The notes: generated by a model not told the origin, from the letters alone. A stretch of DNA of 64,000 nucleotides from an uncultured Bordetella sp. (GCA_964652785.1 CAZZDV010000001.1:116-64115); one strand, 5' to 3'. Shown: positions 1 through 64,000, counted from the first letter of the stretch. Translations and numbers: made by a program.

Positions 1-557
1 AGCCAGGGGTGGGGATACGACGTAATGCCCTTTCCGTCCACATCGCGGCGGAAATTGAGCAGCTGCTCTTCCGAGAGCCGGCCTTCGAGATAGGCGCGTG
101 CGTAGATGCCAGGCGCCGAGTGGCCTTGGAAATAGATCAGGTCACCGCCGTGGTCCTCGGTCGGCGCATGCCAGAAGTGGTTGAAGCCGATGCCGAACAG
201 CGTGCCCACGGAGGCGAAACTGGCGATGTGGCCGCCGAGGTCGCCGTCGGTCTTGTTGGCCTTGGCCACCATGACCATGGCGTTCCAGCGCGTGTACGAG
301 CGGATGCGCTCCTCGAGCGCGTGATCGCCGGGCGAGCGTTCCTCCAAGTGCGGAGGAATCGTGTTGAGGTAGGCGGTGTTCGCCGAAAACGGCAGGTAGG
401 CGCCGGAGCGGCGCGCGGTGTCGATCAGCTTTTGCAGCAGGAAATGGGCGCGCTCGGGTCCTTCGCGCTCCATGACGGCCTCGAGCGCGTCCAGCCACTC
501 CTTGGTTTCCTGCGAATCGGCGTCGTTGGCCGCTGGGAATTGGGGAACGGCAGACAT
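1..557 (-). CDS. aceE: Pyruvate dehydrogenase E1 component, N-terminal part (gene runs off the left edge of the window)
   Basis: My own reverse-strand translation from ATG at 557: MSAVPQFPAANDADSQETKEWLDALEAVMEREGPERAHFLLQKLIDTARRSGAYLPFSANTAYLNTIPP...GGHIASFAS..., a typical AceE N-terminus. Absent from the ORF track because there is no stop inside the window. Confidence 0.85.
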   Translation of the reverse strand, partial: MSAVPQFPAANDADSQETKEWLDALEAVMEREGPERAHFLLQKLIDTARRSGAYLPFSANTAYLNTIPPHLEERSPGDHALEERIRSYTRWNAMVMVAKANKTDGDLGGHIASFASVGTLFGIGFNHFWHAPTEDHGGDLIYFQGHSAPGIYARAYLEGRLSEEQLLNFRRDVDGKGITSYPHPW

Positions 558-794
558 GACTCCTCCAGCTTCGTGGCGTGGGCTGTCGAACGGAAAACGC
601 AGACAGGATTTTTATCCCGGGCGCGCGGGAATTTCCGTTGAAGCTTAATACGTTCAAGTGACCCGCACAAACTTGCGCCCTGTTCCCCGCGGTCTCGGTC
701 GAGGGCCAATTTTTCATATTGTAAAACGTTGTTCCGCATTATGCAATGAGACCGGGTGCTAAACTTCGGCCCCTTTTCAAGGCGCCGGCAGGCA

Positions 795-1643
795 ATGACC
801 GCTCGCATCATTGATGGAAAGGCGCATGCGGCAGTGTTGCGCGCCGAACTGAAAGTCGTCGCCGACGACCTCGTAAAGCGTGGAGTCGTGCCCGGACTGG
901 CGGTCGTCATCGTTGGGGACGACCCCGCCTCCCGTGCTTATGTGCGCAACAAAGTGCGCGCGTGCGAGGAAGCCGGCGTGCTCTCCGAGAAGCACGATTT
1001 TCCCATCGACACTACTGAATCAGCGCTGATCGCGCGCGTCCATGAGCTGAACGCCGATCCGCGTATCGACGCAATCCTGGTCCAGCTGCCCCTGCCACCG
1101 ACGGTGGACGAAGCGCGAGTCCTCGGCGCCGTGACTCCCGAAAAGGATGTGGACGGCTTTCATGTGCAAAGCGCCGGCGCCCTGCTGATCGGCGCGCCGG
1201 GGTTCGTGGCCTGTACGCCGGCCGGCATCATGTACCTGCTTGAAAAGGAAAAGATCCCGCTGGCCGGGCGGCGGGCCGTGGTGCTCGGGCGCAGCAACAT
1301 CGTGGGCAAGCCCATGGCGCTCCTTCTATTGCAAAAGGACGCCACGGTCACCATCTGTCACTCGAAGACGCCTGATCTCGCTGCTCATACCCGCACTGCG
1401 GACATCCTGATCGCCGCGGTCGGCCGGTTGAATCTTGTGGGCGCGGACATGGTCAAACCCGGTGCCTGCGTCATCGACGTGGGAACCAACCGCACCGCCG
1501 ATGGCAAGCTGCGCGGGGACGTGGATTTCGATCCGGTCTCCCAAGTGGCCGGCAGCATCACTCCGGTCCCGGGCGGCGTCGGCCCGATGACAGTTGCAAT
1601 GCTGGTAGCCAATACGCTTCGAGCCGCGGCCCGGCGAACCTAG
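795..1643 (+). CDS. folD: Bifunctional methylenetetrahydrofolate dehydrogenase/cyclohydrolase
   Basis: ORF 756..1643. Family-typical start [13 protein letters not shown] at the internal ATG 795. Also [15 protein letters not shown] and [14 protein letters not shown] motifs. Confidence 0.95.
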
Positions 1644-1655
1644 GATTGAGAGAGC

Positions 1656-3698
1656 ATGAACCCGTTACTTGATTTTTCCGGACTGCCGCGTTTCTCCGAA
1701 CTGAAGCCCGAACATGCAGCCCCTGCGCTCGACCAGTTGCTGGCCGAATCGCGCGGGGTGATTGCGCACATCTCCACGGATAAGGTTCCGGCGACCTGGG
1801 AAGCCTTCGTGCATCCGCTGGAAGACTCGACCGAGCACCTTTCGCGCGCGTGGGGCCAGGTCGAGCATCTGCATGCAGTGCTGGACAGCCCCGAATTGCG
1901 CACTGCGTACAACGCCGGGCTGCCGAGGGTCACCCAATTCTGGACGGAACTCGGCCAGAACCAGGCGCTTTTCGACAAGTACCGCGCGCTCCGGGCCTCC
2001 AAGGAATTCGAAGCGCTCGTGCCGGCACGCAAGAAACTTATCGAAAATTCGCTTCGGGATTTCCGCCTTGGTGGCGCCGAGCTGCCCGCTGAACTCAAGC
2101 CGCGGTATGCGGCGATCCAGGATGAACTGGCGGCCCTTTCGGCCAAGTTCTCCGAGAATGTGCTGGACGCGACCAACGCCTATGCGCTCGTGATCGAAGA
2201 CGAGAAGCGCCTCGCGGGCCTCCCCGGGGATGCGATCCAGGCTGCGCGCGAGGCCGCGGAGAAAGAGGGCAAGCCCGGCTGGAAATTCACGCTGCAGATG
2301 CCCTCCTACCTGCCCATCATGCAGTACGCGGAGGACCGCAATTTGCGCGAAACGCTTTACCGCGCCAGCGCCACGCGCGCCTCGGAGTTCGGCAAGGCCG
2401 AGTGGGACAACGCCCCGTTGATCGCGCGCATCCTCAAGCTGCGAAAGGAAGATGCGGCGCTCCTCGGCTACCCCAATTTTGCCGAAGTCTCGCTCGTGCC
2501 CAAGATGGCCAGGACGCCGAAGGAAGTGCTGGATTTCCTGCACGACCTCGCGCATCGCGCCCGACCGTTCGCGGAACGCGACCTGGTCCAGCTGCGCGAG
2601 TTCGCGAAGGACAAGCTCGGCCTCGATACACTCGAGTCGTGGGACATGACCTACGCCTCGGAGAAATTACGCGCCGAGCGCTACTCGTTCTCCGACCAGG
2701 AAGTGAAGCAGTACTTTCCCGAGACGCAGGTCGTCCCGGGCATGTTCAAGCTGGTGGAAACGCTTTACGGCGTGCGCCTGTCGGAGTCTTCTGCACCCAC
2801 GTGGCATGAGGATGTCCGATTCTTCGATATCCGCAACGCGGCCGGGGGCCTGATCGGCCAGTTCTACATCGACCTCTATGCGCGGGAAACCAAGCGCGGC
2901 GGTGCATGGATGGATGGCGCAATCACGCGGCGCCGGCAGGCCGATGGCATCCAGACACCGGTGGCCTACCTCAACTGCAACTTCACGCCTCCGGTGGGCG
3001 GCAAGCCCGCGCTCTTCACGCACGACGACGTCATCACCCTGTTCCACGAGACCGGCCACGGCCTGCACCACCTGCTCACTCAGGTCGAGGATCTCGGCGT
3101 TTCCGGGATCAACGGCGTGGAATGGGATGCGGTCGAGCTGCCCAGCCAGTTCATGGAGAACTTCTGCTGGGAGTGGGAAGTGCTGGAGCACATGACCAGT
3201 CACGTGGATACGGGCAAGCCGTTGCCCAGGGCCCTGTTTGAGAAGATGCTCGCGGCGAAGAATTTCCAGTCCGGTCTCGCGATGCTGCGCCAAGTAGAGT
3301 TCTCGGTCTTCGACATGCAACTGCATTTCGACTTCGATCCCGAAGCCGGCCGCAGCGCCCAGGACCTGCTCGAGGAAGTGCGCAGGGAGATCGCGGTGAT
3401 CACGCCGCCCTCGTACAACCGATTCCCGAATAACTTTTCGCACATCTTCGCCGGCGGCTATGCGGCGGGCTACTACAGCTACAAGTGGGCTGAAGTGCTT
3501 TCGGCCGACGCGTTCAGCGCGTTCGAGGAAATGCGCGCCGATCGGAGCGTCCTCGACTGCGCGACCGGCGCGCGGTTCCGCGACGAAGTGCTCGCGGTCG
3601 GTGGAAGCCGCACGGCGGCCGAATCGTTCCGAGCCTTCCGCGGTCGCGATCCGCAGGTCGATGCCCTCCTGCGGCATAACGGCATGATCCCTGCGTAG
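1656..3698 (+). CDS. prlC: Oligopeptidase A (M3 zinc metallopeptidase)
   Basis: 680 aa. HETGH zinc motif (LFHETGHGLHHLL) and overall M3 family resemblance. Confidence 0.9.
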   Translation: MNPLLDFSGLPRFSELKPEHAAPALDQLLAESRGVIAHISTDKVPATWEAFVHPLEDSTEHLSRAWGQVEHLHAVLDSPELRTAYNAGLPRVTQFWTELGQNQALFDKYRALRASKEFEALVPARKKLIENSLRDFRLGGAELPAELKPRYAAIQDELAALSAKFSENVLDATNAYALVIEDEKRLAGLPGDAIQAAREAAEKEGKPGWKFTLQMPSYLPIMQYAEDRNLRETLYRASATRASEFGKAEWDNAPLIARILKLRKEDAALLGYPNFAEVSLVPKMARTPKEVLDFLHDLAHRARPFAERDLVQLREFAKDKLGLDTLESWDMTYASEKLRAERYSFSDQEVKQYFPETQVVPGMFKLVETLYGVRLSESSAPTWHEDVRFFDIRNAAGGLIGQFYIDLYARETKRGGAWMDGAITRRRQADGIQTPVAYLNCNFTPPVGGKPALFTHDDVITLFHETGHGLHHLLTQVEDLGVSGINGVEWDAVELPSQFMENFCWEWEVLEHMTSHVDTGKPLPRALFEKMLAAKNFQSGLAMLRQVEFSVFDMQLHFDFDPEAGRSAQDLLEEVRREIAVITPPSYNRFPNNFSHIFAGGYAAGYYSYKWAEVLSADAFSAFEEMRADRSVLDCATGARFRDEVLAVGGSRTAAESFRAFRGRDPQVDALLRHNGMIPA

Positions 3699-3716
3699 TC
3701 CGGGTACCATTGCCGG

Positions 3717-4481
3717 ATGAAGCTGGCGACCTGGAACGTTAATTCGCTCAAGATCCGCCTCCAGCACCTGACCGACTGGCTGCACTCGGCGCAGCCCGAT
3801 GTGGTCTGCCTTCAGGAGCTCAAGCTGGAGGATGTGAAGTTTCCGCGCGACGAGCTCGCGGCGGTCGGCTACGCATCGGTCTTCTCCGGACAGAAAACCT
3901 ACAACGGCGTGGCGATCCTCGCTCGCAGCCCGCTCAATGATGTCCAGATGGGCATTCCCGCGTTCGTGCATGAGCACAAGCGGGTCATCGCAGCCACGGT
4001 GGATGGCGTACGGGTCATCTGCCTGTATGCGCCCAACGGGCAGGCGGTCGGCTCCGAAAAGTACGTATACAAGCTGCAGTGGTATGCGGCGCTTCGCGAG
4101 TGGCTCAAGGATGAGCTCACACGCCATCACCAGCTCGCTGTGCTTGGCGACCTCAACATCGCGCCCGAGGACCGCGACGTGCACGACCCCAAGCTATGGG
4201 AAGGCCAGACCCATGTTTCCGAGCCCGAGCGCGCCGAGTTCCGCGCGCTGCTCGACCTGGGCCTCAAGGATTCCTTCCGCCTGTTCGAGCAGGCGGAGAA
4301 ATCGTTTTCGTGGTGGGATTACCGCATGGTCGCGTTCCGGCGGAACGCCGGTTTGCGCATCGACTTCATCCTGCTATCCGAGGCGCTCGCGGCACGCTGT
4401 ACTTCATGCGCCATCGACAAGGCGCCCCGCAAGCTCGAAAGGCCCAGCGACCATACCCCGGTCGTGGTCGAGCTCTCCTGA
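3717..4481 (+). CDS. xthA: Exodeoxyribonuclease III
   Basis: 254 aa. [15 protein letters not shown]...LQELK...DHTPVVVEL is typical of the ExoIII/AP endonuclease family. Confidence 0.9.
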
Positions 4482-4546
4482 CATTTTTAGCTTCAACTCC
4501 GCGCCAGGAGCGGCTCTCCAGCCGGACTTCCTGACATCCACCGGCT

Positions 4547-6139
<1,593 letters not shown>

Positions 6140-6230
6140 GGACAATCCTCTATTGCTCTGCACAAAAGGAAGCGGGATTGTACCTTGCGATTCCGCATAG
6201 TGAAATCTGCGGAATGCGCACAGGACTATT

Positions 6231-7628
6231 TTAGGCCGCGTCCTTGTCCTCGATCCCCAGTTCCTGGATCTTGCGGGTGATGGTGTTGCGCCCCATGCCA
6301 AGCAGCGTTGCGGCTTCGATGCGCCGTCCGCCCGTCTTGGCCAGTGCCTTGATTATCAGTGACTTCTCGAACTGCCGGCCGAGCATGTCGAGAATGCCGC
6401 TTTCCCCACGCCCCAACCGCCGCTCGACTTCCTGCTCGAGCGCCGCGACCCAGTCGGAAGAGACCGCCACCGCACCCTGCTCGCGGAATTCCGCGGGAAG
6501 GTCGCCGATATCGATCACTTGCCCCGGCGCCATGACAGTAAGCCAGTGGGAGAGGTTTTCGAGCTGCCGGACGTTGCCGGGGAAATCGAGCCTGGCGATG
6601 TGTTCGACGACCTCGTCCGAGAGCCGCTTTGGATCCACGCCAAGCTGGGCCGCGCTGCGGGTCAGGAAATGACGCGCGAGCAACGGAATATCTTCCCTGC
6701 GCTCGCGCATCGCGGGGAGTCGGATCCGGATGACGTTGAGGCGGTGATAGAGGTCTTCGCGGAAACTGCCTTCGCGCACTCGCGCGTCGAGGTTCTGGTG
6801 GGTTGCCGCGATTACGCGCACGTTGGTCTTGATCTGCTGATGGCCGCCGACGCGATAGAAGCTTCCGTCCGAAAGCACGCGCAGGAGGCGCGTCTGGAGA
6901 TCGGCCGGCATGTCGCCGATTTCGTCGAGGAAAAGCGTGCCACCCTCAGCCTGCTCGAAACGTCCGCGGCGCTGCGCCTGCGCGCCGGTAAACGAACCGC
7001 GCTCATGGCCGAACAATTCGGACTCGAGGAGATCCTTGGGCATCGCCGCGGTGTTGATCGCGACGAACGGTTTGGATGCGCGCGCACTATGCCGGTGCAA
7101 CGCCCGCGCCACCAGCTCCTTGCCCGACCCGGATTCACCCGTGATGAGAACGGTCGCCGTCGATTGCGAGAGGCGGCCGATGGCTCGAAACACTTCCTGC
7201 ATCGCCGGCGCCTGACCGAGGATTTCGGGCGCCTCTGCCACGGGCTCGAGCGCCGCGGCTTCACGCTGGCTTTCGTCGAGCGCCCTGCGGATCAGGTCTA
7301 CGGCCTGGTCAACGTCAAAGGGCTTAGGGAGGTATTCGTACGCGCCGCCTTGGAACGCGGCGACCGCCGACTCGAGGTCGGAGTACGCGGTCATCACGAT
7401 GACCGGAACGCTCGGATGCCGCTCCTTCACTGTCTGCAGGAGCTGCAGGCCGGAAGGACCAGGCATCCGGATATCGGACACCAGCACTTGCGGCGGCCCA
7501 TTGCTCAGCGCATCGAGCGCATCGGAGGCGGACGGGAAAGACAAGAATGCGATGCCCTCGCGTCCGAGGGCTTTTTCGAACACCCAACGGATTGAGCGGT
7601 CATCATCGACGATCCAGACTGGCTTCAT
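6231..7628 (-). CDS. ntrC: Nitrogen regulation response regulator NtrC (sigma54-dependent activator)
   Basis: 465 aa. Receiver domain ([12 protein letters not shown]), AAA+ sigma54-interaction domain ([23 protein letters not shown]) and C-terminal Fis-type HTH. Confidence 0.9.
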
Positions 7629-7658
7629 CTGCTTCCAAGCATGCGCCGCGCCCCCGGA

Positions 7659-8732
7659 TCACCCGAGGGGCAGCAGGATTGTGAACACGGTGCGGCCGGG
7701 CCGGCTCTCACATTCGATCATCCCCTGGTGATACTGGACGAAAGTCTGCGCCAGCGAGAGGCCTAGACCGCTGCCCCCCTCGCGCCCGGACACGAGGGGA
7801 TTGAATATCTTTTCGCGAATCTCCTGTGCGACGCCGGGGCCGTCGTCGATCACTTGCAATTCTAGTGCCAGCTTGTGCCGCTGCCGCACGATCGTAATCT
7901 GGCGCGCAATCCGGGTGCGGAACTCGATCGTCCCACCGACCGAGGGGTCTTTCACCCGCCTCTCAGGATGACCCGGCCGCAGGGCCTGGGCGGCGTTTCG
8001 CGCGATATTGAGGGTGGCCTGGATCAGCTGCTCCTTGTCGCCGATCAGCTCGGGGACGCTCACGTCGTAGTTGCGCCGGATCGTGATGCCGTCGGAAAAC
8101 TCCGCAAGGATCAGGCTGCGCACCCGCTCCAGGATCTCGTGCACGTTGAGCGGGGCGAGGCGCGGCGTGCGATGCGGCGTCAACAGGCGGTCCATGAGCG
8201 CCTGCAGGCGATCGGCCTCCTTGATGATGACCTGGGTGTATTCCTTGAGGTCGGGCTTGTCGAGTTCCCGCTCCAGCAACTGCGCAGACCCGCGAAGCCC
8301 GCCCAGCGGATTCTTGATCTCGTGGGCAAGGTTACGGATGAGTTCGCGATTCGCCGCCTGCTGGTCGATCATCCGCTCCTCGCGGGCGATGCGCAGCTGC
8401 TGTTCGATCGGGCGCAATTCGACGAGCAACGGCGTTTCCGCCAGCGAGATATGGGCCACCATGGCCACGAGCGCGAGGGGTTCATGGCTTGCGCGAAGGT
8501 ACGAGACGTTGCGCGCGGAGTAGTCCCAGTGGCTGGCGAGCGCGTCCTCGAGCGTTTTGCCAAGCTCCGTCTGCTCAGCGAACAAGGGGACGAATGGCTG
8601 GCCGAGCAGGCTCTTGACGCCCGTATCGAGCAGGCTTTCCGCCGCGGGATTGACGTAGCGGACGACGAACTCTTCGTCGAGGACGGCCACCGCGGTCGGC
8701 AGCAGCTCCAGCCCGGAAAACTGGGCGCTCAT
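7659..8732 (-). CDS. ntrB: Nitrogen regulation sensor histidine kinase NtrB
   Basis: 357 aa. PAS-like N-terminus, H-box LAHEIKNPLGG and an HATPase C-terminus. Lies directly upstream of ntrC. Confidence 0.85.
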   Translation of the reverse strand: MSAQFSGLELLPTAVAVLDEEFVVRYVNPAAESLLDTGVKSLLGQPFVPLFAEQTELGKTLEDALASHWDYSARNVSYLRASHEPLALVAMVAHISLAETPLLVELRPIEQQLRIAREERMIDQQAANRELIRNLAHEIKNPLGGLRGSAQLLERELDKPDLKEYTQVIIKEADRLQALMDRLLTPHRTPRLAPLNVHEILERVRSLILAEFSDGITIRRNYDVSVPELIGDKEQLIQATLNIARNAAQALRPGHPERRVKDPSVGGTIEFRTRIARQITIVRQRHKLALELQVIDDGPGVAQEIREKIFNPLVSGREGGSGLGLSLAQTFVQYHQGMIECESRPGRTVFTILLPLG

Positions 8733-8739
8733 GGACGGC

Positions 8740-9267
8740 CTACCTCAGCTTGCCGAGCTCCTTGCGCAGCTCTTCCGCGTTCTTCGCGTGCAGCTCGACG
8801 TTGTCCTTGTACTTCTGCAGCCGCTCGAGGACCTTGGCGTAGTTCCTCTCGTCGCCTGTGCGGATCGATTCCTGTTCGCTCAGTTCGGCGCGCGCCTTCG
8901 TAAGCATGGCCTCTTCGCTCGCAAGCTCCGACTCCAGGGTTGCACGCTGCCTTTGCTTTGCATCGGCGCGCTGGCCAGTAGTTTCCTTGGGGAAACCGGC
9001 CGGCGATGGGGCTTTGGAAGTGGCCTTGGGAGCAGAAGGCGGAGGCGCTACGGTCACGCGCTGGGTCTGGATGACCTTGCAATCCTTGCCGCTGGTTTCG
9101 TCCTTCACGTTGGTGACGTGAGTCTTGCCTGTCGCATCCATGCAGCGCCAGATCGTCTGGATTTCTCCAGCGCCCGCGCCAGCGGCAGCGCCCTGGGCCT
9201 GGACGAGCTGCGCCACAGCCATCAGGCCGGCGACTGCCAGACCCCGTGTGCATATGGGATGCATCAT
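8740..9267 (-). CDS. Secreted DUF4124-like protein with a C-terminal coiled coil
   Basis: 175 aa. Signal peptide (LAVAGLMAVAQLVQAQG), then the WRCMDATGKTHVTNV motif typical of DUF4124, then a charged helical tail. Ends 7 nt before the ntrB ATG, with GAGG inside its 3' end. Confidence 0.6.
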   Translation of the reverse strand: MMHPICTRGLAVAGLMAVAQLVQAQGAAAGAGAGEIQTIWRCMDATGKTHVTNVKDETSGKDCKVIQTQRVTVAPPPSAPKATSKAPSPAGFPKETTGQRADAKQRQRATLESELASEEAMLTKARAELSEQESIRTGDERNYAKVLERLQKYKDNVELHAKNAEELRKELGKLR

Positions 9268-9334
9268 CCAGAAGAAACCTTAAGTGAGGGCAACAAGTGT
9301 ATGTTACGCATCCGGAATTTTCAATCAACGCCGG

Positions 9335-9366
9335 AAAATGAAAAAGGACGGGCCAAGCCCGTCCTT
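9335..9366 (-). terminator. Rho-independent terminator downstream of glnA
   Basis: On the minus strand, AGGACGGGC-TTG-GCCCGTCCT is followed by TTTTTCATTTT, just 3' of the glnA stop. Confidence 0.6.
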
Positions 9367-9407
9367 TCCTTAACGCACGACCTTCGCTTTGGGTGACTAT
9401 CCGCCGC

Positions 9408-10820
9408 TCAGGACGAGTAATACATCTCGAACTCGACCGGGTGCGTTGTCATGCGAAAGCGCGTGACTTCGATCATCTTGAGGTCGATATAGGCATCGAT
9501 GAAGTCATCGGAGAACACGCCGCCCTTGGTCAGGAAGGCGCGGTCAGCGTCGAGAGACTCGAGGGCCTGATCCAGCGACGAGCACACGTTCGGGACCTTC
9601 TTGGCTTCTTCAGGGGGAAGGTCGTAAAGGTTCTTGTCGATCGGGTCTCCGGGATGGATCTTGTTCTGCACGCCATCCAGGCCCGCCATCAGCAGTGCTG
9701 CGAAGGCCATGTACGAGTTGGCTGTCGGGTCAGGGAAGCGGACTTCGACACGGCGCGCCTTCGGGCTGTTGACGAAAGGGATGCGGCAGGACGCCGAGCG
9801 GTTGCGAGCCGAGTACGCCAGGTTGATCGGCGCCTCAAAACCGGGAACCAGGCGCTTATAGCTGTTGGTGCCCGGATTGGTAATCGCGTTCAGCGCTTTC
9901 GCGTGCTTGATGATGCCGCCGATGTAATACAGCGCGAATTCCGACAGGCCAGCATAGCCGCTGCCGGCGAACAGGTTCTCGCCACCCTTCCAGACCGATT
10001 GGTGCACGTGCATGCCGGAACCGTTGTCGCCAACGATAGGCTTGGGCATGAACGTCGCCGTCTTGCCGTACGACGCCGCCACATTCCACACCGTGTACTT
10101 GAGGATCTGCATCCAGTCCGCGCGCTGAACCAGCGGGGCGAACTTGGTGCCGATCTCGCACTGCCCGGGGGCCGCGACTTCGTGGTGATGGACTTCGACT
10201 TCGACACCTTGCTGCTCGAGCGCAATGCACATGGCGTTGCGAATGTCTTGAAGGGTGTCTACCGGCGCTACAGGAAAGTAGCCGCCCTTGATCGGCGCGC
10301 GATGGCCCATGTTGCCCGACTCGTAGTCGATGCTGGACGACCACGGGGCTTCTTCGGAACGGATCTTCACCGCGCAGCCCGACATATCCACATTCCAGGT
10401 CACGCCGTCGAAGACGAAAAATTCCGGCTCCGGGCCGAAATACGCCGTGTCTCCGAGTCCGGAGGACTTGAGGTACGCCTCGGCGCGCTTCGCAATGCCG
10501 CGCGGGCAGCGATCATAGGGCTTGCCGTCGGAAGGCTCGACCACGTCGCACGAGATGTTGAGGACCGGCTCATCGTTGAACGGGTCCAGGCGCGCGCTGT
10601 TCGGGTCCGGCATCAGCAACATGTCGGAGGCTTGAATACCTTTCCATCCGGCGATCGACGAGCCGTCGAAAGCATGGCCGGATTCGAATTTGTCCATGGT
10701 GAAATACTTGGCCGGCACGGTCACGTGCTGTTCTTTTCCGAGCGTGTCGGTAAAACGGAAGTCGACGAACTTGACCTCCTTCTCCTTGGCCAACTTCAAT
10801 ACATCGGCTGCCGATGGCAT
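9408..10820 (-). CDS. glnA: Glutamine synthetase, type I
   Basis: 470 aa. The sequence matches GlnA end to end, including the adenylylation-region NLYDLPPEE. Confidence 0.95.
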
Positions 10821-10885
10821 TTAACTCTCCCTGAAGATGCGAATAAAAAAAGCGGAACCGGCCTGAGGGCCGGACAACGGAATCG

Positions 10886-10901
10886 AGCAGTTTCCATGCC
10901 A
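10886..10901 (-). promoter_or_regulatory. Candidate sigma54 (-24/-12) promoter of glnA
   Basis: The minus strand reads TGGCATGGAAACTGCT, against the consensus TGGCAC-N5-TTGCW. GG and GC are correctly spaced. The element lies about 65 nt upstream of the glnA ATG. Confidence 0.55.
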
Positions 10902-10965
10902 AACAGAAAACCGGGTGAGTTCCCTGCTTGCAAACAACCCCCCAAAGGGATTCTACAGAAAGAAA

Positions 10966-11013
10966 ACGCACCGTTTCAATGCGCCCGGAGTCGCTTTGCA
11001 CCACGACGGGGCT
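10966..11013. promoter_or_regulatory. Two candidate NtrC enhancer sites upstream of glnA
   Basis: CGCACCGTTTCAATGCG (10966-10982) and TGCACCACGACGGGGCT (10997-11013) resemble TGCACC-N5-GGTGCA. Their centres are about 31 bp apart and about 70-110 bp upstream of the -24 element. Both are imperfect matches. Confidence 0.35.
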
Positions 11014-11079
11014 ATGGACGCACCAGTCTGAAAAGGTGCCGGCGCAGCCCTATAATCGCCCATCCACGAGGACCTCGTC

Positions 11080-11526
11080 ATGGCTGACCCCGAATCGATC
11101 AAGAAAATTGCGCGCCAGCGCGCGACGGAACTGAGACTTCCCTATGCGGGAGCATTGCTCCCCAAAGAGGCGCAGGCCCTGATGGAGGCCGGGGCGAAAC
11201 TGGTCGATGTGCGGACCAAGGCCGAGCTCGAATGGGTCGGCCGGGTGCCCGGATCGGCGGCAGTGGAGTGGAATTCCTGGCCTGGCGGCAAACCGAATCC
11301 CGAGTTCCTGCAGCAGCTCGAGTCCCAGGTCAGCAAACAAACGCCGGTCATGTTCCTTTGCCGCTCAGGCGGACGCTCGCATAACGCGGCTGTCGCGGCG
11401 GCACAGGCCGGCTATCCGGAGGCCTATAACGTCCTCGAGGGATTCGAGGGCGACAAGGATTCCGAAGGCCACCGCAACGTTTCGGGGGGGTGGCGCGTGG
11501 CTGGGCTTGCCTGGGTCCAGGGTTAA
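11080..11526 (+). CDS. Rhodanese-like domain protein
   Basis: 148 aa with the active-site loop CRSGGRS. Confidence 0.8.
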
Positions 11527-12347
11527 CCGGCCGACCAGTTCACGACGCCGGTATACGCGGTCAGCAGGACCGCAATCCCGAAAATGATGCGATACCAGGC
11601 GAATACGGTGAAGTCGTGGGTGGTGATGTAACGCAATAGCCAGCGCACGCACAGGAAAGCCGAGATGAAGGCGGTGATCCCGCCGACGGCGAACAGGCCG
11701 ATGTCGTTCACGCTGAGCAGCGCCCGGTTCTTGAACAAGTCGTACGCGCCGGCCGCAATCAGTGTCGGCACCGCAAGGAAAAACGAAAACTCGGTGGCGG
11801 CTCGGCGCGAAAGGCCGAACATCATGCCCCCGACGATGGTCGCGCCCGAGCGCGACGTGCCGGGAATGAGCGCAAACGCCTGCGCACACCCGACTTTCAG
11901 CGCGTCCTTCCACGTCATGTCATCGACGTTCTCCACGCGCACCTTGCGCGGCCGTCGCTCGATCCACAGGATGATGAGGCCACCGATCACGAAGGCCAGC
12001 GCCACGGGCACAGGCTTGAAGAGCTGCGCCTTGATCATTTTCCCAAAGATAAGTCCTAGAACCGCAGCCGGCATGAACGCAATGACGAGGTTGGTCATGA
12101 ATCGCCGGGCCGCCGGATCGCTGAACATGCCGCTCAGCACTTTCGCAAAGCGCGCCCGGTATTCCCAGATGATGGCCATCATCGCGCCCGTCTGGATCAC
12201 CATGTCGAAAACCTTGGCCCGGTCGTCGTTGAAGCCGAGCAGGTCGCCGGCCAGGATCAGGTGCCCGGTGCTCGAGATCGGCAGGAACTCGGTCAGCCCC
12301 TCGACGACCCCGAGGACGATCGCGCAAACCCAGTCGTGAAGCGTCAT
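11523..12347 (-). CDS. uppP: Undecaprenyl-diphosphate phosphatase
   Basis: 274 aa polytopic membrane protein. [18 protein letters not shown] and [10 protein letters not shown] are BacA/UppP motifs. Confidence 0.9.
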
Positions 12348-13636
12348 GGCTCAGCCGCGCGTTCGGTGAGCTTCTTGTTCGCCGCGGAAAGCCGCTCGAT
12401 CAGGATTCGCATGAACGATTTGTTGAACTGGACCTGGCACGCATCGCTCGCGGCCGACAAGGAGGTCGCTTTGATTTCCAGCACCAGGACCGACGACGTG
12501 GAGCGGATCGTGGTGCTGCGCATTGCGGTATCCGAGGTGAAGTAGAGCATCTCGCCGAAACAGTCACCCGCGCCAAGCGTGGCGAGGGCGTGGCCCTCGC
12601 GCGAAACGTCGCACCGCCCGTCAACCAGGATGAAGAACCCGTCGCCGCGCTCGCCCTCCCTGATCAGCAGGCGGTTGGCAGGCATGTGTCGCCAAGCCGA
12701 GATCCGCAGCGTTTCCCAGATCTCCACATCCCGGAAATCGCGAAAGAAGGAAAGGTTGCGCAGCAAGTGGAACTTTCGTGTTTCGGAGAAATCCTCCCGC
12801 GGCGCCTCCAGTTCACGGAAGAGCGCCGCCAGGTCCTTGCCGAACTCGATCCAGTTCTGGTAGCGCCGTGTCACGTCCTTCTGCATTGCGCGCTCGACGA
12901 TAGCCTCTATGGCGGCCGGGAGGTTCTGGCGGATCGACGAAAGCTGCGGTGCTGAGTGATTCACGATCTGGTACATCAGGCTTGCCTGCGAGGAGGCTTT
13001 GAAGGGGAGCCTGCCGGTGAGCAGCTGGAACATCACCACGCCAAGCGAATAGATGTCCGTCTGGTGCGTGAGTTCGCGGTCGGTCAGCTGCTCCGGCGAC
13101 ATATAGGCCGGTGATCCCGCGTTGCCGATGTTCGTGTGTGTGGCTTCTTCCAACTGGGCGACGCCGAAGTCGGCGAGCTTGACGTCGAATTCCTCGGTGA
13201 CGAGGATGTTGGCCGGCTTGATGTCCCGGTGGATGATGCCCATCCGGTGGGCGTATTCGAGCGCCCGGCTGCACTTGAAGACGACTTCGACGACTCGCTC
13301 GAGCGGCAGCAGGTTGTCCATCACCGCGTATTGCGCAAGCGTGCCACCGGCAATGTAGTCCATCACTACATAGCTGTACTCTTCCTCGACCGCGGCATCC
13401 AGTAGTGACACGATGTGCGGATGCTCGAGCTTGCCGACGAGCGCCGCCTCGGTCAGGAAAGCGCTGCGATGCTTTCCGCCAAATGAAGGATCCTCGGCCG
13501 CGTGGTTGAAGATCTTGATCGCGACGTCACGCTCGGAGAATGTGTCGCGGGCCCGATAGACGGAGCTCGTCGCCCCGCGCCCAAGCTCTCCGAGGATGAG
13601 GTATTTGCCGATCGAGGCCGGCGCGTTGGTCGACAT
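12344..13636 (-). CDS. Hanks-type Ser/Thr protein kinase fused to a C-terminal cyclic-nucleotide-binding domain
   Basis: 430 aa. Kinase motifs: G-loop [15 protein letters not shown] lysine, [16 protein letters not shown]. The C-terminal cNMP domain has GDCFGEM...RSTTIRS (phosphate-binding-cassette-like). Its stop overlaps the uppP ATG (ATGA). Confidence 0.85.
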
Positions 13637-13652
13637 GCGCGCGCGTTTCCCG

Positions 13653-15710
<2,058 letters not shown>

Positions 15711-15771
15711 TGACATGCACCGATTATAGGAGCATCAGCTTGCGAGCCTGCGCTGATCGCACCGCAGAATC

Positions 15772-15816
15772 TTGACGCCGGTGACAAGTGATCGTATATT
15801 ACTGACCGGTCAGTAA
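15772..15816 (+). promoter_or_regulatory. Sigma70-like promoter plus palindromic operator upstream of the TetR/efflux operon
   Basis: TTGACG (15772-15777), a 17-nt spacer, then TATATT (15795-15800). This overlaps a perfect 18-bp palindrome TTACTGACCGGTCAGTAA (15799-15816), 14 nt before the GTG start of the TetR gene. Confidence 0.55.
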
Positions 15817-15829
15817 CTGACATGAGCCC

Positions 15830-16492
15830 GTGAAAGCCCCCCTCGCCGAAAAACCTGAGCCCCGCTGGATTCGCCGCAAGGACGCGCGCCCTGAGGAAAT
15901 CACCGCAGCCGCGTTGAAATTGTTCGTCGAGCGCGGGTATGCGAACTCGCGCCTGGAAGATGTCGCCACGTTGGCGGGCGTCAGCAAAGGCACCCTGTAC
16001 CTCTACTTCACGAACAAGGAAGACCTGTTTAAGGCGGTCGTTCGCGAAGGACTCGCTTCACCAATCGCCGAAGTTCGCGGTCTCATCGATCACTACGAAG
16101 GTTCGGCGTTTGACCTGCTACGCATGGTTTTACGCGGCTGGTGGGAGCGCATCGGGTCGCAGCCCGTTTCCGGCATCCCGAAGCTGATCCTCGCCGAGGC
16201 GCGCAATTTTCCCGAGATCGCAAAGTTCTACCTGGATGAAGTCGTCCACCCGGGGCTCGATGCGATCATCGGTATCATCGATCGAGGTGTCAGCTCGGGC
16301 GAGTTCCGGCCTGTGGATTCCCGGCACGCAGCTCAGCTGGTGTTCGCGCCGACGTTGCTCATCGCCTGCTGGTGCAACTCGCTCGCGCCATTCGATCCGA
16401 AAGGCATGGATCCGATACGCGTGATCGACGAACACCTGGAAATGCTCCGCCGCGGGCTCGCGGCGGGCGAACCCGTTGCCATTCCCGGATAA
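15830..16492 (+). CDS. TetR family transcriptional regulator
   Basis: 220 aa with an N-terminal TetR HTH (ITAAALKLFVERGYANSRLEDVATLAGVSKGTLYLYF). Confidence 0.85.
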   Translation: MKAPLAEKPEPRWIRRKDARPEEITAAALKLFVERGYANSRLEDVATLAGVSKGTLYLYFTNKEDLFKAVVREGLASPIAEVRGLIDHYEGSAFDLLRMVLRGWWERIGSQPVSGIPKLILAEARNFPEIAKFYLDEVVHPGLDAIIGIIDRGVSSGEFRPVDSRHAAQLVFAPTLLIACWCNSLAPFDPKGMDPIRVIDEHLEMLRRGLAAGEPVAIPG

Positions 16493-16496
16493 GGCC

Positions 16497-17651
16497 ATGC
16501 GTATCCCATCGCGCCGTATCTTCTGGACCGCATTGCTCCTCGCGATAGTGACCGCCGGCGCCGTTGCCGGACTGGGCGCAATGCGCAGCAAGAGCGTCGA
16601 CGCGAAGGCGGCTGCCGTCGTGAAGGTGCCCGTGCTCGAGTTCGTGCCCGAAGACCTCTACACGACGAAGCAGGAGACAATGGCGCGCACGCTGCCGATC
16701 ACGGGCAGCCTCATGGCGCTCACGACCGCGATCTTGAAGGCGAAGGTTGCCGGAGAACTGGTCGAAGTCACGGTCCGGGAAGGCCAGCCGGTCCGGGAAG
16801 GTCAACTGCTAGCGCGCATCGACCAGACCGAGGTGCAGGCAAGGGTCGCGGCGCGTTCCGCGGATGTGGCCGCAGCGCGGGCCCAACTGCAACTGGCGGA
16901 GAAAAACCGCACCACGCAGAAGGCCCTGCTGGACCGGAATTTCATCTCCCAGAACGCATTCGATACCACCCAATCGGGGTATGACGTCGCGATTGCCCGC
17001 CTTCGGGCGACCGACGCCGATCTCGTATCGGCGCGCAAGACACTGGGCGACTCGACCCTCTATGCGCCGTTCTCGGGAATTGTTTCCGAACGGCATGTGC
17101 AGCCGGGCGAACGAGTGGCGCTGGACGCAAAAGTCATTTCGATTGTGGACCTGTCCATCCTTACGCTTGAAGCGTCAGTTCCGACAACCTCCATCGCGCA
17201 GGTACGTTTAGGGCAGCCGGTCGAGTTCCGGGTCGATGGCTTTGGCGAACGCCGCTTCGCCGGCCGCATCGACCGCATCAACCCGTCGACATCGGCCGGC
17301 TCGCGCTCGATCAGCGTCTACGCGGTCATCGACAACAAGGACGGCCTGCTGCGTGGCGGGTTGTTTGCCCAAGGCGATCTGACACTCGAGCGTATCGAAA
17401 ACGTTGTGACCATTCCGGCTTCCGCGGTGCGCGAGGAACTCGGCCAGACTTTCGTTTACGCGATCGAAAGCGGCGCGGTTCGCAAGAAGTCCGTACGGGT
17501 CGGCCAATCGGATGCACATGGGGCGCTGCTGGTCCTTTCGGGGCTGGCGCCGGGGGAACGCATCGTCAAGAGCAACCTGGGCCAGTTGCGTAACGAATCC
17601 CCAGTCCAGGTCCGTGGCCAAGGGGCGTCGGCAGCGACTGCCTCGAAGTAG
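16497..17651 (+). CDS. RND efflux periplasmic adaptor (membrane fusion protein)
   Basis: ORF 16476..17651. ATG 16497 follows the TetR stop. N-terminal membrane anchor, HlyD/MFP-type coiled-coil hairpin and barrel regions. Confidence 0.85.
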   Translation: MRIPSRRIFWTALLLAIVTAGAVAGLGAMRSKSVDAKAAAVVKVPVLEFVPEDLYTTKQETMARTLPITGSLMALTTAILKAKVAGELVEVTVREGQPVREGQLLARIDQTEVQARVAARSADVAAARAQLQLAEKNRTTQKALLDRNFISQNAFDTTQSGYDVAIARLRATDADLVSARKTLGDSTLYAPFSGIVSERHVQPGERVALDAKVISIVDLSILTLEASVPTTSIAQVRLGQPVEFRVDGFGERRFAGRIDRINPSTSAGSRSISVYAVIDNKDGLLRGGLFAQGDLTLERIENVVTIPASAVREELGQTFVYAIESGAVRKKSVRVGQSDAHGALLVLSGLAPGERIVKSNLGQLRNESPVQVRGQGASAATASK

Positions 17652-17659
17652 CTGACACC

Positions 17660-20600
17660 ATGTGGTTTACGCGCGTCAGCATCCAGAACCCGGTCTTCGC
17701 GACCATGATGATGGCCGCGCTGCTCGTGCTGGGCCTGTTCTCGTACAACAGGCTCCCGGTGGAGCAATTCCCCGATGTCAGTTTCCCCGTCGTCGTGGTG
17801 CAGACGGAATATCCGGGCGCGTCGCCTGAGAACGTTGAGGAAGAGGTCACCCGCAAGGTTGAGGAGTCCGTTAATACGATCAGCGGGATCAAGACGCTGT
17901 CGTCACGGTCGTATGAAGGGCGCTCGGTCGTCATCGTCGAATTCGACCTGAACGTCGAACCGAAAGCCGCTGCCCAAGAGGTGCGCGAGAAGATCGCCAT
18001 CCTGAAGCCGGTCTTCCGGGACGAAATCAAGGAACCGCGGGTCTCGCGCTTCAACCCCGACGATTTCCCGATCGTTTCGGTTTCGGTCACGGCGCCCGGG
18101 CGCAGCCTGCGGGAGCTCTCGACCATCGCCGACCAGGTCATCAAGAAGCGGCTGGAGAATGTCGGCGGCGTCGGTCAGGCGACGCTTGTCGGCAGCGTGA
18201 AGCGCGAGATCAAAGTTTACCTGCGGCTGGAGGACATGGAGGCGCAACGCATTGGCGCCGACCAGGTGGTCAGGGCCTTGCAGACAGAGAACCAGGAGTT
18301 GCCGGCCGGCACCATCGTGACCTCAAGCCAGGAAAAAGTCGTGCAGATCAAGGCGAGGGTTGCCACTCCGCGCGATTTCCAGAGCCTGATCGTTGCGCGC
18401 AGAGGAGGAAAGGCGGTGACCCTGGGACAGGTCGCCGACATCGAGGATGGCCAGCAGGAGGAAGAGACCGTCGCCCTCGTCAACGGCGAGCGCGCGATCT
18501 CGATCGATATCATCAAGGCGCAGGGCGAAAACACCATCGGCGTCGTCGATGGCGTGCGGCGCGTGGTCGCCGACCTCAAAGCGCTCGTGCCCGCGGACGT
18601 CAAGATCGGAATCGTGCGGGACGCTTCGATGGGCATCCGAAACTCGGTCGCCGACGTCAAGAAAACGCTGCTCGAAGGCGCGCTGCTCACCATCGGGATC
18701 GTGTTCCTGTTTCTTGCTTCATGGCGCAGCACCGTCATCACCGGCCTGACCCTGCCGATCGCCCTGATCGGCACCTTCCTGTTCATCTATGCATTCGGGT
18801 TTACGCTCAACGTCCTCACGTTGATGGCGCTCTCGCTCTCGGTCGGCCTCCTCATCGACGATGCCATTGTGGTGAGGGAAAACATCGTGCGGCACGTCGC
18901 AATGGGCAAAGATCACCACGCTGCCGCGCTCGAAGGCACGCAGGAAATCGGCCTGGCCGTCCTTGCCACGACCTTTTCGATCGTCGCTGTCTTCCTGCCT
19001 GTGGGGTTCATGGGTGGGATCATTGGGCGCTTCTTCCACCAGTTCGGCCTCACCGTAGTGGCCGCGGTGCTGATCTCGATGTTCGTGAGCTTTACGCTCG
19101 ACCCGATGTTGTCGTCGATTTGGCGCGACCCGCAGGCGGAAGGCAAGTTCAGCTCCGGGCCGCTCGGGCGCCTGCTCGCATGGTTTCACCGCGCGATGGA
19201 GAGCTTTTCGGCGCGCTACGAGAAGCTGCTTGGGTGGGCATTACTGCATCGAAAAACCGTCCTTGTGATTGCGGTGATTTCATTCCTTGGCAGTTTTCCG
19301 CTGATGAAATTCGTGGGTTCCGAGTTCGTGCCTGAGCCCGACCTGTCCGAACTCCAGGTCCAGTTCACTACACCCGTGGGGTCCTCGCTCGAACTGTCGA
19401 CCCAGAAGGCGCGCCAAGCTGAGGGCGCTTTGCGCGAGTTCCCGGAAGTGAAGTACACCTACGCCACCATCAATACGGGGTTTGCGCAGGGCAAGAACAG
19501 CGTCAACGTTTTCCTGCAACTGGTACCGCGAAAGGAACGCAACCGGTCCCAAGCCGCCCTCACGCAGCCGATGCGCGAGCGCCTAGGGCGTCTCGCCGGA
19601 ATCGAATTGACCCAGATCGGCGCCTTCAAGTCGGTGTCGAGCGGCAAGCCGCTGCAGGTCTCTATCCTCGGGCAGGATCGAGAACTCCTGGACGGGATCG
19701 CAAAGCAGGTCATGGCCGCAATGCGCGAAGTGCCTGGGGCAGTGGATGTGGAATCTTCCAATAAGGCGCCCAAGCCGCAGCTGTCCGTGGACGTGAAACG
19801 CGAGGTTGCAAGCGATCTTGGCGTGGGGATCGGACAGGTCGCGGCTGCGCTGCGGCCCCTGCTCGCCGGGGAGGCGGTCGGGAACTGGCGAGGCCCGGAC
19901 GACCAGTATTACGACGTGCAAGTGAGGCTCGCCCGGGCCGACCGCGCGCGACCCGAAGACCTTGCCCGCGTTCCCCTCTCCAGCAGCCTGGCCGACGCAA
20001 CCGGCGCCCCGAGAATGGTGACGCTTCGTGAAGTCGCCACGATCAACGACAGCCTTGGCGCGCAGCAGATCAATCGCAAGGAGCAGCTGCGCGAGGTCCT
20101 CGTCACGGCGAACGTCTACAACCGCGCAGCGGGGGACGCCGCGCAGGAAATGCGCGCCAAGCTCGAGGCGATTCCCTTGCCGCCGGGATATCGCTACACC
20201 ATGGGGGGTTCGTCGAAGGACATACAGGAATCCATGAACTTTGCGGGCCAGGCACTCATCCTCGCGGTCGTGTTCATCTACCTGATCCTTGCCTCGCAGT
20301 TTGCAAGTTTCCTCCAGCCTATCGCGATCATGATGTCGCTGCCGCTTTCGCTCATCGGCGTGATCCTGGCGCTGATGCTGTTCCGCTCCACGCTGAACAT
20401 CTTCTCGATCATCGGTTTCATCATGCTGATGGGCCTCGTGACCAAGAACGCGATCCTGCTGGTCGACTTCGTCAATCACGAGCGGAAGGCCGGTGCCGAT
20501 CGTCACGCCGCAGTTTTGGCCGCGGGGCGTATCCGCCTGCGCCCCATCCTCATGACCACCCTCGCCATGATTTTTGGCATGGTTCCGCTCGCCCTCGGAT

Positions 20601-20773
20601 TGGGCGAAGGCGGGGAGCAACGCTCTCCGATGGGGCAGGCAGTCATCGGCGGGGTCATCACTTCGAGCCTGCTGACGCTTGTAGTGGTGCCGGTGATCTA
20701 CACCTATTTGGATGATGTCGCAGATTGGGCAAAGCGCCGCTTTGGTAGACTACGCGTCCTTCCTTCGCAATGA
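17660..20773 (+). CDS. RND efflux inner-membrane transporter (AcrB/HAE1-like)
   Basis: 1037 aa with 12-TM AcrB-like organisation. MWFTRVSIQNPVFATMMMAALLVLG is a typical N-terminus. Confidence 0.9.
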   Translation: MWFTRVSIQNPVFATMMMAALLVLGLFSYNRLPVEQFPDVSFPVVVVQTEYPGASPENVEEEVTRKVEESVNTISGIKTLSSRSYEGRSVVIVEFDLNVEPKAAAQEVREKIAILKPVFRDEIKEPRVSRFNPDDFPIVSVSVTAPGRSLRELSTIADQVIKKRLENVGGVGQATLVGSVKREIKVYLRLEDMEAQRIGADQVVRALQTENQELPAGTIVTSSQEKVVQIKARVATPRDFQSLIVARRGGKAVTLGQVADIEDGQQEEETVALVNGERAISIDIIKAQGENTIGVVDGVRRVVADLKALVPADVKIGIVRDASMGIRNSVADVKKTLLEGALLTIGIVFLFLASWRSTVITGLTLPIALIGTFLFIYAFGFTLNVLTLMALSLSVGLLIDDAIVVRENIVRHVAMGKDHHAAALEGTQEIGLAVLATTFSIVAVFLPVGFMGGIIGRFFHQFGLTVVAAVLISMFVSFTLDPMLSSIWRDPQAEGKFSSGPLGRLLAWFHRAMESFSARYEKLLGWALLHRKTVLVIAVISFLGSFPLMKFVGSEFVPEPDLSELQVQFTTPVGSSLELSTQKARQAEGALREFPEVKYTYATINTGFAQGKNSVNVFLQLVPRKERNRSQAALTQPMRERLGRLAGIELTQIGAFKSVSSGKPLQVSILGQDRELLDGIAKQVMAAMREVPGAVDVESSNKAPKPQLSVDVKREVASDLGVGIGQVAAALRPLLAGEAVGNWRGPDDQYYDVQVRLARADRARPEDLARVPLSSSLADATGAPRMVTLREVATINDSLGAQQINRKEQLREVLVTANVYNRAAGDAAQEMRAKLEAIPLPPGYRYTMGGSSKDIQESMNFAGQALILAVVFIYLILASQFASFLQPIAIMMSLPLSLIGVILALMLFRSTLNIFSIIGFIMLMGLVTKNAILLVDFVNHERKAGADRHAAVLAAGRIRLRPILMTTLAMIFGMVPLALGLGEGGEQRSPMGQAVIGGVITSSLLTLVVVPVIYTYLDDVADWAKRRFGRLRVLPSQ

Positions 20774-20783
20774 ACGACCGATC

Positions 20784-21458
20784 ATGGCTCCAATGAACTT
20801 CGATCAGGCCCGCTTCAACATGGTCGAGCAGCAGATCCGCACCTGGGAAGTGCTGGACCAGGATGTGCTGGACCTCCTGTACGTCGTCCCGCGCGAAGAC
20901 TTCGTGCCGGCGGCCTATCGGGCACTGGCGTTTTCGGATATGGAAATTCCGCTGGGGCAGAATGCGAGCTCGAGCGAGCGCATGATGCCCCCGAAGATGG
21001 AGGCGCGGATCCTCCAGGAAGTCGCCGTGAAAAAGTCCGACCACGTACTCGAGGTGGGCACCGGCAGCGGCTATCTCGCTGCCCTTTTGGCGCATCGGGC
21101 GGCCCATGTCTTCTCGGTCGAAATCGACCCGGAGTTGGCCGAGTTCGGCCGGGGCAACCTGGTCCGCCACGGGGTGGAGAACCTCACGCTTGACGCCGGC
21201 GACGGCGCGCGCGGCTGGTTGAAGCATGCGCCATACGATGTCATCGTGCTTGCCGGGTCAACCCCAGCCTTGCCCCAAGCGATTACCGACCAGCTGTCCC
21301 AGGGCGGGCGCCTCTTCGCGGTGGTCGGGGACGCGCCGGTCATGGTTGCAAAGCTGGTGACCTGTACCGGACCCGGAATGTTCGCCAGCACCGAGCTTTT
21401 CGATACTGTGATCGCACCGCTTCGAAACGCCCTGCGACCTTCGCGTTTCGAATTCTAG
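20784..21458 (+). CDS. Protein-L-isoaspartate O-methyltransferase family protein
   Basis: ORF 20712..21458, probable start at MAPMNFDQARFNMVEQQIR. SAM motif VLEVGTGSGYLAALLA. Confidence 0.8.
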   Translation: MAPMNFDQARFNMVEQQIRTWEVLDQDVLDLLYVVPREDFVPAAYRALAFSDMEIPLGQNASSSERMMPPKMEARILQEVAVKKSDHVLEVGTGSGYLAALLAHRAAHVFSVEIDPELAEFGRGNLVRHGVENLTLDAGDGARGWLKHAPYDVIVLAGSTPALPQAITDQLSQGGRLFAVVGDAPVMVAKLVTCTGPGMFASTELFDTVIAPLRNALRPSRFEF

Positions 21459-21460
21459 CC

Positions 21461-21778
21461 ATGAAAAACATCTCGCCCGCAGAACTCAAATCCGAACTCG
21501 CTTCGGGCAGAAGAATGCAGCTCCTGGATGTGCGCGAAAACTGGGAGTTCCAGACCGCGCGCATAGACGGTTCGGCCCTGATTCCCATGGGGGAGATCCA
21601 GGCGCGGATGTCTGAGCTCGACCCAGCATCCGAAACTGTAGTGATCTGCCACCATGGCGGGCGCAGTATGCAGGTGGCGATGTTCCTCGAGCGTCAGGGA
21701 TTCTCGAGCGTCCATAACCTGGCGGGCGGTGTCGATGCCTGGGCCCGCTCGGTCGACCCTTCAATGCCGACTTACTGA
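21461..21778 (+). CDS. Single-domain rhodanese (GlpE-like sulfurtransferase)
   Basis: 105 aa with the active-site loop CHHGGRS. Confidence 0.8.
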   Translation: MKNISPAELKSELASGRRMQLLDVRENWEFQTARIDGSALIPMGEIQARMSELDPASETVVICHHGGRSMQVAMFLERQGFSSVHNLAGGVDAWARSVDPSMPTY

Positions 21779-21786
21779 GCCGAGCA

Positions 21787-23145
21787 ATGAGCATGCGCAA
21801 GGATTTCCGTATCCGGACACTCGCCGTCCTATTGTCCACTTCTGCGGCGGCGCTTCTGTCGCCCGGTGCGGGGGCGGAGGATTTAATACAGGTTTTCCGC
21901 GACGCGCGTAACTACGACGCGCAGTACGGAGCGGCGCGCTATGCGCTGCAGGCAGGGCTCGAAAGGCTGCCACAGGGGCGCTCGCTCGTTCTGCCCACAC
22001 TTGGGCTTACATCGGGATATACCCGCACCAACCTGGACATCGAAGGGCGAGGATCGAATCCCGCGCCCTCAGCGAACCGCGGCTTTACTACCGGCACTTA
22101 CCAGCTCACGTTTACGCAACCCCTATTCAGGCCGCAAAGCTGGGTGCAATACGACCAGTCGGAGTTCCAGGTCAGGCAGGCAGAGGCGATCTTTGGCCAG
22201 GCTGCGCAAGACTTGGTCATTCGTTCGGCCCAAGCTTATTTCGATGTGCTCTCGGCGGAAGACACCCTGGCGCTGGTGCGCGCGCAAAAGGCCGCAATTT
22301 CCGAGCAGTTGGCTCAGGCGAAGCGCAATTTCGAGGTGGGCACGGCGACGATTACCGATACGCACGAGGCCCAGGCGCGCTTCGACCTGAACACGGCCCA
22401 GGAAATATCGGCCATGAACGACCTGGAAGTCAAAAGGCGTACGCTGCAACAAGTCACCGGCAAAGCCTACGAGAAGCTCAAGCCGTTGCGCAGCGACGTC
22501 AAGCTCGCGCCGCCCAACCCCAACAACATGCAGAACTGGGTAGACATCGCCGAGCGGCAGAGCTTCCCGGTGCGGATCCAGGAAGCCGCCAGCGAGATCG
22601 CGGGACTCGAGATCCGCCGCACACGTGTTGCGCATTACCCGACCGTGGACCTTGTGGCCAGCATCGGCCAAACCGACCAGACCGGATCGGCCCTCGCCTC
22701 CACGGGCAGCCTGGCAACACCGACCGCGATCGGCTTGCAGGTCGCGGTGCCTTTGTACCAAGGGGGATTCCTCTCGTCACGCGAACGGGAAGCTGGAGCA
22801 AACTACGAGAAATCGAAGCAGGACCTCGAGAACGCACGCCGTACGAGCGCACTTTCATCGCGCCAATCCTACTTGGGCGTCATCAACGGCATCGCCCAGA
22901 TCAGCGCGCTTGAGGCTGCGCTTGTCTCAAGCCAGAGCGCGCTGGATTCGAACAAGCTTGGCTACGAAGTCGGGGTGCGCATCAACATCGACGTCCTGAA
23001 CGCGCAGCAGCAGCTGTTCTCCACCCGCCGGGACCTGGCGACCGCGCGCTACAACACCATCACGAACTACCTCAGGCTCAAGGCGGCTGCCGGCAGCCTG
23101 CGCGAAGAAGACCTCAACGAGGTCAACAGGGCACTGCAGTTCTAA
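21787..23145 (+). CDS. tolC: TolC family outer-membrane channel
   Basis: 452 aa. Signal peptide and two OEP repeats. Sits in the conserved pcm-rhodanese-tolC context. Confidence 0.85.
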   Translation: MSMRKDFRIRTLAVLLSTSAAALLSPGAGAEDLIQVFRDARNYDAQYGAARYALQAGLERLPQGRSLVLPTLGLTSGYTRTNLDIEGRGSNPAPSANRGFTTGTYQLTFTQPLFRPQSWVQYDQSEFQVRQAEAIFGQAAQDLVIRSAQAYFDVLSAEDTLALVRAQKAAISEQLAQAKRNFEVGTATITDTHEAQARFDLNTAQEISAMNDLEVKRRTLQQVTGKAYEKLKPLRSDVKLAPPNPNNMQNWVDIAERQSFPVRIQEAASEIAGLEIRRTRVAHYPTVDLVASIGQTDQTGSALASTGSLATPTAIGLQVAVPLYQGGFLSSREREAGANYEKSKQDLENARRTSALSSRQSYLGVINGIAQISALEAALVSSQSALDSNKLGYEVGVRINIDVLNAQQQLFSTRRDLATARYNTITNYLRLKAAAGSLREEDLNEVNRALQF

Positions 23146-23174
23146 GCAGGGCCTAGAACTCAAAACCGCGGTTT

Positions 23175-24443
23175 TCAGGCGGGAGTTCCGGCGGCCCGCT
23201 TGCCGATCCTCCGGATTGCCTCAATGTGCCGAAGCGTGGCGCCCCGATGCTTCGCACTGAATTCGAGACCTGCGTCCCTCATTTTCTTGCACCTTTCCGG
23301 ATCATCGAGAATCGCGAGAGCTGTTTCGACAGCATCGTCGGCATTTGCCACTTGCACCGCCGCCCCGCATTCGACCGCGAGGCGTGCCGCTTCGCTGAAG
23401 TTATGCACATAAGGGCCAAGCACCACCGGCACCCCGGCTGCGCTCGCCTCGATCAGGTTTTGCCCGCCATAGGGGAGCAGCGTTCCGCCAATCACGGCGA
23501 CGTCGGCTGCGGCGTAGTAGGTCAGCATCTCACCCATCGTGTCACCCAGCAGTACGTCCCGCGCTCCTATTGCATCGGAGCGGCTGCGTCTCGCCACAGA
23601 AAAGCCGGCCGCTGAAATCAATAACTCGACTTCGTCGAAGCGCTGAGGGTGGCGGGGAATCACGATCAAAAGGACATCCGTTAAAATCCGTGCGCGAAGC
23701 GCCCGTAGAAGTAAGTCCTCTTCTCCCTCACGGGTGCTGGCAAGCGCAACGACCTTCTTCGCTCCCAGCGACCTTTTGAGCTCGGCTCCGGCAGCAAGCA
23801 GGCGCTCATCGAGCCGGACGTCAAACTTGAGGTTTCCACACACCGAGACTTTGTGCGCACCGAGCGAAGCAATCCGGTTGGCATCCGCCTCGCTTTGGGC
23901 GCAGACCGCCGCAAGGCTCTCGAATGCCGGGCGCGCGAGCGCAATCACCCTACGATAACCGCTGGTCGAACGCGGGGACATGCGGGCGTTTGCGAGCACG
24001 ACGTCAAGGGAGCGCCGATGGCATTCGGCGAGGAGATTGAACCAGATCTCGGTTTCCATCAGCACGCCGAACCGGGGACGGAAGTGATCCAGGAAACGGC
24101 GGACCGCAAACGGGTAGTCGTAAGGAAGGAAGGCGGCGAGCACGCTTTCCCCGTACGCCTGGTCGATGGCGTCACGGCCGGAAGCCGTCATACAAGTCAG
24201 CAGCATGAGGTGATCCGGATACTCTGCGCGCAACGCATTGACCAACGGCACGCTTGCGCGCACTTCACCTACCGAAACGGCATGCAGCCAGATGACTGGC
24301 GCGCCAGGCGACTGAGAGTAACGTCCGAAACGTTCGCCGACCCCCTTGCGATAGCCGGCTTCGCGCCGCCCTCGCAACCACAGCTTCAGCACGATCAGCG
24401 GGAACGCGATCCAGAGGAGCAGCGAATAGCCGGCACGCAACAT
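23175..24443 (-). CDS. waaA: 3-deoxy-D-manno-octulosonic acid (Kdo) transferase
   Basis: ORF 23175..24752. Family-typical start MLRAGYSLLLW at ATG 24443. IWLHAVSVGE motif. Its start overlaps the upstream stop by 1 nt. Confidence 0.9.
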   Translation of the reverse strand: MLRAGYSLLLWIAFPLIVLKLWLRGRREAGYRKGVGERFGRYSQSPGAPVIWLHAVSVGEVRASVPLVNALRAEYPDHLMLLTCMTASGRDAIDQAYGESVLAAFLPYDYPFAVRRFLDHFRPRFGVLMETEIWFNLLAECHRRSLDVVLANARMSPRSTSGYRRVIALARPAFESLAAVCAQSEADANRIASLGAHKVSVCGNLKFDVRLDERLLAAGAELKRSLGAKKVVALASTREGEEDLLLRALRARILTDVLLIVIPRHPQRFDEVELLISAAGFSVARRSRSDAIGARDVLLGDTMGEMLTYYAAADVAVIGGTLLPYGGQNLIEASAAGVPVVLGPYVHNFSEAARLAVECGAAVQVANADDAVETALAILDDPERCKKMRDAGLEFSAKHRGATLRHIEAIRRIGKRAAGTPA

Positions 24444-25390
24444 CAGGTCAGCGCCTGAACCGCGGCCAGCGCATCTCCTGCGGCTGGGGCCTTTCCGGGC
24501 CCACCGAGATTCAGCATCGGCCCGCTGCCGTGCAATCCCGTCAGCCTCGGGTCCGAACCGCAGAATAATCCAACAACGGGAATCTTCAACGCAGCAGCCA
24601 GATGCGACAAGCCGGTGTCGACGCCCACGACCGCATGCGAAGAGCCGATCACACTGGCGAGTTCGGCAAGCGACAACGACCGCGGCACGATGCCGGAGCC
24701 GGCCATGCCAACGATTCTTTGACAGCGTGCCAGCTCTGCATCGCTGCCCCATGGGAGAACGCTTTCATTTCCGGAGGATGCAAGTCCGCGGACAAGCTCA
24801 ACCCACCGCTCTTCGGGCCACAGCTTGTCCGAACGGCTAGTCATGCTCAACAGCACGCAGAAAGGTGAGCGCACTGTCAGGGGACTCGCAGTTTGCGGCA
24901 CGAGCCCATAGTCGCAGGTCTCGCCGGGACGGATTCCGAGCGCTGCGGCCGACAACGCGCGGTTTCTATCGACTGCATGCTGTTCGCGCGTAACGAGGTG
25001 GCATACGTCATAGAATCGGCTGGCGACCGCCTCGCGTGCGCTCAATGCGTCGAACCCGTGCGTGGCTCCGTGCGCCTGCGAAGTAATCAGCGCGCTCTTC
25101 AGAAGGCCTTGCGTGTCGATGACGCGATCATACGTTTGCGCACGGAGCGCGCGCCGGAAAGCGGCAATCTCCGACCAGACCGAGCGGTGGGTCAATTGGC
25201 GTCGCCATCGCCGGATCCCGACCTGGATGATGCGCCCGACTGCCGGATGCATCTGCGCAATCTCAGCAAATGGTTCCTCGACCACCCAGTCGATCGACGC
25301 TTCCGGGAACCTGAGCCGGGCGTCGCTGACCGCCGGACAATTGTGAATCACGTCACCAAGCGAAGATGTTTTGACAAACAGGATTCGCAT
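24443..25390 (-). CDS. waaC: ADP-heptose:LPS heptosyltransferase I (GT9)
   Basis: ORF 24443..25654. Typical start MRILFVKTSSLGDVIHNCPAVSD at ATG 25390. Confidence 0.8.
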   Translation of the reverse strand: MRILFVKTSSLGDVIHNCPAVSDARLRFPEASIDWVVEEPFAEIAQMHPAVGRIIQVGIRRWRRQLTHRSVWSEIAAFRRALRAQTYDRVIDTQGLLKSALITSQAHGATHGFDALSAREAVASRFYDVCHLVTREQHAVDRNRALSAAALGIRPGETCDYGLVPQTASPLTVRSPFCVLLSMTSRSDKLWPEERWVELVRGLASSGNESVLPWGSDAELARCQRIVGMAGSGIVPRSLSLAELASVIGSSHAVVGVDTGLSHLAAALKIPVVGLFCGSDPRLTGLHGSGPMLNLGGPGKAPAAGDALAAVQALT

Positions 25391-25493
25391 GACGCCAAGG
25401 GCAAGAAGGAATCGCCGCGGGCCGCCCGGGGCCGGACCCGAGCGTGGGATAAAATGCGGCTTGCAGGTTCGCACGATTATACGGGATAACTCC

Positions 25494-26267
25494 TTGACCG
25501 ATCCCACCCGCCCCGCGCTCTCGGCCGTGGTCATCACGAAGAATGCCGCAGCGAAGCTGGAAGGATGCCTCGCGTCCCTGGGTTTTTGCGACGAGATCGT
25601 GGTTGTCGATTCCGGCAGCACGGACCCCACGCTGGAGATCGCGCGCCGGTTCAATGCGCGCGTGATCGAAAAGGAGTGGCTCGGGTTCGGGTTGCAAAAG
25701 CAATTCGCGGTCGATCAGGCGCGCAACGATTGGGTACTTTGCATCGACGCCGATGAGTTTGTTTCTCCCCGGCTCGCCTCGAGCATTTCCAAGGCGCTTT
25801 CCGGTCCTGCTGCCCCCGTGTTCCGGATGCCGCGGCGCAATCGCTTCCTGGGCAAGTGGCTCCGCTATGGCGAAGGCTATCCGGACTGGAGCCTGCGGCT
25901 GTTCGATCGCCGCTCTGCGCGCTGGAGCGATGACCCGGTGCATGAGAAGGTGCTTTACGCGGTCACTCCCGGCTCGCTGGAAGGGGACCTCATGCACGAA
26001 TCCGGCGAGAGCCTGCGCGACTACATGGACAAGCAGAACCGGTACACCACGCTCGCCGCGCAGCAACTCTTCGATCGCGGAAAGTCGGCGAGCCTCTTCC
26101 AGCTGATTGCCAGCCCGCTCGTTCGTTTCGTAAAGCTGTATTTTTTCAGGCTGGGCATGCTAGACGGCTTGCCTGGGTTGACGCATGTAACGATCGGCTG
26201 CATGAACAGCTTCATGAAGTATGCGAAGCTTGCCGAGTTGCACAGACTGCGCAGCGGATCGGCCTGA
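25494..26267 (+). CDS. LPS core glycosyltransferase, family 2 (WaaE/KdtX-like)
   Basis: ORF 25371..26267. LSAVVITKNAAAKLEGCL...DEIVVVDSGSTDPTLEIA...WLGFGLQKQFA...DWVLCIDADEF resembles WaaE/KdtX. I prefer the in-frame TTG at 25494 (about 257 aa) because ATG 25371 would overlap the divergent waaC start. The start is uncertain. Confidence 0.75.
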   Translation: MTDPTRPALSAVVITKNAAAKLEGCLASLGFCDEIVVVDSGSTDPTLEIARRFNARVIEKEWLGFGLQKQFAVDQARNDWVLCIDADEFVSPRLASSISKALSGPAAPVFRMPRRNRFLGKWLRYGEGYPDWSLRLFDRRSARWSDDPVHEKVLYAVTPGSLEGDLMHESGESLRDYMDKQNRYTTLAAQQLFDRGKSASLFQLIASPLVRFVKLYFFRLGMLDGLPGLTHVTIGCMNSFMKYAKLAELHRLRSGSA

Positions 26268-27112
26268 TGAACCTGCGTTCGAAAGTCAGGCAGCTGCGGC
26301 TGTATCTGAAATCGAAGTCACTTTTCAGTGCGCACCTCGCCACACCGTCGATCGCTTGGCGGTTGCCTTTCTTGCCCGGCAGCACGCACGTGGAGTTGAC
26401 CACCACTTCCGGCCGAACGTTCAGGATGCTTGCCCGCCATTGGCCATTGCTACCCAGTGCCTGCCGTCTCCAGAACATCGGAGCCACGTTCGAGTTTCTC
26501 GACGATGCAAAACGCATTGAGGTCGACGGCCTGATTCTCTATTCGCCCCTTTGGAGCCGCGAGGAGGCCAGCTATTACCGGGAAGTCCTGATCGACGATG
26601 CATACCAGGTCAAGAACCGGAACCTCAGTGGCCGCACGGTCGTGGACGTTGGGGCTTATGTGGGCGACAGCGCAATTGCGTACGCGCGGCAAGGCGCGTT
26701 CGTTCACGCGTTCGAGCCTTCCATCGCTTTTTGCGGATTCATTCGGCGGAACCTTGCGGCGAACCGGCTCGAATCGAACGTCCGCCTCCATGAAGTGGGG
26801 CTTGCGGAGCGCGAGGAGGAGGTCATTTCGAGGAATGACCGGCTGATTCTCGTCGAGGGAGTTGACTACATCCTTGAACACCTCCCTCGAAACATCGACA
26901 TTCTCAAGCTGGACTGCGAAGGATCCGAGTACCATCTACTCGCGGACACCCGGTTCCTGGGCCACCTGAGACCACGGGAAATCCGGATGGAGTATCACCG
27001 TGGCGCGAGCGCGATCGCGTCGCATTTGCGCGAAGCCGGATATTCTCTGAAGTTCTACTCCGACGACAACCCAGTGGGGTTGCTATACGCGCGCAGGAAT
27101 GACGACTCATGA
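26267..27112 (+). CDS. FkbM family SAM-dependent methyltransferase
   Basis: 281 aa. VVDVGAYVGDSAIAYARQGAFVHAFEPS is an FkbM-type motif. Its ATG overlaps the upstream TGA by 1 nt. Confidence 0.75.
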   Translation: MNLRSKVRQLRLYLKSKSLFSAHLATPSIAWRLPFLPGSTHVELTTTSGRTFRMLARHWPLLPSACRLQNIGATFEFLDDAKRIEVDGLILYSPLWSREEASYYREVLIDDAYQVKNRNLSGRTVVDVGAYVGDSAIAYARQGAFVHAFEPSIAFCGFIRRNLAANRLESNVRLHEVGLAEREEEVISRNDRLILVEGVDYILEHLPRNIDILKLDCEGSEYHLLADTRFLGHLRPREIRMEYHRGASAIASHLREAGYSLKFYSDDNPVGLLYARRNDDS

Positions 27113-27711
27113 TGAGCATTCTCTCCTCGAAGGATCTAACCGATTTCCACGACGCATGCCACGCGCAGGCCAATTGGGCAAAGCGCGGTGCGGTGCGCCA
27201 CGACGCCGGCGTGTGGCAGGTGATCGAGCTCAATCATCGCTTCAATTGCCTCTTGTGGGATCAAGAAGACCTGGCCAGGAGGAAGCAGGTCCCGGATGCC
27301 GAGATCGCAGGCAACAAGCGCGCGATCGACGGTTTCAACCAGAAGCGAAATGACGCCATCGAGCGGATCGATGAGACATTGCTTGGACTGCTGACTGTTG
27401 CGGTCGTCAAACCCGGGGCACAGCTGAATTCGGAAACGGCAGGTTCGATGGTGGATCGGCTATCGATCCTAAGCCTCAAGATCCACCACATGAGGCTGCA
27501 GACGGTGCGAACCGATGTCGACCAGGCACACCTTGAAAGCTGCTCCACGCGGCTGACCCGGTTCCTCGAGCAGCAGCGAGACCTCGCAGGATGTCTCGAC
27601 AGGCTGCTCGCCGAGTCCTTGCGAGGGGATGCGTTCTTCAGGGTCTATCGCCAGTTCAAGATGTACAACGATCCGAAGCTGAATCCGGCGGTCTACGGGG
27701 AAAAAGCCTAG
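27109..27711 (+). CDS. DUF4254-like protein of unknown function
   Basis: 200 aa, soluble. Contains EDxxR (WDQEDLARR) and NxxR (NQKRNDAIERID), motifs I recall for DUF4254. ATGA overlap with the FkbM gene. Confidence 0.55.
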   Translation: MMSILSSKDLTDFHDACHAQANWAKRGAVRHDAGVWQVIELNHRFNCLLWDQEDLARRKQVPDAEIAGNKRAIDGFNQKRNDAIERIDETLLGLLTVAVVKPGAQLNSETAGSMVDRLSILSLKIHHMRLQTVRTDVDQAHLESCSTRLTRFLEQQRDLAGCLDRLLAESLRGDAFFRVYRQFKMYNDPKLNPAVYGEKA

Positions 27712-28724
27712 CGGATCATTTCTGCGACCCTGCCCAGCACGAGTTCGTCAGGCAGCTCGCCGACGCTCGTTCGGGCTTCAAGATAGTTTGCGTTTGCGCC
27801 TCTGGGCGCCCATTGAACCGGGCTGGGCGACACGTCGGTCTCGGCAAAAAACCCGAGCACCCCCCCAGGACTGGCCGCGGCAAAATGCATGAGGCCGCTA
27901 TCGGGAAAGAGGCTGGCGCGCGCACCCCAGATCAAGCCCAGCGCTTCCAGGATCGGTCCGCGGAAAGGGTGGATGTAAGGAATTTTTCGATCGAGCACCG
28001 GCTGCGCAACCTCGTCATCTCCCGGATATAGGGGATTGTCGGAACTCCCCGGTGTCCAGATAAACACCGTGTCCAGCCCAAGCGACTGCTTGAAATGGGC
28101 GCACCACCGCAGGATCTGCTCGGTGGAGGGCTGCTTCTTGGGGCGCCGTGCTCCCAACCCCAGCACGACGTACTCCCGGGATTGAAGGCCGTTTCGTTCC
28201 ATCCACCGCCGTGCGAACACGGCGGCATTCTCCGGCAGGAGATACTTGGGTAAGGGCGTCTCGGAGGTCGCGTCGATCCCGATTGGGCCGAGCATGGCCA
28301 GCATCCGCTCTGACTCGTGCAAGTCGTTTCGGAGCGGCAAGGGATCGGAGAGCCGGGGATACCGCGATGGATCGTTGCAATACGCGATGCACCTGGCGCC
28401 ATGCGCTGCGAGACCACGCGTTGTGGCGCGGGGCGAATCCTCACCATTCGCGACGATGACCCAGTCGAAGCGCGCACGCCTGAGGGCGAAGTCCTGAATG
28501 ACGTGGTCGAAGGCGGCAGTCAGCCGCACCCGCCCGGCGTGACGGACCCGCCGTGAGACCCACAGGCGATCGATGTCCGTATTGCCAGAAACGACCCAAG
28601 CGTTGTAGTCCGTGGCGAGGAGGTGTATTTCGGCGCCCGGCAGCTTTTCCTTGAGGCGCTCGAGCATCGGGGTGGCAAGGAGAAGGTCTCCCAGCTTGTC
28701 ACGCTTGATGACTAGTATTTTCAT
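27708..28724 (-). CDS. Glycosyltransferase family 9 (heptosyltransferase-like)
   Basis: 338 aa with MKILVIKRDKLGDLLLATPMLERLK, a GT9 N-terminus. Confidence 0.8.
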   Translation of the reverse strand: MKILVIKRDKLGDLLLATPMLERLKEKLPGAEIHLLATDYNAWVVSGNTDIDRLWVSRRVRHAGRVRLTAAFDHVIQDFALRRARFDWVIVANGEDSPRATTRGLAAHGARCIAYCNDPSRYPRLSDPLPLRNDLHESERMLAMLGPIGIDATSETPLPKYLLPENAAVFARRWMERNGLQSREYVVLGLGARRPKKQPSTEQILRWCAHFKQSLGLDTVFIWTPGSSDNPLYPGDDEVAQPVLDRKIPYIHPFRGPILEALGLIWGARASLFPDSGLMHFAAASPGGVLGFFAETDVSPSPVQWAPRGANANYLEARTSVGELPDELVLGRVAEMIR

Positions 28725-29745
28725 GCAGTGCGATTTCGGTCAGCCTTTCAGGCGGGAAGGCGCGCAACGGGCAATTCACGGGCACCGGAGCCAGGGAAAC
28801 GGCGCGTTCAGCGTGCCCGAAGCCACGGACGGCGCCTTCAATACAGGCAGGCGATTCGCACGACTTCTCTTCGCAATGCGCCGTGCCAAGCACCATGAGC
28901 CGGATTCCACGGGCGTTTTCCTGGGCAGGCATCATGTTTTTCCAGGGTTGCGTTGGTCCGTAGAACACGGTGGCCGGAACGCTCATCGCGGCCGCAAGGT
29001 GATAGAGGCCAGTGTCGGTGCAATAGACATGCGCGAGATCGGAGAAACCGCGAAGCAGGTCCTCGAGCTCAGGGAAATAGTAGAACTCCGCCCCCTTGGG
29101 CAAGCCCGCCGCTTCCAGTTCCGCACAGCCCCTGTCGGATGCGTTGACGAACACCTTGATAGGCGCGCCGGGATGACGAATCGCGATCGAGTGCAAAAGT
29201 TGCGCAAGAGTGTCCGGCGACATGATGCGCCTTGGCTCATCGGCCAAAGGGGCGACTCCGATTGCCGCCGGCGCCTCAGATCGCCTCATGGCGACACTGG
29301 GCACATGAAGGCGATCCGGCTGAGGCAGTGCCGGTTCGAACAATCTCGCCACCCGCCACATTGGCTCGGACTGGAGGCGATCGGGGGAGAGGTCAGCAAA
29401 TTCCGGGAAGAGCGCACCAAACCTGTTGTCGAGGTAGATTTTTCTTCTGGCGCGAACCAGACGGCCGATCCATTTGATTGGGTTGCCGAAGCCCCAAATG
29501 ACCAGCAGCGCATCGAAAGCTGGCTCGAACCAAAGCTTGAGCAGCAGCGCGAGCAAGCCAAGACGGCTGGAGAATCCCAGTACGCGCACGCCTTTTTCCC
29601 CCGCGAGGAGCGCAGCGTAGCCGCTTCGCGTGAGCAGGGTCACGTCATCTTCCGGGAACGCATCCAAATACCGGCGCACGGTAGCGAAGGCCACCAGAGT
29701 GTCGCCGAGCTTGCCGCGAATCACGAAGAGAACTCTGCGTGGCAT
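28699..29745 (-). CDS. Glycosyltransferase family 9 (heptosyltransferase-like) with a Cys-rich C-terminus
   Basis: 348 aa. VLFVIRGKLGDTLVAFATV is GT9-like. C-terminal HCEEKSCESPAC cluster. Overlaps the downstream GT9 gene by 26 nt. Confidence 0.8.
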   Translation of the reverse strand: MPRRVLFVIRGKLGDTLVAFATVRRYLDAFPEDDVTLLTRSGYAALLAGEKGVRVLGFSSRLGLLALLLKLWFEPAFDALLVIWGFGNPIKWIGRLVRARRKIYLDNRFGALFPEFADLSPDRLQSEPMWRVARLFEPALPQPDRLHVPSVAMRRSEAPAAIGVAPLADEPRRIMSPDTLAQLLHSIAIRHPGAPIKVFVNASDRGCAELEAAGLPKGAEFYYFPELEDLLRGFSDLAHVYCTDTGLYHLAAAMSVPATVFYGPTQPWKNMMPAQENARGIRLMVLGTAHCEEKSCESPACIEGAVRGFGHAERAVSLAPVPVNCPLRAFPPERLTEIALHENTSHQA

Positions 29746-29753
29746 GGAGTCGG

Positions 29754-29767
29754 GCGATTATAATCGC
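29754..29767. promoter_or_regulatory. Perfect palindrome GCGATTATAATCGC (reads TATAAT on both strands) in a divergent intergenic region
   Basis: A 14-bp palindrome lying 9 nt from the GT9 ATG (29745) and about 28 nt from the ligase start (29795). It is a candidate shared -10 element or operator. Confidence 0.3.
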
Positions 29768-29794
29768 TCCACTCAAGCAACCCTCCAATGATAC

Positions 29795-31072
29795 GTGTTG
29801 CTCACAACTGCGGCCCAGCGAGTCCCTGACCGATCAACTCGTCTATTTCAATTCGAAGCGTTTGCGATCTGTGCTTTCGCTTTTGTGCTGCCGCAGTTCG
29901 AAGCGCCCAAGAACGTTCTTTGGATCGTGTATGTCGCATTTTGGGTTGCGAACCGGTGGCGAGCTCAGGATTTCGGAGGTCGCTGGGATGGCTGGGATTC
30001 GCTTTTCGCCGTGTGGATTGCCTCGGCCTACCTTTCCGCGACGTTTGCGGGGCTGCACGACAAAGAATGGAAGTCGGCTTTCGACGTGGCGCGCTACGGA
30101 ATCATCCTGTGCCTGATGCGGCGCTCGCGGTATGACGAAAACACCTTGCGGAGGATCCTTGCCTGCCTGGTACTGGGTACGCTTGCGGCACTCGTTTACG
30201 GGTACTACGGCTTGCTTTTCGTCCCGAGGGCCGATGGGCAACCCCGCAACCTCGGTCTCAACTCAGTCGGCCACGTAAACCATAGCGCGATCTATCTCGC
30301 GATCGCTTTTGCAGCGGCCCTGGCCTGGGTGCGAGGTTCGTGGCGGAAGGAAACCTGCAGGCATCGAACCCTGGGGCTCGCCGTCTGCACTGCGTTCGTT
30401 TTGTCCATCTTCGTCATGCAAAGCCGCGCGACTGTGGGCGTCGCGCTCCTAGTGGGCTTCGTGCTGCTTGCGGTTTACGCTTTTCGCTCAGGGAAGCGGC
30501 TGTGGAAAGTTCTTGCCGGAGCGATCGTCGTCGTAATGGTCCTGTTGATCGCAAGGCCCGAAGTCGTGGAGAAAAACGCCCTCCGAATGAAGGAGGACAA
30601 TCTGCTCGCTTTTCGCGATCGCATCTGGCGAACCGGCCTCGAAGCCTGGAGCCAGTTTCCGGCTTTCGGCGTCGGAATGGGCAACTACGGGCGAATCAGT
30701 CACGCAAGGCTGGAGCAGTGGAGCAAAGATCGTGGCAATGCATTCGATCGTACGCTCGTCATGCCGCAGGCGCATGCGCACAATCTCTACATCAATACCG
30801 CGGCCGAGCGAGGTGCGTTCGGATTGCTGGTCCTGCTCGCAGTGCTCGCGGCCTGGGTCGGTTCGCTGTTCCGCGCAGTGCCGGCAACCGGCGACAGCGC
30901 GGTGCGCTGGGCGTATTGGGGGGGGGCTTTAGGAGCGTGGCTCGTCGCGGTTCTTGTAGGGCTGGTCAACACTACGATGCACCATGAGCATGCCCTCATC
31001 AGCGCAATGCTGCTTGGTGGTTGGCTTGCACTTGCGCGAGTGCCACGCCAGGCACAGGCCGCCCCTCCCTGA
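29795..31072 (+). CDS. waaL: O-antigen ligase family protein (Wzy_C domain)
   Basis: 425 aa polytopic membrane protein. A periplasmic-loop region with HAHNLYINTAAERG is typical of the O-antigen ligase/Wzy_C domain. The GTG start is uncertain. Confidence 0.75.
   Translation: MLLTTAAQRVPDRSTRLFQFEAFAICAFAFVLPQFEAPKNVLWIVYVAFWVANRWRAQDFGGRWDGWDSLFAVWIASAYLSATFAGLHDKEWKSAFDVARYGIILCLMRRSRYDENTLRRILACLVLGTLAALVYGYYGLLFVPRADGQPRNLGLNSVGHVNHSAIYLAIAFAAALAWVRGSWRKETCRHRTLGLAVCTAFVLSIFVMQSRATVGVALLVGFVLLAVYAFRSGKRLWKVLAGAIVVVMVLLIARPEVVEKNALRMKEDNLLAFRDRIWRTGLEAWSQFPAFGVGMGNYGRISHARLEQWSKDRGNAFDRTLVMPQAHAHNLYINTAAERGAFGLLVLLAVLAAWVGSLFRAVPATGDSAVRWAYWGGALGAWLVAVLVGLVNTTMHHEHALISAMLLGGWLALARVPRQAQAAPP
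30918..30926 (+). repeat. G9 homopolymer tract inside the O-antigen ligase CDS
   Basis: Nine consecutive G bases (codons TGG GGG GGG GCT = W G G A, around residue 375 of 425). It is the longest mononucleotide run I found in the window. Confidence 0.9.
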
Positions 31073-31078
31073 GCTGTC

Positions 31079-32239
31079 ATGCGTATTCACCAGATAAACC
31101 TGCAGCCCACGGTTGGCGGCGGCGAAGTTTACACGCGGTGGTTTACCCGCGCGCTCGTGGAAGCAGGAGCAAGCGTGACCCTGTACGTAAACCCCGCGAA
31201 TCGATTTTGGGACGCGCTGTCCGCTGAGCGTATTGAAGTGGTGCGCGTGAGCGAACCACTTCAAATTGCCAATCGACTGCCTGCGCAAGGTGCGGTCCTC
31301 GTGACCCAAAGCCGAATGCCCGACTCATTTGTCGGATTGGCCGCCGGGCGGCATCAATTGACCGGGTTTGCCCATATGCCGATGCTCGGCCGGAGCGCAG
31401 GCGAGTTTGCGCGTTACTCGACCGTCTTCACGGTTTCGAACTATTGCATCGAGCTGCTTCGCAACGCGGGCGTCCCACAGGTCTATCCCGAGCCGCTTTA
31501 CGGAACGTACGAACTGGAGCGCGACCTTGCCCACGCGCCCGCAAACGAGCGTGCGATTCGGGCAAGCTCGCCCTACCACTGGGACAATCGAAAAGGTCGC
31601 GACCGGCTGCTTTCCGTGCTCGAGCCGCTTGCGCAGTCTGTTCGTGCGCCCGGGATATTTGTGAGAAAGCCCGGGATAACGTTGGGAGTCGTTTCCCTCC
31701 TCTCTCCCATCAAGCAGTTTCCGCTCCTCTTCTCCCATCTCGCGCCAAGAATTGCGCGCTTCCCCCAAGTCCACATCGAGATTTTCGGCAATGGCGGCTA
31801 CGCGCAAGTCCGGGACATTCGGAAATCGTTAGCGCCACTGATCGACAGGGTCCGGTTTTGGGGATATCAGCGAGACGTGGCATCCGTCTATCCGCAACTC
31901 GACTACCTTTTGGCCGGGCTACCGGAGAAAGAGGCCTTGGGCCTCAACGTGCTCGAATCCCAGGCCGCGGGTACACCTGTCCTTGCGCCAGGATCACCCC
32001 CGTTTACCGAGACCATGGTGCACGGGGCAAGCGGATTCCTGTATCGAGACCCGCGCGAGGACGGCGGGGAGGAGTTCGAGTCTGTGTTGACCAGCGTGAT
32101 TGAAGGCCGGCTCAAGCCCGATCTTGGTGTGGCGACCGGTCATCTGCGGAAGTTTTCTTACGCCGCAATGGTCCAGCGCGCGCATGGTGTGATCGAACAC
32201 TTGCGCGCCACAAGCACGACGAACTCGCTCAATCGATGA
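31079..32239 (+). CDS. Glycosyltransferase family 4 (GT-B, group 1)
   Basis: 386 aa with the C-terminal motif EALGLNVLESQAAGTPVLA...E (E-X7-E type). Confidence 0.8.
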   Translation: MRIHQINLQPTVGGGEVYTRWFTRALVEAGASVTLYVNPANRFWDALSAERIEVVRVSEPLQIANRLPAQGAVLVTQSRMPDSFVGLAAGRHQLTGFAHMPMLGRSAGEFARYSTVFTVSNYCIELLRNAGVPQVYPEPLYGTYELERDLAHAPANERAIRASSPYHWDNRKGRDRLLSVLEPLAQSVRAPGIFVRKPGITLGVVSLLSPIKQFPLLFSHLAPRIARFPQVHIEIFGNGGYAQVRDIRKSLAPLIDRVRFWGYQRDVASVYPQLDYLLAGLPEKEALGLNVLESQAAGTPVLAPGSPPFTETMVHGASGFLYRDPREDGGEEFESVLTSVIEGRLKPDLGVATGHLRKFSYAAMVQRAHGVIEHLRATSTTNSLNR

Positions 32240-33234
32240 CCGATCCCAAGAGAATTCTTGTCATTCGTCGAGACAACATTGGCGACCTGGTATGCACCAC
32301 GCCGTTGCTTGCAGCGCTTAGGACGCGGTTCCCTGAATCCCGTCTCGGCGTCCTGGCCAATAGCTACAACGCACCGGTTCTCGCCGACAACCCCGACATT
32401 GATGACCTTCATGTCTATCGCAAGCTAAAGCATCTAGGAGCCCAAGGTGGAGTCCTCACAGCCCTTGGCCAGCGACTATCGATGCTGTGGGATTTGCGCC
32501 GGAGGAGACTGGACCTGGTCGTAGTCGCGGCGGGGATCCAGGACGAGCGTGGCGCAAGACTTGCGAAATTGCTCCATCCCCATGAGATCCTCTTTTCAGA
32601 CAAACCGACTCCAGGCCAGCACGAAGTCGCGCGCACTTTCTCGGCCGCCCGCCAACTTGGCATTACCAGTCCGATTCCTCCGGTGCGCGTCGTCGCGGAC
32701 CAAGCGAACGTCGCGCGGGCACGTAAGCAAATTGCGCGAGAGAGTCCAGGCCCCCCTTGCAAGCTTGTCGGTTTACATATCAGCGCGCGGCGGATTGCGC
32801 AGCGTTGGCCGGTCGAAAGATTTGCTGATTTTGCGATTGCCCTTCAAGAAGGACTCGGCGCGGCGACCATGCTTTTCTGGTCGCCGGGCGAAACGGACGA
32901 TGCACAGCATCCCGGTGACGATCGCAAGGCGAAGGCGATTCAGGACCTTGTGGCTGGAAAGGCGAGGCTCATTCTCTGGCGGACTACAGAACTGGGAGCG
33001 CTGATGGGGGGCCTCGAGGCATGCGACGCAGTCGTCTGCAGTGACGGAGGTGCCATGCATATCGCAGCCGGCCTTGGAAAGCGCATCGCATGCTTTTTCG
33101 GGGATTCCGATGTGGCTCGATGGCGGCCCTGGGGCGTGCCCCACAGGGTGCTTCAGGCCACAAGCGGACGGGTTGAAGATATAGAGACGAAAGACGCGCT
33201 AGAAGCGACCGCTCAGTTGTTAGGTCGAGTCTGA
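32236..33234 (+). CDS. Glycosyltransferase family 9 (heptosyltransferase-like)
   Basis: 332 aa. RILVIRRDNIGDLVCTTPLLAAL. Paralogous in layout to 27708..28724. ATGA overlap with the upstream GT4 gene. Confidence 0.8.
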   Translation: MTDPKRILVIRRDNIGDLVCTTPLLAALRTRFPESRLGVLANSYNAPVLADNPDIDDLHVYRKLKHLGAQGGVLTALGQRLSMLWDLRRRRLDLVVVAAGIQDERGARLAKLLHPHEILFSDKPTPGQHEVARTFSAARQLGITSPIPPVRVVADQANVARARKQIARESPGPPCKLVGLHISARRIAQRWPVERFADFAIALQEGLGAATMLFWSPGETDDAQHPGDDRKAKAIQDLVAGKARLILWRTTELGALMGGLEACDAVVCSDGGAMHIAAGLGKRIACFFGDSDVARWRPWGVPHRVLQATSGRVEDIETKDALEATAQLLGRV

Positions 33235-34167
33235 CCTGGAGCGATCCAGGTACCACCGCGCAGTCTCGGCTACCCCTTCCTCGAAAGTCTTCACCTCTCG
33301 CCAACCTAGTTCCGTCCGGAAGGCTGTGTCATCCAACTCGAGCGACCGGGTCAGTCGTTTGACCGCTTCGCCGCGCCCCACCGCCGTTGCGCAGGCCTCA
33401 AGCAGCCCCGGAGGGAACGGCACAAGGCGCGACTGCCTCCCAAGCGATCGAGCGATGACCATCGCCAGCTCGGGAGTCGAATGCGACGCACCGTCGGTGA
33501 CATGGAAAATGCGCCCGGATACTGCGTTCGAATCCAAGCTTGCGAGAATGGCCGACGCCAGGTTGGCTACTCCGATGAAGCTCCGCTTGTTTTGGATGCT
33601 GGCCAAAGGCAGCGGCAAGCCCCGGTATACAGCCGACATGAGCGAAAGGAAATTCGCCCTGACGCCCGGTCCGTAAACCAACGGAGGGCGGAGGATCAGG
33701 ACGCGCAAGCCGTTGCCGATGGCCTGCAGACCCTGCTCCGCCAAATGTTTCGACATGGCGTAAGCGTCGGCGGGCCTGCACGATGCGGACTCGTCGAGCG
33801 CGACCGCGCCGGATTCATCTCCCAGCACCTTGGCCGTACTCATGAAAACGAATCGAGTGACACCCATGGCCGCAGCATCGCGCGCCAGCTTTATCGTGCC
33901 ATCACAGTTCTCCACCTGATACGCCGAAGTATTCGCATCCGACGAGAGGTGAACACGCCCCGCCAGGTGCACTACCGAATCGATGCCTTCGAGTAACGGT
34001 TTCCAATTTGCCGCGCCAGAAAGCGCGGGGCTGCGACTCCACCCGATACCCGAATTCTTCGGCGGACTTCTTGACGCCGCAACGAACTCGAGGTTCGCCG
34101 TCCGGGCCGCCAGCACTGCAGCTGCGACGAAGCCGCTAGCCCCGGTGACGAGAACCCTCGAGATCAA
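33220..34167 (-). CDS. NAD-dependent epimerase/dehydratase (extended SDR)
   Basis: ORF 33220..34251 (TTG). VLVTGASGFV Rossmann motif and YAMSK catalytic Y-x3-K. I prefer the in-frame TTG at 34167 (MISRVLVTGASG) because it leaves a 94-bp divergent promoter region with manC. The start is uncertain. Confidence 0.75.
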   Translation of the reverse strand: MISRVLVTGASGFVAAAVLAARTANLEFVAASRSPPKNSGIGWSRSPALSGAANWKPLLEGIDSVVHLAGRVHLSSDANTSAYQVENCDGTIKLARDAAAMGVTRFVFMSTAKVLGDESGAVALDESASCRPADAYAMSKHLAEQGLQAIGNGLRVLILRPPLVYGPGVRANFLSLMSAVYRGLPLPLASIQNKRSFIGVANLASAILASLDSNAVSGRIFHVTDGASHSTPELAMVIARSLGRQSRLVPFPPGLLEACATAVGRGEAVKRLTRSLELDDTAFRTELGWREVKTFEEGVAETARWYLDRSRSDST

Positions 34168-34261
34168 ATGGGTCCGTCGGTTGGATTGTTGTGCAGAAGC
34201 CGAGCGGATACACTCGCGCACTTGTCGAAATAGAAGGTTTTCACATTGCAACAGCTAAGGG

Positions 34262-35692
34262 TTGTCCATGTCCGCTGAATCCATTCCGGTCAAACCGGTC
34301 ATCCTGTGTGGAGGGAGTGGTACGCGGCTGTGGCCCATGTCGCGAAAGTTCCTGCCCAAGCAGTTTCTTCCGCTCGTTTCCAAAGATACCACCCTATTTC
34401 AAGATACGATTGTACGCGCTGAGGCGGTTTCTCCGGGCGCGGAGGCCATAGTGATTTGCAACGAGGAGCATCGTTTTCTCGTTGCGGATCAGCTTGTCTC
34501 AATAGGTCGATCCGGGTTGCAGATACTCGAACCATCAGGCCGAAATACCGCCGCCGCGGTAGCAGTGGCCGCAATTGCAACCGAGGCTGAGAATCCGGTT
34601 CTCCTTGTGCTCGCTTCGGATCATGCTATCGGGAATATTGAAGCATTCAAGGGTGCGGTCGAGCGCGCGACGGCGCTTGCGGATACCGGGTATCTGGTGA
34701 CGTTTGGAATTCAACCTACCCGGCCTGACAGCGGTTTCGGCTACATCGCGCGAGGCGAAGAGATTGCGGGAACCGATGGCGATTTTCGTGTCGCGAAGTT
34801 TGTCGAGAAGCCGGGGACGGAGGAGGCCGCGGCGCTTATAGACACTGGGCTGGTCTACTGGAACAGCGGAATGTTCGCCTTCAGGTCGAGGCGTCTCATT
34901 GAAGAAATGCAGCGTTTCCGGCCGGACATTCTCACGGCCGCTCGCAGATCAGTGGACACCGCCAGTCGCGATATGGGATTCCTTCGATTGGGGCGTGACG
35001 CATTCCTTTCTTGTCCTGCAGAAGCCCTGGACCGCGCGGTCATGGAACGCACTGAGCGCGCGGCGGTCGTCCCGGCAGAGTTCGGCTGGAGCGATGTCGG
35101 TTCCTGGACGGCGCTGTGGGAGATCGCGAATAAGGACGAAAGGGGAAACGCCGTTCGCGGCGACGTCCGCATGCACGACAGCGACAACTCGATTGTCTTC
35201 AGCAATCGCAGGCTGGTGACTACGCATGGCATCAAAGACCTGATCGTAGTCGAGACGGCCGATGCCGTGCTTGTTGCAGACCGCGCGCATGCCCAGGACG
35301 TGCGAGACATTGTCGACGACCTTGTCGAGACGAATCGCACCGAGCACATCAGGCATACTCGCGTGTTTCGTCCCTGGGGCTACTACGAGAATCTTGATCA
35401 GGGTTCGGGATACCTTGTAAAGCGAATCATGGTAAAGCCGGGGGAAGCATTGTCGCTACAGATGCACCACCACCGAGCCGAGCATTGGGTAGTTGTGCGG
35501 GGTAAGGCACGGGTTACCCGGGGCGGGGAAGTGACGATGCTCGAGCGAAATCAATCGATCTATATCCCGCTTTCCGAAACCCATCGACTGGAGAATCCTT
35601 CCGAAGAGGAATTGCACCTCATCGAGGTTCAGTCGGGCGATCTTATCAGCGAGGACGATATCGTCCGGTTCGAAGACCGTTACAAGCGCTGA
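34262..35692 (+). CDS. manC: Mannose-1-phosphate guanylyltransferase / mannose-6-phosphate isomerase
   Basis: 476 aa. N-terminal ILCGGSGTRLWPMSR, plus a C-terminal cupin domain (VKRIMVKPGEALSLQMHHHRAEHWVVV). Confidence 0.9.
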   Translation: MSMSAESIPVKPVILCGGSGTRLWPMSRKFLPKQFLPLVSKDTTLFQDTIVRAEAVSPGAEAIVICNEEHRFLVADQLVSIGRSGLQILEPSGRNTAAAVAVAAIATEAENPVLLVLASDHAIGNIEAFKGAVERATALADTGYLVTFGIQPTRPDSGFGYIARGEEIAGTDGDFRVAKFVEKPGTEEAAALIDTGLVYWNSGMFAFRSRRLIEEMQRFRPDILTAARRSVDTASRDMGFLRLGRDAFLSCPAEALDRAVMERTERAAVVPAEFGWSDVGSWTALWEIANKDERGNAVRGDVRMHDSDNSIVFSNRRLVTTHGIKDLIVVETADAVLVADRAHAQDVRDIVDDLVETNRTEHIRHTRVFRPWGYYENLDQGSGYLVKRIMVKPGEALSLQMHHHRAEHWVVVRGKARVTRGGEVTMLERNQSIYIPLSETHRLENPSEEELHLIEVQSGDLISEDDIVRFEDRYKR

Positions 35693-36615
35693 CTTCCGAA
35701 CATCGCTCGAACGCGCCAACCCAGGTCGATCAGCGGGCAAAGCATTCGGGAAAAGATTTCTGGGTAAAATATTTCAGAGATCTCATTTTCATTGACCTGG
35801 CCGCCTGCCGCCCTGGTCCGGGCAAGGCTGGACGCCATGCGCGCATCCCAAGTCAGCTTTTCGGCCACGGACAGGCTGCTTAGGATACGTGGGGCGTATC
35901 GCCTGAACAACAACTGCTTGTCCCTCACGATCCGGCCACTGGGGATGTTTGCCTGGGTCATCTGGTTCCCGTGCTGCCTAATCAATGAGAACGCTTCTGG
36001 CAGCAGCACCGCCGCGCCTCGATCCAGCAGATGGAACCACATCTCGATGTCTATGGCCTGGCTAAGAGTGGGATCAAACCCGCGCAGGGCTGCCTCCCGA
36101 CGGAACATGACCGCGCTGGGTTCGCCAATCCTGTTTCCGTGTACAAAGCACTCGCGCAGCATGTCGGCCGGGGCCACCACCTCTTTTCGCTGCCGCGCCC
36201 TGGAGACCCGTACAGGCCGCAACTCCGGATCGGTAAGAGTTCGACCGCAGGCAGCCAGCGCAGCGTCCGGATGATCGTTGAGGGCGCCGGCCAGGAATTC
36301 GGCGCAACCCTTTTCCAGGACGTCGTCGGCACACAGAATCATTACATATGACCCGGCGGCGCTTTCGATGCAGGCATTGAAGTTACGTGCCATCCCGATG
36401 TTTTCTGGGTTACGGCTGACCCGCACGCGACGATCGGTGGCCGTAATGTCCTGAACAATTGTCCACGTTTCGTCGGTCGAGCAATTGTCGACCACCAGGA
36501 CCTCGAGCGGAGCGTATTCCTGTCGCATTGCAGAGCGAAGCGCGTCCGACACCACCCGCGCATCGTTGTGCGTCGGGATGCAAATGCTGACCAGCGGACC
36601 GACGCTAGCGCCCAT
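35680..36615 (-). CDS. Glycosyltransferase family 2
   Basis: ORF 35680..36699, likely start at MGASVGPLVSICIPTHND. Also VLVVDNCSTDETW and CADDVL (DXD-like). Confidence 0.8.
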   Translation of the reverse strand: MGASVGPLVSICIPTHNDARVVSDALRSAMRQEYAPLEVLVVDNCSTDETWTIVQDITATDRRVRVSRNPENIGMARNFNACIESAAGSYVMILCADDVLEKGCAEFLAGALNDHPDAALAACGRTLTDPELRPVRVSRARQRKEVVAPADMLRECFVHGNRIGEPSAVMFRREAALRGFDPTLSQAIDIEMWFHLLDRGAAVLLPEAFSLIRQHGNQMTQANIPSGRIVRDKQLLFRRYAPRILSSLSVAEKLTWDARMASSLARTRAAGGQVNENEISEIFYPEIFSRMLCPLIDLGWRVRAMFGSQRL

Positions 36616-37762
36616 GCGCGCGCGCAGCTTCGAGTATGTCCCGGTAAGGCACATCGTGCAGGTTCGGGTCGAAGCGGGGCGATCGGCTGAACAGCGCATG
36701 ACTGATGAATTCCCGCACCCGGCGTGGATACTTTCCCGGCACGAATCGAAAGAGCGCGTAGACCGAAGCTATGGTGCCATACACAATGATTTCCCAGAAT
36801 CGCAGCATCCTGAGCACCTTCAGGTACCGGCCAGGATCGCTTGAGCTCAATACGGCGTGATACTGGAGCCGACGATATCGAGAGTACGATACCCGTGGGC
36901 TCAATTCGGAGAAGTTTCGCTTGAGCGTCTCCATGGCGCATAGCCACGAGTCGTTCATATTGGTTCCGGGAACGACCTCGCCGCGTAACCGCTCGACGAT
37001 CTCTGGCGCCGCGACGTTGTGCAGAAACTCCACGCCGTCGCTCTCCATTGCATTCAGGTAGTAGTACCCGAAGGATTTGGGGCTGATGCCGATGAGGCAG
37101 ACTGCCTCCGGGGTAGCCACAATCTTCTCTGCCATAAGAAGCACTGCGTTGGCGGCGTAATAGTCAGGATACGGTGACTGGAAAAAACGCCCCTTGCTTC
37201 CAAGGTTCTCAACCAGCCTGCGGCTGAAAACGAAATGCTGCATGTTGAAGCCATACAGGATGCGAAAATCCATGGCGGCGCTCACCATGCTTAGAGCCTC
37301 TTTCCGCGAGAGTTCAAACGGCGTGTTTCGTCCGGCCAGGAAGGCGTTGTAGCCCGTCTGGATGAACGGGCTTTCGTGCCCCGGGACAACATGGGGATAT
37401 GCATACTGGTGTGCTTGGGCGTAAATGGCGTCGGGACTGCCCCACGCATCGATCAACTGCCGGACAGTTGAAAGACTTCCCGGAAGAAGGACGTCGTCAT
37501 CCCCGAGCATGATGAAATAGTCGCCCGTTGCCGCCTCCAGCGCTGCATTCCAGTTGTCCGTGACCGGCACTAGCTGGTTAAAACGGTGGGTAAGAATGCG
37601 CGGTTCGCCGATCTGGGAAACTGCGGCCGCGATATCGACTTCCGAAGCGTTGTCTGAAACCACGACCTCCCAGTCGCCGTAGTCCTGGGAGCGCACCGAT
37701 TCGATCGCAAGCAGCAGCAACTCGAGCCGGTTACGCGTTGGCAACAGGATGGAGAACTTCAC
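36605..37762 (-). CDS. Glycosyltransferase family 2 with a C-terminal extension
   Basis: 385 aa. MKFSILLPTRNRLELL...VVVSDNAS...MLGDDDVL. Confidence 0.75.
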   Translation of the reverse strand: MKFSILLPTRNRLELLLLAIESVRSQDYGDWEVVVSDNASEVDIAAAVSQIGEPRILTHRFNQLVPVTDNWNAALEAATGDYFIMLGDDDVLLPGSLSTVRQLIDAWGSPDAIYAQAHQYAYPHVVPGHESPFIQTGYNAFLAGRNTPFELSRKEALSMVSAAMDFRILYGFNMQHFVFSRRLVENLGSKGRFFQSPYPDYYAANAVLLMAEKIVATPEAVCLIGISPKSFGYYYLNAMESDGVEFLHNVAAPEIVERLRGEVVPGTNMNDSWLCAMETLKRNFSELSPRVSYSRYRRLQYHAVLSSSDPGRYLKVLRMLRFWEIIVYGTIASVYALFRFVPGKYPRRVREFISHALFSRSPRFDPNLHDVPYRDILEAARAHGR

Positions 37763-38712
37763 GCCGGCTTTCGGAACACGGCGGTGTAAGCGCTCCCGAC
37801 TCCTTCCCGCCGCTCGGCAAACGCGGTAGCAGCGCTGATGCTGCGTCCCACGCGACGAAGCAACCGTTTAGCCAGTCTCCCTGAAACCAGATGCGGTAGC
37901 GAGTACACCCAGCCAAACTCATTCCACCCCAGGCTTCCAGTGTCGGTAGTAGTGCACAGCTCCTGCCTCAACCCGGCGCGTTCGGCACGCGAGCGCAATA
38001 AGTCTGCGGGAATGAGGTGCAGGTGACGCGGCGCGTCCACATGCGCCCAGTAGCGTCCAAGGATCCTGAACTGAAGCGCCTCCGGGTTGGGCACCGCCAG
38101 AACGAGCACGCCTCCTGGCGCAAGCCGATCGGCGGCGGCATCTATCAGCCGCCAGGGGTCGCGCAGGTGCTCAAGGACGTGCCAAGCCGCGATCACATCG
38201 GGCGTCGCAGCGTCCGAAAGCGCAGCAGCCTCATCGCTGCGGCAAATGGCGCGCACGCCGATGCGGGACGTAAGGAAGTCGCAGCAGTCGGGATCCATTT
38301 CGATCGCTTCCACTGAAAAGCCTGCACGCTTGGCAAGGAGGCAGAAGGCGCCCCACGAAGGCCCGATCTCAAGCAACCGCCCGGACGGGACGAACTTCCG
38401 TACGAGATCGATCTTGTACTTCTCGTGCTCTACACCTGCCTCGATGGCAGCCGCCGAGGCTGGCTGCAAGTGGTAGCCGGACACATAGTAAGGAGCCAGA
38501 TCCTCTGGAACGTTTTCCAGCGAAGTCAGGCCGCACTGTACGCACTTCGCGTAGTGAAATATGTCGTTCGACGCCGTGTGGTTGAAATCCCGGGTGTCGA
38601 AAGCAGCACCCATGACTCCTCCGCATGCCCCGCACCGGGACCACTCTTCGCCGACATGCGATCGGGGATCAATCGTGGACACGATCAATCCGGCCGGGCA
38701 TTGTCGCCCCAT
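37759..38712 (-). CDS. Class I SAM-dependent methyltransferase with an N-terminal CxxC...CxxC zinc-ribbon-like motif
   Basis: 317 aa. RCGACGG...KCVQCGL, then LLEIGPSWGAFCLLAKRAGFSVEAIEMD (SAM motif I). An alternative GTG start at 38682 would remove the 28-nt overlap with the upstream gene. Confidence 0.7.
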   Translation of the reverse strand: MGRQCPAGLIVSTIDPRSHVGEEWSRCGACGGVMGAAFDTRDFNHTASNDIFHYAKCVQCGLTSLENVPEDLAPYYVSGYHLQPASAAAIEAGVEHEKYKIDLVRKFVPSGRLLEIGPSWGAFCLLAKRAGFSVEAIEMDPDCCDFLTSRIGVRAICRSDEAAALSDAATPDVIAAWHVLEHLRDPWRLIDAAADRLAPGGVLVLAVPNPEALQFRILGRYWAHVDAPRHLHLIPADLLRSRAERAGLRQELCTTTDTGSLGWNEFGWVYSLPHLVSGRLAKRLLRRVGRSISAATAFAERREGVGSAYTAVFRKPA

Positions 38713-39590
38713 GCGTATTGGGCAAGTTCTGCGCGCGTTGCTGCGTCGGACTCCAGATAGTGCTCGGTCTGGTTATCCGCCACCAGGAGATTCTCCTCGC
38801 GTGATTGCCAAAAGGTGTTGGATTGATGCCAACGCTCCGGTTCGTAGCCCATACCATCCCGACCCACGACAAGCACCCGCAATCCGAGCCTGCGCACCTG
38901 ATTCGTGAGACTGTCCTTGCCGCTTTCGAACTTGTAGGCCGACAACTTCATGCGCAGTGGTCCGAGCCTCACGCGGCGCAAAGTGTCTCGAGACGCCATG
39001 AACGCATTCGTCCTCACGTGCGGATTCGGAAACGGCGGAAAATCACGCGCCGGACGCCATACTCCGGCCATGCGCAGGACTACCCTGAACGCGCGTTGCG
39101 CATTCGCGTTCGGACGCCGGTCCCGGAGCGCCCGGCCGATCCTGCGCAGAAACTGCGTCGCGGGGGGGAGGGACTTCAAGTGGCGCTCTTCGCGCGTGTA
39201 TCCGCCCGCAATGCTCTGGCACGACCCGGTTGCGCCTACAAGACCTACGTCGCTTGCCTCGCCCCATCGGTTCATCTTCTCGAGCCAGCCGTCGGCAAGG
39301 ATGCGGCTGTAGGAATTGAGAAAGCAGAAACGCGAGTGATCCAGCTGCCTGGCCGCGTCGAAATAGGCATTGAGGTCGAGCCCGCGATCGGAAATGAACA
39401 GCCGGCGATGTGGAATATCCGCCAGGAGCGCGTTGTGTTCTGGACACTCCCCGTGGAATCCCTTGAATAGAATCACCAGGTCGTGCGACACCCCGGGCGA
39501 ATGCGATTGCCAGGACGCGATGAACCTCTCGAACGGGGCAATCCCGTTTTGCTTGCGTGCCAAATGCACTACCGCCAGCCCGGCCATCAA
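38685..39590 (-). CDS. Hypothetical protein with no family I can name
   Basis: 301 aa, soluble. Its start forms an ATGA overlap with the upstream rmlD-like stop, and its 3' end overlaps or abuts the downstream methyltransferase start. Coding is supported by operon packing and length. There is no recognisable catalytic motif beyond a loose beta-strand/D-x-D-like region (LFISDRGLDLN). Confidence 0.5.
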   Translation of the reverse strand: MMAGLAVVHLARKQNGIAPFERFIASWQSHSPGVSHDLVILFKGFHGECPEHNALLADIPHRRLFISDRGLDLNAYFDAARQLDHSRFCFLNSYSRILADGWLEKMNRWGEASDVGLVGATGSCQSIAGGYTREERHLKSLPPATQFLRRIGRALRDRRPNANAQRAFRVVLRMAGVWRPARDFPPFPNPHVRTNAFMASRDTLRRVRLGPLRMKLSAYKFESGKDSLTNQVRRLGLRVLVVGRDGMGYEPERWHQSNTFWQSREENLLVADNQTEHYLESDAATRAELAQYAWGDNARPD

Positions 39591-40456
39591 GCAGGCTCAG
39601 GATACTTGGCACGCAGGTAGTTAACCAAGGCTTCACGCCAGGGTCGCAACGTTATGCCAAGCGCTTGCGCTCGCGTATTCTCGAGGACGGAGTACAGCGG
39701 GCGGCGCATGCCTAGCGTCACCCCGCCTCGATCCACGGGCACCACGTCCACTGATGCCCCTATGATCTTTACGATCTCACGGGTAAACTCATACCAGGAG
39801 CAGCAGCCCGAGTTCACTAGGTGGTAAATACCCGGGTCACTTCGCTGATGTGCGATCAGTGCGTACACGGCGAGGCTCAGGTCATGCGTGGAAGTCGGGC
39901 TGATCACCTGTTCGCAGGCCATTTCGATCCGCTTGCCTGCGCGGGCGTCGGCGACCCGCCCGTCCACGAAGTTGCCGCCCTTGGACTTGGCGCCGGAAAA
40001 GCCATACAGCCCGCAAGTACGCACCACGATTGCGTGTTCCGGCGCGACTGCAAGCACCGCGTGCTCTCCGGCGAGGCGGGTTATTCCGTAGACCTGCAGC
40101 GGATGCGGCAGCGCGTTCTCGACGTGCGGTTGTCTTCGGTTGCTGCCAAACACGTAGTCGCTGCTAAAAGTGACTAGCCGTGCATCGGCATCACGACAAG
40201 CGAGCGCTAGGTCCCGCATCGCAACGCAGTTCACCCGGAAAGCGAGGTCGGGCTGCTGTTCGCAAAGCGGCACATTGTGAAAGGCAGCGCAATTGATGAC
40301 GACTTGCGGACGATAGCGGCCAAGCGCAGCCACCACCTGCGTCGGATCGACGACGTCGAGTTCGCCGCGATCGGGCGCAATCAGCTCGTGCCCGGTATTG
40401 TTGCGCACCAGGTCACCACCCAGTTGGCCCGTGCGTCCGATCAATAAAATGCGCAT
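39587..40456 (-). CDS. rmlD: NDP-4-dehydro-6-deoxyhexose reductase (dTDP-4-dehydrorhamnose reductase family)
   Basis: 289 aa. MRILLIGRTGQLGGDL...VVINCAAFHNV...LVTFSSDYVFG is typical of the RmlD family. Confidence 0.8.
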   Translation of the reverse strand: MRILLIGRTGQLGGDLVRNNTGHELIAPDRGELDVVDPTQVVAALGRYRPQVVINCAAFHNVPLCEQQPDLAFRVNCVAMRDLALACRDADARLVTFSSDYVFGSNRRQPHVENALPHPLQVYGITRLAGEHAVLAVAPEHAIVVRTCGLYGFSGAKSKGGNFVDGRVADARAGKRIEMACEQVISPTSTHDLSLAVYALIAHQRSDPGIYHLVNSGCCSWYEFTREIVKIIGASVDVVPVDRGGVTLGMRRPLYSVLENTRAQALGITLRPWREALVNYLRAKYPEPA

Positions 40457-40462
40457 TGCGTA

Positions 40463-40993
40463 TCAGCCTGCGAATAGGGGAAAGGAGCGGTCCCGGTCCG
40501 ACATCGCGGGATTGGCGATCGGCCATTCGATGCCAAAAGCCGGATCGTCCCATCGAACGCCGCTCGCGGACTCCGGATAGTAGAACTCGGCCATCATGTA
40601 GAGCACTTCCGCATCCTCGGTCAGCGTCTGGAATCCGTGGGCAAAGCCCTTGGGGACATAGACAGCGCGTCGCGTCTCCGCGCTAAGCTCGATGCCGAAC
40701 CATTTCCTGTATCCCTGCGACTCAGGCCGCAAGTCGACGATCACGTCCCAGATCGCGCCTCGGGTACATCGCACGAGCTTGTCTTCCGCGTGGGGGAACA
40801 CCTGAAAGTGCATTCCGCGCAATGTGCCGCGGACGGGATTGAAGGACACGTTGCACTGGGCGACGTCGGGGTTCAATCCCTTCCCTTCAAACTCCTCCCG
40901 GCAAAATGATCGCGCAAAAAAGCCGCGGTCATCTTCGAGGCGCTTCATCTCGATGACGTAAGCGCCCATCAGCGGCGTGGGCAGAAAGATCAA
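40463..40993 (-). CDS. NDP-4-dehydro-6-deoxyhexose 3,5-epimerase (RmlC-like cupin), paralog 1
   Basis: 176 aa. DDRGFFARSF...RGMHFQ...GFAHGF. This is the second RmlC-family gene in the window. Confidence 0.8.
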   Translation of the reverse strand: MIFLPTPLMGAYVIEMKRLEDDRGFFARSFCREEFEGKGLNPDVAQCNVSFNPVRGTLRGMHFQVFPHAEDKLVRCTRGAIWDVIVDLRPESQGYRKWFGIELSAETRRAVYVPKGFAHGFQTLTEDAEVLYMMAEFYYPESASGVRWDDPAFGIEWPIANPAMSDRDRSFPLFAG

Positions 40994-41166
40994 CTAGGGG
41001 CCCTGGGTGTGTGCGTTTGAGATTGGAACGAGGTTGCGCCTTCCGGCCCCGGCGCACGCGCGTGGCGTCTGCGCGCCCAAGCTTGATGCTAAAATTCATG
41101 TTTAGATTCAACGCGTAATTTTCTCATAATTGGCTCGTTCCAGCGAGAAAACGCGAATTTGCAAAC

Positions 41167-42294
41167 TTGGATATTCGCGCAACCCAAATCGGAAAACACC
41201 ACCTTGAATTGGAGGCTATGGTCGGTGAGGTGGCCGCGAGCCATGGGCTTTACCGGCCATCCAGGTTCTGGAAGGACGTGAATGAGATCAACCAGGCGAT
41301 GATCGATGAGCTCGGCCTGGAGAACCTGAAGCGGACCCTGGCGCAAAACTATTTCAACTGGCTGATCATCAGCAAGAGCGATCCGCAGTACCGCGCAATT
41401 CGCAAACACTGGCTGCATCGCCCTTCCCTCCAGCCTTACCTGAACCGTCTCAAGGTGCCTGCGCTACTGAAAACGCTTCAACCCTATCTCGGCCGGCTGC
41501 AAAACCCGTCCATGCCGGTGACGTCGATGGGGCGCGAACCCTCGATCGGGAGGAGCGAGCTTCGCACCTACAAACTTTTCGTCGGAATGTTGTGGGAATT
41601 CGCGATCCAGCACGACTGGTCGGGCATCGGTGAGCATGCGCAAGAGCCGACTGTGGGCAACCCAATTGAACTGTTTCGAAGGGGCCGGCTGATTTCGCAG
41701 GATCTGGCGAACTCCATCCGGGAGTACAACGCAATCTTGAGCGACACGAAAAAACTTGCGGGACACGATAAGCGCATCGCTGAACTCGGCGCGGGCTACG
41801 GACGTCTCGCTCATGTCTTCCTGTCGGAGGGACGGACTCAGTACTTCATTTTCGACATCCCTCCGGCATTGTTCGTATCCCAGTGGTATCTGGCCGCGGT
41901 CCATCCGGGCAGGAAAATATTCCGGTTCAGGCACTTTGATAGCCTGGATGAGGTGGCCTGCGAACTCGACGAAGCCGACGTAGCTTTCCTCACGCCGAAT
42001 CAGATGGAGCTGTTCCCGCCCGGGTACTTCGATATTTTTGTGTCCATCAGCACCCTGCCCGAAATGGCGGCGGACCAAATCGATAACTACCTGCGGCAGG
42101 CGCAGAGGCTTGCGCGAAGGTATGTCTACCTCAAGCAGTGGATCGATTGGGTGAACCCGGCCGACGGGTACCGGGTGACTGCCGACGCAATGAAACTTGG
42201 AAACGATTGGCTTCCGGTGTTCGACCGGAAGGATGCGGTCCAGCCGCATTTTTTCGAGAGGCTCTGGCGGCGCGGCCGGGATTCCAGTGACTAA
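41167..42294 (+). CDS. Putative sugar O-methyltransferase (TIGR04371-like)
   Basis: 375 aa (TTG start, with an alternative ATG at 41215). SRFWKDVNEINQ...LKRTLAQNYFNW and IAELGAGYGRLAHVF (SAM motif) resemble, from memory, the putative sugar O-methyltransferase family. Confidence 0.55.
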   Translation: MDIRATQIGKHHLELEAMVGEVAASHGLYRPSRFWKDVNEINQAMIDELGLENLKRTLAQNYFNWLIISKSDPQYRAIRKHWLHRPSLQPYLNRLKVPALLKTLQPYLGRLQNPSMPVTSMGREPSIGRSELRTYKLFVGMLWEFAIQHDWSGIGEHAQEPTVGNPIELFRRGRLISQDLANSIREYNAILSDTKKLAGHDKRIAELGAGYGRLAHVFLSEGRTQYFIFDIPPALFVSQWYLAAVHPGRKIFRFRHFDSLDEVACELDEADVAFLTPNQMELFPPGYFDIFVSISTLPEMAADQIDNYLRQAQRLARRYVYLKQWIDWVNPADGYRVTADAMKLGNDWLPVFDRKDAVQPHFFERLWRRGRDSSD

Positions 42295-43132
42295 GGCCGC
42301 GACGCCCTCCGATGGGAAGCGGCTGACGGTAATCGAGGCCGGACGCGCGAACCGTGAATACTTCGAGGACTTGTGGCGATTCAGGGAGCTGTTCTTCATC
42401 CTGGTATGGCGCGACCTCCTGATCCGCTACAAGCAAGCCGCGCTCGGCCTTGCATGGACCCTCCTGAAACCTCTGCTGACCGCCCTCGTATTCGCACTCG
42501 TTTTCGGCAAGCTGGTCAAGATTCCTTCAGGCGGAATGCCGCATGCGCCTTTCATCTATGCCGCGCTGGTTCCCTGGCTTTTCTTTGCGTCATCGATTGC
42601 GGAATCGAGCACCAGCCTCGCATCCCATTCCGCACTGATCTCGAAGGTCTATTTCCCCCGCTTGCTCATCCCGCTTGTAGCCACGTGCGTCGCATTGATA
42701 GACATGCTGATCGCACTTGCGCTGCTAGTCCCGATGCTGGTTGTATTCGGCGTCGAGCCCAGCTGGCGGCTGCTTGCTTTGATTCCACTGACGTTGCTCA
42801 CTGCGGCCCTTGCTTTTGGTCTGGGTGCTTGGTCTGCCGCGCTGCATGTACGCTATCGCGATACTGGAATCGTCCTGCCGTTCGTGCTTCAGTTCGGCCT
42901 CTACCTCTCGCCGGTCATTTTCCCAAGCGACCTGGTGCCCTGGCCCTGGCGTGTGCTCTATTCACTCAATCCCATGGTCGGCGTCATCGAAGGCTTTCGC
43001 TGGGCGTCCTTCCCGGACCAGGCCGTCCACGCTTCGGCGATTGCAACCTCGGTCATGGCGGCAGGTTTATTCCTGTTCTTCGGACTTCGCTATTTTCGCG
43101 GGATCGAGCGCGATCTAGCCGACGTGATCTGA
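42287..43132 (+). CDS. wzm: O-antigen/polysaccharide export ABC transporter permease (ABC-2 type)
   Basis: ORF 42197..43132. The GTG at 42287 gives a typical Wzm N-terminus (EYFEDLWRFRELFFILVWRDLLIRYKQAALGLAW). Six TM segments. Confidence 0.85.
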   Translation: MTKAATPSDGKRLTVIEAGRANREYFEDLWRFRELFFILVWRDLLIRYKQAALGLAWTLLKPLLTALVFALVFGKLVKIPSGGMPHAPFIYAALVPWLFFASSIAESSTSLASHSALISKVYFPRLLIPLVATCVALIDMLIALALLVPMLVVFGVEPSWRLLALIPLTLLTAALAFGLGAWSAALHVRYRDTGIVLPFVLQFGLYLSPVIFPSDLVPWPWRVLYSLNPMVGVIEGFRWASFPDQAVHASAIATSVMAAGLFLFFGLRYFRGIERDLADVI

Positions 43133-43137
43133 CGCCG

Positions 43138-44403
43138 ATGAGCACCGCCCTTTCCGTGAGGAATCTTTCAAAGCGCTACCGCATCAAGCATGGCGGCGAA
43201 CGCGGCTATCACACCCTGCGAGACGAAATAGCATCGGGCTTCGGGCGTCTCGTCGGTCGTGCGGCGCCACGCCGCGAGACGGTCGAGGAATTCTGGGCCG
43301 TTGAAGACGCGAGCTTCGAGATCAAGACCGGTGAACGGGTCGGGATCATCGGCCGAAACGGCGCCGGCAAGTCCACTCTCCTGAAGATGCTCAGCAAGAT
43401 CGTCGAGCCCACCCGGGGCAGAATCGAGATCCACGGCCGGCTTTCGAGCCTGCTCGAAGTCGGCACAGGATTCCACTCCGAACTGACCGGCCGTGAGAAC
43501 GTCTTCCTCAATGGCGCCATCCTTGGAATGCCTCGCGAGGAAACCCTGCGGAAGTTTGAAGAGATTGTGGCCTTTGCCGGGGTCGAGCGGTTCATCGATA
43601 CGCCGGTCAAGCACTACTCTTCAGGGATGTATATGCGTCTCGCGTTCGCGGTTGCCGCGAACCTGGACCCTGACATCCTACTGATCGACGAAGTGCTGGC
43701 GGTGGGGGACCTCGCCTTCCAGCAGAAGTGCCTCGGCAAGATCGAGTCGATCACAAACGCGGGGCGCACCGTTCTCTTCGTCAGCCACAACCTCGGGTCG
43801 GTGTCGTCCTTGTGTAGCTCCGCAATGCTCATGGATGCGGGAAGAATCGTGGCCATTGGGGACGTTCCGGGGGTCGTGATGAAATACTATCGGGATGGCG
43901 CCTCATCTCCCGCGGCCTTCGACCTGAGCGATGGGCGAAGGCCCGTCGGCAATCACCATGCGCGTCTACTTGCCGGCAGGGTGGTCGACGGATCAGGGGC
44001 GCCTTCGATGGAAGTGGACATTTCGCATGACACCACCCTGGAAATGGAATTCGAGATCCTCGACTCGCACCCCGGCCCGTTCATCCCGAATTTCCATTTC
44101 CATACCTCGGATGGGACGGTCGCATTCGTTTCGGTGGACACCACCCGAAATGTCTCCTCTCCGGGGCGTTATCTGTCCCGATGCGAGATCCCCGGGAACC
44201 TTCTCAATGAAGGCACGTACTTCGTCGGCCTCGGTTTGACTACCTTCTCGACGGGTGTAACAGTTCATTTTTTCGAGCCGGGCGCGGTTTCGTTCAACGT
44301 CCGTGATCCAATCGAAAACGTCGCCTCGCGGGGCGACTGGGGAGGGGCCATGCCAGGCAGCGTCAGGCCGAATCTCGTCTGGACTACGGAGAGGATTTCT
44401 TGA
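43138..44403 (+). CDS. wzt: O-antigen export ABC transporter ATP-binding protein with a C-terminal carbohydrate-binding (Wzt_C-like) domain
   Basis: True start at ATG 43138 ([14 protein letters not shown]) inside ORF 42373..44403. Walker [10 protein letters not shown], signature [11 protein letters not shown], Walker B ILLIDE. A beta-rich C-terminal extension of about 160 aa resembles Wzt_C. Confidence 0.85.
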
Positions 44404-45167
44404 AAGTCGTCATTCTTGCAGGTGGATTGGGCAGCCGCATCAGCGAGGAATCGCACTTGAAGCCCAAACCGATGATCGAGATCGGCGGAAAGCCGATCAT
44501 CTGGCACATCATGAAAATCTATTCCACCTATGGCCTTAACGATTTCATCGTTTGTCTGGGCTACAAGGGCTATGTCATAAAAGAGTATTTCGCGAACTAT
44601 TTCCTGCATATGTCGGACGTCACTTTCGATCTCTCCAACAATTCCATGCATGTTCACCAGAACAATGCCGAACCATGGCGGGTGACCTTGGTGGAAACCG
44701 GCGAGAACACCCAGACCGGCGGACGGCTCAGGCGAGTCCGGGAGTACCTTGACGAAGAGGATTTCTGCTTCACCTATGGGGACGGTGTAAGTGATGTGGA
44801 TGTCCGCGCGCTTATCGAGTTCCATCGCAACTCGGGACGACTGGCGACCCTGACCGCCGTGCAGCCGCCCGGACGTTTCGGGGCATTGAATCTCGAAGAC
44901 ACCCGGGTCGTGTCTTTTGAGGAGAAACCCAAGGGAGACGGAGGCTGGATCAACGGGGGATTCTTCGTGCTGTCGCCGAAAGTAACCAGCCTCATCGAAG
45001 GCGACTCAACGGTATGGGAGCGCGGCCCCATGGATAAACTGGCCGATGACAGCCAGCTGGGGTCTTATTTTCACAAGGGTTTCTGGCAACCGATGGATAC
45101 CCTGCGCGACAAGAACCATCTCGAAGATCTTTGGACAACCGGCACTGCCCCTTGGAAGAAGTGGTAA
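44400..45167 (+). CDS. rfbF: Glucose-1-phosphate cytidylyltransferase
   Basis: 255 aa. [39 protein letters not shown] closely resembles RfbF/DdhA. Confidence 0.9.
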
Positions 45168-46252
45168 TGGACTCGGAGTTCTGGGCAGGGCGCAAGGTTT
45201 TCCTCACCGGCCATACGGGCTTCAAGGGCAGCTGGCTGGCGCTCTGGCTGCAGCAGTCGGGTGCGCAAGTGCTTGGATATTCGTTGGAGCCCCCAACCGG
45301 TCCGAACATGTTCCAAATTGCAGGCGTGGGAGACGAAATGCGCTCGATTTTCGGGGACATCCGCGACCTCGAGAAGGTTTCCTCCGCCATGAGCGAGTTC
45401 AAGCCGGAAATCGTATTTCATCTTGCGGCCCAGTCACTGGTACGTCCTTCATACGCCGACCCGGTCGGAACGTACGCGACCAATGTGATGGGGACAGTAC
45501 ATGTCCTCGAGGCTATTCGCTCCGTAGAAAGCGTCCGGGCTGCCGTCGTCGTATCGAGCGACAAGTGTTACGAAAACAATGAATGGGTATGGGGGTACCG
45601 TGAAACAGATCCTATGGGCGGTTTCGACCCCTACAGCAGCAGCAAAGGCTGCACGGAGCTTGTCAGTGCAGCCTTTCGGCAATCTTATTTCTCCTCTGCA
45701 GGCGGAATCGCTTCACGGGTACGCCTTGCATCCGGACGCGCCGGGAACGTGATCGGCGGTGGCGACTGGGCGACTGACCGGCTCGTGCCCGATTTCCTCA
45801 AGGCGATGGCGCGAGGCGAGCCGATCCGGATCCGCAACCCGCACGCTCAACGGCCTTGGCAGCATGTACTTGAGCCATTGAGCGGCTATGCTTTGCTGGC
45901 TGAGCGCCTGATTGGACCGCGTGGAGAAGATTTCGCCTCAGGCTGGAATTTCGGCCCGGATGACAAAGATGCGATACCGGTCTCCGAGATCGTGACGACA
46001 CTGACTGGATTGTGGTCATCGAAGGCCGCCTACGAGATTGCCGAAGGTGAACATCCACACGAAGCGTCATTCCTGAAGTTGGATTGCTCCAAAGCCCGCG
46101 CGCGCCTCGGCTGGCGACCGCGTTTGAACGTTGATTCCGCGCTTGCATGGACTGTCGAATGGTACAAAGCGCTGCACGCCGGCTCCGACATGCGTAACGT
46201 AAGCGTGGATCAGATTGCCCGCTTTAAATCCATCGCCCCTGACATCGACTAG
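45167..46252 (+). CDS. rfbG: CDP-glucose 4,6-dehydratase
   Basis: ORF 45131..46252. Start [24 protein letters not shown] at 45167 (TAATG overlap). SDR Y-x3-K (YSSSK). Confidence 0.9.
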   Translation: MDSEFWAGRKVFLTGHTGFKGSWLALWLQQSGAQVLGYSLEPPTGPNMFQIAGVGDEMRSIFGDIRDLEKVSSAMSEFKPEIVFHLAAQSLVRPSYADPVGTYATNVMGTVHVLEAIRSVESVRAAVVVSSDKCYENNEWVWGYRETDPMGGFDPYSSSKGCTELVSAAFRQSYFSSAGGIASRVRLASGRAGNVIGGGDWATDRLVPDFLKAMARGEPIRIRNPHAQRPWQHVLEPLSGYALLAERLIGPRGEDFASGWNFGPDDKDAIPVSEIVTTLTGLWSSKAAYEIAEGEHPHEASFLKLDCSKARARLGWRPRLNVDSALAWTVEWYKALHAGSDMRNVSVDQIARFKSIAPDID

Positions 46253-46283
46253 TTCCGCTCAACCTATCCTGGGATTCATAGAA

Positions 46284-47510
46284 ATGTATCGTTGTCGGTT
46301 TTGCCAATCCGGTCTTTCCGAGACCTTCGCAGACCTTGGCATGTCTCCTCTTTCGAACTCCTACATTTCGTCCGGGCAGCTAAACGGCATGGAGCGCTTC
46401 TATCCCCTTCATGCATACGTCTGCAGTTCCTGCTTTCTCGTTCAGCTCGCCGAGTTTGAAACTCCCGACAAGATCTTCTCGGACTACGCGTACTTCTCCT
46501 CTTACGCGGACAGCTGGCTGAAACATTGCGCGGCTTATGCAAAGGAAATGATCACCCGGTGGAACCTCGGCGCGGGCTCCCTGGTCCTGGAGGTAGCCAG
46601 CAATGACGGCTATCTGCTGCAGTATTTCAAGCAGTCAGGAGTTCCAGTGCTTGGCATTGAGCCGGCGGCCAATGTGGCAAAAGTCGCTATGGAAAAGGGC
46701 ATCCCCACCGAGGTCTCTTTTTTCGGCGAAGCCAAAGGAGCCGAGCTCGCAGCCAGGGGGCAATCTGCGGATCTCATCGCTGCGAACAACGTGCTTGCAC
46801 ACGTCCCGGACATAAATGATTTCGTGAAAGGCTTCAAGAAAGCCCTCAAGCAGGGCGGCCGTATTACGGTGGAATTTCCGCACCTGCTGCAAATGATGCG
46901 CCATAACCAGTTCGACACCATTTACCATGAGCATTTCTCTTACCTGTCGCTTGGCTTCGTGTCCGGCCTTTTCGACAAGCATGGCTTGCGTGTGTTCGAT
47001 GTCGACGAGGTTCCCACTCATGGCGGTTCGCTGCGTGTGCATGGATGCCACAAGGAGGATCCTGGCAAATCGACGTGTGCTGCTGTAGGCGCGGTCCTCA
47101 AGCAGGAGAGCGAAGAGGGCTTGTCGGACCTGGAGGCTTACCGGCGTTTTGCCAGGGCGGTTGTCCGAACGAAGTGCGAAGTCCTCGATTTCTTCGTTGA
47201 GACGCGGCGCGCAGGAAAACGCGTAGCTGGATACGGCGCGCCCGCGAAGGGCAATACTCTGCTTAACTACTGCGGAATCGGCCGTGAGTTCATCGAGTTC
47301 ACGGTTGACCGCAGTCCCCATAAGCAGGGACGCTTTCTCCCCGGCACACACATCCCTATCCTTGCGCCTGACGCCATAGCGAAGTTCCGCCCGGATTACC
47401 TTTTCATTCTTCCCTGGAATCTACGCGATGAAGTTGTCGGGCAGATGACCGGAATCCGGGAGTGGGGCGGGAAGTTCGTCGTTCCAATACCCAAGGTGGA
47501 AGTCTTCTAG
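46284..47510 (+). CDS. NDP-hexose C-methyltransferase (TylC3-like: Zn-binding N-domain, class I methyltransferase, C-methyltransferase C-domain)
   Basis: ORF 46215..47510, start at MYRCRFCQSGL. LEVASNDGYLLQYF SAM motif. C-terminal PDYLFILPWNLRDEV is typical of the C-methyltransferase family. Confidence 0.8.
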   Translation: MYRCRFCQSGLSETFADLGMSPLSNSYISSGQLNGMERFYPLHAYVCSSCFLVQLAEFETPDKIFSDYAYFSSYADSWLKHCAAYAKEMITRWNLGAGSLVLEVASNDGYLLQYFKQSGVPVLGIEPAANVAKVAMEKGIPTEVSFFGEAKGAELAARGQSADLIAANNVLAHVPDINDFVKGFKKALKQGGRITVEFPHLLQMMRHNQFDTIYHEHFSYLSLGFVSGLFDKHGLRVFDVDEVPTHGGSLRVHGCHKEDPGKSTCAAVGAVLKQESEEGLSDLEAYRRFARAVVRTKCEVLDFFVETRRAGKRVAGYGAPAKGNTLLNYCGIGREFIEFTVDRSPHKQGRFLPGTHIPILAPDAIAKFRPDYLFILPWNLRDEVVGQMTGIREWGGKFVVPIPKVEVF

Positions 47511-48259
47511 TGTCCGATGAAAGCTTGGTTCTCTCGGTCGTCAGCCATGGACAGCGGAGCATTCTGCTCGACCTTCTTGATGACCTTACGGACAACGTCC
47601 GGACGCCGTTCCGCCTCATCCTTACCGAGAACATTCCCGAAGAGCCGGATCTACCCGTATCCCGCTATCCGTTCCCGATCGAGGTTGTAAAAAACCTGAA
47701 GCGCCGTGGGTTTGGCGCGAACCACAACGCGGCCCTCGGACGCTCTCGCGGCGAGTTGTTCTGCGTGCTCAACCCAGATATCAGGATTCCATCGGACCCG
47801 TTCCCGGTACTGGGTGCAATTGCGGCAAGCCCGCTCGTTGGCGTGGTAGCGCCCGTTGTAAGAGCCCCAGACAACTCGATCGAAGACCATGCGCGGCAGT
47901 TTCCGAACATTTTCACGCTCTTGGCAAAGGTGTTCGGGCATCGACCGCGCATGGTTCCAACTGAAGGCCGGTCCGACTACCGCGTAGATTGGATAGCCGG
48001 GATGTTCATGCTGTTTCGAAGCGAAACCCTGCGCTCTGTCGGCGGGTTCGACGAAAGGTATTTCCTCTACTACGAGGATGTGGACCTGTGCGCAAGGCTA
48101 CACGAGAGGGGGCTGGGGGTAGCGGTAAACACGGCAGTATCCGTAACGCACCATGCTCGGCGAGAGAGCCGTCGGAATCTCAAGTACGCCTGGTGGCACC
48201 TTGGCAGCGCCGCTCGCTTTCTGGCGTCCCATCCGCGAATTGCGCTCGGTCTGAGATAG
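47510..48259 (+). CDS. Glycosyltransferase family 2 (rhamnosyltransferase-like)
   Basis: ORF 47462..48259. The GTG at 47510 overlaps the upstream TAG. LSVVSHGQ...LNPD...YYEDVDLC motifs. Confidence 0.75.
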   Translation: MSDESLVLSVVSHGQRSILLDLLDDLTDNVRTPFRLILTENIPEEPDLPVSRYPFPIEVVKNLKRRGFGANHNAALGRSRGELFCVLNPDIRIPSDPFPVLGAIAASPLVGVVAPVVRAPDNSIEDHARQFPNIFTLLAKVFGHRPRMVPTEGRSDYRVDWIAGMFMLFRSETLRSVGGFDERYFLYYEDVDLCARLHERGLGVAVNTAVSVTHHARRESRRNLKYAWWHLGSAARFLASHPRIALGLR

Positions 48260-48289
48260 GGCGCGCAACCGAAAGCGGTAAATCGAAAC

Positions 48290-48841
48290 TCATTCGAAGC
48301 GCTCGGCCGTAGCGAATGTCCGGCCCTTTCGATCCTTCTCGCTGAGTACCGGCTCACCCACTTCCGCCAAGGGCCACTCGATTCCTAGTTCGGGATCGTT
48401 CCAGAGCAGGGTCCGCTCATGTTCGGGCGCGTAGAAATCGGTAGCCTTATACATGACCTCAGCTGTTTCCGAGAGGACTAGGAATCCATGCGCGAATCCG
48501 GGCGGGATCCAGGCCATCCGCCGATTCGCCGCCGAAAGCCGAAGTCCCGCAGCCCCGCCGAAAGTTGGCGAGCTTGCTCTCAGGTCCACCGCAATGTCGA
48601 AGATTTCACCTGATATGGCCCAAATGAGCTTTCCCTGCGGCTGCCTGATCTGGTAATGGAGGCCACGCAAGACGCCTCTGGTTGAACCGGAATGATTGTC
48701 CTGAACGAAAGCCGGGTCGACCCCCGTATCGTCAAGAAATTGACTACGGTTGTAACGCTCCAGAAAGAACCCGCGCCCGTCGCCATGAACCTTAGGCGTC
48801 AGGACAAGAACATCCCGGAGAGTGGTTTTCTCGACTTTCAC
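48290..48841 (-). CDS. rmlC: dTDP-4-dehydrorhamnose 3,5-epimerase
   Basis: 183 aa. [10 protein letters not shown]...RGLHYQ...GFAHGF. Immediately downstream of rmlA with a 4-nt overlap. Confidence 0.9.
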
Positions 48842-49716
48842 TTGAACACCTTCTCTGACAGAACCCGCGCCAGATACTCGCCATAGCTGCTTTTTGCCAG
48901 TGGTCTTGCGAGCGATTCGAGCTGGCCTGAATTTATGAAACCGGCCCTATATGCGATCTCTTCCAGGCAAGCGATCTTCAGGCCCTGACGTCGTTCTATG
49001 ATCTCGATGAACTGCGAAGCCTCCAGAAGGGATTCGTGCGTCCCAGTGTCAAGCCAGGCCAGGCCGCGACCCATGGGAATCACATCCAACTCCCCTCGTT
49101 CGAGATAAATACGATTGACATCCGTAATCTCGAGTTCTCCGCGCGCCGACGGTTTCAGCGTTGCAGCGATGTCAGCCACCTTGGCATCGTAAAAATACAA
49201 ACCCACTACGGCGTAACGGGATTTCGGCCGCTGGGGCTTTTCCTCGATACTCAGCGCGCGCCCGGCGCTATCAAACTCCACTACGCCGTATCGCTCCGGA
49301 TCGTTTACAAGGTATGCGAATATGGAAGCTCCGGCTCGTCGCGCCGCCGCCTGCTTGAGGAGGGATGAAAGGTCGTGACCATAAAAGATATTGTCGCCGA
49401 GAATAAGTGCAACCCGGTCCTTTCCAATAAAATCCTTACCGATGATGAACGCCTGGGCCAATCCTTCAGGCGCCGGTTGCTCGGCGTACGTTAGATGGAT
49501 TCCGAGCTGCGCCCCATTGCCAAGCAGTTGCTCGAAGCGGGGCAAGTCCTGTGGCGTGGAGATGACAAGGATCTCCCTTATCCCCGCCAGCATCAGCGTC
49601 GAAAGGGGATAGTAAATCATAGGTTTGTCGTAGATCGGCAGGAGCTGTTTCGAGACAACCTGCGTCACTGGATACAGGCGCGTGCCGGATCCTCCTGCCA
49701 AAATAATTCCCTTCAT
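48838..49716 (-). CDS. rmlA: Glucose-1-phosphate thymidylyltransferase
   Basis: ORF 48838..49770, start [16 protein letters not shown] at ATG 49716. Confidence 0.95.
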
Positions 49717-50843
49717 AGCATACGTCCCGAATCGAGCCGCTTGAGGTCGGCATTCACCATAATGCGGCAAATCTCCTCGACTTCCTTGCCGGCTTTCCAG
49801 TCAAGCAGTAAGCGAGATTTACCGGGGTTTCCGCACAAAGGGTGAGCCTCTGCCGGTCGAAAGAACTGCGGTGACACCTTGACCCGAATTTTTCCGGTGG
49901 CGTTTTCGATCCCGGTTTCATCAAGACCGGCGCCCTGCCAGATTAGTCCCATCCCCACGGCTTTGAACGCAGCATCGACAAACCTGCGGACCGTTGTGAG
50001 CCTCCCGGTCGCCAAGACGAACGAATCCGGCGTGTGTGACTGGAGAATCCGCCACATGCCGTCCACATACTCCGGCGCGTATCCCCAGTCCCGCCGTGCG
50101 TCGAGGTTCCCGAGCTCTAGAAATTCCTGTTGCCCCCGGCTGATGCGCGCCGCGGCAGAGGTAATCTTGCGCGTCACGAACTCATTTCCGCGCAGGGGGG
50201 ACTCGTGGTTGTACAGGATGCCGCTCGAAGCGAATACGCCGAGATCGTTCCTATAATTCGCCGTCGCCCAATGCGCGAAAGCTTTGGAGATTGCGTAAGG
50301 GCTTCGCGGATTGAAGCGAGTTTCCTCGTCTTGCGGTGAAATCTCCGGACTACCAAACATCTCAGAGCTCGATGCTTGGAAAAACCGCGCTTTTGGATGC
50401 CTGCATCGAATCGCCTCGAGCAAATTCCAGGCGCCCAACCCGGTAACGCGGGCCGCGCCCAAGGGATCGGAGAATGAGAGTCCGATGAAACTCACACCGC
50501 TAAGGTTGTAGACCTCGCCGGGCCTCGCGCCTCCCACGGCTTCCAAACATCCTGCGGCGTCGGCGACATCCAGCTCGATGATCCGCAGACGTGCGTGAGA
50601 CCTGATTCCCAACTCTTCCAGCCGCCAGAGGCTCGAGGAAACGAGACTGCGCACGGAACCGGTGACTTCGTAGCCTTTTTCAATCAGCAGTCGGGCTAGC
50701 AGCGCACCGTCCTGACCGGAGACTCCTGTAATCAGGGCTGAGCGGGAGTCGATGTTTTCCGCTCCACGGCCGGCCGGCCTTTCAAGCAGCGCCCCGCGCC
50801 GCGTAATTGCGGTCGATCCAGTTCCTGTAGCCACCGGTGGCAA
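49713..50843 (-). CDS. gmd: GDP-mannose 4,6-dehydratase
   Basis: [18 protein letters not shown]...[11 protein letters not shown]...RSPYAISK...[11 protein letters not shown]...FFRPAE closely resembles Gmd. The start is unresolved. ATG 50843 overlaps rmlB by about 60 nt, and there is no in-frame ATG/GTG/TTG after the rmlB stop (only CTG). Confidence 0.85.
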
Positions 50844-51849
50844 TGTCCTCCACCCACTCCTGGTGGCTGACGTACCAGTCGACTGTTCTCTTTAACCCGG
50901 AATCGAACGATTCCTTCGGCTCCCATCCGAGTTCTGTCCGGATCTTCGACGAATCGATGGCGTATCGGCGATCATGGCCCGGCCGATCCTTGACATAGGA
51001 AATCAGCGATGTATAAGCGCCTTTGCCTGAAGGCCGGGCAGCATCGAGGAGCGTACAAAGCTTCCGGATCAGGTCGATATTCGTCATCTCGGCACCGCCA
51101 CCGATGTTGTACGTCTCGCCCACCCGGCCCTTCTCAAGGACTTTCCGGATCGCTGAACAGTGGTCGCCGACGTACAGCCAGTCGCGGACGTTGCGGCCGT
51201 CGCCGTACACGGGGAGCGCCTCCCCGCAGAGCGCGTTTCGGATCATGAGGGGGATCAACTTCTCAGGGAACTGGAACGGGCCGTAGTTGTTCGAGCAATT
51301 CGTCGTCAGCGTGGGCAGGCCGTAGGTGTGGTGATAGGCCCGCACGAGATGGTCAGAGGCGGCCTTGGATGCGCTGTAGGGACTGTTTGGCGCGTAAGGC
51401 GTTATTTCGCTGAAAGGGGGATCGGCTGCAGTAAGCGAGCCGTAGACCTCATCGGTGGAAACATGCAGGAATCGGAATGCCTTCCGTGCGCTTTCATCCC
51501 CGGCACTCCACCAGGCCTTGAGCTCATCTAGCAAGGTGAAGGTCCCGACAATGTTCGTCTGCACGAAATCGGAGGGACCATGGATTGACCTGTCCACATG
51601 GCTCTCCGCCGCAAAATGCACGACTGCTCGAGGTTTGTGAGTCCTCAGGAGTCGTCGCACCAACTCGCGGTCGCAGATGTCCCCGCGGACAAGCGTGTGC
51701 CGCGGATCATTGCGAATGGAATCGAGGTTATGCGGATTTCCGGCATAAGTGAGCTTGTCGAGATTGATGACGGCCTCACCCACGCCGGAAACGCAATCCA
51801 AAACGAAATTGGCGCCAATGAAGCCGGCGCCACCGGTGACTAGTAACAT
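50782..51849 (-). CDS. rmlB: dTDP-glucose 4,6-dehydratase
   Basis: 355 aa. MLLVTGGAGFIGANFV...YSASKAASDHL is a classic RmlB pattern. Confidence 0.95.
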   Translation of the reverse strand: MLLVTGGAGFIGANFVLDCVSGVGEAVINLDKLTYAGNPHNLDSIRNDPRHTLVRGDICDRELVRRLLRTHKPRAVVHFAAESHVDRSIHGPSDFVQTNIVGTFTLLDELKAWWSAGDESARKAFRFLHVSTDEVYGSLTAADPPFSEITPYAPNSPYSASKAASDHLVRAYHHTYGLPTLTTNCSNNYGPFQFPEKLIPLMIRNALCGEALPVYGDGRNVRDWLYVGDHCSAIRKVLEKGRVGETYNIGGGAEMTNIDLIRKLCTLLDAARPSGKGAYTSLISYVKDRPGHDRRYAIDSSKIRTELGWEPKESFDSGLKRTVDWYVSHQEWVEDIATGGYRNWIDRNYAARGAA

Positions 51850-51856
51850 GCCGAAA

Positions 51857-52960
51857 TTATACTTTGAGGGCCGCGACTACCTGCGCCGGCGCGATGGCTT
51901 CCATGCACCGCGCTCTTGGGCACTCCGGCACGGTACGGTTGCACCTTCGCACCCAGCCGATCTCGCGCTTGAAGAGCACCCTCTGGTCCCGGCAGGGGAA
52001 CCGCGGAACCGTGACTTCGGCGAACTCATTCCTGCTCCAGAAGCGTCCCTTCCCGAAAAGCTGCGCCGAGCCTGGGCCAAAGAGCGTGGCCACCGGCGTG
52101 CGCGTCAGCTTGGCCATGTGGGCGATTCCGGTGTCGAGCGTAACGGCCACACGTGCGCCAGCCAGCAAATGCCAGAGCTGGGCCAGATCGAGCCCGCCTG
52201 CGAAGGAGCGGTATGCACCGCGCGGATCGATGGCCTGCACCAGCCCGGTTTCGTGCCTTGCCGCTGACCACGCTACATCGATTTTCCGCTCCGCCAATGC
52301 CTCGGCGACCGCCCGCCACTTTTCCGCTTCCCAGAGTCGAAGGGGGGAGCCGGCGCCCACATGCAGGACGGCATAGGGACCCGATGGCCGTTCGAAAGGC
52401 TGGAAAGCGGGCGCAGGCCAATCGCCCTCACCATAGTGCAGCTTGTCGATCACCGAGGGCTTCAGCCCAGAAAGCAGCGCGAAGATGTCCGCAAGGGCCG
52501 TCGGCTGGGAAGGCCACTCGACCAGTTCGTCGACTGCCCGGTTTCGCCATGCCGGCCGTCCCCCGGCGAAGCCAACGACCCATTTGGCTCCGATGGCGCG
52601 CGCCGCGATCGCGTGGCGATTGTCTCCGGGTAGCACCGCAAGATCGCAGTCGCTCGCAGGCGCCAGCGCATCGAGCGCATCCGGTCGCCTTTCCGAATAG
52701 GGCAGCACGGTCGCGCCGTACGGCTTTCCGCTGAACAGGCTTGCGTATGCAGGATTCGAAGTGACAAAGAGTGCGGCTCCTGGATAGTGGCCGCGTAGTG
52801 CCGCCAGCAGTGGCGCGAGCATCAGCGTGTCACCCAGCAGGAGCTCGTGGAGCACCATGATCTTTCGGGGAGCTTCCGGACGGGCAGAGGCGCGCGGCAG
52901 CGCGAGCGCGCCCGCAAGCGCGCCGGCAAGAGCCCGCAGGCGATTCGCAGTCCGCGGCAT
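51857..52960 (-). CDS. Glycosyltransferase family 9 (heptosyltransferase-like) with a Cys-rich C-terminus
   Basis: 367 aa. KIMVLHELLLGDTLMLAPLLAAL is GT9-like. A C-terminal region carries several Cys (FPCRDQ...RRCNRTVPECPRARC). The N-terminal extent is uncertain. Confidence 0.7.
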   Translation of the reverse strand: MPRTANRLRALAGALAGALALPRASARPEAPRKIMVLHELLLGDTLMLAPLLAALRGHYPGAALFVTSNPAYASLFSGKPYGATVLPYSERRPDALDALAPASDCDLAVLPGDNRHAIAARAIGAKWVVGFAGGRPAWRNRAVDELVEWPSQPTALADIFALLSGLKPSVIDKLHYGEGDWPAPAFQPFERPSGPYAVLHVGAGSPLRLWEAEKWRAVAEALAERKIDVAWSAARHETGLVQAIDPRGAYRSFAGGLDLAQLWHLLAGARVAVTLDTGIAHMAKLTRTPVATLFGPGSAQLFGKGRFWSRNEFAEVTVPRFPCRDQRVLFKREIGWVRRCNRTVPECPRARCMEAIAPAQVVAALKV

Positions 52961-53031
52961 CAGCGGTTTCTCAAGGCGTGGGCTACTGACATTTTTCTCT
53001 GCAACCCCCAGTCTGGGTGCGGCTTACCAGC

Positions 53032-54147
53032 CTACTTCCTGACATCTTCCACGACCGTTTGGAAGATGTTTTCCATGCTGTCGAGCATTTGGGCGCGGGA
53101 ATAACTCGCCAGGCAGTGAGCACGGGCCGCGGCACCCAAGCGCTCACGTAATGCGGGATCGGCCAAAAGGCGCTCAATGGATTCGCGGAGGTCGCCTGCA
53201 TCCTGGGCTCGCGCCAGCAAAGCTGTCTCCTCATGGCGAGCAAGCTCCGAAATGCTACCCGCAGTAGTGGTGACGCAAGGCAATTGGACCAGCATTGCCT
53301 GAATCAGGGCCTGGGGCACGCCTTCGTTTGCGTAGGAAGGCAGCGCAAAGACATCCAGTGCCTGCAGCCACGGCAGGACGTCAGCCTGGTTGCCGGGCAT
53401 CCAGGTCCGTTCTGTCAATCCATGCGAAGCGACGAGCGCATCCAGGGCCTCGCGCTGCGGCCCGTCGCCTACGATCACCAGGCCAATGCCGTCCGGAAGT
53501 CCGGCAAGCGCCTCGATCAGGTACCGGTGACCTTTCCAGCTGCGCAACGTGGCCACGATGCCCACCAAGGTTTTGTCGCTAGGCAATCCTAGATTCGCGC
53601 GCGTTGCTGCCCGGTCGCCGGGAACGAAGCGCGCGGTGTCGATGCCCGTCGGAACGGAATCGATGCGCCCGGACGCAATGCCCAGGTCATCGATCAGCTG
53701 GGTGCGCAATGCCTGCCCCGTCGTCACCACCCGGGAAGCGGCACTCGTGTAGAGCCAGCGTGTCAACCGGTTGCGCGCAACCCGAGCCGAGATGTGGCGT
53801 GTGCGCACAATCGGAAAGGACCTTCGCAGCGCCTGGAGTCCCAATGCCACCAGCCAGGAGTCGGTGGAACTGTGCGTGTTGAACACGCTTCGACCGGCGG
53901 CTGGGTCCTGGGAGCGGATCCAACGGATCGTGGAAGCCAGCCCCTTCAAGTTCTTTCTGCCGATCGGCAGGGCTTCGACGGGGACACCGAATCGCGAGGC
54001 CTCGTCGTGGATGCGCGCTTCCCGGGGGCAAAGGAGGCGGACGCGGTGTCCGCGGTCCTGGAGGCCTGCAGCCTCGGACAGGATACGGATCTCCTGACCT
54101 CCCCAGCCAAGCGATGACTCGGTATGGATGATGTCGAGCGGCGTCAT
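53032..54147 (-). CDS. Glycosyltransferase family 4 (GT-B)
   Basis: 371 aa. HTESSLGWGGQE N-terminus and an E-X7-E region (YANEGVPQALIQAMLVQLPCVTT). Confidence 0.8.
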   Translation of the reverse strand: MTPLDIIHTESSLGWGGQEIRILSEAAGLQDRGHRVRLLCPREARIHDEASRFGVPVEALPIGRKNLKGLASTIRWIRSQDPAAGRSVFNTHSSTDSWLVALGLQALRRSFPIVRTRHISARVARNRLTRWLYTSAASRVVTTGQALRTQLIDDLGIASGRIDSVPTGIDTARFVPGDRAATRANLGLPSDKTLVGIVATLRSWKGHRYLIEALAGLPDGIGLVIVGDGPQREALDALVASHGLTERTWMPGNQADVLPWLQALDVFALPSYANEGVPQALIQAMLVQLPCVTTTAGSISELARHEETALLARAQDAGDLRESIERLLADPALRERLGAAARAHCLASYSRAQMLDSMENIFQTVVEDVRK

Positions 54148-56000
54148 GCGCCCTGCGCGAGGTCAGGCACAACGCCCTGCGTCGCGTACTGCGTGTTGTA
54201 GAGCCGGGCGTAGGTCCCGCCTGCCGAGAGCAAGTCAGCGTGGCGACCCGCCTCGACGATCCGCCCCTGACCCATCACCAGGATGCGGTCCGCGCGCTCG
54301 ATCGTCGATAAGCGATGCGCGATGACGAGCGTAGTCCGGCCTCGCATGAGCACTTCGAGCGCCGCCTGGACCTGCCGCTCGGATTCCGAATCGAGTGCCG
54401 ACGTCGCTTCGTCCAGCACCAGCAGCGGCGCATCCTTGAGAAGCGCCCGTGCAATGGCGAGCCGTTGGCGCTGCCCCCCGGAAAGGCGCATTCCGTTCTC
54501 GCCGATCAACGTATCGAGCCCTTGGGGCGTTTCGCGGATGAAATCCATCGCATGCGCGGCTTCGGCCGCGGCAACGATGGCCTCCCGGCTGATGCTGCCC
54601 AATCGACCATAGGCAATATTGGCCGCGATCGTGTCGTTGAAGAGGACAACCTCCTGTGACACCAGCGCAATGTTCCCACGCAAGCTGTCCAGGGTCAGGA
54701 GCTGGATATCGTGCCCGTCGAGCGTAATGCGTCCGCTGGAGGGGGTGTAGAAGCGCGGCAACAAGTTGGCTAGCGTAGTTTTGCCGCCTCCCGAGCCGCC
54801 CACGAGCGCGACGGTTTCGCCCGGCGCAATCGTGAGGTTGATCTCCTTCAGTGCCGGTTCAGTTCGTGTCGCATAGGTAAAGCTGACGCGATCGAACGTC
54901 ACATGACCCTGTGCGCGCTTGAGCAGGATCGTGCCGGTGTCGGGTTCGACAGACTCGTCGATGAGCCCGAACACGCTTTCCGCCGCCGCGAGGCCGCGCT
55001 GCAGCGGAGCGGAAATCTCGGTGAGGTGCTTGAGCGGCGCCAGCATCATGAGCATGGCGGTCACGAACGAAACGAACTCCCCGATCGTCGCCCGCTGCGC
55101 AATGGACTCCTGCAGGCCGATATAGATGATGATCGCCAACGCCATCGAGGCGAGGATCTGCGTGATCGGCACCGTCAGGGCCGCAGGAACCGTCTGGCGC
55201 ATGTTGAACCCACGCAACTGCTGGTTCGCCTTCATGAAGCGCGCGGTCTCATACTCCTGTCCGCCAAACACCTTCACGACCTTGTGCGACTCGATCGTCT
55301 CCTGCAGGACATGGCTGAGGCTGCCCATCGCATCCTGGGCGCCCCGGCTCATTTCGCGCAGCCGGCGGGAAAACAGGCGCACCACGATCGAGACCATGGG
55401 GAAGACCGCAAGCGCTACGAGGGTCAGCTTCCAGTTGAGGTAGAACAGCCAGGCAAGCAGGCCGATGACTGCAATCGAGTCCCGGACCATGACCGTGAGC
55501 ACTGAGGTGGCCGCGGCTGTTACGCCGGCGACGTCATAAGCAATCTTGGACATCAGCGTGCCGGAACTGCGCTCGTCGAAAAACGAGGAAGGAAAGCGCA
55601 CGAGCCGGGCGAACATGGCCGCTCGCAAGTCCAGCACCACCCGGTTGGATACCCATGCCGAGCAATAGGAGGCGACAAAAGAGAAGATACCGCGCAGCAT
55701 GAAAATACCGACAAGCGCCAGGGCGAACTGCAACGGCGTGAAGGCAGCGCCCCCCGACTGACCGCTGAAACCGCCATCGAGCAACGGCTTCATGAATGCA
55801 GGGAACAGCGGCTCGGTTGCTGCCGTCGCGACCATCGCAAGCACGGCAATGCCGAAAATGCGCGCATGGGGCCGCACATAAGAGAGCAGCCGCAAATACA
55901 GCCTGCGGCTATCCACCCGCCGCTCAGCCACGCGTGATCCCGGGTCGTCCCGCTTTAAAGGAAAACACTCAGGCTCCTTGCGTACTTGCGGCCGCGTCAT
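54144..56000 (-). CDS. msbA: Lipid A export ABC transporter (permease/ATPase)
   Basis: 618 aa with six TM segments plus an NBD (GGSGGGKTT, LSGGQRQRLAIARA, LVLDEATSALD). An alternative GTG start at 55931 would remove the 32-nt overlap with the upstream gene. Confidence 0.85.
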   Translation of the reverse strand: MTRPQVRKEPECFPLKRDDPGSRVAERRVDSRRLYLRLLSYVRPHARIFGIAVLAMVATAATEPLFPAFMKPLLDGGFSGQSGGAAFTPLQFALALVGIFMLRGIFSFVASYCSAWVSNRVVLDLRAAMFARLVRFPSSFFDERSSGTLMSKIAYDVAGVTAAATSVLTVMVRDSIAVIGLLAWLFYLNWKLTLVALAVFPMVSIVVRLFSRRLREMSRGAQDAMGSLSHVLQETIESHKVVKVFGGQEYETARFMKANQQLRGFNMRQTVPAALTVPITQILASMALAIIIYIGLQESIAQRATIGEFVSFVTAMLMMLAPLKHLTEISAPLQRGLAAAESVFGLIDESVEPDTGTILLKRAQGHVTFDRVSFTYATRTEPALKEINLTIAPGETVALVGGSGGGKTTLANLLPRFYTPSSGRITLDGHDIQLLTLDSLRGNIALVSQEVVLFNDTIAANIAYGRLGSISREAIVAAAEAAHAMDFIRETPQGLDTLIGENGMRLSGGQRQRLAIARALLKDAPLLVLDEATSALDSESERQVQAALEVLMRGRTTLVIAHRLSTIERADRILVMGQGRIVEAGRHADLLSAGGTYARLYNTQYATQGVVPDLAQGA

Positions 56001-57120
56001 GTCCTAGCAGCCGCGCATACAGGTTGATCATCAAGTCCGCCATCTTGTCGATGCCTAAGGATTCGGCGGTCTCCCTTGCGGCCGCCCCCATCCGTTCCCG
56101 GGGAGCACCCTCGACCTCGACCATTAACCTTGCCAGCGAGTCGGTGGCATCGGGATCGCAGACCCAGCCATTGGTGCCGCCCTCGATCACCTCTGCCGCG
56201 CCGCATTGGGTGCTGACGATCGCCGGGATGCCCATCGCGAGCGCTTCCAGCGCGGCATTCGGGAACGGATCGTATCGCGTCGGCAGGATAAAGCAATCGG
56301 AGGCCGCATACACGAATCGGACGTCGTCCTGCGCGCCAACAAACCTCACCCGGTCCCCGATTCCTGCGCGCGCGGCCTGCGCAACGAACTTGCTCGCCGC
56401 GCGGTCCTGGCCCGCAACCAGCAAACGGAAATCGCTTCGCCCGCAAGCTGCAAGAGCGGCGATCGCGGTTCTGAGTCCCTTTCGGGCGTACCCCGAGCCG
56501 ACAAAACAGAATACGAGGTCGCTCGCGGCCAGGCCCAACCCGACCCTGGCTTCCGCTCGCAACTCATTTCGCCGTCTTGGATGGAAATGCGCCAGATCGA
56601 CGCCGTTATAGATCACATGAAGCTTGCCCGACGCTATCGGGAAGTGCGAGCTGATCTCCGCGGCGACCATTTTCGAATTGCAGATGATCGCGCGCAGCGA
56701 CGGATGCTCGAACATCGAGCGCTCGGCGGCACAGACATACCAATGGTAAGGATTCAGGCGGATCCCGACCCTCTCGAGCAGTGGCGCAACTTTCAGGCGA
56801 TGGTCGAGCCACTGGCGATGAACTCCGTCGCCCGCGCGGTACACGTCGCAGCCGGGGATGCGTTCGTGCGACTGCACCAGGTCGAAGTGTTCGTCCTGGA
56901 GCAGTGCCTGCACCCCGCGCGAGAAGGAGGCATCCCGCCAGACCCGGCCGGCGTAGGGCGGGTTGACGATCAATGCGTTGCGCCCGCTCTCATCTCGCCA
57001 TGCGCGCGTGATCAGGGTCACCGTTGCGCCGTTCCTTTCGAGCGCGGCAATCGCGCGCTCGACGAATCGTTCGGCGCCACCGAAAGGCGTGTACCGCTGG
57101 CGCACCAATGCAAGGCGCAT
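55969..57120 (-). CDS. LPS core glycosyltransferase family 4 (WaaG-like)
   Basis: 383 aa. MRLALVRQRYTPFGGAERFVERA is a WaaG-type N-terminus. E-X7-E region present. Confidence 0.75.
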   Translation of the reverse strand: MRLALVRQRYTPFGGAERFVERAIAALERNGATVTLITRAWRDESGRNALIVNPPYAGRVWRDASFSRGVQALLQDEHFDLVQSHERIPGCDVYRAGDGVHRQWLDHRLKVAPLLERVGIRLNPYHWYVCAAERSMFEHPSLRAIICNSKMVAAEISSHFPIASGKLHVIYNGVDLAHFHPRRRNELRAEARVGLGLAASDLVFCFVGSGYARKGLRTAIAALAACGRSDFRLLVAGQDRAASKFVAQAARAGIGDRVRFVGAQDDVRFVYAASDCFILPTRYDPFPNAALEALAMGIPAIVSTQCGAAEVIEGGTNGWVCDPDATDSLARLMVEVEGAPRERMGAAARETAESLGIDKMADLMINLYARLLGHDAAASTQGA

Positions 57121-57132
57121 GGCCGCGAATCC

Positions 57133-58215
57133 CTACGACGCGGCCAGCAAACGCCCCGCTGCCGCAAAAACTCTCGATACATCGAGGAAAGTCAGGCACT
57201 CACTCACCTTGCCGCCGCCGCATCCATCGTTGCCGCAAGGACGGCAAGGGTGATCGCTGGACACGATCTCGCTTGCCACCCTCCACGGACCCCATTCGAC
57301 CTCGCCGCTGGGCCCGAACAGGGCCACGACCGGCGTGCCCGTGGCACTGGCGACATGCATCGGCATGGAGTCCACGCAGATGGATAGTTTCGCCTTCCCG
57401 ATCAGGGCTACGAGTTCCTTGATGGACAGCTTCCCGCCAAGGTCGAGCACCTTTGCGCTCGTTTGCCGGACGATGTCCTCGACGAGTGCCAGCTCTTCGG
57501 CGTCAGGAGATGAAGTGATGACAATGCGCTCGCCTCGCGCTGCCAGTTGGTCGATCAGCGCGGCGTTCTTCTGCGCGGGCCAGCACTTGAACTTCCATCG
57601 CGATGCTGGATGAAGATGCACGAATGCGCGCTCCTGCAGACCCTCCGTTGACAACAGGTCCGCAATCCTCCGTTCCGCTTCCACCCCGGCGACGATGGTC
57701 GCGCGACGCTCCTCTAGAGGTGGCTGCAGCCCGATGCGCCGTAGCGCATCGAGGTTCAGTTCGACCTGGTGACGCCTGCCGTTCTTCGGGAGAGGGTACA
57801 GGTGGGTAAAGCTTCGCTTCCAGAATATGCTTCGTTCCGGCATGGCCGGCGCAACCGCCCAACGGGCACCGAGCGATCTGGACAGCCACGCTCCGCGTGG
57901 GTGCTCCGACAGGTGAACGACCAAATCATAGTTGCGAGCGCGCAAGCTCGTGTAGAGCTTCCACTCGTCGCGCAGCCTCTGCCCGGCGCTCGAGCGCCTC
58001 CACGCGCGGCCCACGGAATGCAGCTGCGACAACGCCGGATGTCCGGCCAGCATTGGCGCGGTGTCGCCGTAGACGAGTGCGTCGACCTCGATGTGCGAAG
58101 CGGCGCCTTTCAAGGCCGACAGCACCGGCGACGCAAGCAGGACGTCGCCGTGGTGGCGCAGCTTGATGACCAGCGCGCGGCGAACGTCCTTGAGGGGAAC
58201 AGCATCCTTCAGCAT
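57133..58215 (-). CDS. Glycosyltransferase family 9 (heptosyltransferase III/WaaQ-like)
   Basis: 360 aa. ALVIKLRHHGDVLLASPVLSALK, plus the C-terminal CRPCGNDGCGGGKVSECL cluster seen in heptosyltransferase III-type proteins. Confidence 0.75.
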   Translation of the reverse strand: MLKDAVPLKDVRRALVIKLRHHGDVLLASPVLSALKGAASHIEVDALVYGDTAPMLAGHPALSQLHSVGRAWRRSSAGQRLRDEWKLYTSLRARNYDLVVHLSEHPRGAWLSRSLGARWAVAPAMPERSIFWKRSFTHLYPLPKNGRRHQVELNLDALRRIGLQPPLEERRATIVAGVEAERRIADLLSTEGLQERAFVHLHPASRWKFKCWPAQKNAALIDQLAARGERIVITSSPDAEELALVEDIVRQTSAKVLDLGGKLSIKELVALIGKAKLSICVDSMPMHVASATGTPVVALFGPSGEVEWGPWRVASEIVSSDHPCRPCGNDGCGGGKVSECLTFLDVSRVFAAAGRLLAAS

Positions 58216-58269
58216 GCGGTGAAGATAGCAGAAATGCCTCTCCCGTCGCTCTTGAGGGAAATCCTTTGC

Positions 58270-60342
58270 TTAGAGCTTGATCTCCGCAGACAAGGCAACC
58301 GTCCGGCCCGGCAACGGATACACCGCATAACGGTCTGCGATGAAGGCGCTGCGAACCGCGTAGTTGAAGTACTTCTCGTCGAACAGGTTGTTGATCGTGA
58401 GCCCGACGCGCACCCGTCCTAGGTCATGGGTTGCCTTGAGGTCGACGACCGAATAGGACGGAACCTTGGTGCCGAGCGTGTTCGGCTCGTCGTTGTCCAT
58501 GAACTGGCTGGACACATAGACCAGCGCGCCGGACACGCGGGTCTTCGCCGCGACCTCCCACGCGAATCCCGCGTTGAGCTTGTGCTCCGGAACGAGCGGG
58601 ACTTTCTCGCCGCCGATATTCATGTTCGTGCCGATCGCAAACAGGTTGCCCGCAAGCACGCCTTCGCGGAAACGCGCATCGGTATACGCGTACCCGGCGT
58701 TCAGCCGCAGGGCGGTGGCTGCCTGCCATGAGCCGCTGAGTTCGACGCCCTGGCGCCTGGAAGGCGGAAGGTTGGTGTTGCCTACGCCGGTCGTAAAGGG
58801 ATCGAGGTGAATCTCGTCGGTCACGTTGCTGCGAAACAACACTGCGCGCGCCTGGAACGGGCCGCGACGCCAGTCCCCGCCGATCTCCTGCGTGCGCGCA
58901 TGCTGCGGACGCAGGATCTGGAACTGCGCACTGAAGAAGAGGTCGTTCTCGTAGATCTCGTCGACATTCACGAAGCGGTAGCTGCGCGAGGCACGCGCGA
59001 ATCCCGACCAGTTCGGGTTGATCGCGTGCCTAAGGCCGACCTCCCATGCGTTCTGGCGTTGCGAAGCTGCGGCCTGGGGCGCTGCAGTGTTGAAAAAGAA
59101 GCCCGGCGCAGCAGGGTTTACTGCATCGCTGGCTGCGACCTTCATGCGCTCGCCGCGCCATCCGAGCGTCAGTCCGGTGGCCTTGGTCAACTGGATCGAG
59201 TCCTGCAGGTAAAGCGCCGAGTTGTTCTGGTCGACGTGCACGCGGTTGATGGGCTGGCCCACATTCCCAGGCGAGTTCGTGCTTCGCCGGTCATACCGCC
59301 AGCTGTGCAGGTCCATCCCGATCGTCAGGCGATGGTCCATCGACCAGAGACGGAACGGGATGCGCGCGCGAGGCGTGATCGATGTGACCTTCAACTCGTC
59401 GGCGCGATAGACCGGGAATCCGCCTTGGTCGAAAAAAGAGCGCTGGTCCTTGTCGCGGTAGTCCAGCCCGAGCGAAAACTCGTTTTCGCCGATTCGGTGC
59501 CCCAGGGTGAGGCCGGCTCGCGCACCGTCGCGGCTAGCGTAGTCCAGCGGCGTCTGCGCGCCCCGCCGGTCGGCCGAAAGTTCATCCAGGCGAATCGACG
59601 GCTGGATGCGGCGTGCTCCGGGCAGCCGCAAGTCTTGCCTATCCGTGCCCAGGCGCAGGTCGATGGTGCTGTTCGCGCCCGCCCAGCGCATGTTGCTCGA
59701 GTAATTGGTTTGCTCGTTTCGGTTGTTGGCGCGGTAGCCGTCCGAGAAAAAATTGTAGACCGTCGCATTCAACCCGAACCGCTCGCTGGCCACGCTGCCT
59801 GTGAACTGGCTTTCCACCGTGTTGAAGGTGCCGACGCGGCCATATAGTTCGGCGTGGACCCCGGGCCGCAGCGCCGAACGGGTAACGATATTGATGACGC
59901 CTGCCGACGCGCCGTCGCCATAGAGAACCGATCCCGTCCCGCGCAGGATCTCGATCCTGTCGATCGACGACAGAGGCACGGACGACCACTGCACCGACGA
60001 GAGATCGATATCGGTAAGCCTGCGGCCGTCGAGCAGGATGAGTGTGTTCTGCCCACCGGTAACGCCGTAGCCGCGCAGGTCGATCGAGGTCAGCGATGCG
60101 TTGTTTCCGTAAAAATCCTTGAGCGTGATCCCGACCTGCTCTGCGAGCAGTTCCGGCACCGTGCGCGCCGCGCTGCGAGCGATGTCCTCCGGAGTGAGCA
60201 CTGTGACGTTCGCGGGCAGATTGCGAGCATCGTCCGGAAAACGGGTCGCGGTGACCGTGAGCACGTCTTGCTGCGAGTGAAGCGGGGCCGAGAAAAGAAT
60301 GGCCGCGGCACATCCGACTCGTGCGAGGTGATTTCGAAACAT
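58270..60342 (-). CDS. btuB: TonB-dependent outer-membrane receptor, probable cobalamin/corrinoid transporter
   Basis: ORF 58270..60480. Start MFRNHLARVGCAAAILF (signal peptide) at ATG 60342. TonB box DVLTVTATR, plug and beta-barrel, terminal aromatic-rich strand. A B12 riboswitch lies in the leader. Confidence 0.85.
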   Translation of the reverse strand: MFRNHLARVGCAAAILFSAPLHSQQDVLTVTATRFPDDARNLPANVTVLTPEDIARSAARTVPELLAEQVGITLKDFYGNNASLTSIDLRGYGVTGGQNTLILLDGRRLTDIDLSSVQWSSVPLSSIDRIEILRGTGSVLYGDGASAGVINIVTRSALRPGVHAELYGRVGTFNTVESQFTGSVASERFGLNATVYNFFSDGYRANNRNEQTNYSSNMRWAGANSTIDLRLGTDRQDLRLPGARRIQPSIRLDELSADRRGAQTPLDYASRDGARAGLTLGHRIGENEFSLGLDYRDKDQRSFFDQGGFPVYRADELKVTSITPRARIPFRLWSMDHRLTIGMDLHSWRYDRRSTNSPGNVGQPINRVHVDQNNSALYLQDSIQLTKATGLTLGWRGERMKVAASDAVNPAAPGFFFNTAAPQAAASQRQNAWEVGLRHAINPNWSGFARASRSYRFVNVDEIYENDLFFSAQFQILRPQHARTQEIGGDWRRGPFQARAVLFRSNVTDEIHLDPFTTGVGNTNLPPSRRQGVELSGSWQAATALRLNAGYAYTDARFREGVLAGNLFAIGTNMNIGGEKVPLVPEHKLNAGFAWEVAAKTRVSGALVYVSSQFMDNDEPNTLGTKVPSYSVVDLKATHDLGRVRVGLTINNLFDEKYFNYAVRSAFIADRYAVYPLPGRTVALSAEIKL

Positions 60343-60399
60343 GTCGTTCCTCCCTGTACCGCCACGAACCCCGGTGGCGGGAAACCAGAGCATCGGGAC

Positions 60400-60640
60400 A
60401 ACTGGCCCGAGTTCTGTGCGGCAAGGCCGGTCTCCGGACTCGCGAGCGGCAGGCGGCCTTCGCCTTCCTGTCCAGTGCACGGCCTTCCCATGGGCGAACC
60501 CACAGTGGCTTGGTTGTGCGCACTTCCTCGCTTACCGTTGCGGGGGCAGCACAGGGATCGCAGAACTCAATTCTTCCGCACACCTGTTTCCCGTTTCATC
60601 CGCCGGGCGGGAATCGACCGGCGGACACCTTGCCGCAGCA
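60400..60640 (-). promoter_or_regulatory. Cobalamin (B12) riboswitch in the leader of the TonB-dependent receptor
   Basis: The minus strand reads GGTGTCC...AAACGGGAAACAGGTG...GCTGCCCCCGCAACGGTAAGC...GCCACTGTGGG...GGGAAGGC...AGTCCGGAGACCGGCC (B12 box at 60425-60440). This is followed by the hairpin CGCCAC-N8-GTGGCG and GGGAGG before the ATG. Boundaries are approximate. Confidence 0.85.
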
Positions 60641-60730
60641 GCCGGACTGGGTCCGGCGTCCCGCATTATATCCAGCGGGTTAGTGTAAGTTGCAAGGTCA
60701 TGAAAGACTTGCACAACCGCCCGTTATTGC

Positions 60731-60760
60731 TTGACGCAGTGGAAAAACTGCAACTATAGT
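60731..60760 (+). promoter_or_regulatory. Sigma70-like promoter placed for a leaderless transcript of the ZapB-like gene
   Basis: TTGACG (60731-36), an 18-nt spacer, then TATAGT (60755-60). The ATG at 60767 is 7 nt after the -10 element, so the predicted +1 falls on or next to the start codon. Confidence 0.4.
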
Positions 60761-60766
60761 GCGCGC

Positions 60767-60958
60767 ATGGAAGCGGAGTTCAACTCGCTCGAAGGCAAAG
60801 TCTCCCAGTTCGCTCAAGTGTGCGAACGCCTGCGTGCGGAAAACGCAGAATTGCGCGAACAGCTTTCGCTGGCGCAGAACGACGCAAAGCGCCTCGCCGA
60901 AAAAATCGACGGCGCCAAGGCGCGGCTCGAAAGCCTTCTGGTGCGCCTGCCGGAGTAG
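60767..60958 (+). CDS. Small coiled-coil protein (TIGR02449/ZapB-like)
   Basis: 63 aa from MEAEFNSLEGKVSQF. All-helical heptad sequence, in the conserved position upstream of zapA and 6S RNA. Confidence 0.7.
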   Translation: MEAEFNSLEGKVSQFAQVCERLRAENAELREQLSLAQNDAKRLAEKIDGAKARLESLLVRLPE

Positions 60959-60977
60959 GGCTGCCCGGCACCCCGGC

Positions 60978-61289
60978 ATGGCAGAGACTCCCAAAACCCT
61001 CGAGGTCAGCATCCTCGGCCGAAGCTACAAGGTCGCGTGCGAGGACGGCGAACGCGAAGCCCTCCTCCAGGCCGTGGCTTATGTCGACGGCAAGATGGGC
61101 GAGATCAAGACTTCCGGCAAGATCGCAGGCACCGAAAGGATCGCCGTGATGGTCGCGCTCAACATCGCGCACGAACTTCTTTCGACCAAGATCGGCGGCG
61201 GTTTTGATTTGGGTCAGGCCAAGCGTAGAATCGCTTCGATCGAGGCGAAGCTGGACGAGGCGCTCGCCCGGCAGGACAAGTTGTTCTAG
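60978..61289 (+). CDS. zapA: Cell division protein ZapA
   Basis: 103 aa from ATG 60978 inside ORF 60759..61289. LEVSILGRSYKVACEDGEREALLQAVAYVDGKM resembles ZapA. Confidence 0.85.
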   Translation: MAETPKTLEVSILGRSYKVACEDGEREALLQAVAYVDGKMGEIKTSGKIAGTERIAVMVALNIAHELLSTKIGGGFDLGQAKRRIASIEAKLDEALARQDKLF

Positions 61290-61314
61290 CACGTACCTTG
61301 TGTGCTGGATGCAA

Positions 61315-61512
61315 GCTATGTCCCCTGCTGTGTTCGACCGGGCTCTAGTTTCCGAACCGATAGCAGTCCTTGGTTGCCGCCTAGATGTCACTGTTGCGAC
61401 TGTCCCGCGCTCGATGAGCGTGCCGATGGACCTGATGTGACCGGTACGCAACCACCCTGAACCTGTGCTGGGTTCGGGAGACACGAGCCCACCGGCATGG
61501 CGGGGGACGCCA
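61315..61512 (+). ncRNA. ssrS: 6S RNA
   Basis: In the conserved position 3' of zapA. The 5' GTCCCCTGC pairs with the 3' GCGGGGGAC (closing stem). An internal CCTGAACC...GGGTTCGGG hairpin and GGCATGGCGGGG resemble the E. coli 6S 3' half. Ends are approximate. Confidence 0.75.
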
Positions 61513-61513
61513 C

Positions 61514-61544
61514 ATTCGAAAGGGGGAAATTCCCCCTTTCGAAT
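61514..61544. terminator. Perfect 31-nt palindrome (15-bp arms) immediately 3' of 6S RNA
   Basis: ATTCGAAAGGGGGAA-A-TTCCCCCTTTCGAAT. There is no U-tract afterwards (TCCCC follows), so it is not a canonical intrinsic terminator. It may be a processing, stability or protein-binding element. Confidence 0.45.
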
Positions 61545-61591
61545 CCCCAAGGCTCTCCTACAATTACGCACCTTCCTTTTCCAACTGCGCC

Positions 61592-62056
<465 letters not shown>

Positions 62057-62064
62057 GGCTGACT

Positions 62065-63141
62065 GTGCAGCCGCTCGTTAACGATGTTTTTCTTCGCGCG
62101 CTCGCTCGCGAACCGACCGAGTACACGCCGATCTGGCTCATGCGCCAGGCCGGACGATACCTCCCCGAATATAACGCGACCCGGAAGAGGGCCGGCAGCT
62201 TCCTCGCGCTTGCGAAGAATCCGGCCTATGCGACCGAGGTTACGCTGCAGCCGCTTGACCGGTATCCATTGGATGCGGCTATTCTTTTCTCGGACATCCT
62301 CACCATCCCGGACGCTATGGGATTGGGTCTTTATTTCGCGGAGGGCGAAGGGCCGAAGTTCGAGCGTCCCTTGCGCGACGAGCGCTCAATCCGGGCTCTC
62401 GGTGTCCCCGACCCGGGCGGCGAACTCCGATACGTAACCGATGCAGTGCGGGAGGTTCGGAAAGCTCTTGGTGGCCGCGTCCCGCTGATCGGGTTCTCGG
62501 GAAGCCCGTACACGCTCGCCTGCTACATGATCGAAGGCGGGGGCAGCGACGATTTCCGCACAGTGAAGTCGATGCTCTACAGTCGACCTGACCTCCTGCA
62601 CCACATTCTCGAAATCAACACCCGCGCCGTAGTGAGCTACCTGAATGCGCAGATCGAAGCCGGCGCGCAGGCAGTCATGGTCTTCGATACGTGGGGCGGA
62701 AACTTGACGACCGCAGGTTACGAAGAATTTTCACTTGCCTATCTACGCCGAATTGTCGCTGGTCTCGTGCGGGAAGCGGAGGGACGGCGAGTGCCCTGCA
62801 TCCTTTTCACCAAAGGTGGCGGTCACTGGCTCGAGGCCATGGCTGCATCAGGCTGTGACGCGCTCGGGATCGACTGGAGTACGGATCTGCGGGCCGCTCG
62901 CGCCCGGGTAGGCTCGCAAGTTGCGCTTCAAGGCAATCTCGACCCGAGTGTCCTGTTTGCCCCGCCGGACAAGGTGCGGGAACAGGCTCGCCGGGTGCTC
63001 GATGCTTTCGGCCCGGGCAGCGGCCATGTGTTCAATCTTGGGCACGGAATTTCCCAATTCACCCCACCCGAAAGCGTCGGTGCATTGACGGACGAAGTGC
63101 ACACTTACAGCATGAAACTACGCCCGGCTGGGCCGACCTGA
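62065..63141 (+). CDS. hemE: Uroporphyrinogen decarboxylase
   Basis: ORF 62020..63141. Probable GTG start at 62065, just after the EVE gene stop. [31 protein letters not shown] is a HemE signature. Confidence 0.9.
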
Positions 63142-63193
63142 GGCCCCCGGCCGGGACGCCTATAGGTAAGTTAATTTCGATTGCGGGGTTGAC

Positions 63194-63378
63194 TTATGCA
63201 CAAACACCCGCTCTGCCTCTGTAAATGGGACTCTCCCCGCAGCTTCGTAGGGAAATCGTTGCAAGAGGTTGTATTCGTTGGGGAAAAAAAATTTCTGCTG
63301 ACTATTATGTCAGGCAGACAACATCCGGCACCTTCGCGTCGCTTGCGCCCGACAGTTTTACCCACAAACTTATCCACA
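63194..63378 (+). promoter_or_regulatory. Three DnaA-box-like 9-mers in the hemE-priA intergenic region
   Basis: A perfect TTATCCACA (63370-63378), preceded 3 nt upstream by TTACCCACA (63358-63366, 1 mismatch), plus TTATGCACA (63194-63202, 1 mismatch). All are on the + strand, in a visibly AT-richer spacer containing an A8T3 run. Confidence 0.35.
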
Positions 63379-63516
63379 AGTCGTCGCGGCCTGGAAAATA
63401 GGCCTTTCCGGTGAATGGTTACGCGCAAGTTCGCGAGTCTTGAAATCAACTGATCCCGATAAGCGATTGGCCATGAGGACTTTTTGCCAACCCCGAATTC
63501 TGGCGCCAGTGTGCGG

Positions 63517-64000
63517 GTGAAGATCGCCCGCGTCGCGCTGGATGTCCCGATACCGAAGCTGTTCGACTATGGGCCGCCCGACGATGCCGAACTCCGCGTC
63601 GGAGCGCGCGTGGTTGTCCCTTTTGGGCGGCGGCGCCTTGTTGGGGTGATCGTCGAGACTGCTGCGGCCTCCGAGTTCGATCCGGGCAAGATCAAACCGG
63701 TAGAACGCATGCTCGACGACGCGCCGGATCTTCCGGAGGACTGGATCGCGCTGATGCGCTTTCTCGCCGGCTACTACCAGCGTCCCTTGGGTGAAACCGT
63801 GATTTCCTCCTTGCCGCCGCGCGTGCGGTCGCTCAAACCGTTGCCGCGACAGGACCGCAGTTACTGGCGCGCAAGTTCCGCGGCCCCCGGCCCGGCTGTT
63901 CGCGGAGCCACGCGCAAGGAGTTGCTTCTGGCTAGGATCGAGGCGCTCGGCCTGGCCGAAGAAAGCGCGCTGCTGTCCGCCGACGCGAAAGTTCGAGTCG
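63517..64000 (+). CDS. priA: Primosomal protein N-prime (replication restart helicase), N-terminal part, runs off the right edge
   Basis: My own translation from GTG 63517 (or GTG 63511): VKIARVALDVPIPKLFDYGPPDD..GARVVVPFGRRRLVGVIVE, a typical PriA N-terminus. No stop before the window end. Confidence 0.8.
   Translation, partial: MKIARVALDVPIPKLFDYGPPDDAELRVGARVVVPFGRRRLVGVIVETAAASEFDPGKIKPVERMLDDAPDLPEDWIALMRFLAGYYQRPLGETVISSLPPRVRSLKPLPRQDRSYWRASSAAPGPAVRGATRKELLLARIEALGLAEESALLSADAKVRV

Follow-up and report, generated by a model that had tools for sequence, protein, structure and literature searches.

An ABC-transporter-dependent lipopolysaccharide gene cluster with a putative cassette for a CDP-activated C-methyl-branched sugar in an uncultured Burkholderiales bacterium

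Does a gene cluster that carries enzymes for dTDP-, GDP- and CDP-sugar activation build a single polymer from all three? The question is raised by positions 33220-51849 of a 64 kb stretch of DNA (the window) from an uncultured Burkholderiales bacterium, a lipopolysaccharide (LPS) gene cluster whose predicted product is an O-antigen; relatives were compared as numbered loci (L007, L008 etc.). A first-pass annotation described an ABC-transporter-dependent cluster with dTDP, GDP and CDP genes, Wzm/Wzt and three family-2 glycosyltransferases (GT2). All of these genes are present with strong family scores, and the cluster is of this exporter type, with Wzm/Wzt and without Wzx or Wzy. The observation is thus confirmed, and the interpretation drawn from it is partly supported. 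Three nucleotide carriers feeding one polymer had also been taken to imply an unusual glycan. However, the classical Salmonella group A/B/D rfb cluster holds dTDP-rhamnose, CDP-dideoxyhexose and GDP-mannose genes together, three carriers in one cluster as here, and by textbook knowledge this is not unusual in itself for an O-antigen cluster.

The LPS core (waa) region around the cluster is bounded by WaaA (23175-24752) at one end and a GT9 protein (57133-58215) at the other, with MsbA (54144-56000) inside it and a WaaL-type O-antigen ligase on the plus strand (29795-31072; PF04932 Wzy_C, 64 bits). The flanks of the cluster thus hold WaaL, GT9 heptosyltransferase-family genes, WaaA and MsbA, the GT9, GT4 and MsbA assignments being Pfam matches. 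Several further MAG contigs from Burkholderiales/Pseudomonadota are syntenic with the cluster, their proteins being 54-91% identical in amino acids, which shows that the cluster is not a chance assembly of ORFs. Family-level gene identities, conserved gene order and the presence or absence of modules among relatives are direct observations. The best explanation, to which we give a probability of about 0.6 as a whole, is that the locus is a mosaic within the core region, in which one module would make a polymer of a CDP-activated, C-methyl-branched 6-deoxy sugar, exported by Wzm/Wzt as O-antigen.

The dTDP and GDP genes are assigned as follows. On the minus strand lie the dTDP-glucose 4,6-dehydratase RmlB (50782-51849; TIGR01181, 499 bits, cut-off 365), Gmd (49713-50834; PF16363, 367 bits), the glucose-1-phosphate thymidylyltransferase RmlA (48838-49716; TIGR01207, 500 bits, cut-off 361) and RmlC1, the canonical dTDP-4-dehydrorhamnose 3,5-epimerase (48290-48841; TIGR01221, 243 bits, cut-off 156). 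The Gmd matches PDB GMDs (2z1m, 375 bits; 1rpn, 338 bits) and falls short of the TIGR01472 cut-off (367 vs 415); its gene keeps its position in L007, L008 and L050 and is absent from L009. On the plus strand, the bifunctional mannose-1-phosphate guanylyltransferase/mannose-6-phosphate isomerase ManC (34262-35692; TIGR01479, 627 bits, cut-off 373), with Pfam domains NTP_transferase and MannoseP_isomer, is predicted to supply GDP-mannose, and GT2c (47510-48259) is a family-2 glycosyltransferase with weak GT2/GT21 Pfam matches. An extended SDR of the NAD-dependent epimerase/reductase family (33220-34158, minus strand; PF01370, 93 bits) is divergent from manC.

In the model proposed with the first-pass annotation, all three branches feed one Wzm/Wzt-exported heteropolymer, in which L-rhamnose (RmlABC1 plus an RmlD-family enzyme) and a GDP-6-deoxyhexose such as D-rhamnose (ManC, Gmd and the SDR as an Rmd-like reductase) would be joined with a CDP-derived sugar. 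The genes are contiguous between core genes and conserved together in L007, L008, L048 and L051, rmlA/rmlC1 or manC adjoin the CDP cassette also in L047 and L052-L054, and four glycosyltransferase candidates (GT2a, GT2b, GT2c and a protein termed unk300) are enough for a repeat of two to four sugars. However, at the same site between the core genes, L050 carries rmlB-gmd-rmlA-rmlC1, GT2c (67% identical), manC and the SDR; the module is missing, and the 21 kb retrieved contain neither Wzm/Wzt nor CDP genes. These genes, including the SDR and GT2c, therefore form a framework of the locus, with a function separate from the exported polymer. The heteropolymer model also leaves out a C-methyltransferase and a second epimerase, and we consider it unlikely. 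The framework would provide activated sugars, L-rhamnose on dTDP and mannose and/or a 6-deoxyhexose on GDP, which may go to the outer core, an adaptor or additional polymer residues.

The SDR bears on the same model, as it had been put forward as the reductase of the GDP branch. Its top PDB match is indeed a GDP-6-deoxy-D-mannose reductase (6x3b), and it stays with manC and gmd in L011, which lacks rmlA and rmlC1. However, this match of 50 bits is level with unrelated SDRs and no higher than the scores against dTDP-glucose dehydratases and epimerases, and an Rmd orthologue is thereby ruled out; the SDR has generic extended-SDR matches only, and all NCBIfam SDR equivalogs match it weakly. Orthologues of 54-62% identity lie between GT9 and manC in L048, L049, L050 and L051, and a 41% relative in L054 adjoins WbpL-like and WbpM-like genes. 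The wbpK/V-wbpL-wbpM arrangement is that of UDP-QuiNAc/FucNAc reductases.

The module occupies about 35680-47510 (11.8 kb) in two divergent arms and comprises glycosyltransferase and methyltransferase genes as well as those for the Wzm/Wzt exporter and for a complete CDP-sugar pathway. It is retained in L011, and in L009 the C-methyltransferase and rfbF/G are kept where gmd is missing; together with L050, these loci suggest that the module is independent of gmd and rmlA/C1. In the plus arm, the glucose-1-phosphate cytidylyltransferase RfbF, which makes CDP-D-glucose (44400-45167; TIGR02623, 468 bits, cut-off 300), matches its model in full length (1-255/255) and is followed by the CDP-glucose 4,6-dehydratase RfbG (45167-46252; TIGR02622, 497 bits, cut-off 278). 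The CDP branch had been thought to end at CDP-4-keto-6-deoxyglucose. However, directly 3' of rfbG lies an NDP-hexose 3-C-methyltransferase of the TylC3/TcaB9/MtmC family (46284-47510, plus strand; PF08421, 82 bits; PF08484, 211 bits), which aligns in full length with MtmC 4rv9 (291 bits), KijD1 5t64 and TcaB9 3ndi, including the CxxC...CxxC zinc-ribbon cysteines and the Y-x-E-H motif. The earlier inventory, correct in the genes it named, had omitted this gene, the second RmlC-like gene and a Methyltransf_23 gene. Stop and start codons overlap at wzt/rfbF, rfbF/rfbG and C-methyltransferase/GT2c in this arm, as in translational coupling.

The C-methyltransferase, RmlC-like and RmlD-like families have been characterised mainly on dTDP-sugars, and sequence does not reveal their nucleotide specificity; for all three enzymes we infer it from gene order. 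The C-methyltransferase might instead act on GDP-4-keto-6-deoxymannose from Gmd or dTDP-4-keto-6-deoxyglucose from RmlB, both made by the cluster, giving a virenose- or evalose-type sugar, with CDP-glucose and CDP-4-keto-6-deoxyglucose going to a different, non-methylated product. All solved relatives use dTDP-sugars, and a proposal for virenose in Coxiella involves a TylCIII-like enzyme with a GDP- or dTDP-4-keto sugar as its substrate (PMC3539893). However, the gene comes immediately after rfbF-rfbG not only in the window but also in over 10 independent loci, neither gmd nor rmlB occurs between rfbF and the glycosyltransferases in L047 and L052-L054, L009 has the C-methyltransferase without gmd, and L050 has gmd and rmlB without the C-methyltransferase. 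Furthermore, no other enzyme of the cluster could process CDP-4-keto-6-deoxyglucose, as DdhC/DdhD (E1/E3) homologues are lacking there. We give this alternative a very small chance.

The CDP assignment is favoured by the wider distribution of the cassette. The order RfbF-RfbG-C-methyltransferase-RmlC-like-RmlD-like-unk300-(MT23)-GT2a is the same in four distant metagenome contigs (L047, L052, L053 and L054), preceded by a Wzm/Wzt pair in all but L054, which suggests that the CDP branch most likely ends in a C-methyl sugar. C-methyltransferase homologues lie within 10 kb of an RfbF homologue in some 24 loci spread over several phyla, including Acetobacteraceae, Actinomycetes, Phycisphaerae, Paenibacillus and Usitatibacter. 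These distant loci usually also have an SDR and an RmlC2-like epimerase gene, the latter within 10 kb of the C-methyltransferase gene in most of them and usually adjoining it.

In the minus arm, RmlC2 (40463-40993; TIGR01221, 177 bits), a second RmlC-like cupin, shares only 41% identity with RmlC1; the two align at the His/Lys/Tyr/Asp positions. RmlC2 is predicted to be the 5-epimerase of the CDP-4-keto-3-C-methyl sugar. The next gene encodes the only RmlD-family protein of the window, an NAD(P)H 4-ketoreductase (39587-40456, minus strand; TIGR01214, 235 bits, cut-off 224; PDB RmlDs 1vl0, 155 bits, and 1kbz, 93 bits). It had been placed in the dTDP-L-rhamnose branch, and it may be nothing more than RmlD, its score of 235 bits being above the 224-bit cut-off for an rmlD equivalog. 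However, it follows the RmlC-like gene in the same order, at 62-72% identity, in L047 and L052-L054, and this conserved order assigns both genes to the CDP/C-methyl cassette rather than to the rml operon, which again speaks against the single heteropolymer. The dTDP-L-rhamnose branch is thereby left without its own reductase: the window holds three 4,6-dehydratases and only two candidate 4-reductases, with no separate one for this branch within 64 kb. Should the RmlD-like enzyme work in the CDP branch, dTDP-L-rhamnose would need a shared or distant reductase, and the RmlD-like enzyme itself is possibly the shared one.

In the proposed pathway, RfbF would provide CDP-D-glucose, RfbG would convert it to CDP-4-keto-6-deoxy-D-glucose, and the TylC3/TcaB9-type enzyme would methylate C-3. 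The second RmlC-like enzyme would then epimerise C-5, but not C-3, which is quaternary after methylation, and the RmlD-family enzyme would reduce C-4. The most likely end product is CDP-6-deoxy-3-C-methyl-L-hexose, of presumed L-manno or L-talo configuration. O-methylation of the sugar, at a presumptive position, or of the chain end, by MT23 and/or the TIGR04371 enzyme, would possibly give a vinelose-like sugar. The link to vinelose goes back to the 1960s literature, and the papers searched here do not mention it. A four-gene Bacillus cereus operon (Li et al. 2017, JBC) is said to be a precedent for CDP-C-methyl sugars. CDP-cereose and CDP-cillose have been named, a precedent for a CDP-linked 3-C-methyl-6-deoxyhexose (PMC7725333). 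Among enzymes of solved structure, those of the MtmC type are closest to the C-methyltransferase, and they can themselves be 4-ketoreductases (PMC10269268), so the order of steps may differ. A C-methyl-branched CDP-6-deoxy sugar is rare, and the conserved cassette is the notable part of the locus; the earlier view of a deoxyhexose-rich, chemically unusual glycan is very probably right.

For polymerisation, unk300 and GT2a (and GT2b) would act on undecaprenyl diphosphate at the cytoplasmic face. The unk300 protein (38685-39587, minus strand) has no Pfam or NCBIfam family match, and its 1621 homologues include no functionally named one, those with a name being 'hypothetical protein'. A confident AF2 model (pLDDT 85, pTM 0.83) predicts a GT-A-like fold, all 50 of the Foldseek matches listed from the PDB being GT-A glycosyltransferases (WrtF 9omn, E 9e-7, TM ~0.5); the canonical DxD motif is absent, with invariant N-S-x-S in its place. 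At the level of fold, glycosyltransferase activity is thus suggested. Its gene always directly follows the RmlD-like gene (51-67% identity in L047, L052, L053 and L054), and unk300 may be the transferase that uses the CDP-activated branched sugar. GT2a (35680-36654, minus strand; PF00535, 92 bits) is a conserved cassette member, with homologues of 42-49% in L047 and L052-L054 after MT23 or, in L047, after the GT-A-like gene. GT2b (36605-37762, minus strand; PF00535, 63 bits over residues 4-106) carries a C-terminal region of about 230 aa without assigned function; it is kept at 61-70% in L007, L011 and L051, and relatives of 38-43% adjoin unk300-like genes in L009 and L027, the latter a locus of the cultured Plastoroseomonas arctica LMG 28251, a candidate carrier of the cassette. 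The three GT2 enzymes were correctly counted before, along with one orphan ORF; two ORFs lack a Pfam match (41218-42294 and 38685-39587), and either may be that orphan.

Export by Wzm/Wzt and ligation to lipid A-core by the neighbouring WaaL would complete the proposed route. The permease Wzm (42287-43132, plus strand; PF01061, 72 bits) has NCBIfam matches to galactan/KpsM-type permeases. The ATPase Wzt (43138-44403, plus strand; PF00005 ABC_tran, 80 bits) has a nucleotide-binding domain scoring 199 bits against its best PDB matches (8dku and 6amx, labelled only 'ABC transporter'), and its C-terminal extension of about 165 aa may be a carbohydrate-binding domain (Wzt_C, 27.3 bits, under the 30.4 cut-off). 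The product might instead be a capsule-like polymer, a glycolipid or a protein glycan, with the waa location incidental. Cassettes of this kind are also seen in loci of Actinomycetes, Paenibacillus and Anaerolineales, the majority of which would not be expected to produce an LPS O-antigen; the CDP-C-methyl sugar known as a precedent reportedly decorates Bacillus spore glycoproteins, and the window holds no identified initiating transferase (WecA/WbpL) or chain terminator. However, the module in this lineage always lies between LPS core glycosyltransferases, WaaL and MsbA, a Wzm paired with a Wzt that is extended at its C terminus is the format classically seen in O-polysaccharide exporters, and KpsD/E/C/S and Wza/Wzc are absent from the window. 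A product other than O-antigen thus has a small chance.

Between the two arms lies a divergent intergenic region (40994-41217, from gene coordinates) with a weak sigma-70-like match at 41101-41130 on the plus strand, the overall number of such matches being below the shuffle expectation. The class I SAM methyltransferase MT23 (37759-38613, minus strand; PF13489 Methyltransf_23, 80 bits), with a Cys-rich N-terminal segment, is next after the GT-A-like gene in the cassettes of L046, L052, L053 and L054 (55-80% identity) and may be the enzyme that O-methylates the branched sugar. The putative sugar O-methyltransferase of family TIGR04371 (41218-42294, plus strand; 120 bits, cut-off 44), which has no Pfam or PDB match, is present in L008, L009, L011 and L051 and absent from L007/L048, as a variable accessory gene.

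The interesting content of the O-antigen cluster (33220-51849) is a CDP/3-C-methyl cassette with an unannotated, GT-A-like partner, which recurs widely in environmental bacteria. The first-pass annotation had read the locus as an ABC-transporter-dependent cluster in which dTDP-, GDP- and CDP-sugar genes feed one polymer. That reading is borne out for the type of cluster and the three sets of activating genes; the cassette was missed. In profile searches, every gene it had named was recovered from the window with a strong family score: RmlA (500 bits, cut-off 361, TIGR01207), RmlB (499 bits, cut-off 365, TIGR01181), RmlC (48290-48841 (-), hereafter RmlC1; 243 bits, cut-off 156, TIGR01221), an RmlD-family reductase (39587-40456 (-); 235 bits, cut-off 224), ManC (627 bits, cut-off 373, TIGR01479), RfbF (468 bits, cut-off 300) and RfbG (497 bits, cut-off 278). 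The Gmd protein matches PF16363 (367 bits) and two solved GMDs, 2z1m with 375 bits and 1rpn with 338 bits; it does not reach the TIGR01472 cut-off (415). Also recovered were Wzm, Wzt and the three GT2 enzymes (GT2a, 35680-36654 (-); GT2b, 36605-37762 (-); GT2c, 47510-48259 (+)). What the gene list had overlooked is a C-methyltransferase, a second RmlC-like protein, the Methyltransf_23 and TIGR04371 methyltransferases, and the fold of the ORF at 38685-39587.

The cluster lies inside the LPS core (waa) region, with WaaA (23175-24752), several GT9 heptosyltransferase-family genes, a WaaL-type ligase carrying a Wzy_C domain (29795-31072), GT4 genes, MsbA (54144-56000) and a GT9 gene at 57133-58215. 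Gene boundaries follow the calls made on an identical ENA metagenome contig (ERZ505514 NODE_355, 104 kb). Among genomes that share this cluster, the nearest are MAGs bearing the labels 'uncultured Bordetella sp.', 'Burkholderiales bacterium' or 'Pseudomonadota bacterium', to which MsbA is 84-91% and the cluster genes are 57-85% identical; this places the source among the uncultured Burkholderiales. The G+C content is slightly lower in the cluster (0.58-0.59) than in the flanks (0.61-0.64), which is compatible with horizontal acquisition without proving it. A sequence scan gave fewer promoter-like sites than the shuffle expectation and terminator-like counts within it, and the 224-bp divergent intergenic region (40994-41217) contains only one promoter-like site.

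The gene directly after rfbG (46284-47510 (+)) encodes a 408-aa protein, here called C-MT, which by its domains and motifs is a predicted NDP-hexose 3-C-methyltransferase of the TylC3/TcaB9/MtmC type. It carries a PF08421 zinc-ribbon (82 bits), PF13489 (60 bits) and a C-terminal PF08484 domain (211 bits), and its residues 3-407 align with MtmC (4rv9, 291 bits), KijD1 (5t64) and TcaB9 (3ndi). Both CxxC pairs are aligned, and its 'YHEH' falls on the 'YDEH/YHEH' of these enzymes, the catalytic Y-x-E-H motif. The second RmlC-like protein, RmlC2 (40463-40993 (-); 177 bits), is 41% identical to RmlC1 with the His, Lys, Tyr and Asp positions aligned. Two further methyltransferases accompany these genes, the Methyltransf_23 protein MT23 (37759-38613 (-)) and the product of ORF 41218-42294, which has no Pfam match and belongs to TIGR04371, putative sugar O-methyltransferases (120 bits, cut-off 44). 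RfbF, RfbG and C-MT are contiguous on the plus arm, and the divergent arm carries the RmlD-family reductase. A predicted cytidylyltransferase, CDP-glucose 4,6-dehydratase, C-methyltransferase and 4-reductase are thus encoded together, as in the CDP-3-C-methyl-6-deoxyhexose pathway, and the gene neighbourhood points to CDP as the nucleotide of the C-MT substrate. No aminotransferase-like ORF (DdhC, E1) or ferredoxin-reductase-like ORF (DdhD, E3) was found in the cluster, whose ORFs all fall into other families; because DdhC and DdhD are absent, the cluster stands outside the CDP-3,6-dideoxyhexose family.

Comparison with relatives ties the remaining genes to this branch. Species-representative genomes were scanned with C-MT, contigs with homologues of unk300 (the product of ORF 38685-39587 (-)) or of the SDR at 33220-34158 (-) were looked up, and all window proteins were mapped. 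Four distant contigs (L047, L052, L053 and L054) share the order RfbF-RfbG-C-MT-RmlC-like-RmlD-like-unk300-(MT23)-GT2a, with unk300 51-67% identical and neither gmd nor rmlB inside the cassette; a Wzm-Wzt pair lies upstream of it in L047, L052 and L053. The window carries these genes too, arranged as two arms that diverge from the 224-bp intergenic region. An RfbF homologue occurs within 10 kb of C-MT in some 24 more loci (Acetobacteraceae, Actinomycetes, Phycisphaerae, Paenibacillus, Usitatibacter and others), usually together with an RmlC2-like epimerase and an SDR. One cultured carrier is Plastoroseomonas arctica LMG 28251, whose locus L027 combines RfbF-RfbG-C-MT-RmlC2 with genes resembling unk300 and GT2b. 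Because gene order and neighbourhood are conserved, RmlC2, the RmlD-family reductase, unk300, MT23 and GT2a probably belong functionally with the CDP branch. On plasmids, C-MT has 172 matches, all below 60% identity; a Bacillus cereus plasmid homologue (54%) has no rfbF/G neighbours, and an Agrobacterium pusense copy lies in a Wza/Wzc-type cluster that also has rfbF and an rfbC-like gene. In L047 (14268-17886) and L052 (12157-16820), small genes of toxin-antitoxin and related types (HicB-like, PIN, PhdYeFM, HepT/NTP_transf_2, DUF433 and TumE) are mixed in with the rml and manC genes next to the cassette. Between Wzt and RfbF, L052 (2215-3438) and L053 (2299-3486) encode unannotated 385-444-aa proteins that lack a Pfam match; in L054 (925-3431), where no Wzt is in view, the position is directly upstream of RfbF. 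These proteins are dissimilar to the TIGR04371 methyltransferase, which in the window lies upstream of Wzm.

The rest of the cluster can be set apart from the cassette by the relative L050, a 1.2-Mb contig whose core site reads MsbA-GT4-GT9-RmlB-Gmd-RmlA-RmlC-[Ugd]-GT2c-ManC-SDR-GT9-GT4-WaaL, with proteins 54-81% identical to those of the window. This site lacks the 11.8-kb block from GT2a to C-MT, and neither Wzm/Wzt nor CDP genes occur in the 21 kb retrieved. The genes for dTDP- and GDP-sugars, together with the SDR and GT2c, therefore form the framework of the site, with a role that does not need the exporter. In this lineage gmd sits between rmlB and rmlA (49713-51849 (-) in the window, and likewise in L007, L008 and L050), giving an rmlB-gmd-rmlA-rmlC operon without rmlD that is kept even where the exporter module is missing. 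Close relatives vary independently, with gmd absent from L009, rmlA and rmlC1 from L011, and the TIGR04371 methyltransferase from L007/L048, as is typical of variable O-antigen loci. Frameshifts in other strains had been proposed as a sign that one of the pathways is inactive. Several short gene calls in L049/L011 (RmlC2 116 aa, unk300 88 aa, ManC 239 aa) were considered as pseudogenes and rejected, as the translation is intact without stops; the short calls result from start-codon choice and give no evidence of an inactivated pathway, and no branch looks pseudogenised there.

We favour, with a probability of roughly 60%, a CDP/3-C-methyl module placed within the framework, whose glycan is exported by Wzm/Wzt and ligated by WaaL. 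The route would start with CDP-D-glucose from RfbF, which RfbG would convert to CDP-4-keto-6-deoxy-D-glucose. C-MT would then methylate C-3 through the C-3/C-4 enolate, with the same chemistry as TylC3, TcaB9 and MtmC. RmlC2 would invert C-5; since C-3 is quaternary after methylation, an RmlC-like enzyme can invert C-5 only, and the 5-epimerases of L-mycarose-type pathways likewise invert C-5. The RmlD-family enzyme would reduce C-4, and MtmC-type methyltransferases with ketoreductase activity add further possibilities (PMC10269268). As C-2 retains the D-gluco configuration, inversion of C-5 leads to L-manno or L-talo, and the predicted product would be CDP-6-deoxy-3-C-methyl-L-mannose or -L-talose. 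O-methyl groups on the sugar or at the chain end may be added by MT23, the conserved cassette member, and/or by the accessory TIGR04371 enzyme. Polymerisation could then be carried out by unk300 with GT2a and GT2b, before export by Wzm/Wzt and ligation by WaaL. Substrates, stereochemistry and glycosyltransferase roles are all assigned here by inference.

The place of unk300 in this scheme comes from its predicted structure. The protein falls into no Pfam or NCBIfam family, none of its 1621 homologues bears a functional name, and it has no match among 72,556 plasmids. Its AF2 model is confident (pLDDT 85, pTM 0.83), and all 50 PDB matches listed by Foldseek are GT-A glycosyltransferases, with the WrtF fucosyltransferase at the top (E 9e-7, TM 0.45-0.55); unk300 is thus predicted to adopt a GT-A Rossmann-like fold. 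The DxD motif is absent from its sequence, and it belongs to no known GT family in Pfam or NCBIfam. A link to GT2 at the sequence level was sought with hhalign and with Pfam at permissive thresholds and was insignificant: Glyco_tranf_2_5 matches only 3 of 35 family members, at E about 0.06, and in the insignificant alignment with GT2c the invariant N91-S92-x-S94 sits opposite N-P-D. The fold-level result alone stands.

Wzm matches PF01061 (72 bits) and Wzt matches ABC_tran (80 bits), and the Wzt nucleotide-binding domain scores 199 bits to its best PDB matches, 8dku and 6amx, labelled 'ABC transporter'. No Wzx/Wzy-type match occurs among the ORFs of 33220-51849, and by its gene content the cluster is an ABC-transporter-dependent system. 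The WaaL-like protein (29795-31072) is at hand for the polymer, and GT9, GT4, WaaA and MsbA genes flank the cluster. No Glycos_transf_4 protein of the WecA/WbpL type was found in the window, where ORFs of at least 250 aa and the smaller cluster genes were scanned; the initiating transferase may be encoded elsewhere in the genome, and in L054 a protein of this type adjoins the cassette. In the subclass with terminal-modification-coupled export, a C-terminal carbohydrate-binding domain of Wzt goes with a dedicated chain terminator. The C-terminal region of the window's Wzt forms an extension of about 165 aa that reaches 27.3 bits with Wzt_C, below the cut-off of 30.4. As for a chain terminator, neither a WbdD-like kinase nor a coiled-coil protein accompanies the two small methyltransferases of the cluster, and in L052 and L053 MT23 is also found alongside short Wzt proteins.

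The dTDP and GDP branches turn on the question of reductases. RmlA, RmlB and RmlC of the dTDP-L-rhamnose pathway are present, each above its cut-off. ManC and Gmd of the GDP-D-rhamnose pathway are present too. The window encodes three 4,6-dehydratases (RmlB, Gmd and RfbG), two epimerases and two possible 4-reductases, the RmlD-like protein and the SDR at 33220. A single RmlD-family gene was found in the window, and judging by gene order it is probably part of the CDP cassette. Should its product act in the CDP branch, dTDP-4-keto-rhamnose could also be reduced by it, by the SDR or by a reductase elsewhere in the genome. The first-pass annotation had put forward the SDR as the reductase of the GDP branch. 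As an Rmd orthologue it does not hold, showing generic SDR similarity only: its best PDB match (6x3b, 50 bits) ranks equal with dehydratases and epimerases, and it comes close to no NCBIfam equivalog. The window contains no Rmd orthologue, and the SDR is the sole candidate for it. The Rmd step could be done by a bifunctional Gmd, an enzyme type for which PMC3539893 cites literature, or by the SDR. When metagenomes were scanned with the SDR, no relative exceeded 47% identity and the neighbourhoods were uninformative; closer homologues are a fixed neighbour of manC and GT9. Three candidate roles follow from gene context. An Rmd-like reductase would agree with a gene that is always beside manC and is kept with gmd in L011, from which rmlA and rmlC1 are absent. 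A substitute for RmlD would agree with L050, where rmlBAC occurs without an RmlD-family gene within the 21 kb retrieved. A WbpK/WbpV-like UDP-4-keto-6-deoxy-HexNAc reductase would agree with the 41% identical relative beside WbpL-/WbpM-like genes in L054.

The presence of three nucleotide carriers in one cluster, which the first-pass annotation had stressed, is textbook and by itself unremarkable, as in Salmonella rfb with its dTDP-Rha, CDP-dideoxyhexose and GDP-Man genes. The rfb clusters of Salmonella enterica groups A/B/D and Yersinia pseudotuberculosis combine dTDP-L-rhamnose (rmlBDAC), a CDP-hexose from rfbF/rfbG (ddhA/ddhB) and GDP-mannose (manC/manB). Those clusters are Wzx/Wzy-dependent, whereas the window cluster relies on Wzm/Wzt export; and their CDP branch uses 3-deoxygenation by DdhC/DdhD (E1/E3) and Abe/Prt/Tyv to give 3,6-dideoxyhexoses, where the window has a 3-C-methyltransferase, an RmlC-like epimerase and an RmlD-like reductase in place of E1/E3. 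The common polysaccharide antigen of Pseudomonas aeruginosa, a D-rhamnan, is an ABC-dependent deoxyhexose homopolymer made with Wzm/Wzt, gmd, the manC homologue wbpW and methyltransferases. It has a true Rmd, of which no orthologue was found in the window, GT4-family rhamnosyltransferases (WbpX/Y/Z) and no CDP or C-methyl branch. The dTDP-L-mycarose-type pathways (TylC3/EryBIII, a TylK/EvaD-type 5-epimerase and a 4-ketoreductase) follow the same logic, from the 4-keto sugar through 3-C-methylation and 5-epimerisation to 4-reduction. Their substrates are dTDP-2,6-dideoxy or amino sugars and their setting is actinomycete antibiotic clusters; the window, in contrast, has CDP-specific activating genes, no 2- or 3-deoxygenation genes and an LPS context.

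The nearest biochemical precedent is an operon of B. cereus. Li et al. (in J Biol Chem, in 2017) reportedly described it as encoding a Glc-1-P cytidylyltransferase, a CDP-glucose 4,6-dehydratase, a SAM C-methyltransferase and a 4-reductase, and its product is said to be a CDP-3-C-methyl-6-deoxyhexose. The window matches this pathway in the first three enzymes. The B. cereus operon lacks an RmlC-like epimerase, hence its D-series gulo/allo products, which decorate spore glycoproteins. The window adds an epimerase, an RmlD-family reductase, O-methyltransferases, a GT-A-like protein and an ABC exporter, and because of the additional epimerase it represents a variant of the B. cereus-type pathway and not the same one. 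The CDP-cereose/CDP-cillose pathway of B. cereus is named in PMC7725333. The O-antigen of Coxiella burnetii contains virenose (6-deoxy-3-C-methyl-gulose), and a TylCIII-like gene, CBU_0691, lies beside gmd and fcl; the proposed carrier there is GDP or dTDP and no rfbF/rfbG partnership is described (PMC3539893), whereas the window points to CDP.

Our literature search found no paper on vinelose and no relevant paper joining a C-methyltransferase, a cytidylyltransferase and O-antigen. CDP-vinelose (CDP-6-deoxy-3-C-methyl-2-O-methyl-L-talose) of Azotobacter vinelandii was reportedly described by Okuda, Suzuki and Suzuki in the late 1960s; to our knowledge it is the only described CDP-linked sugar of this type, an O-methylated 6-deoxy-3-C-methyl-L-hexose, and no genes have been assigned to it. 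Its synthesis needs exactly CDP-glucose synthesis, 4,6-dehydration, 3-C-methylation, 5-epimerisation, 4-reduction and O-methylation, and the window encodes predicted enzymes for each. A more far-reaching proposal, which taken as a whole we consider unlikely, would make the eight genes RfbF-RfbG-C-MT-RmlC-like-RmlD-like-unk300-MT23-GT2a the genetic basis of CDP-vinelose-type sugars (6-deoxy-3-C-methyl-(O-methyl)-L-hexoses). The Wzm/Wzt polymer would then consist largely of a C-branched sugar, its polymerase would be an unclassified GT-A family without DxD that uses a CDP-hexose donor, and many uncultured bacteria of soil and water, from several phyla, would bear such polymers. As far as we know, C-branched sugars are rare in surface polysaccharides and their genes are mostly unknown or proposed in silico only; examples are virenose in Coxiella, 3-C-methylmannose in Helicobacter and CDP-vinelose in Azotobacter. 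The locus and its relatives offer a compact candidate set of a CDP-activated 3-C-methyl-6-deoxy-L-hexose pathway, a likely transferase from an unannotated family of more than 1600 members, and an exporter. If confirmed, it would extend the known glycosyltransferases by a new donor/transferase pair and account for an abundant unannotated cassette in environmental metagenomes.

Several other features of the window deserve mention. Within the core oligosaccharide region, a GT2 enzyme and an FkbM-family methyltransferase (25371-27112 (+)) suggest a methylated core sugar; at this place L050 and L051 have a DUF4254 gene and a Methyltransf_21 gene. An RND efflux operon (16476-23145 (+)) with an HlyD-type adaptor, an AcrB-type pump and an outer-membrane factor adjoins the waa region on its upstream side. 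The undecaprenyl-diphosphate phosphatase gene BacA/UppP (11523-12347) is overlapped at its start by a gene (12344-13636 (-)) whose product joins a Ser/Thr protein kinase to a cyclic-nucleotide-binding domain, an unusual pairing (11523-13636) close to the LPS locus. A TPP riboswitch (RF00059, 63 bits; 15618-15716 (-)) lies upstream of thiC, whose longest ORF (13653-15659) overlaps it, so that the gene must actually begin further downstream. A cobalamin riboswitch (RF00174, 106 bits; 60408-60647 (-)) is directly upstream of a TonB-dependent receptor (58270-60480), presumably BtuB-like. A nitrogen regulation block of the glnA-ntrB-ntrC type (6231-10820 (-)) comprises glutamine synthetase, a PAS histidine kinase and a sigma-54 activator.
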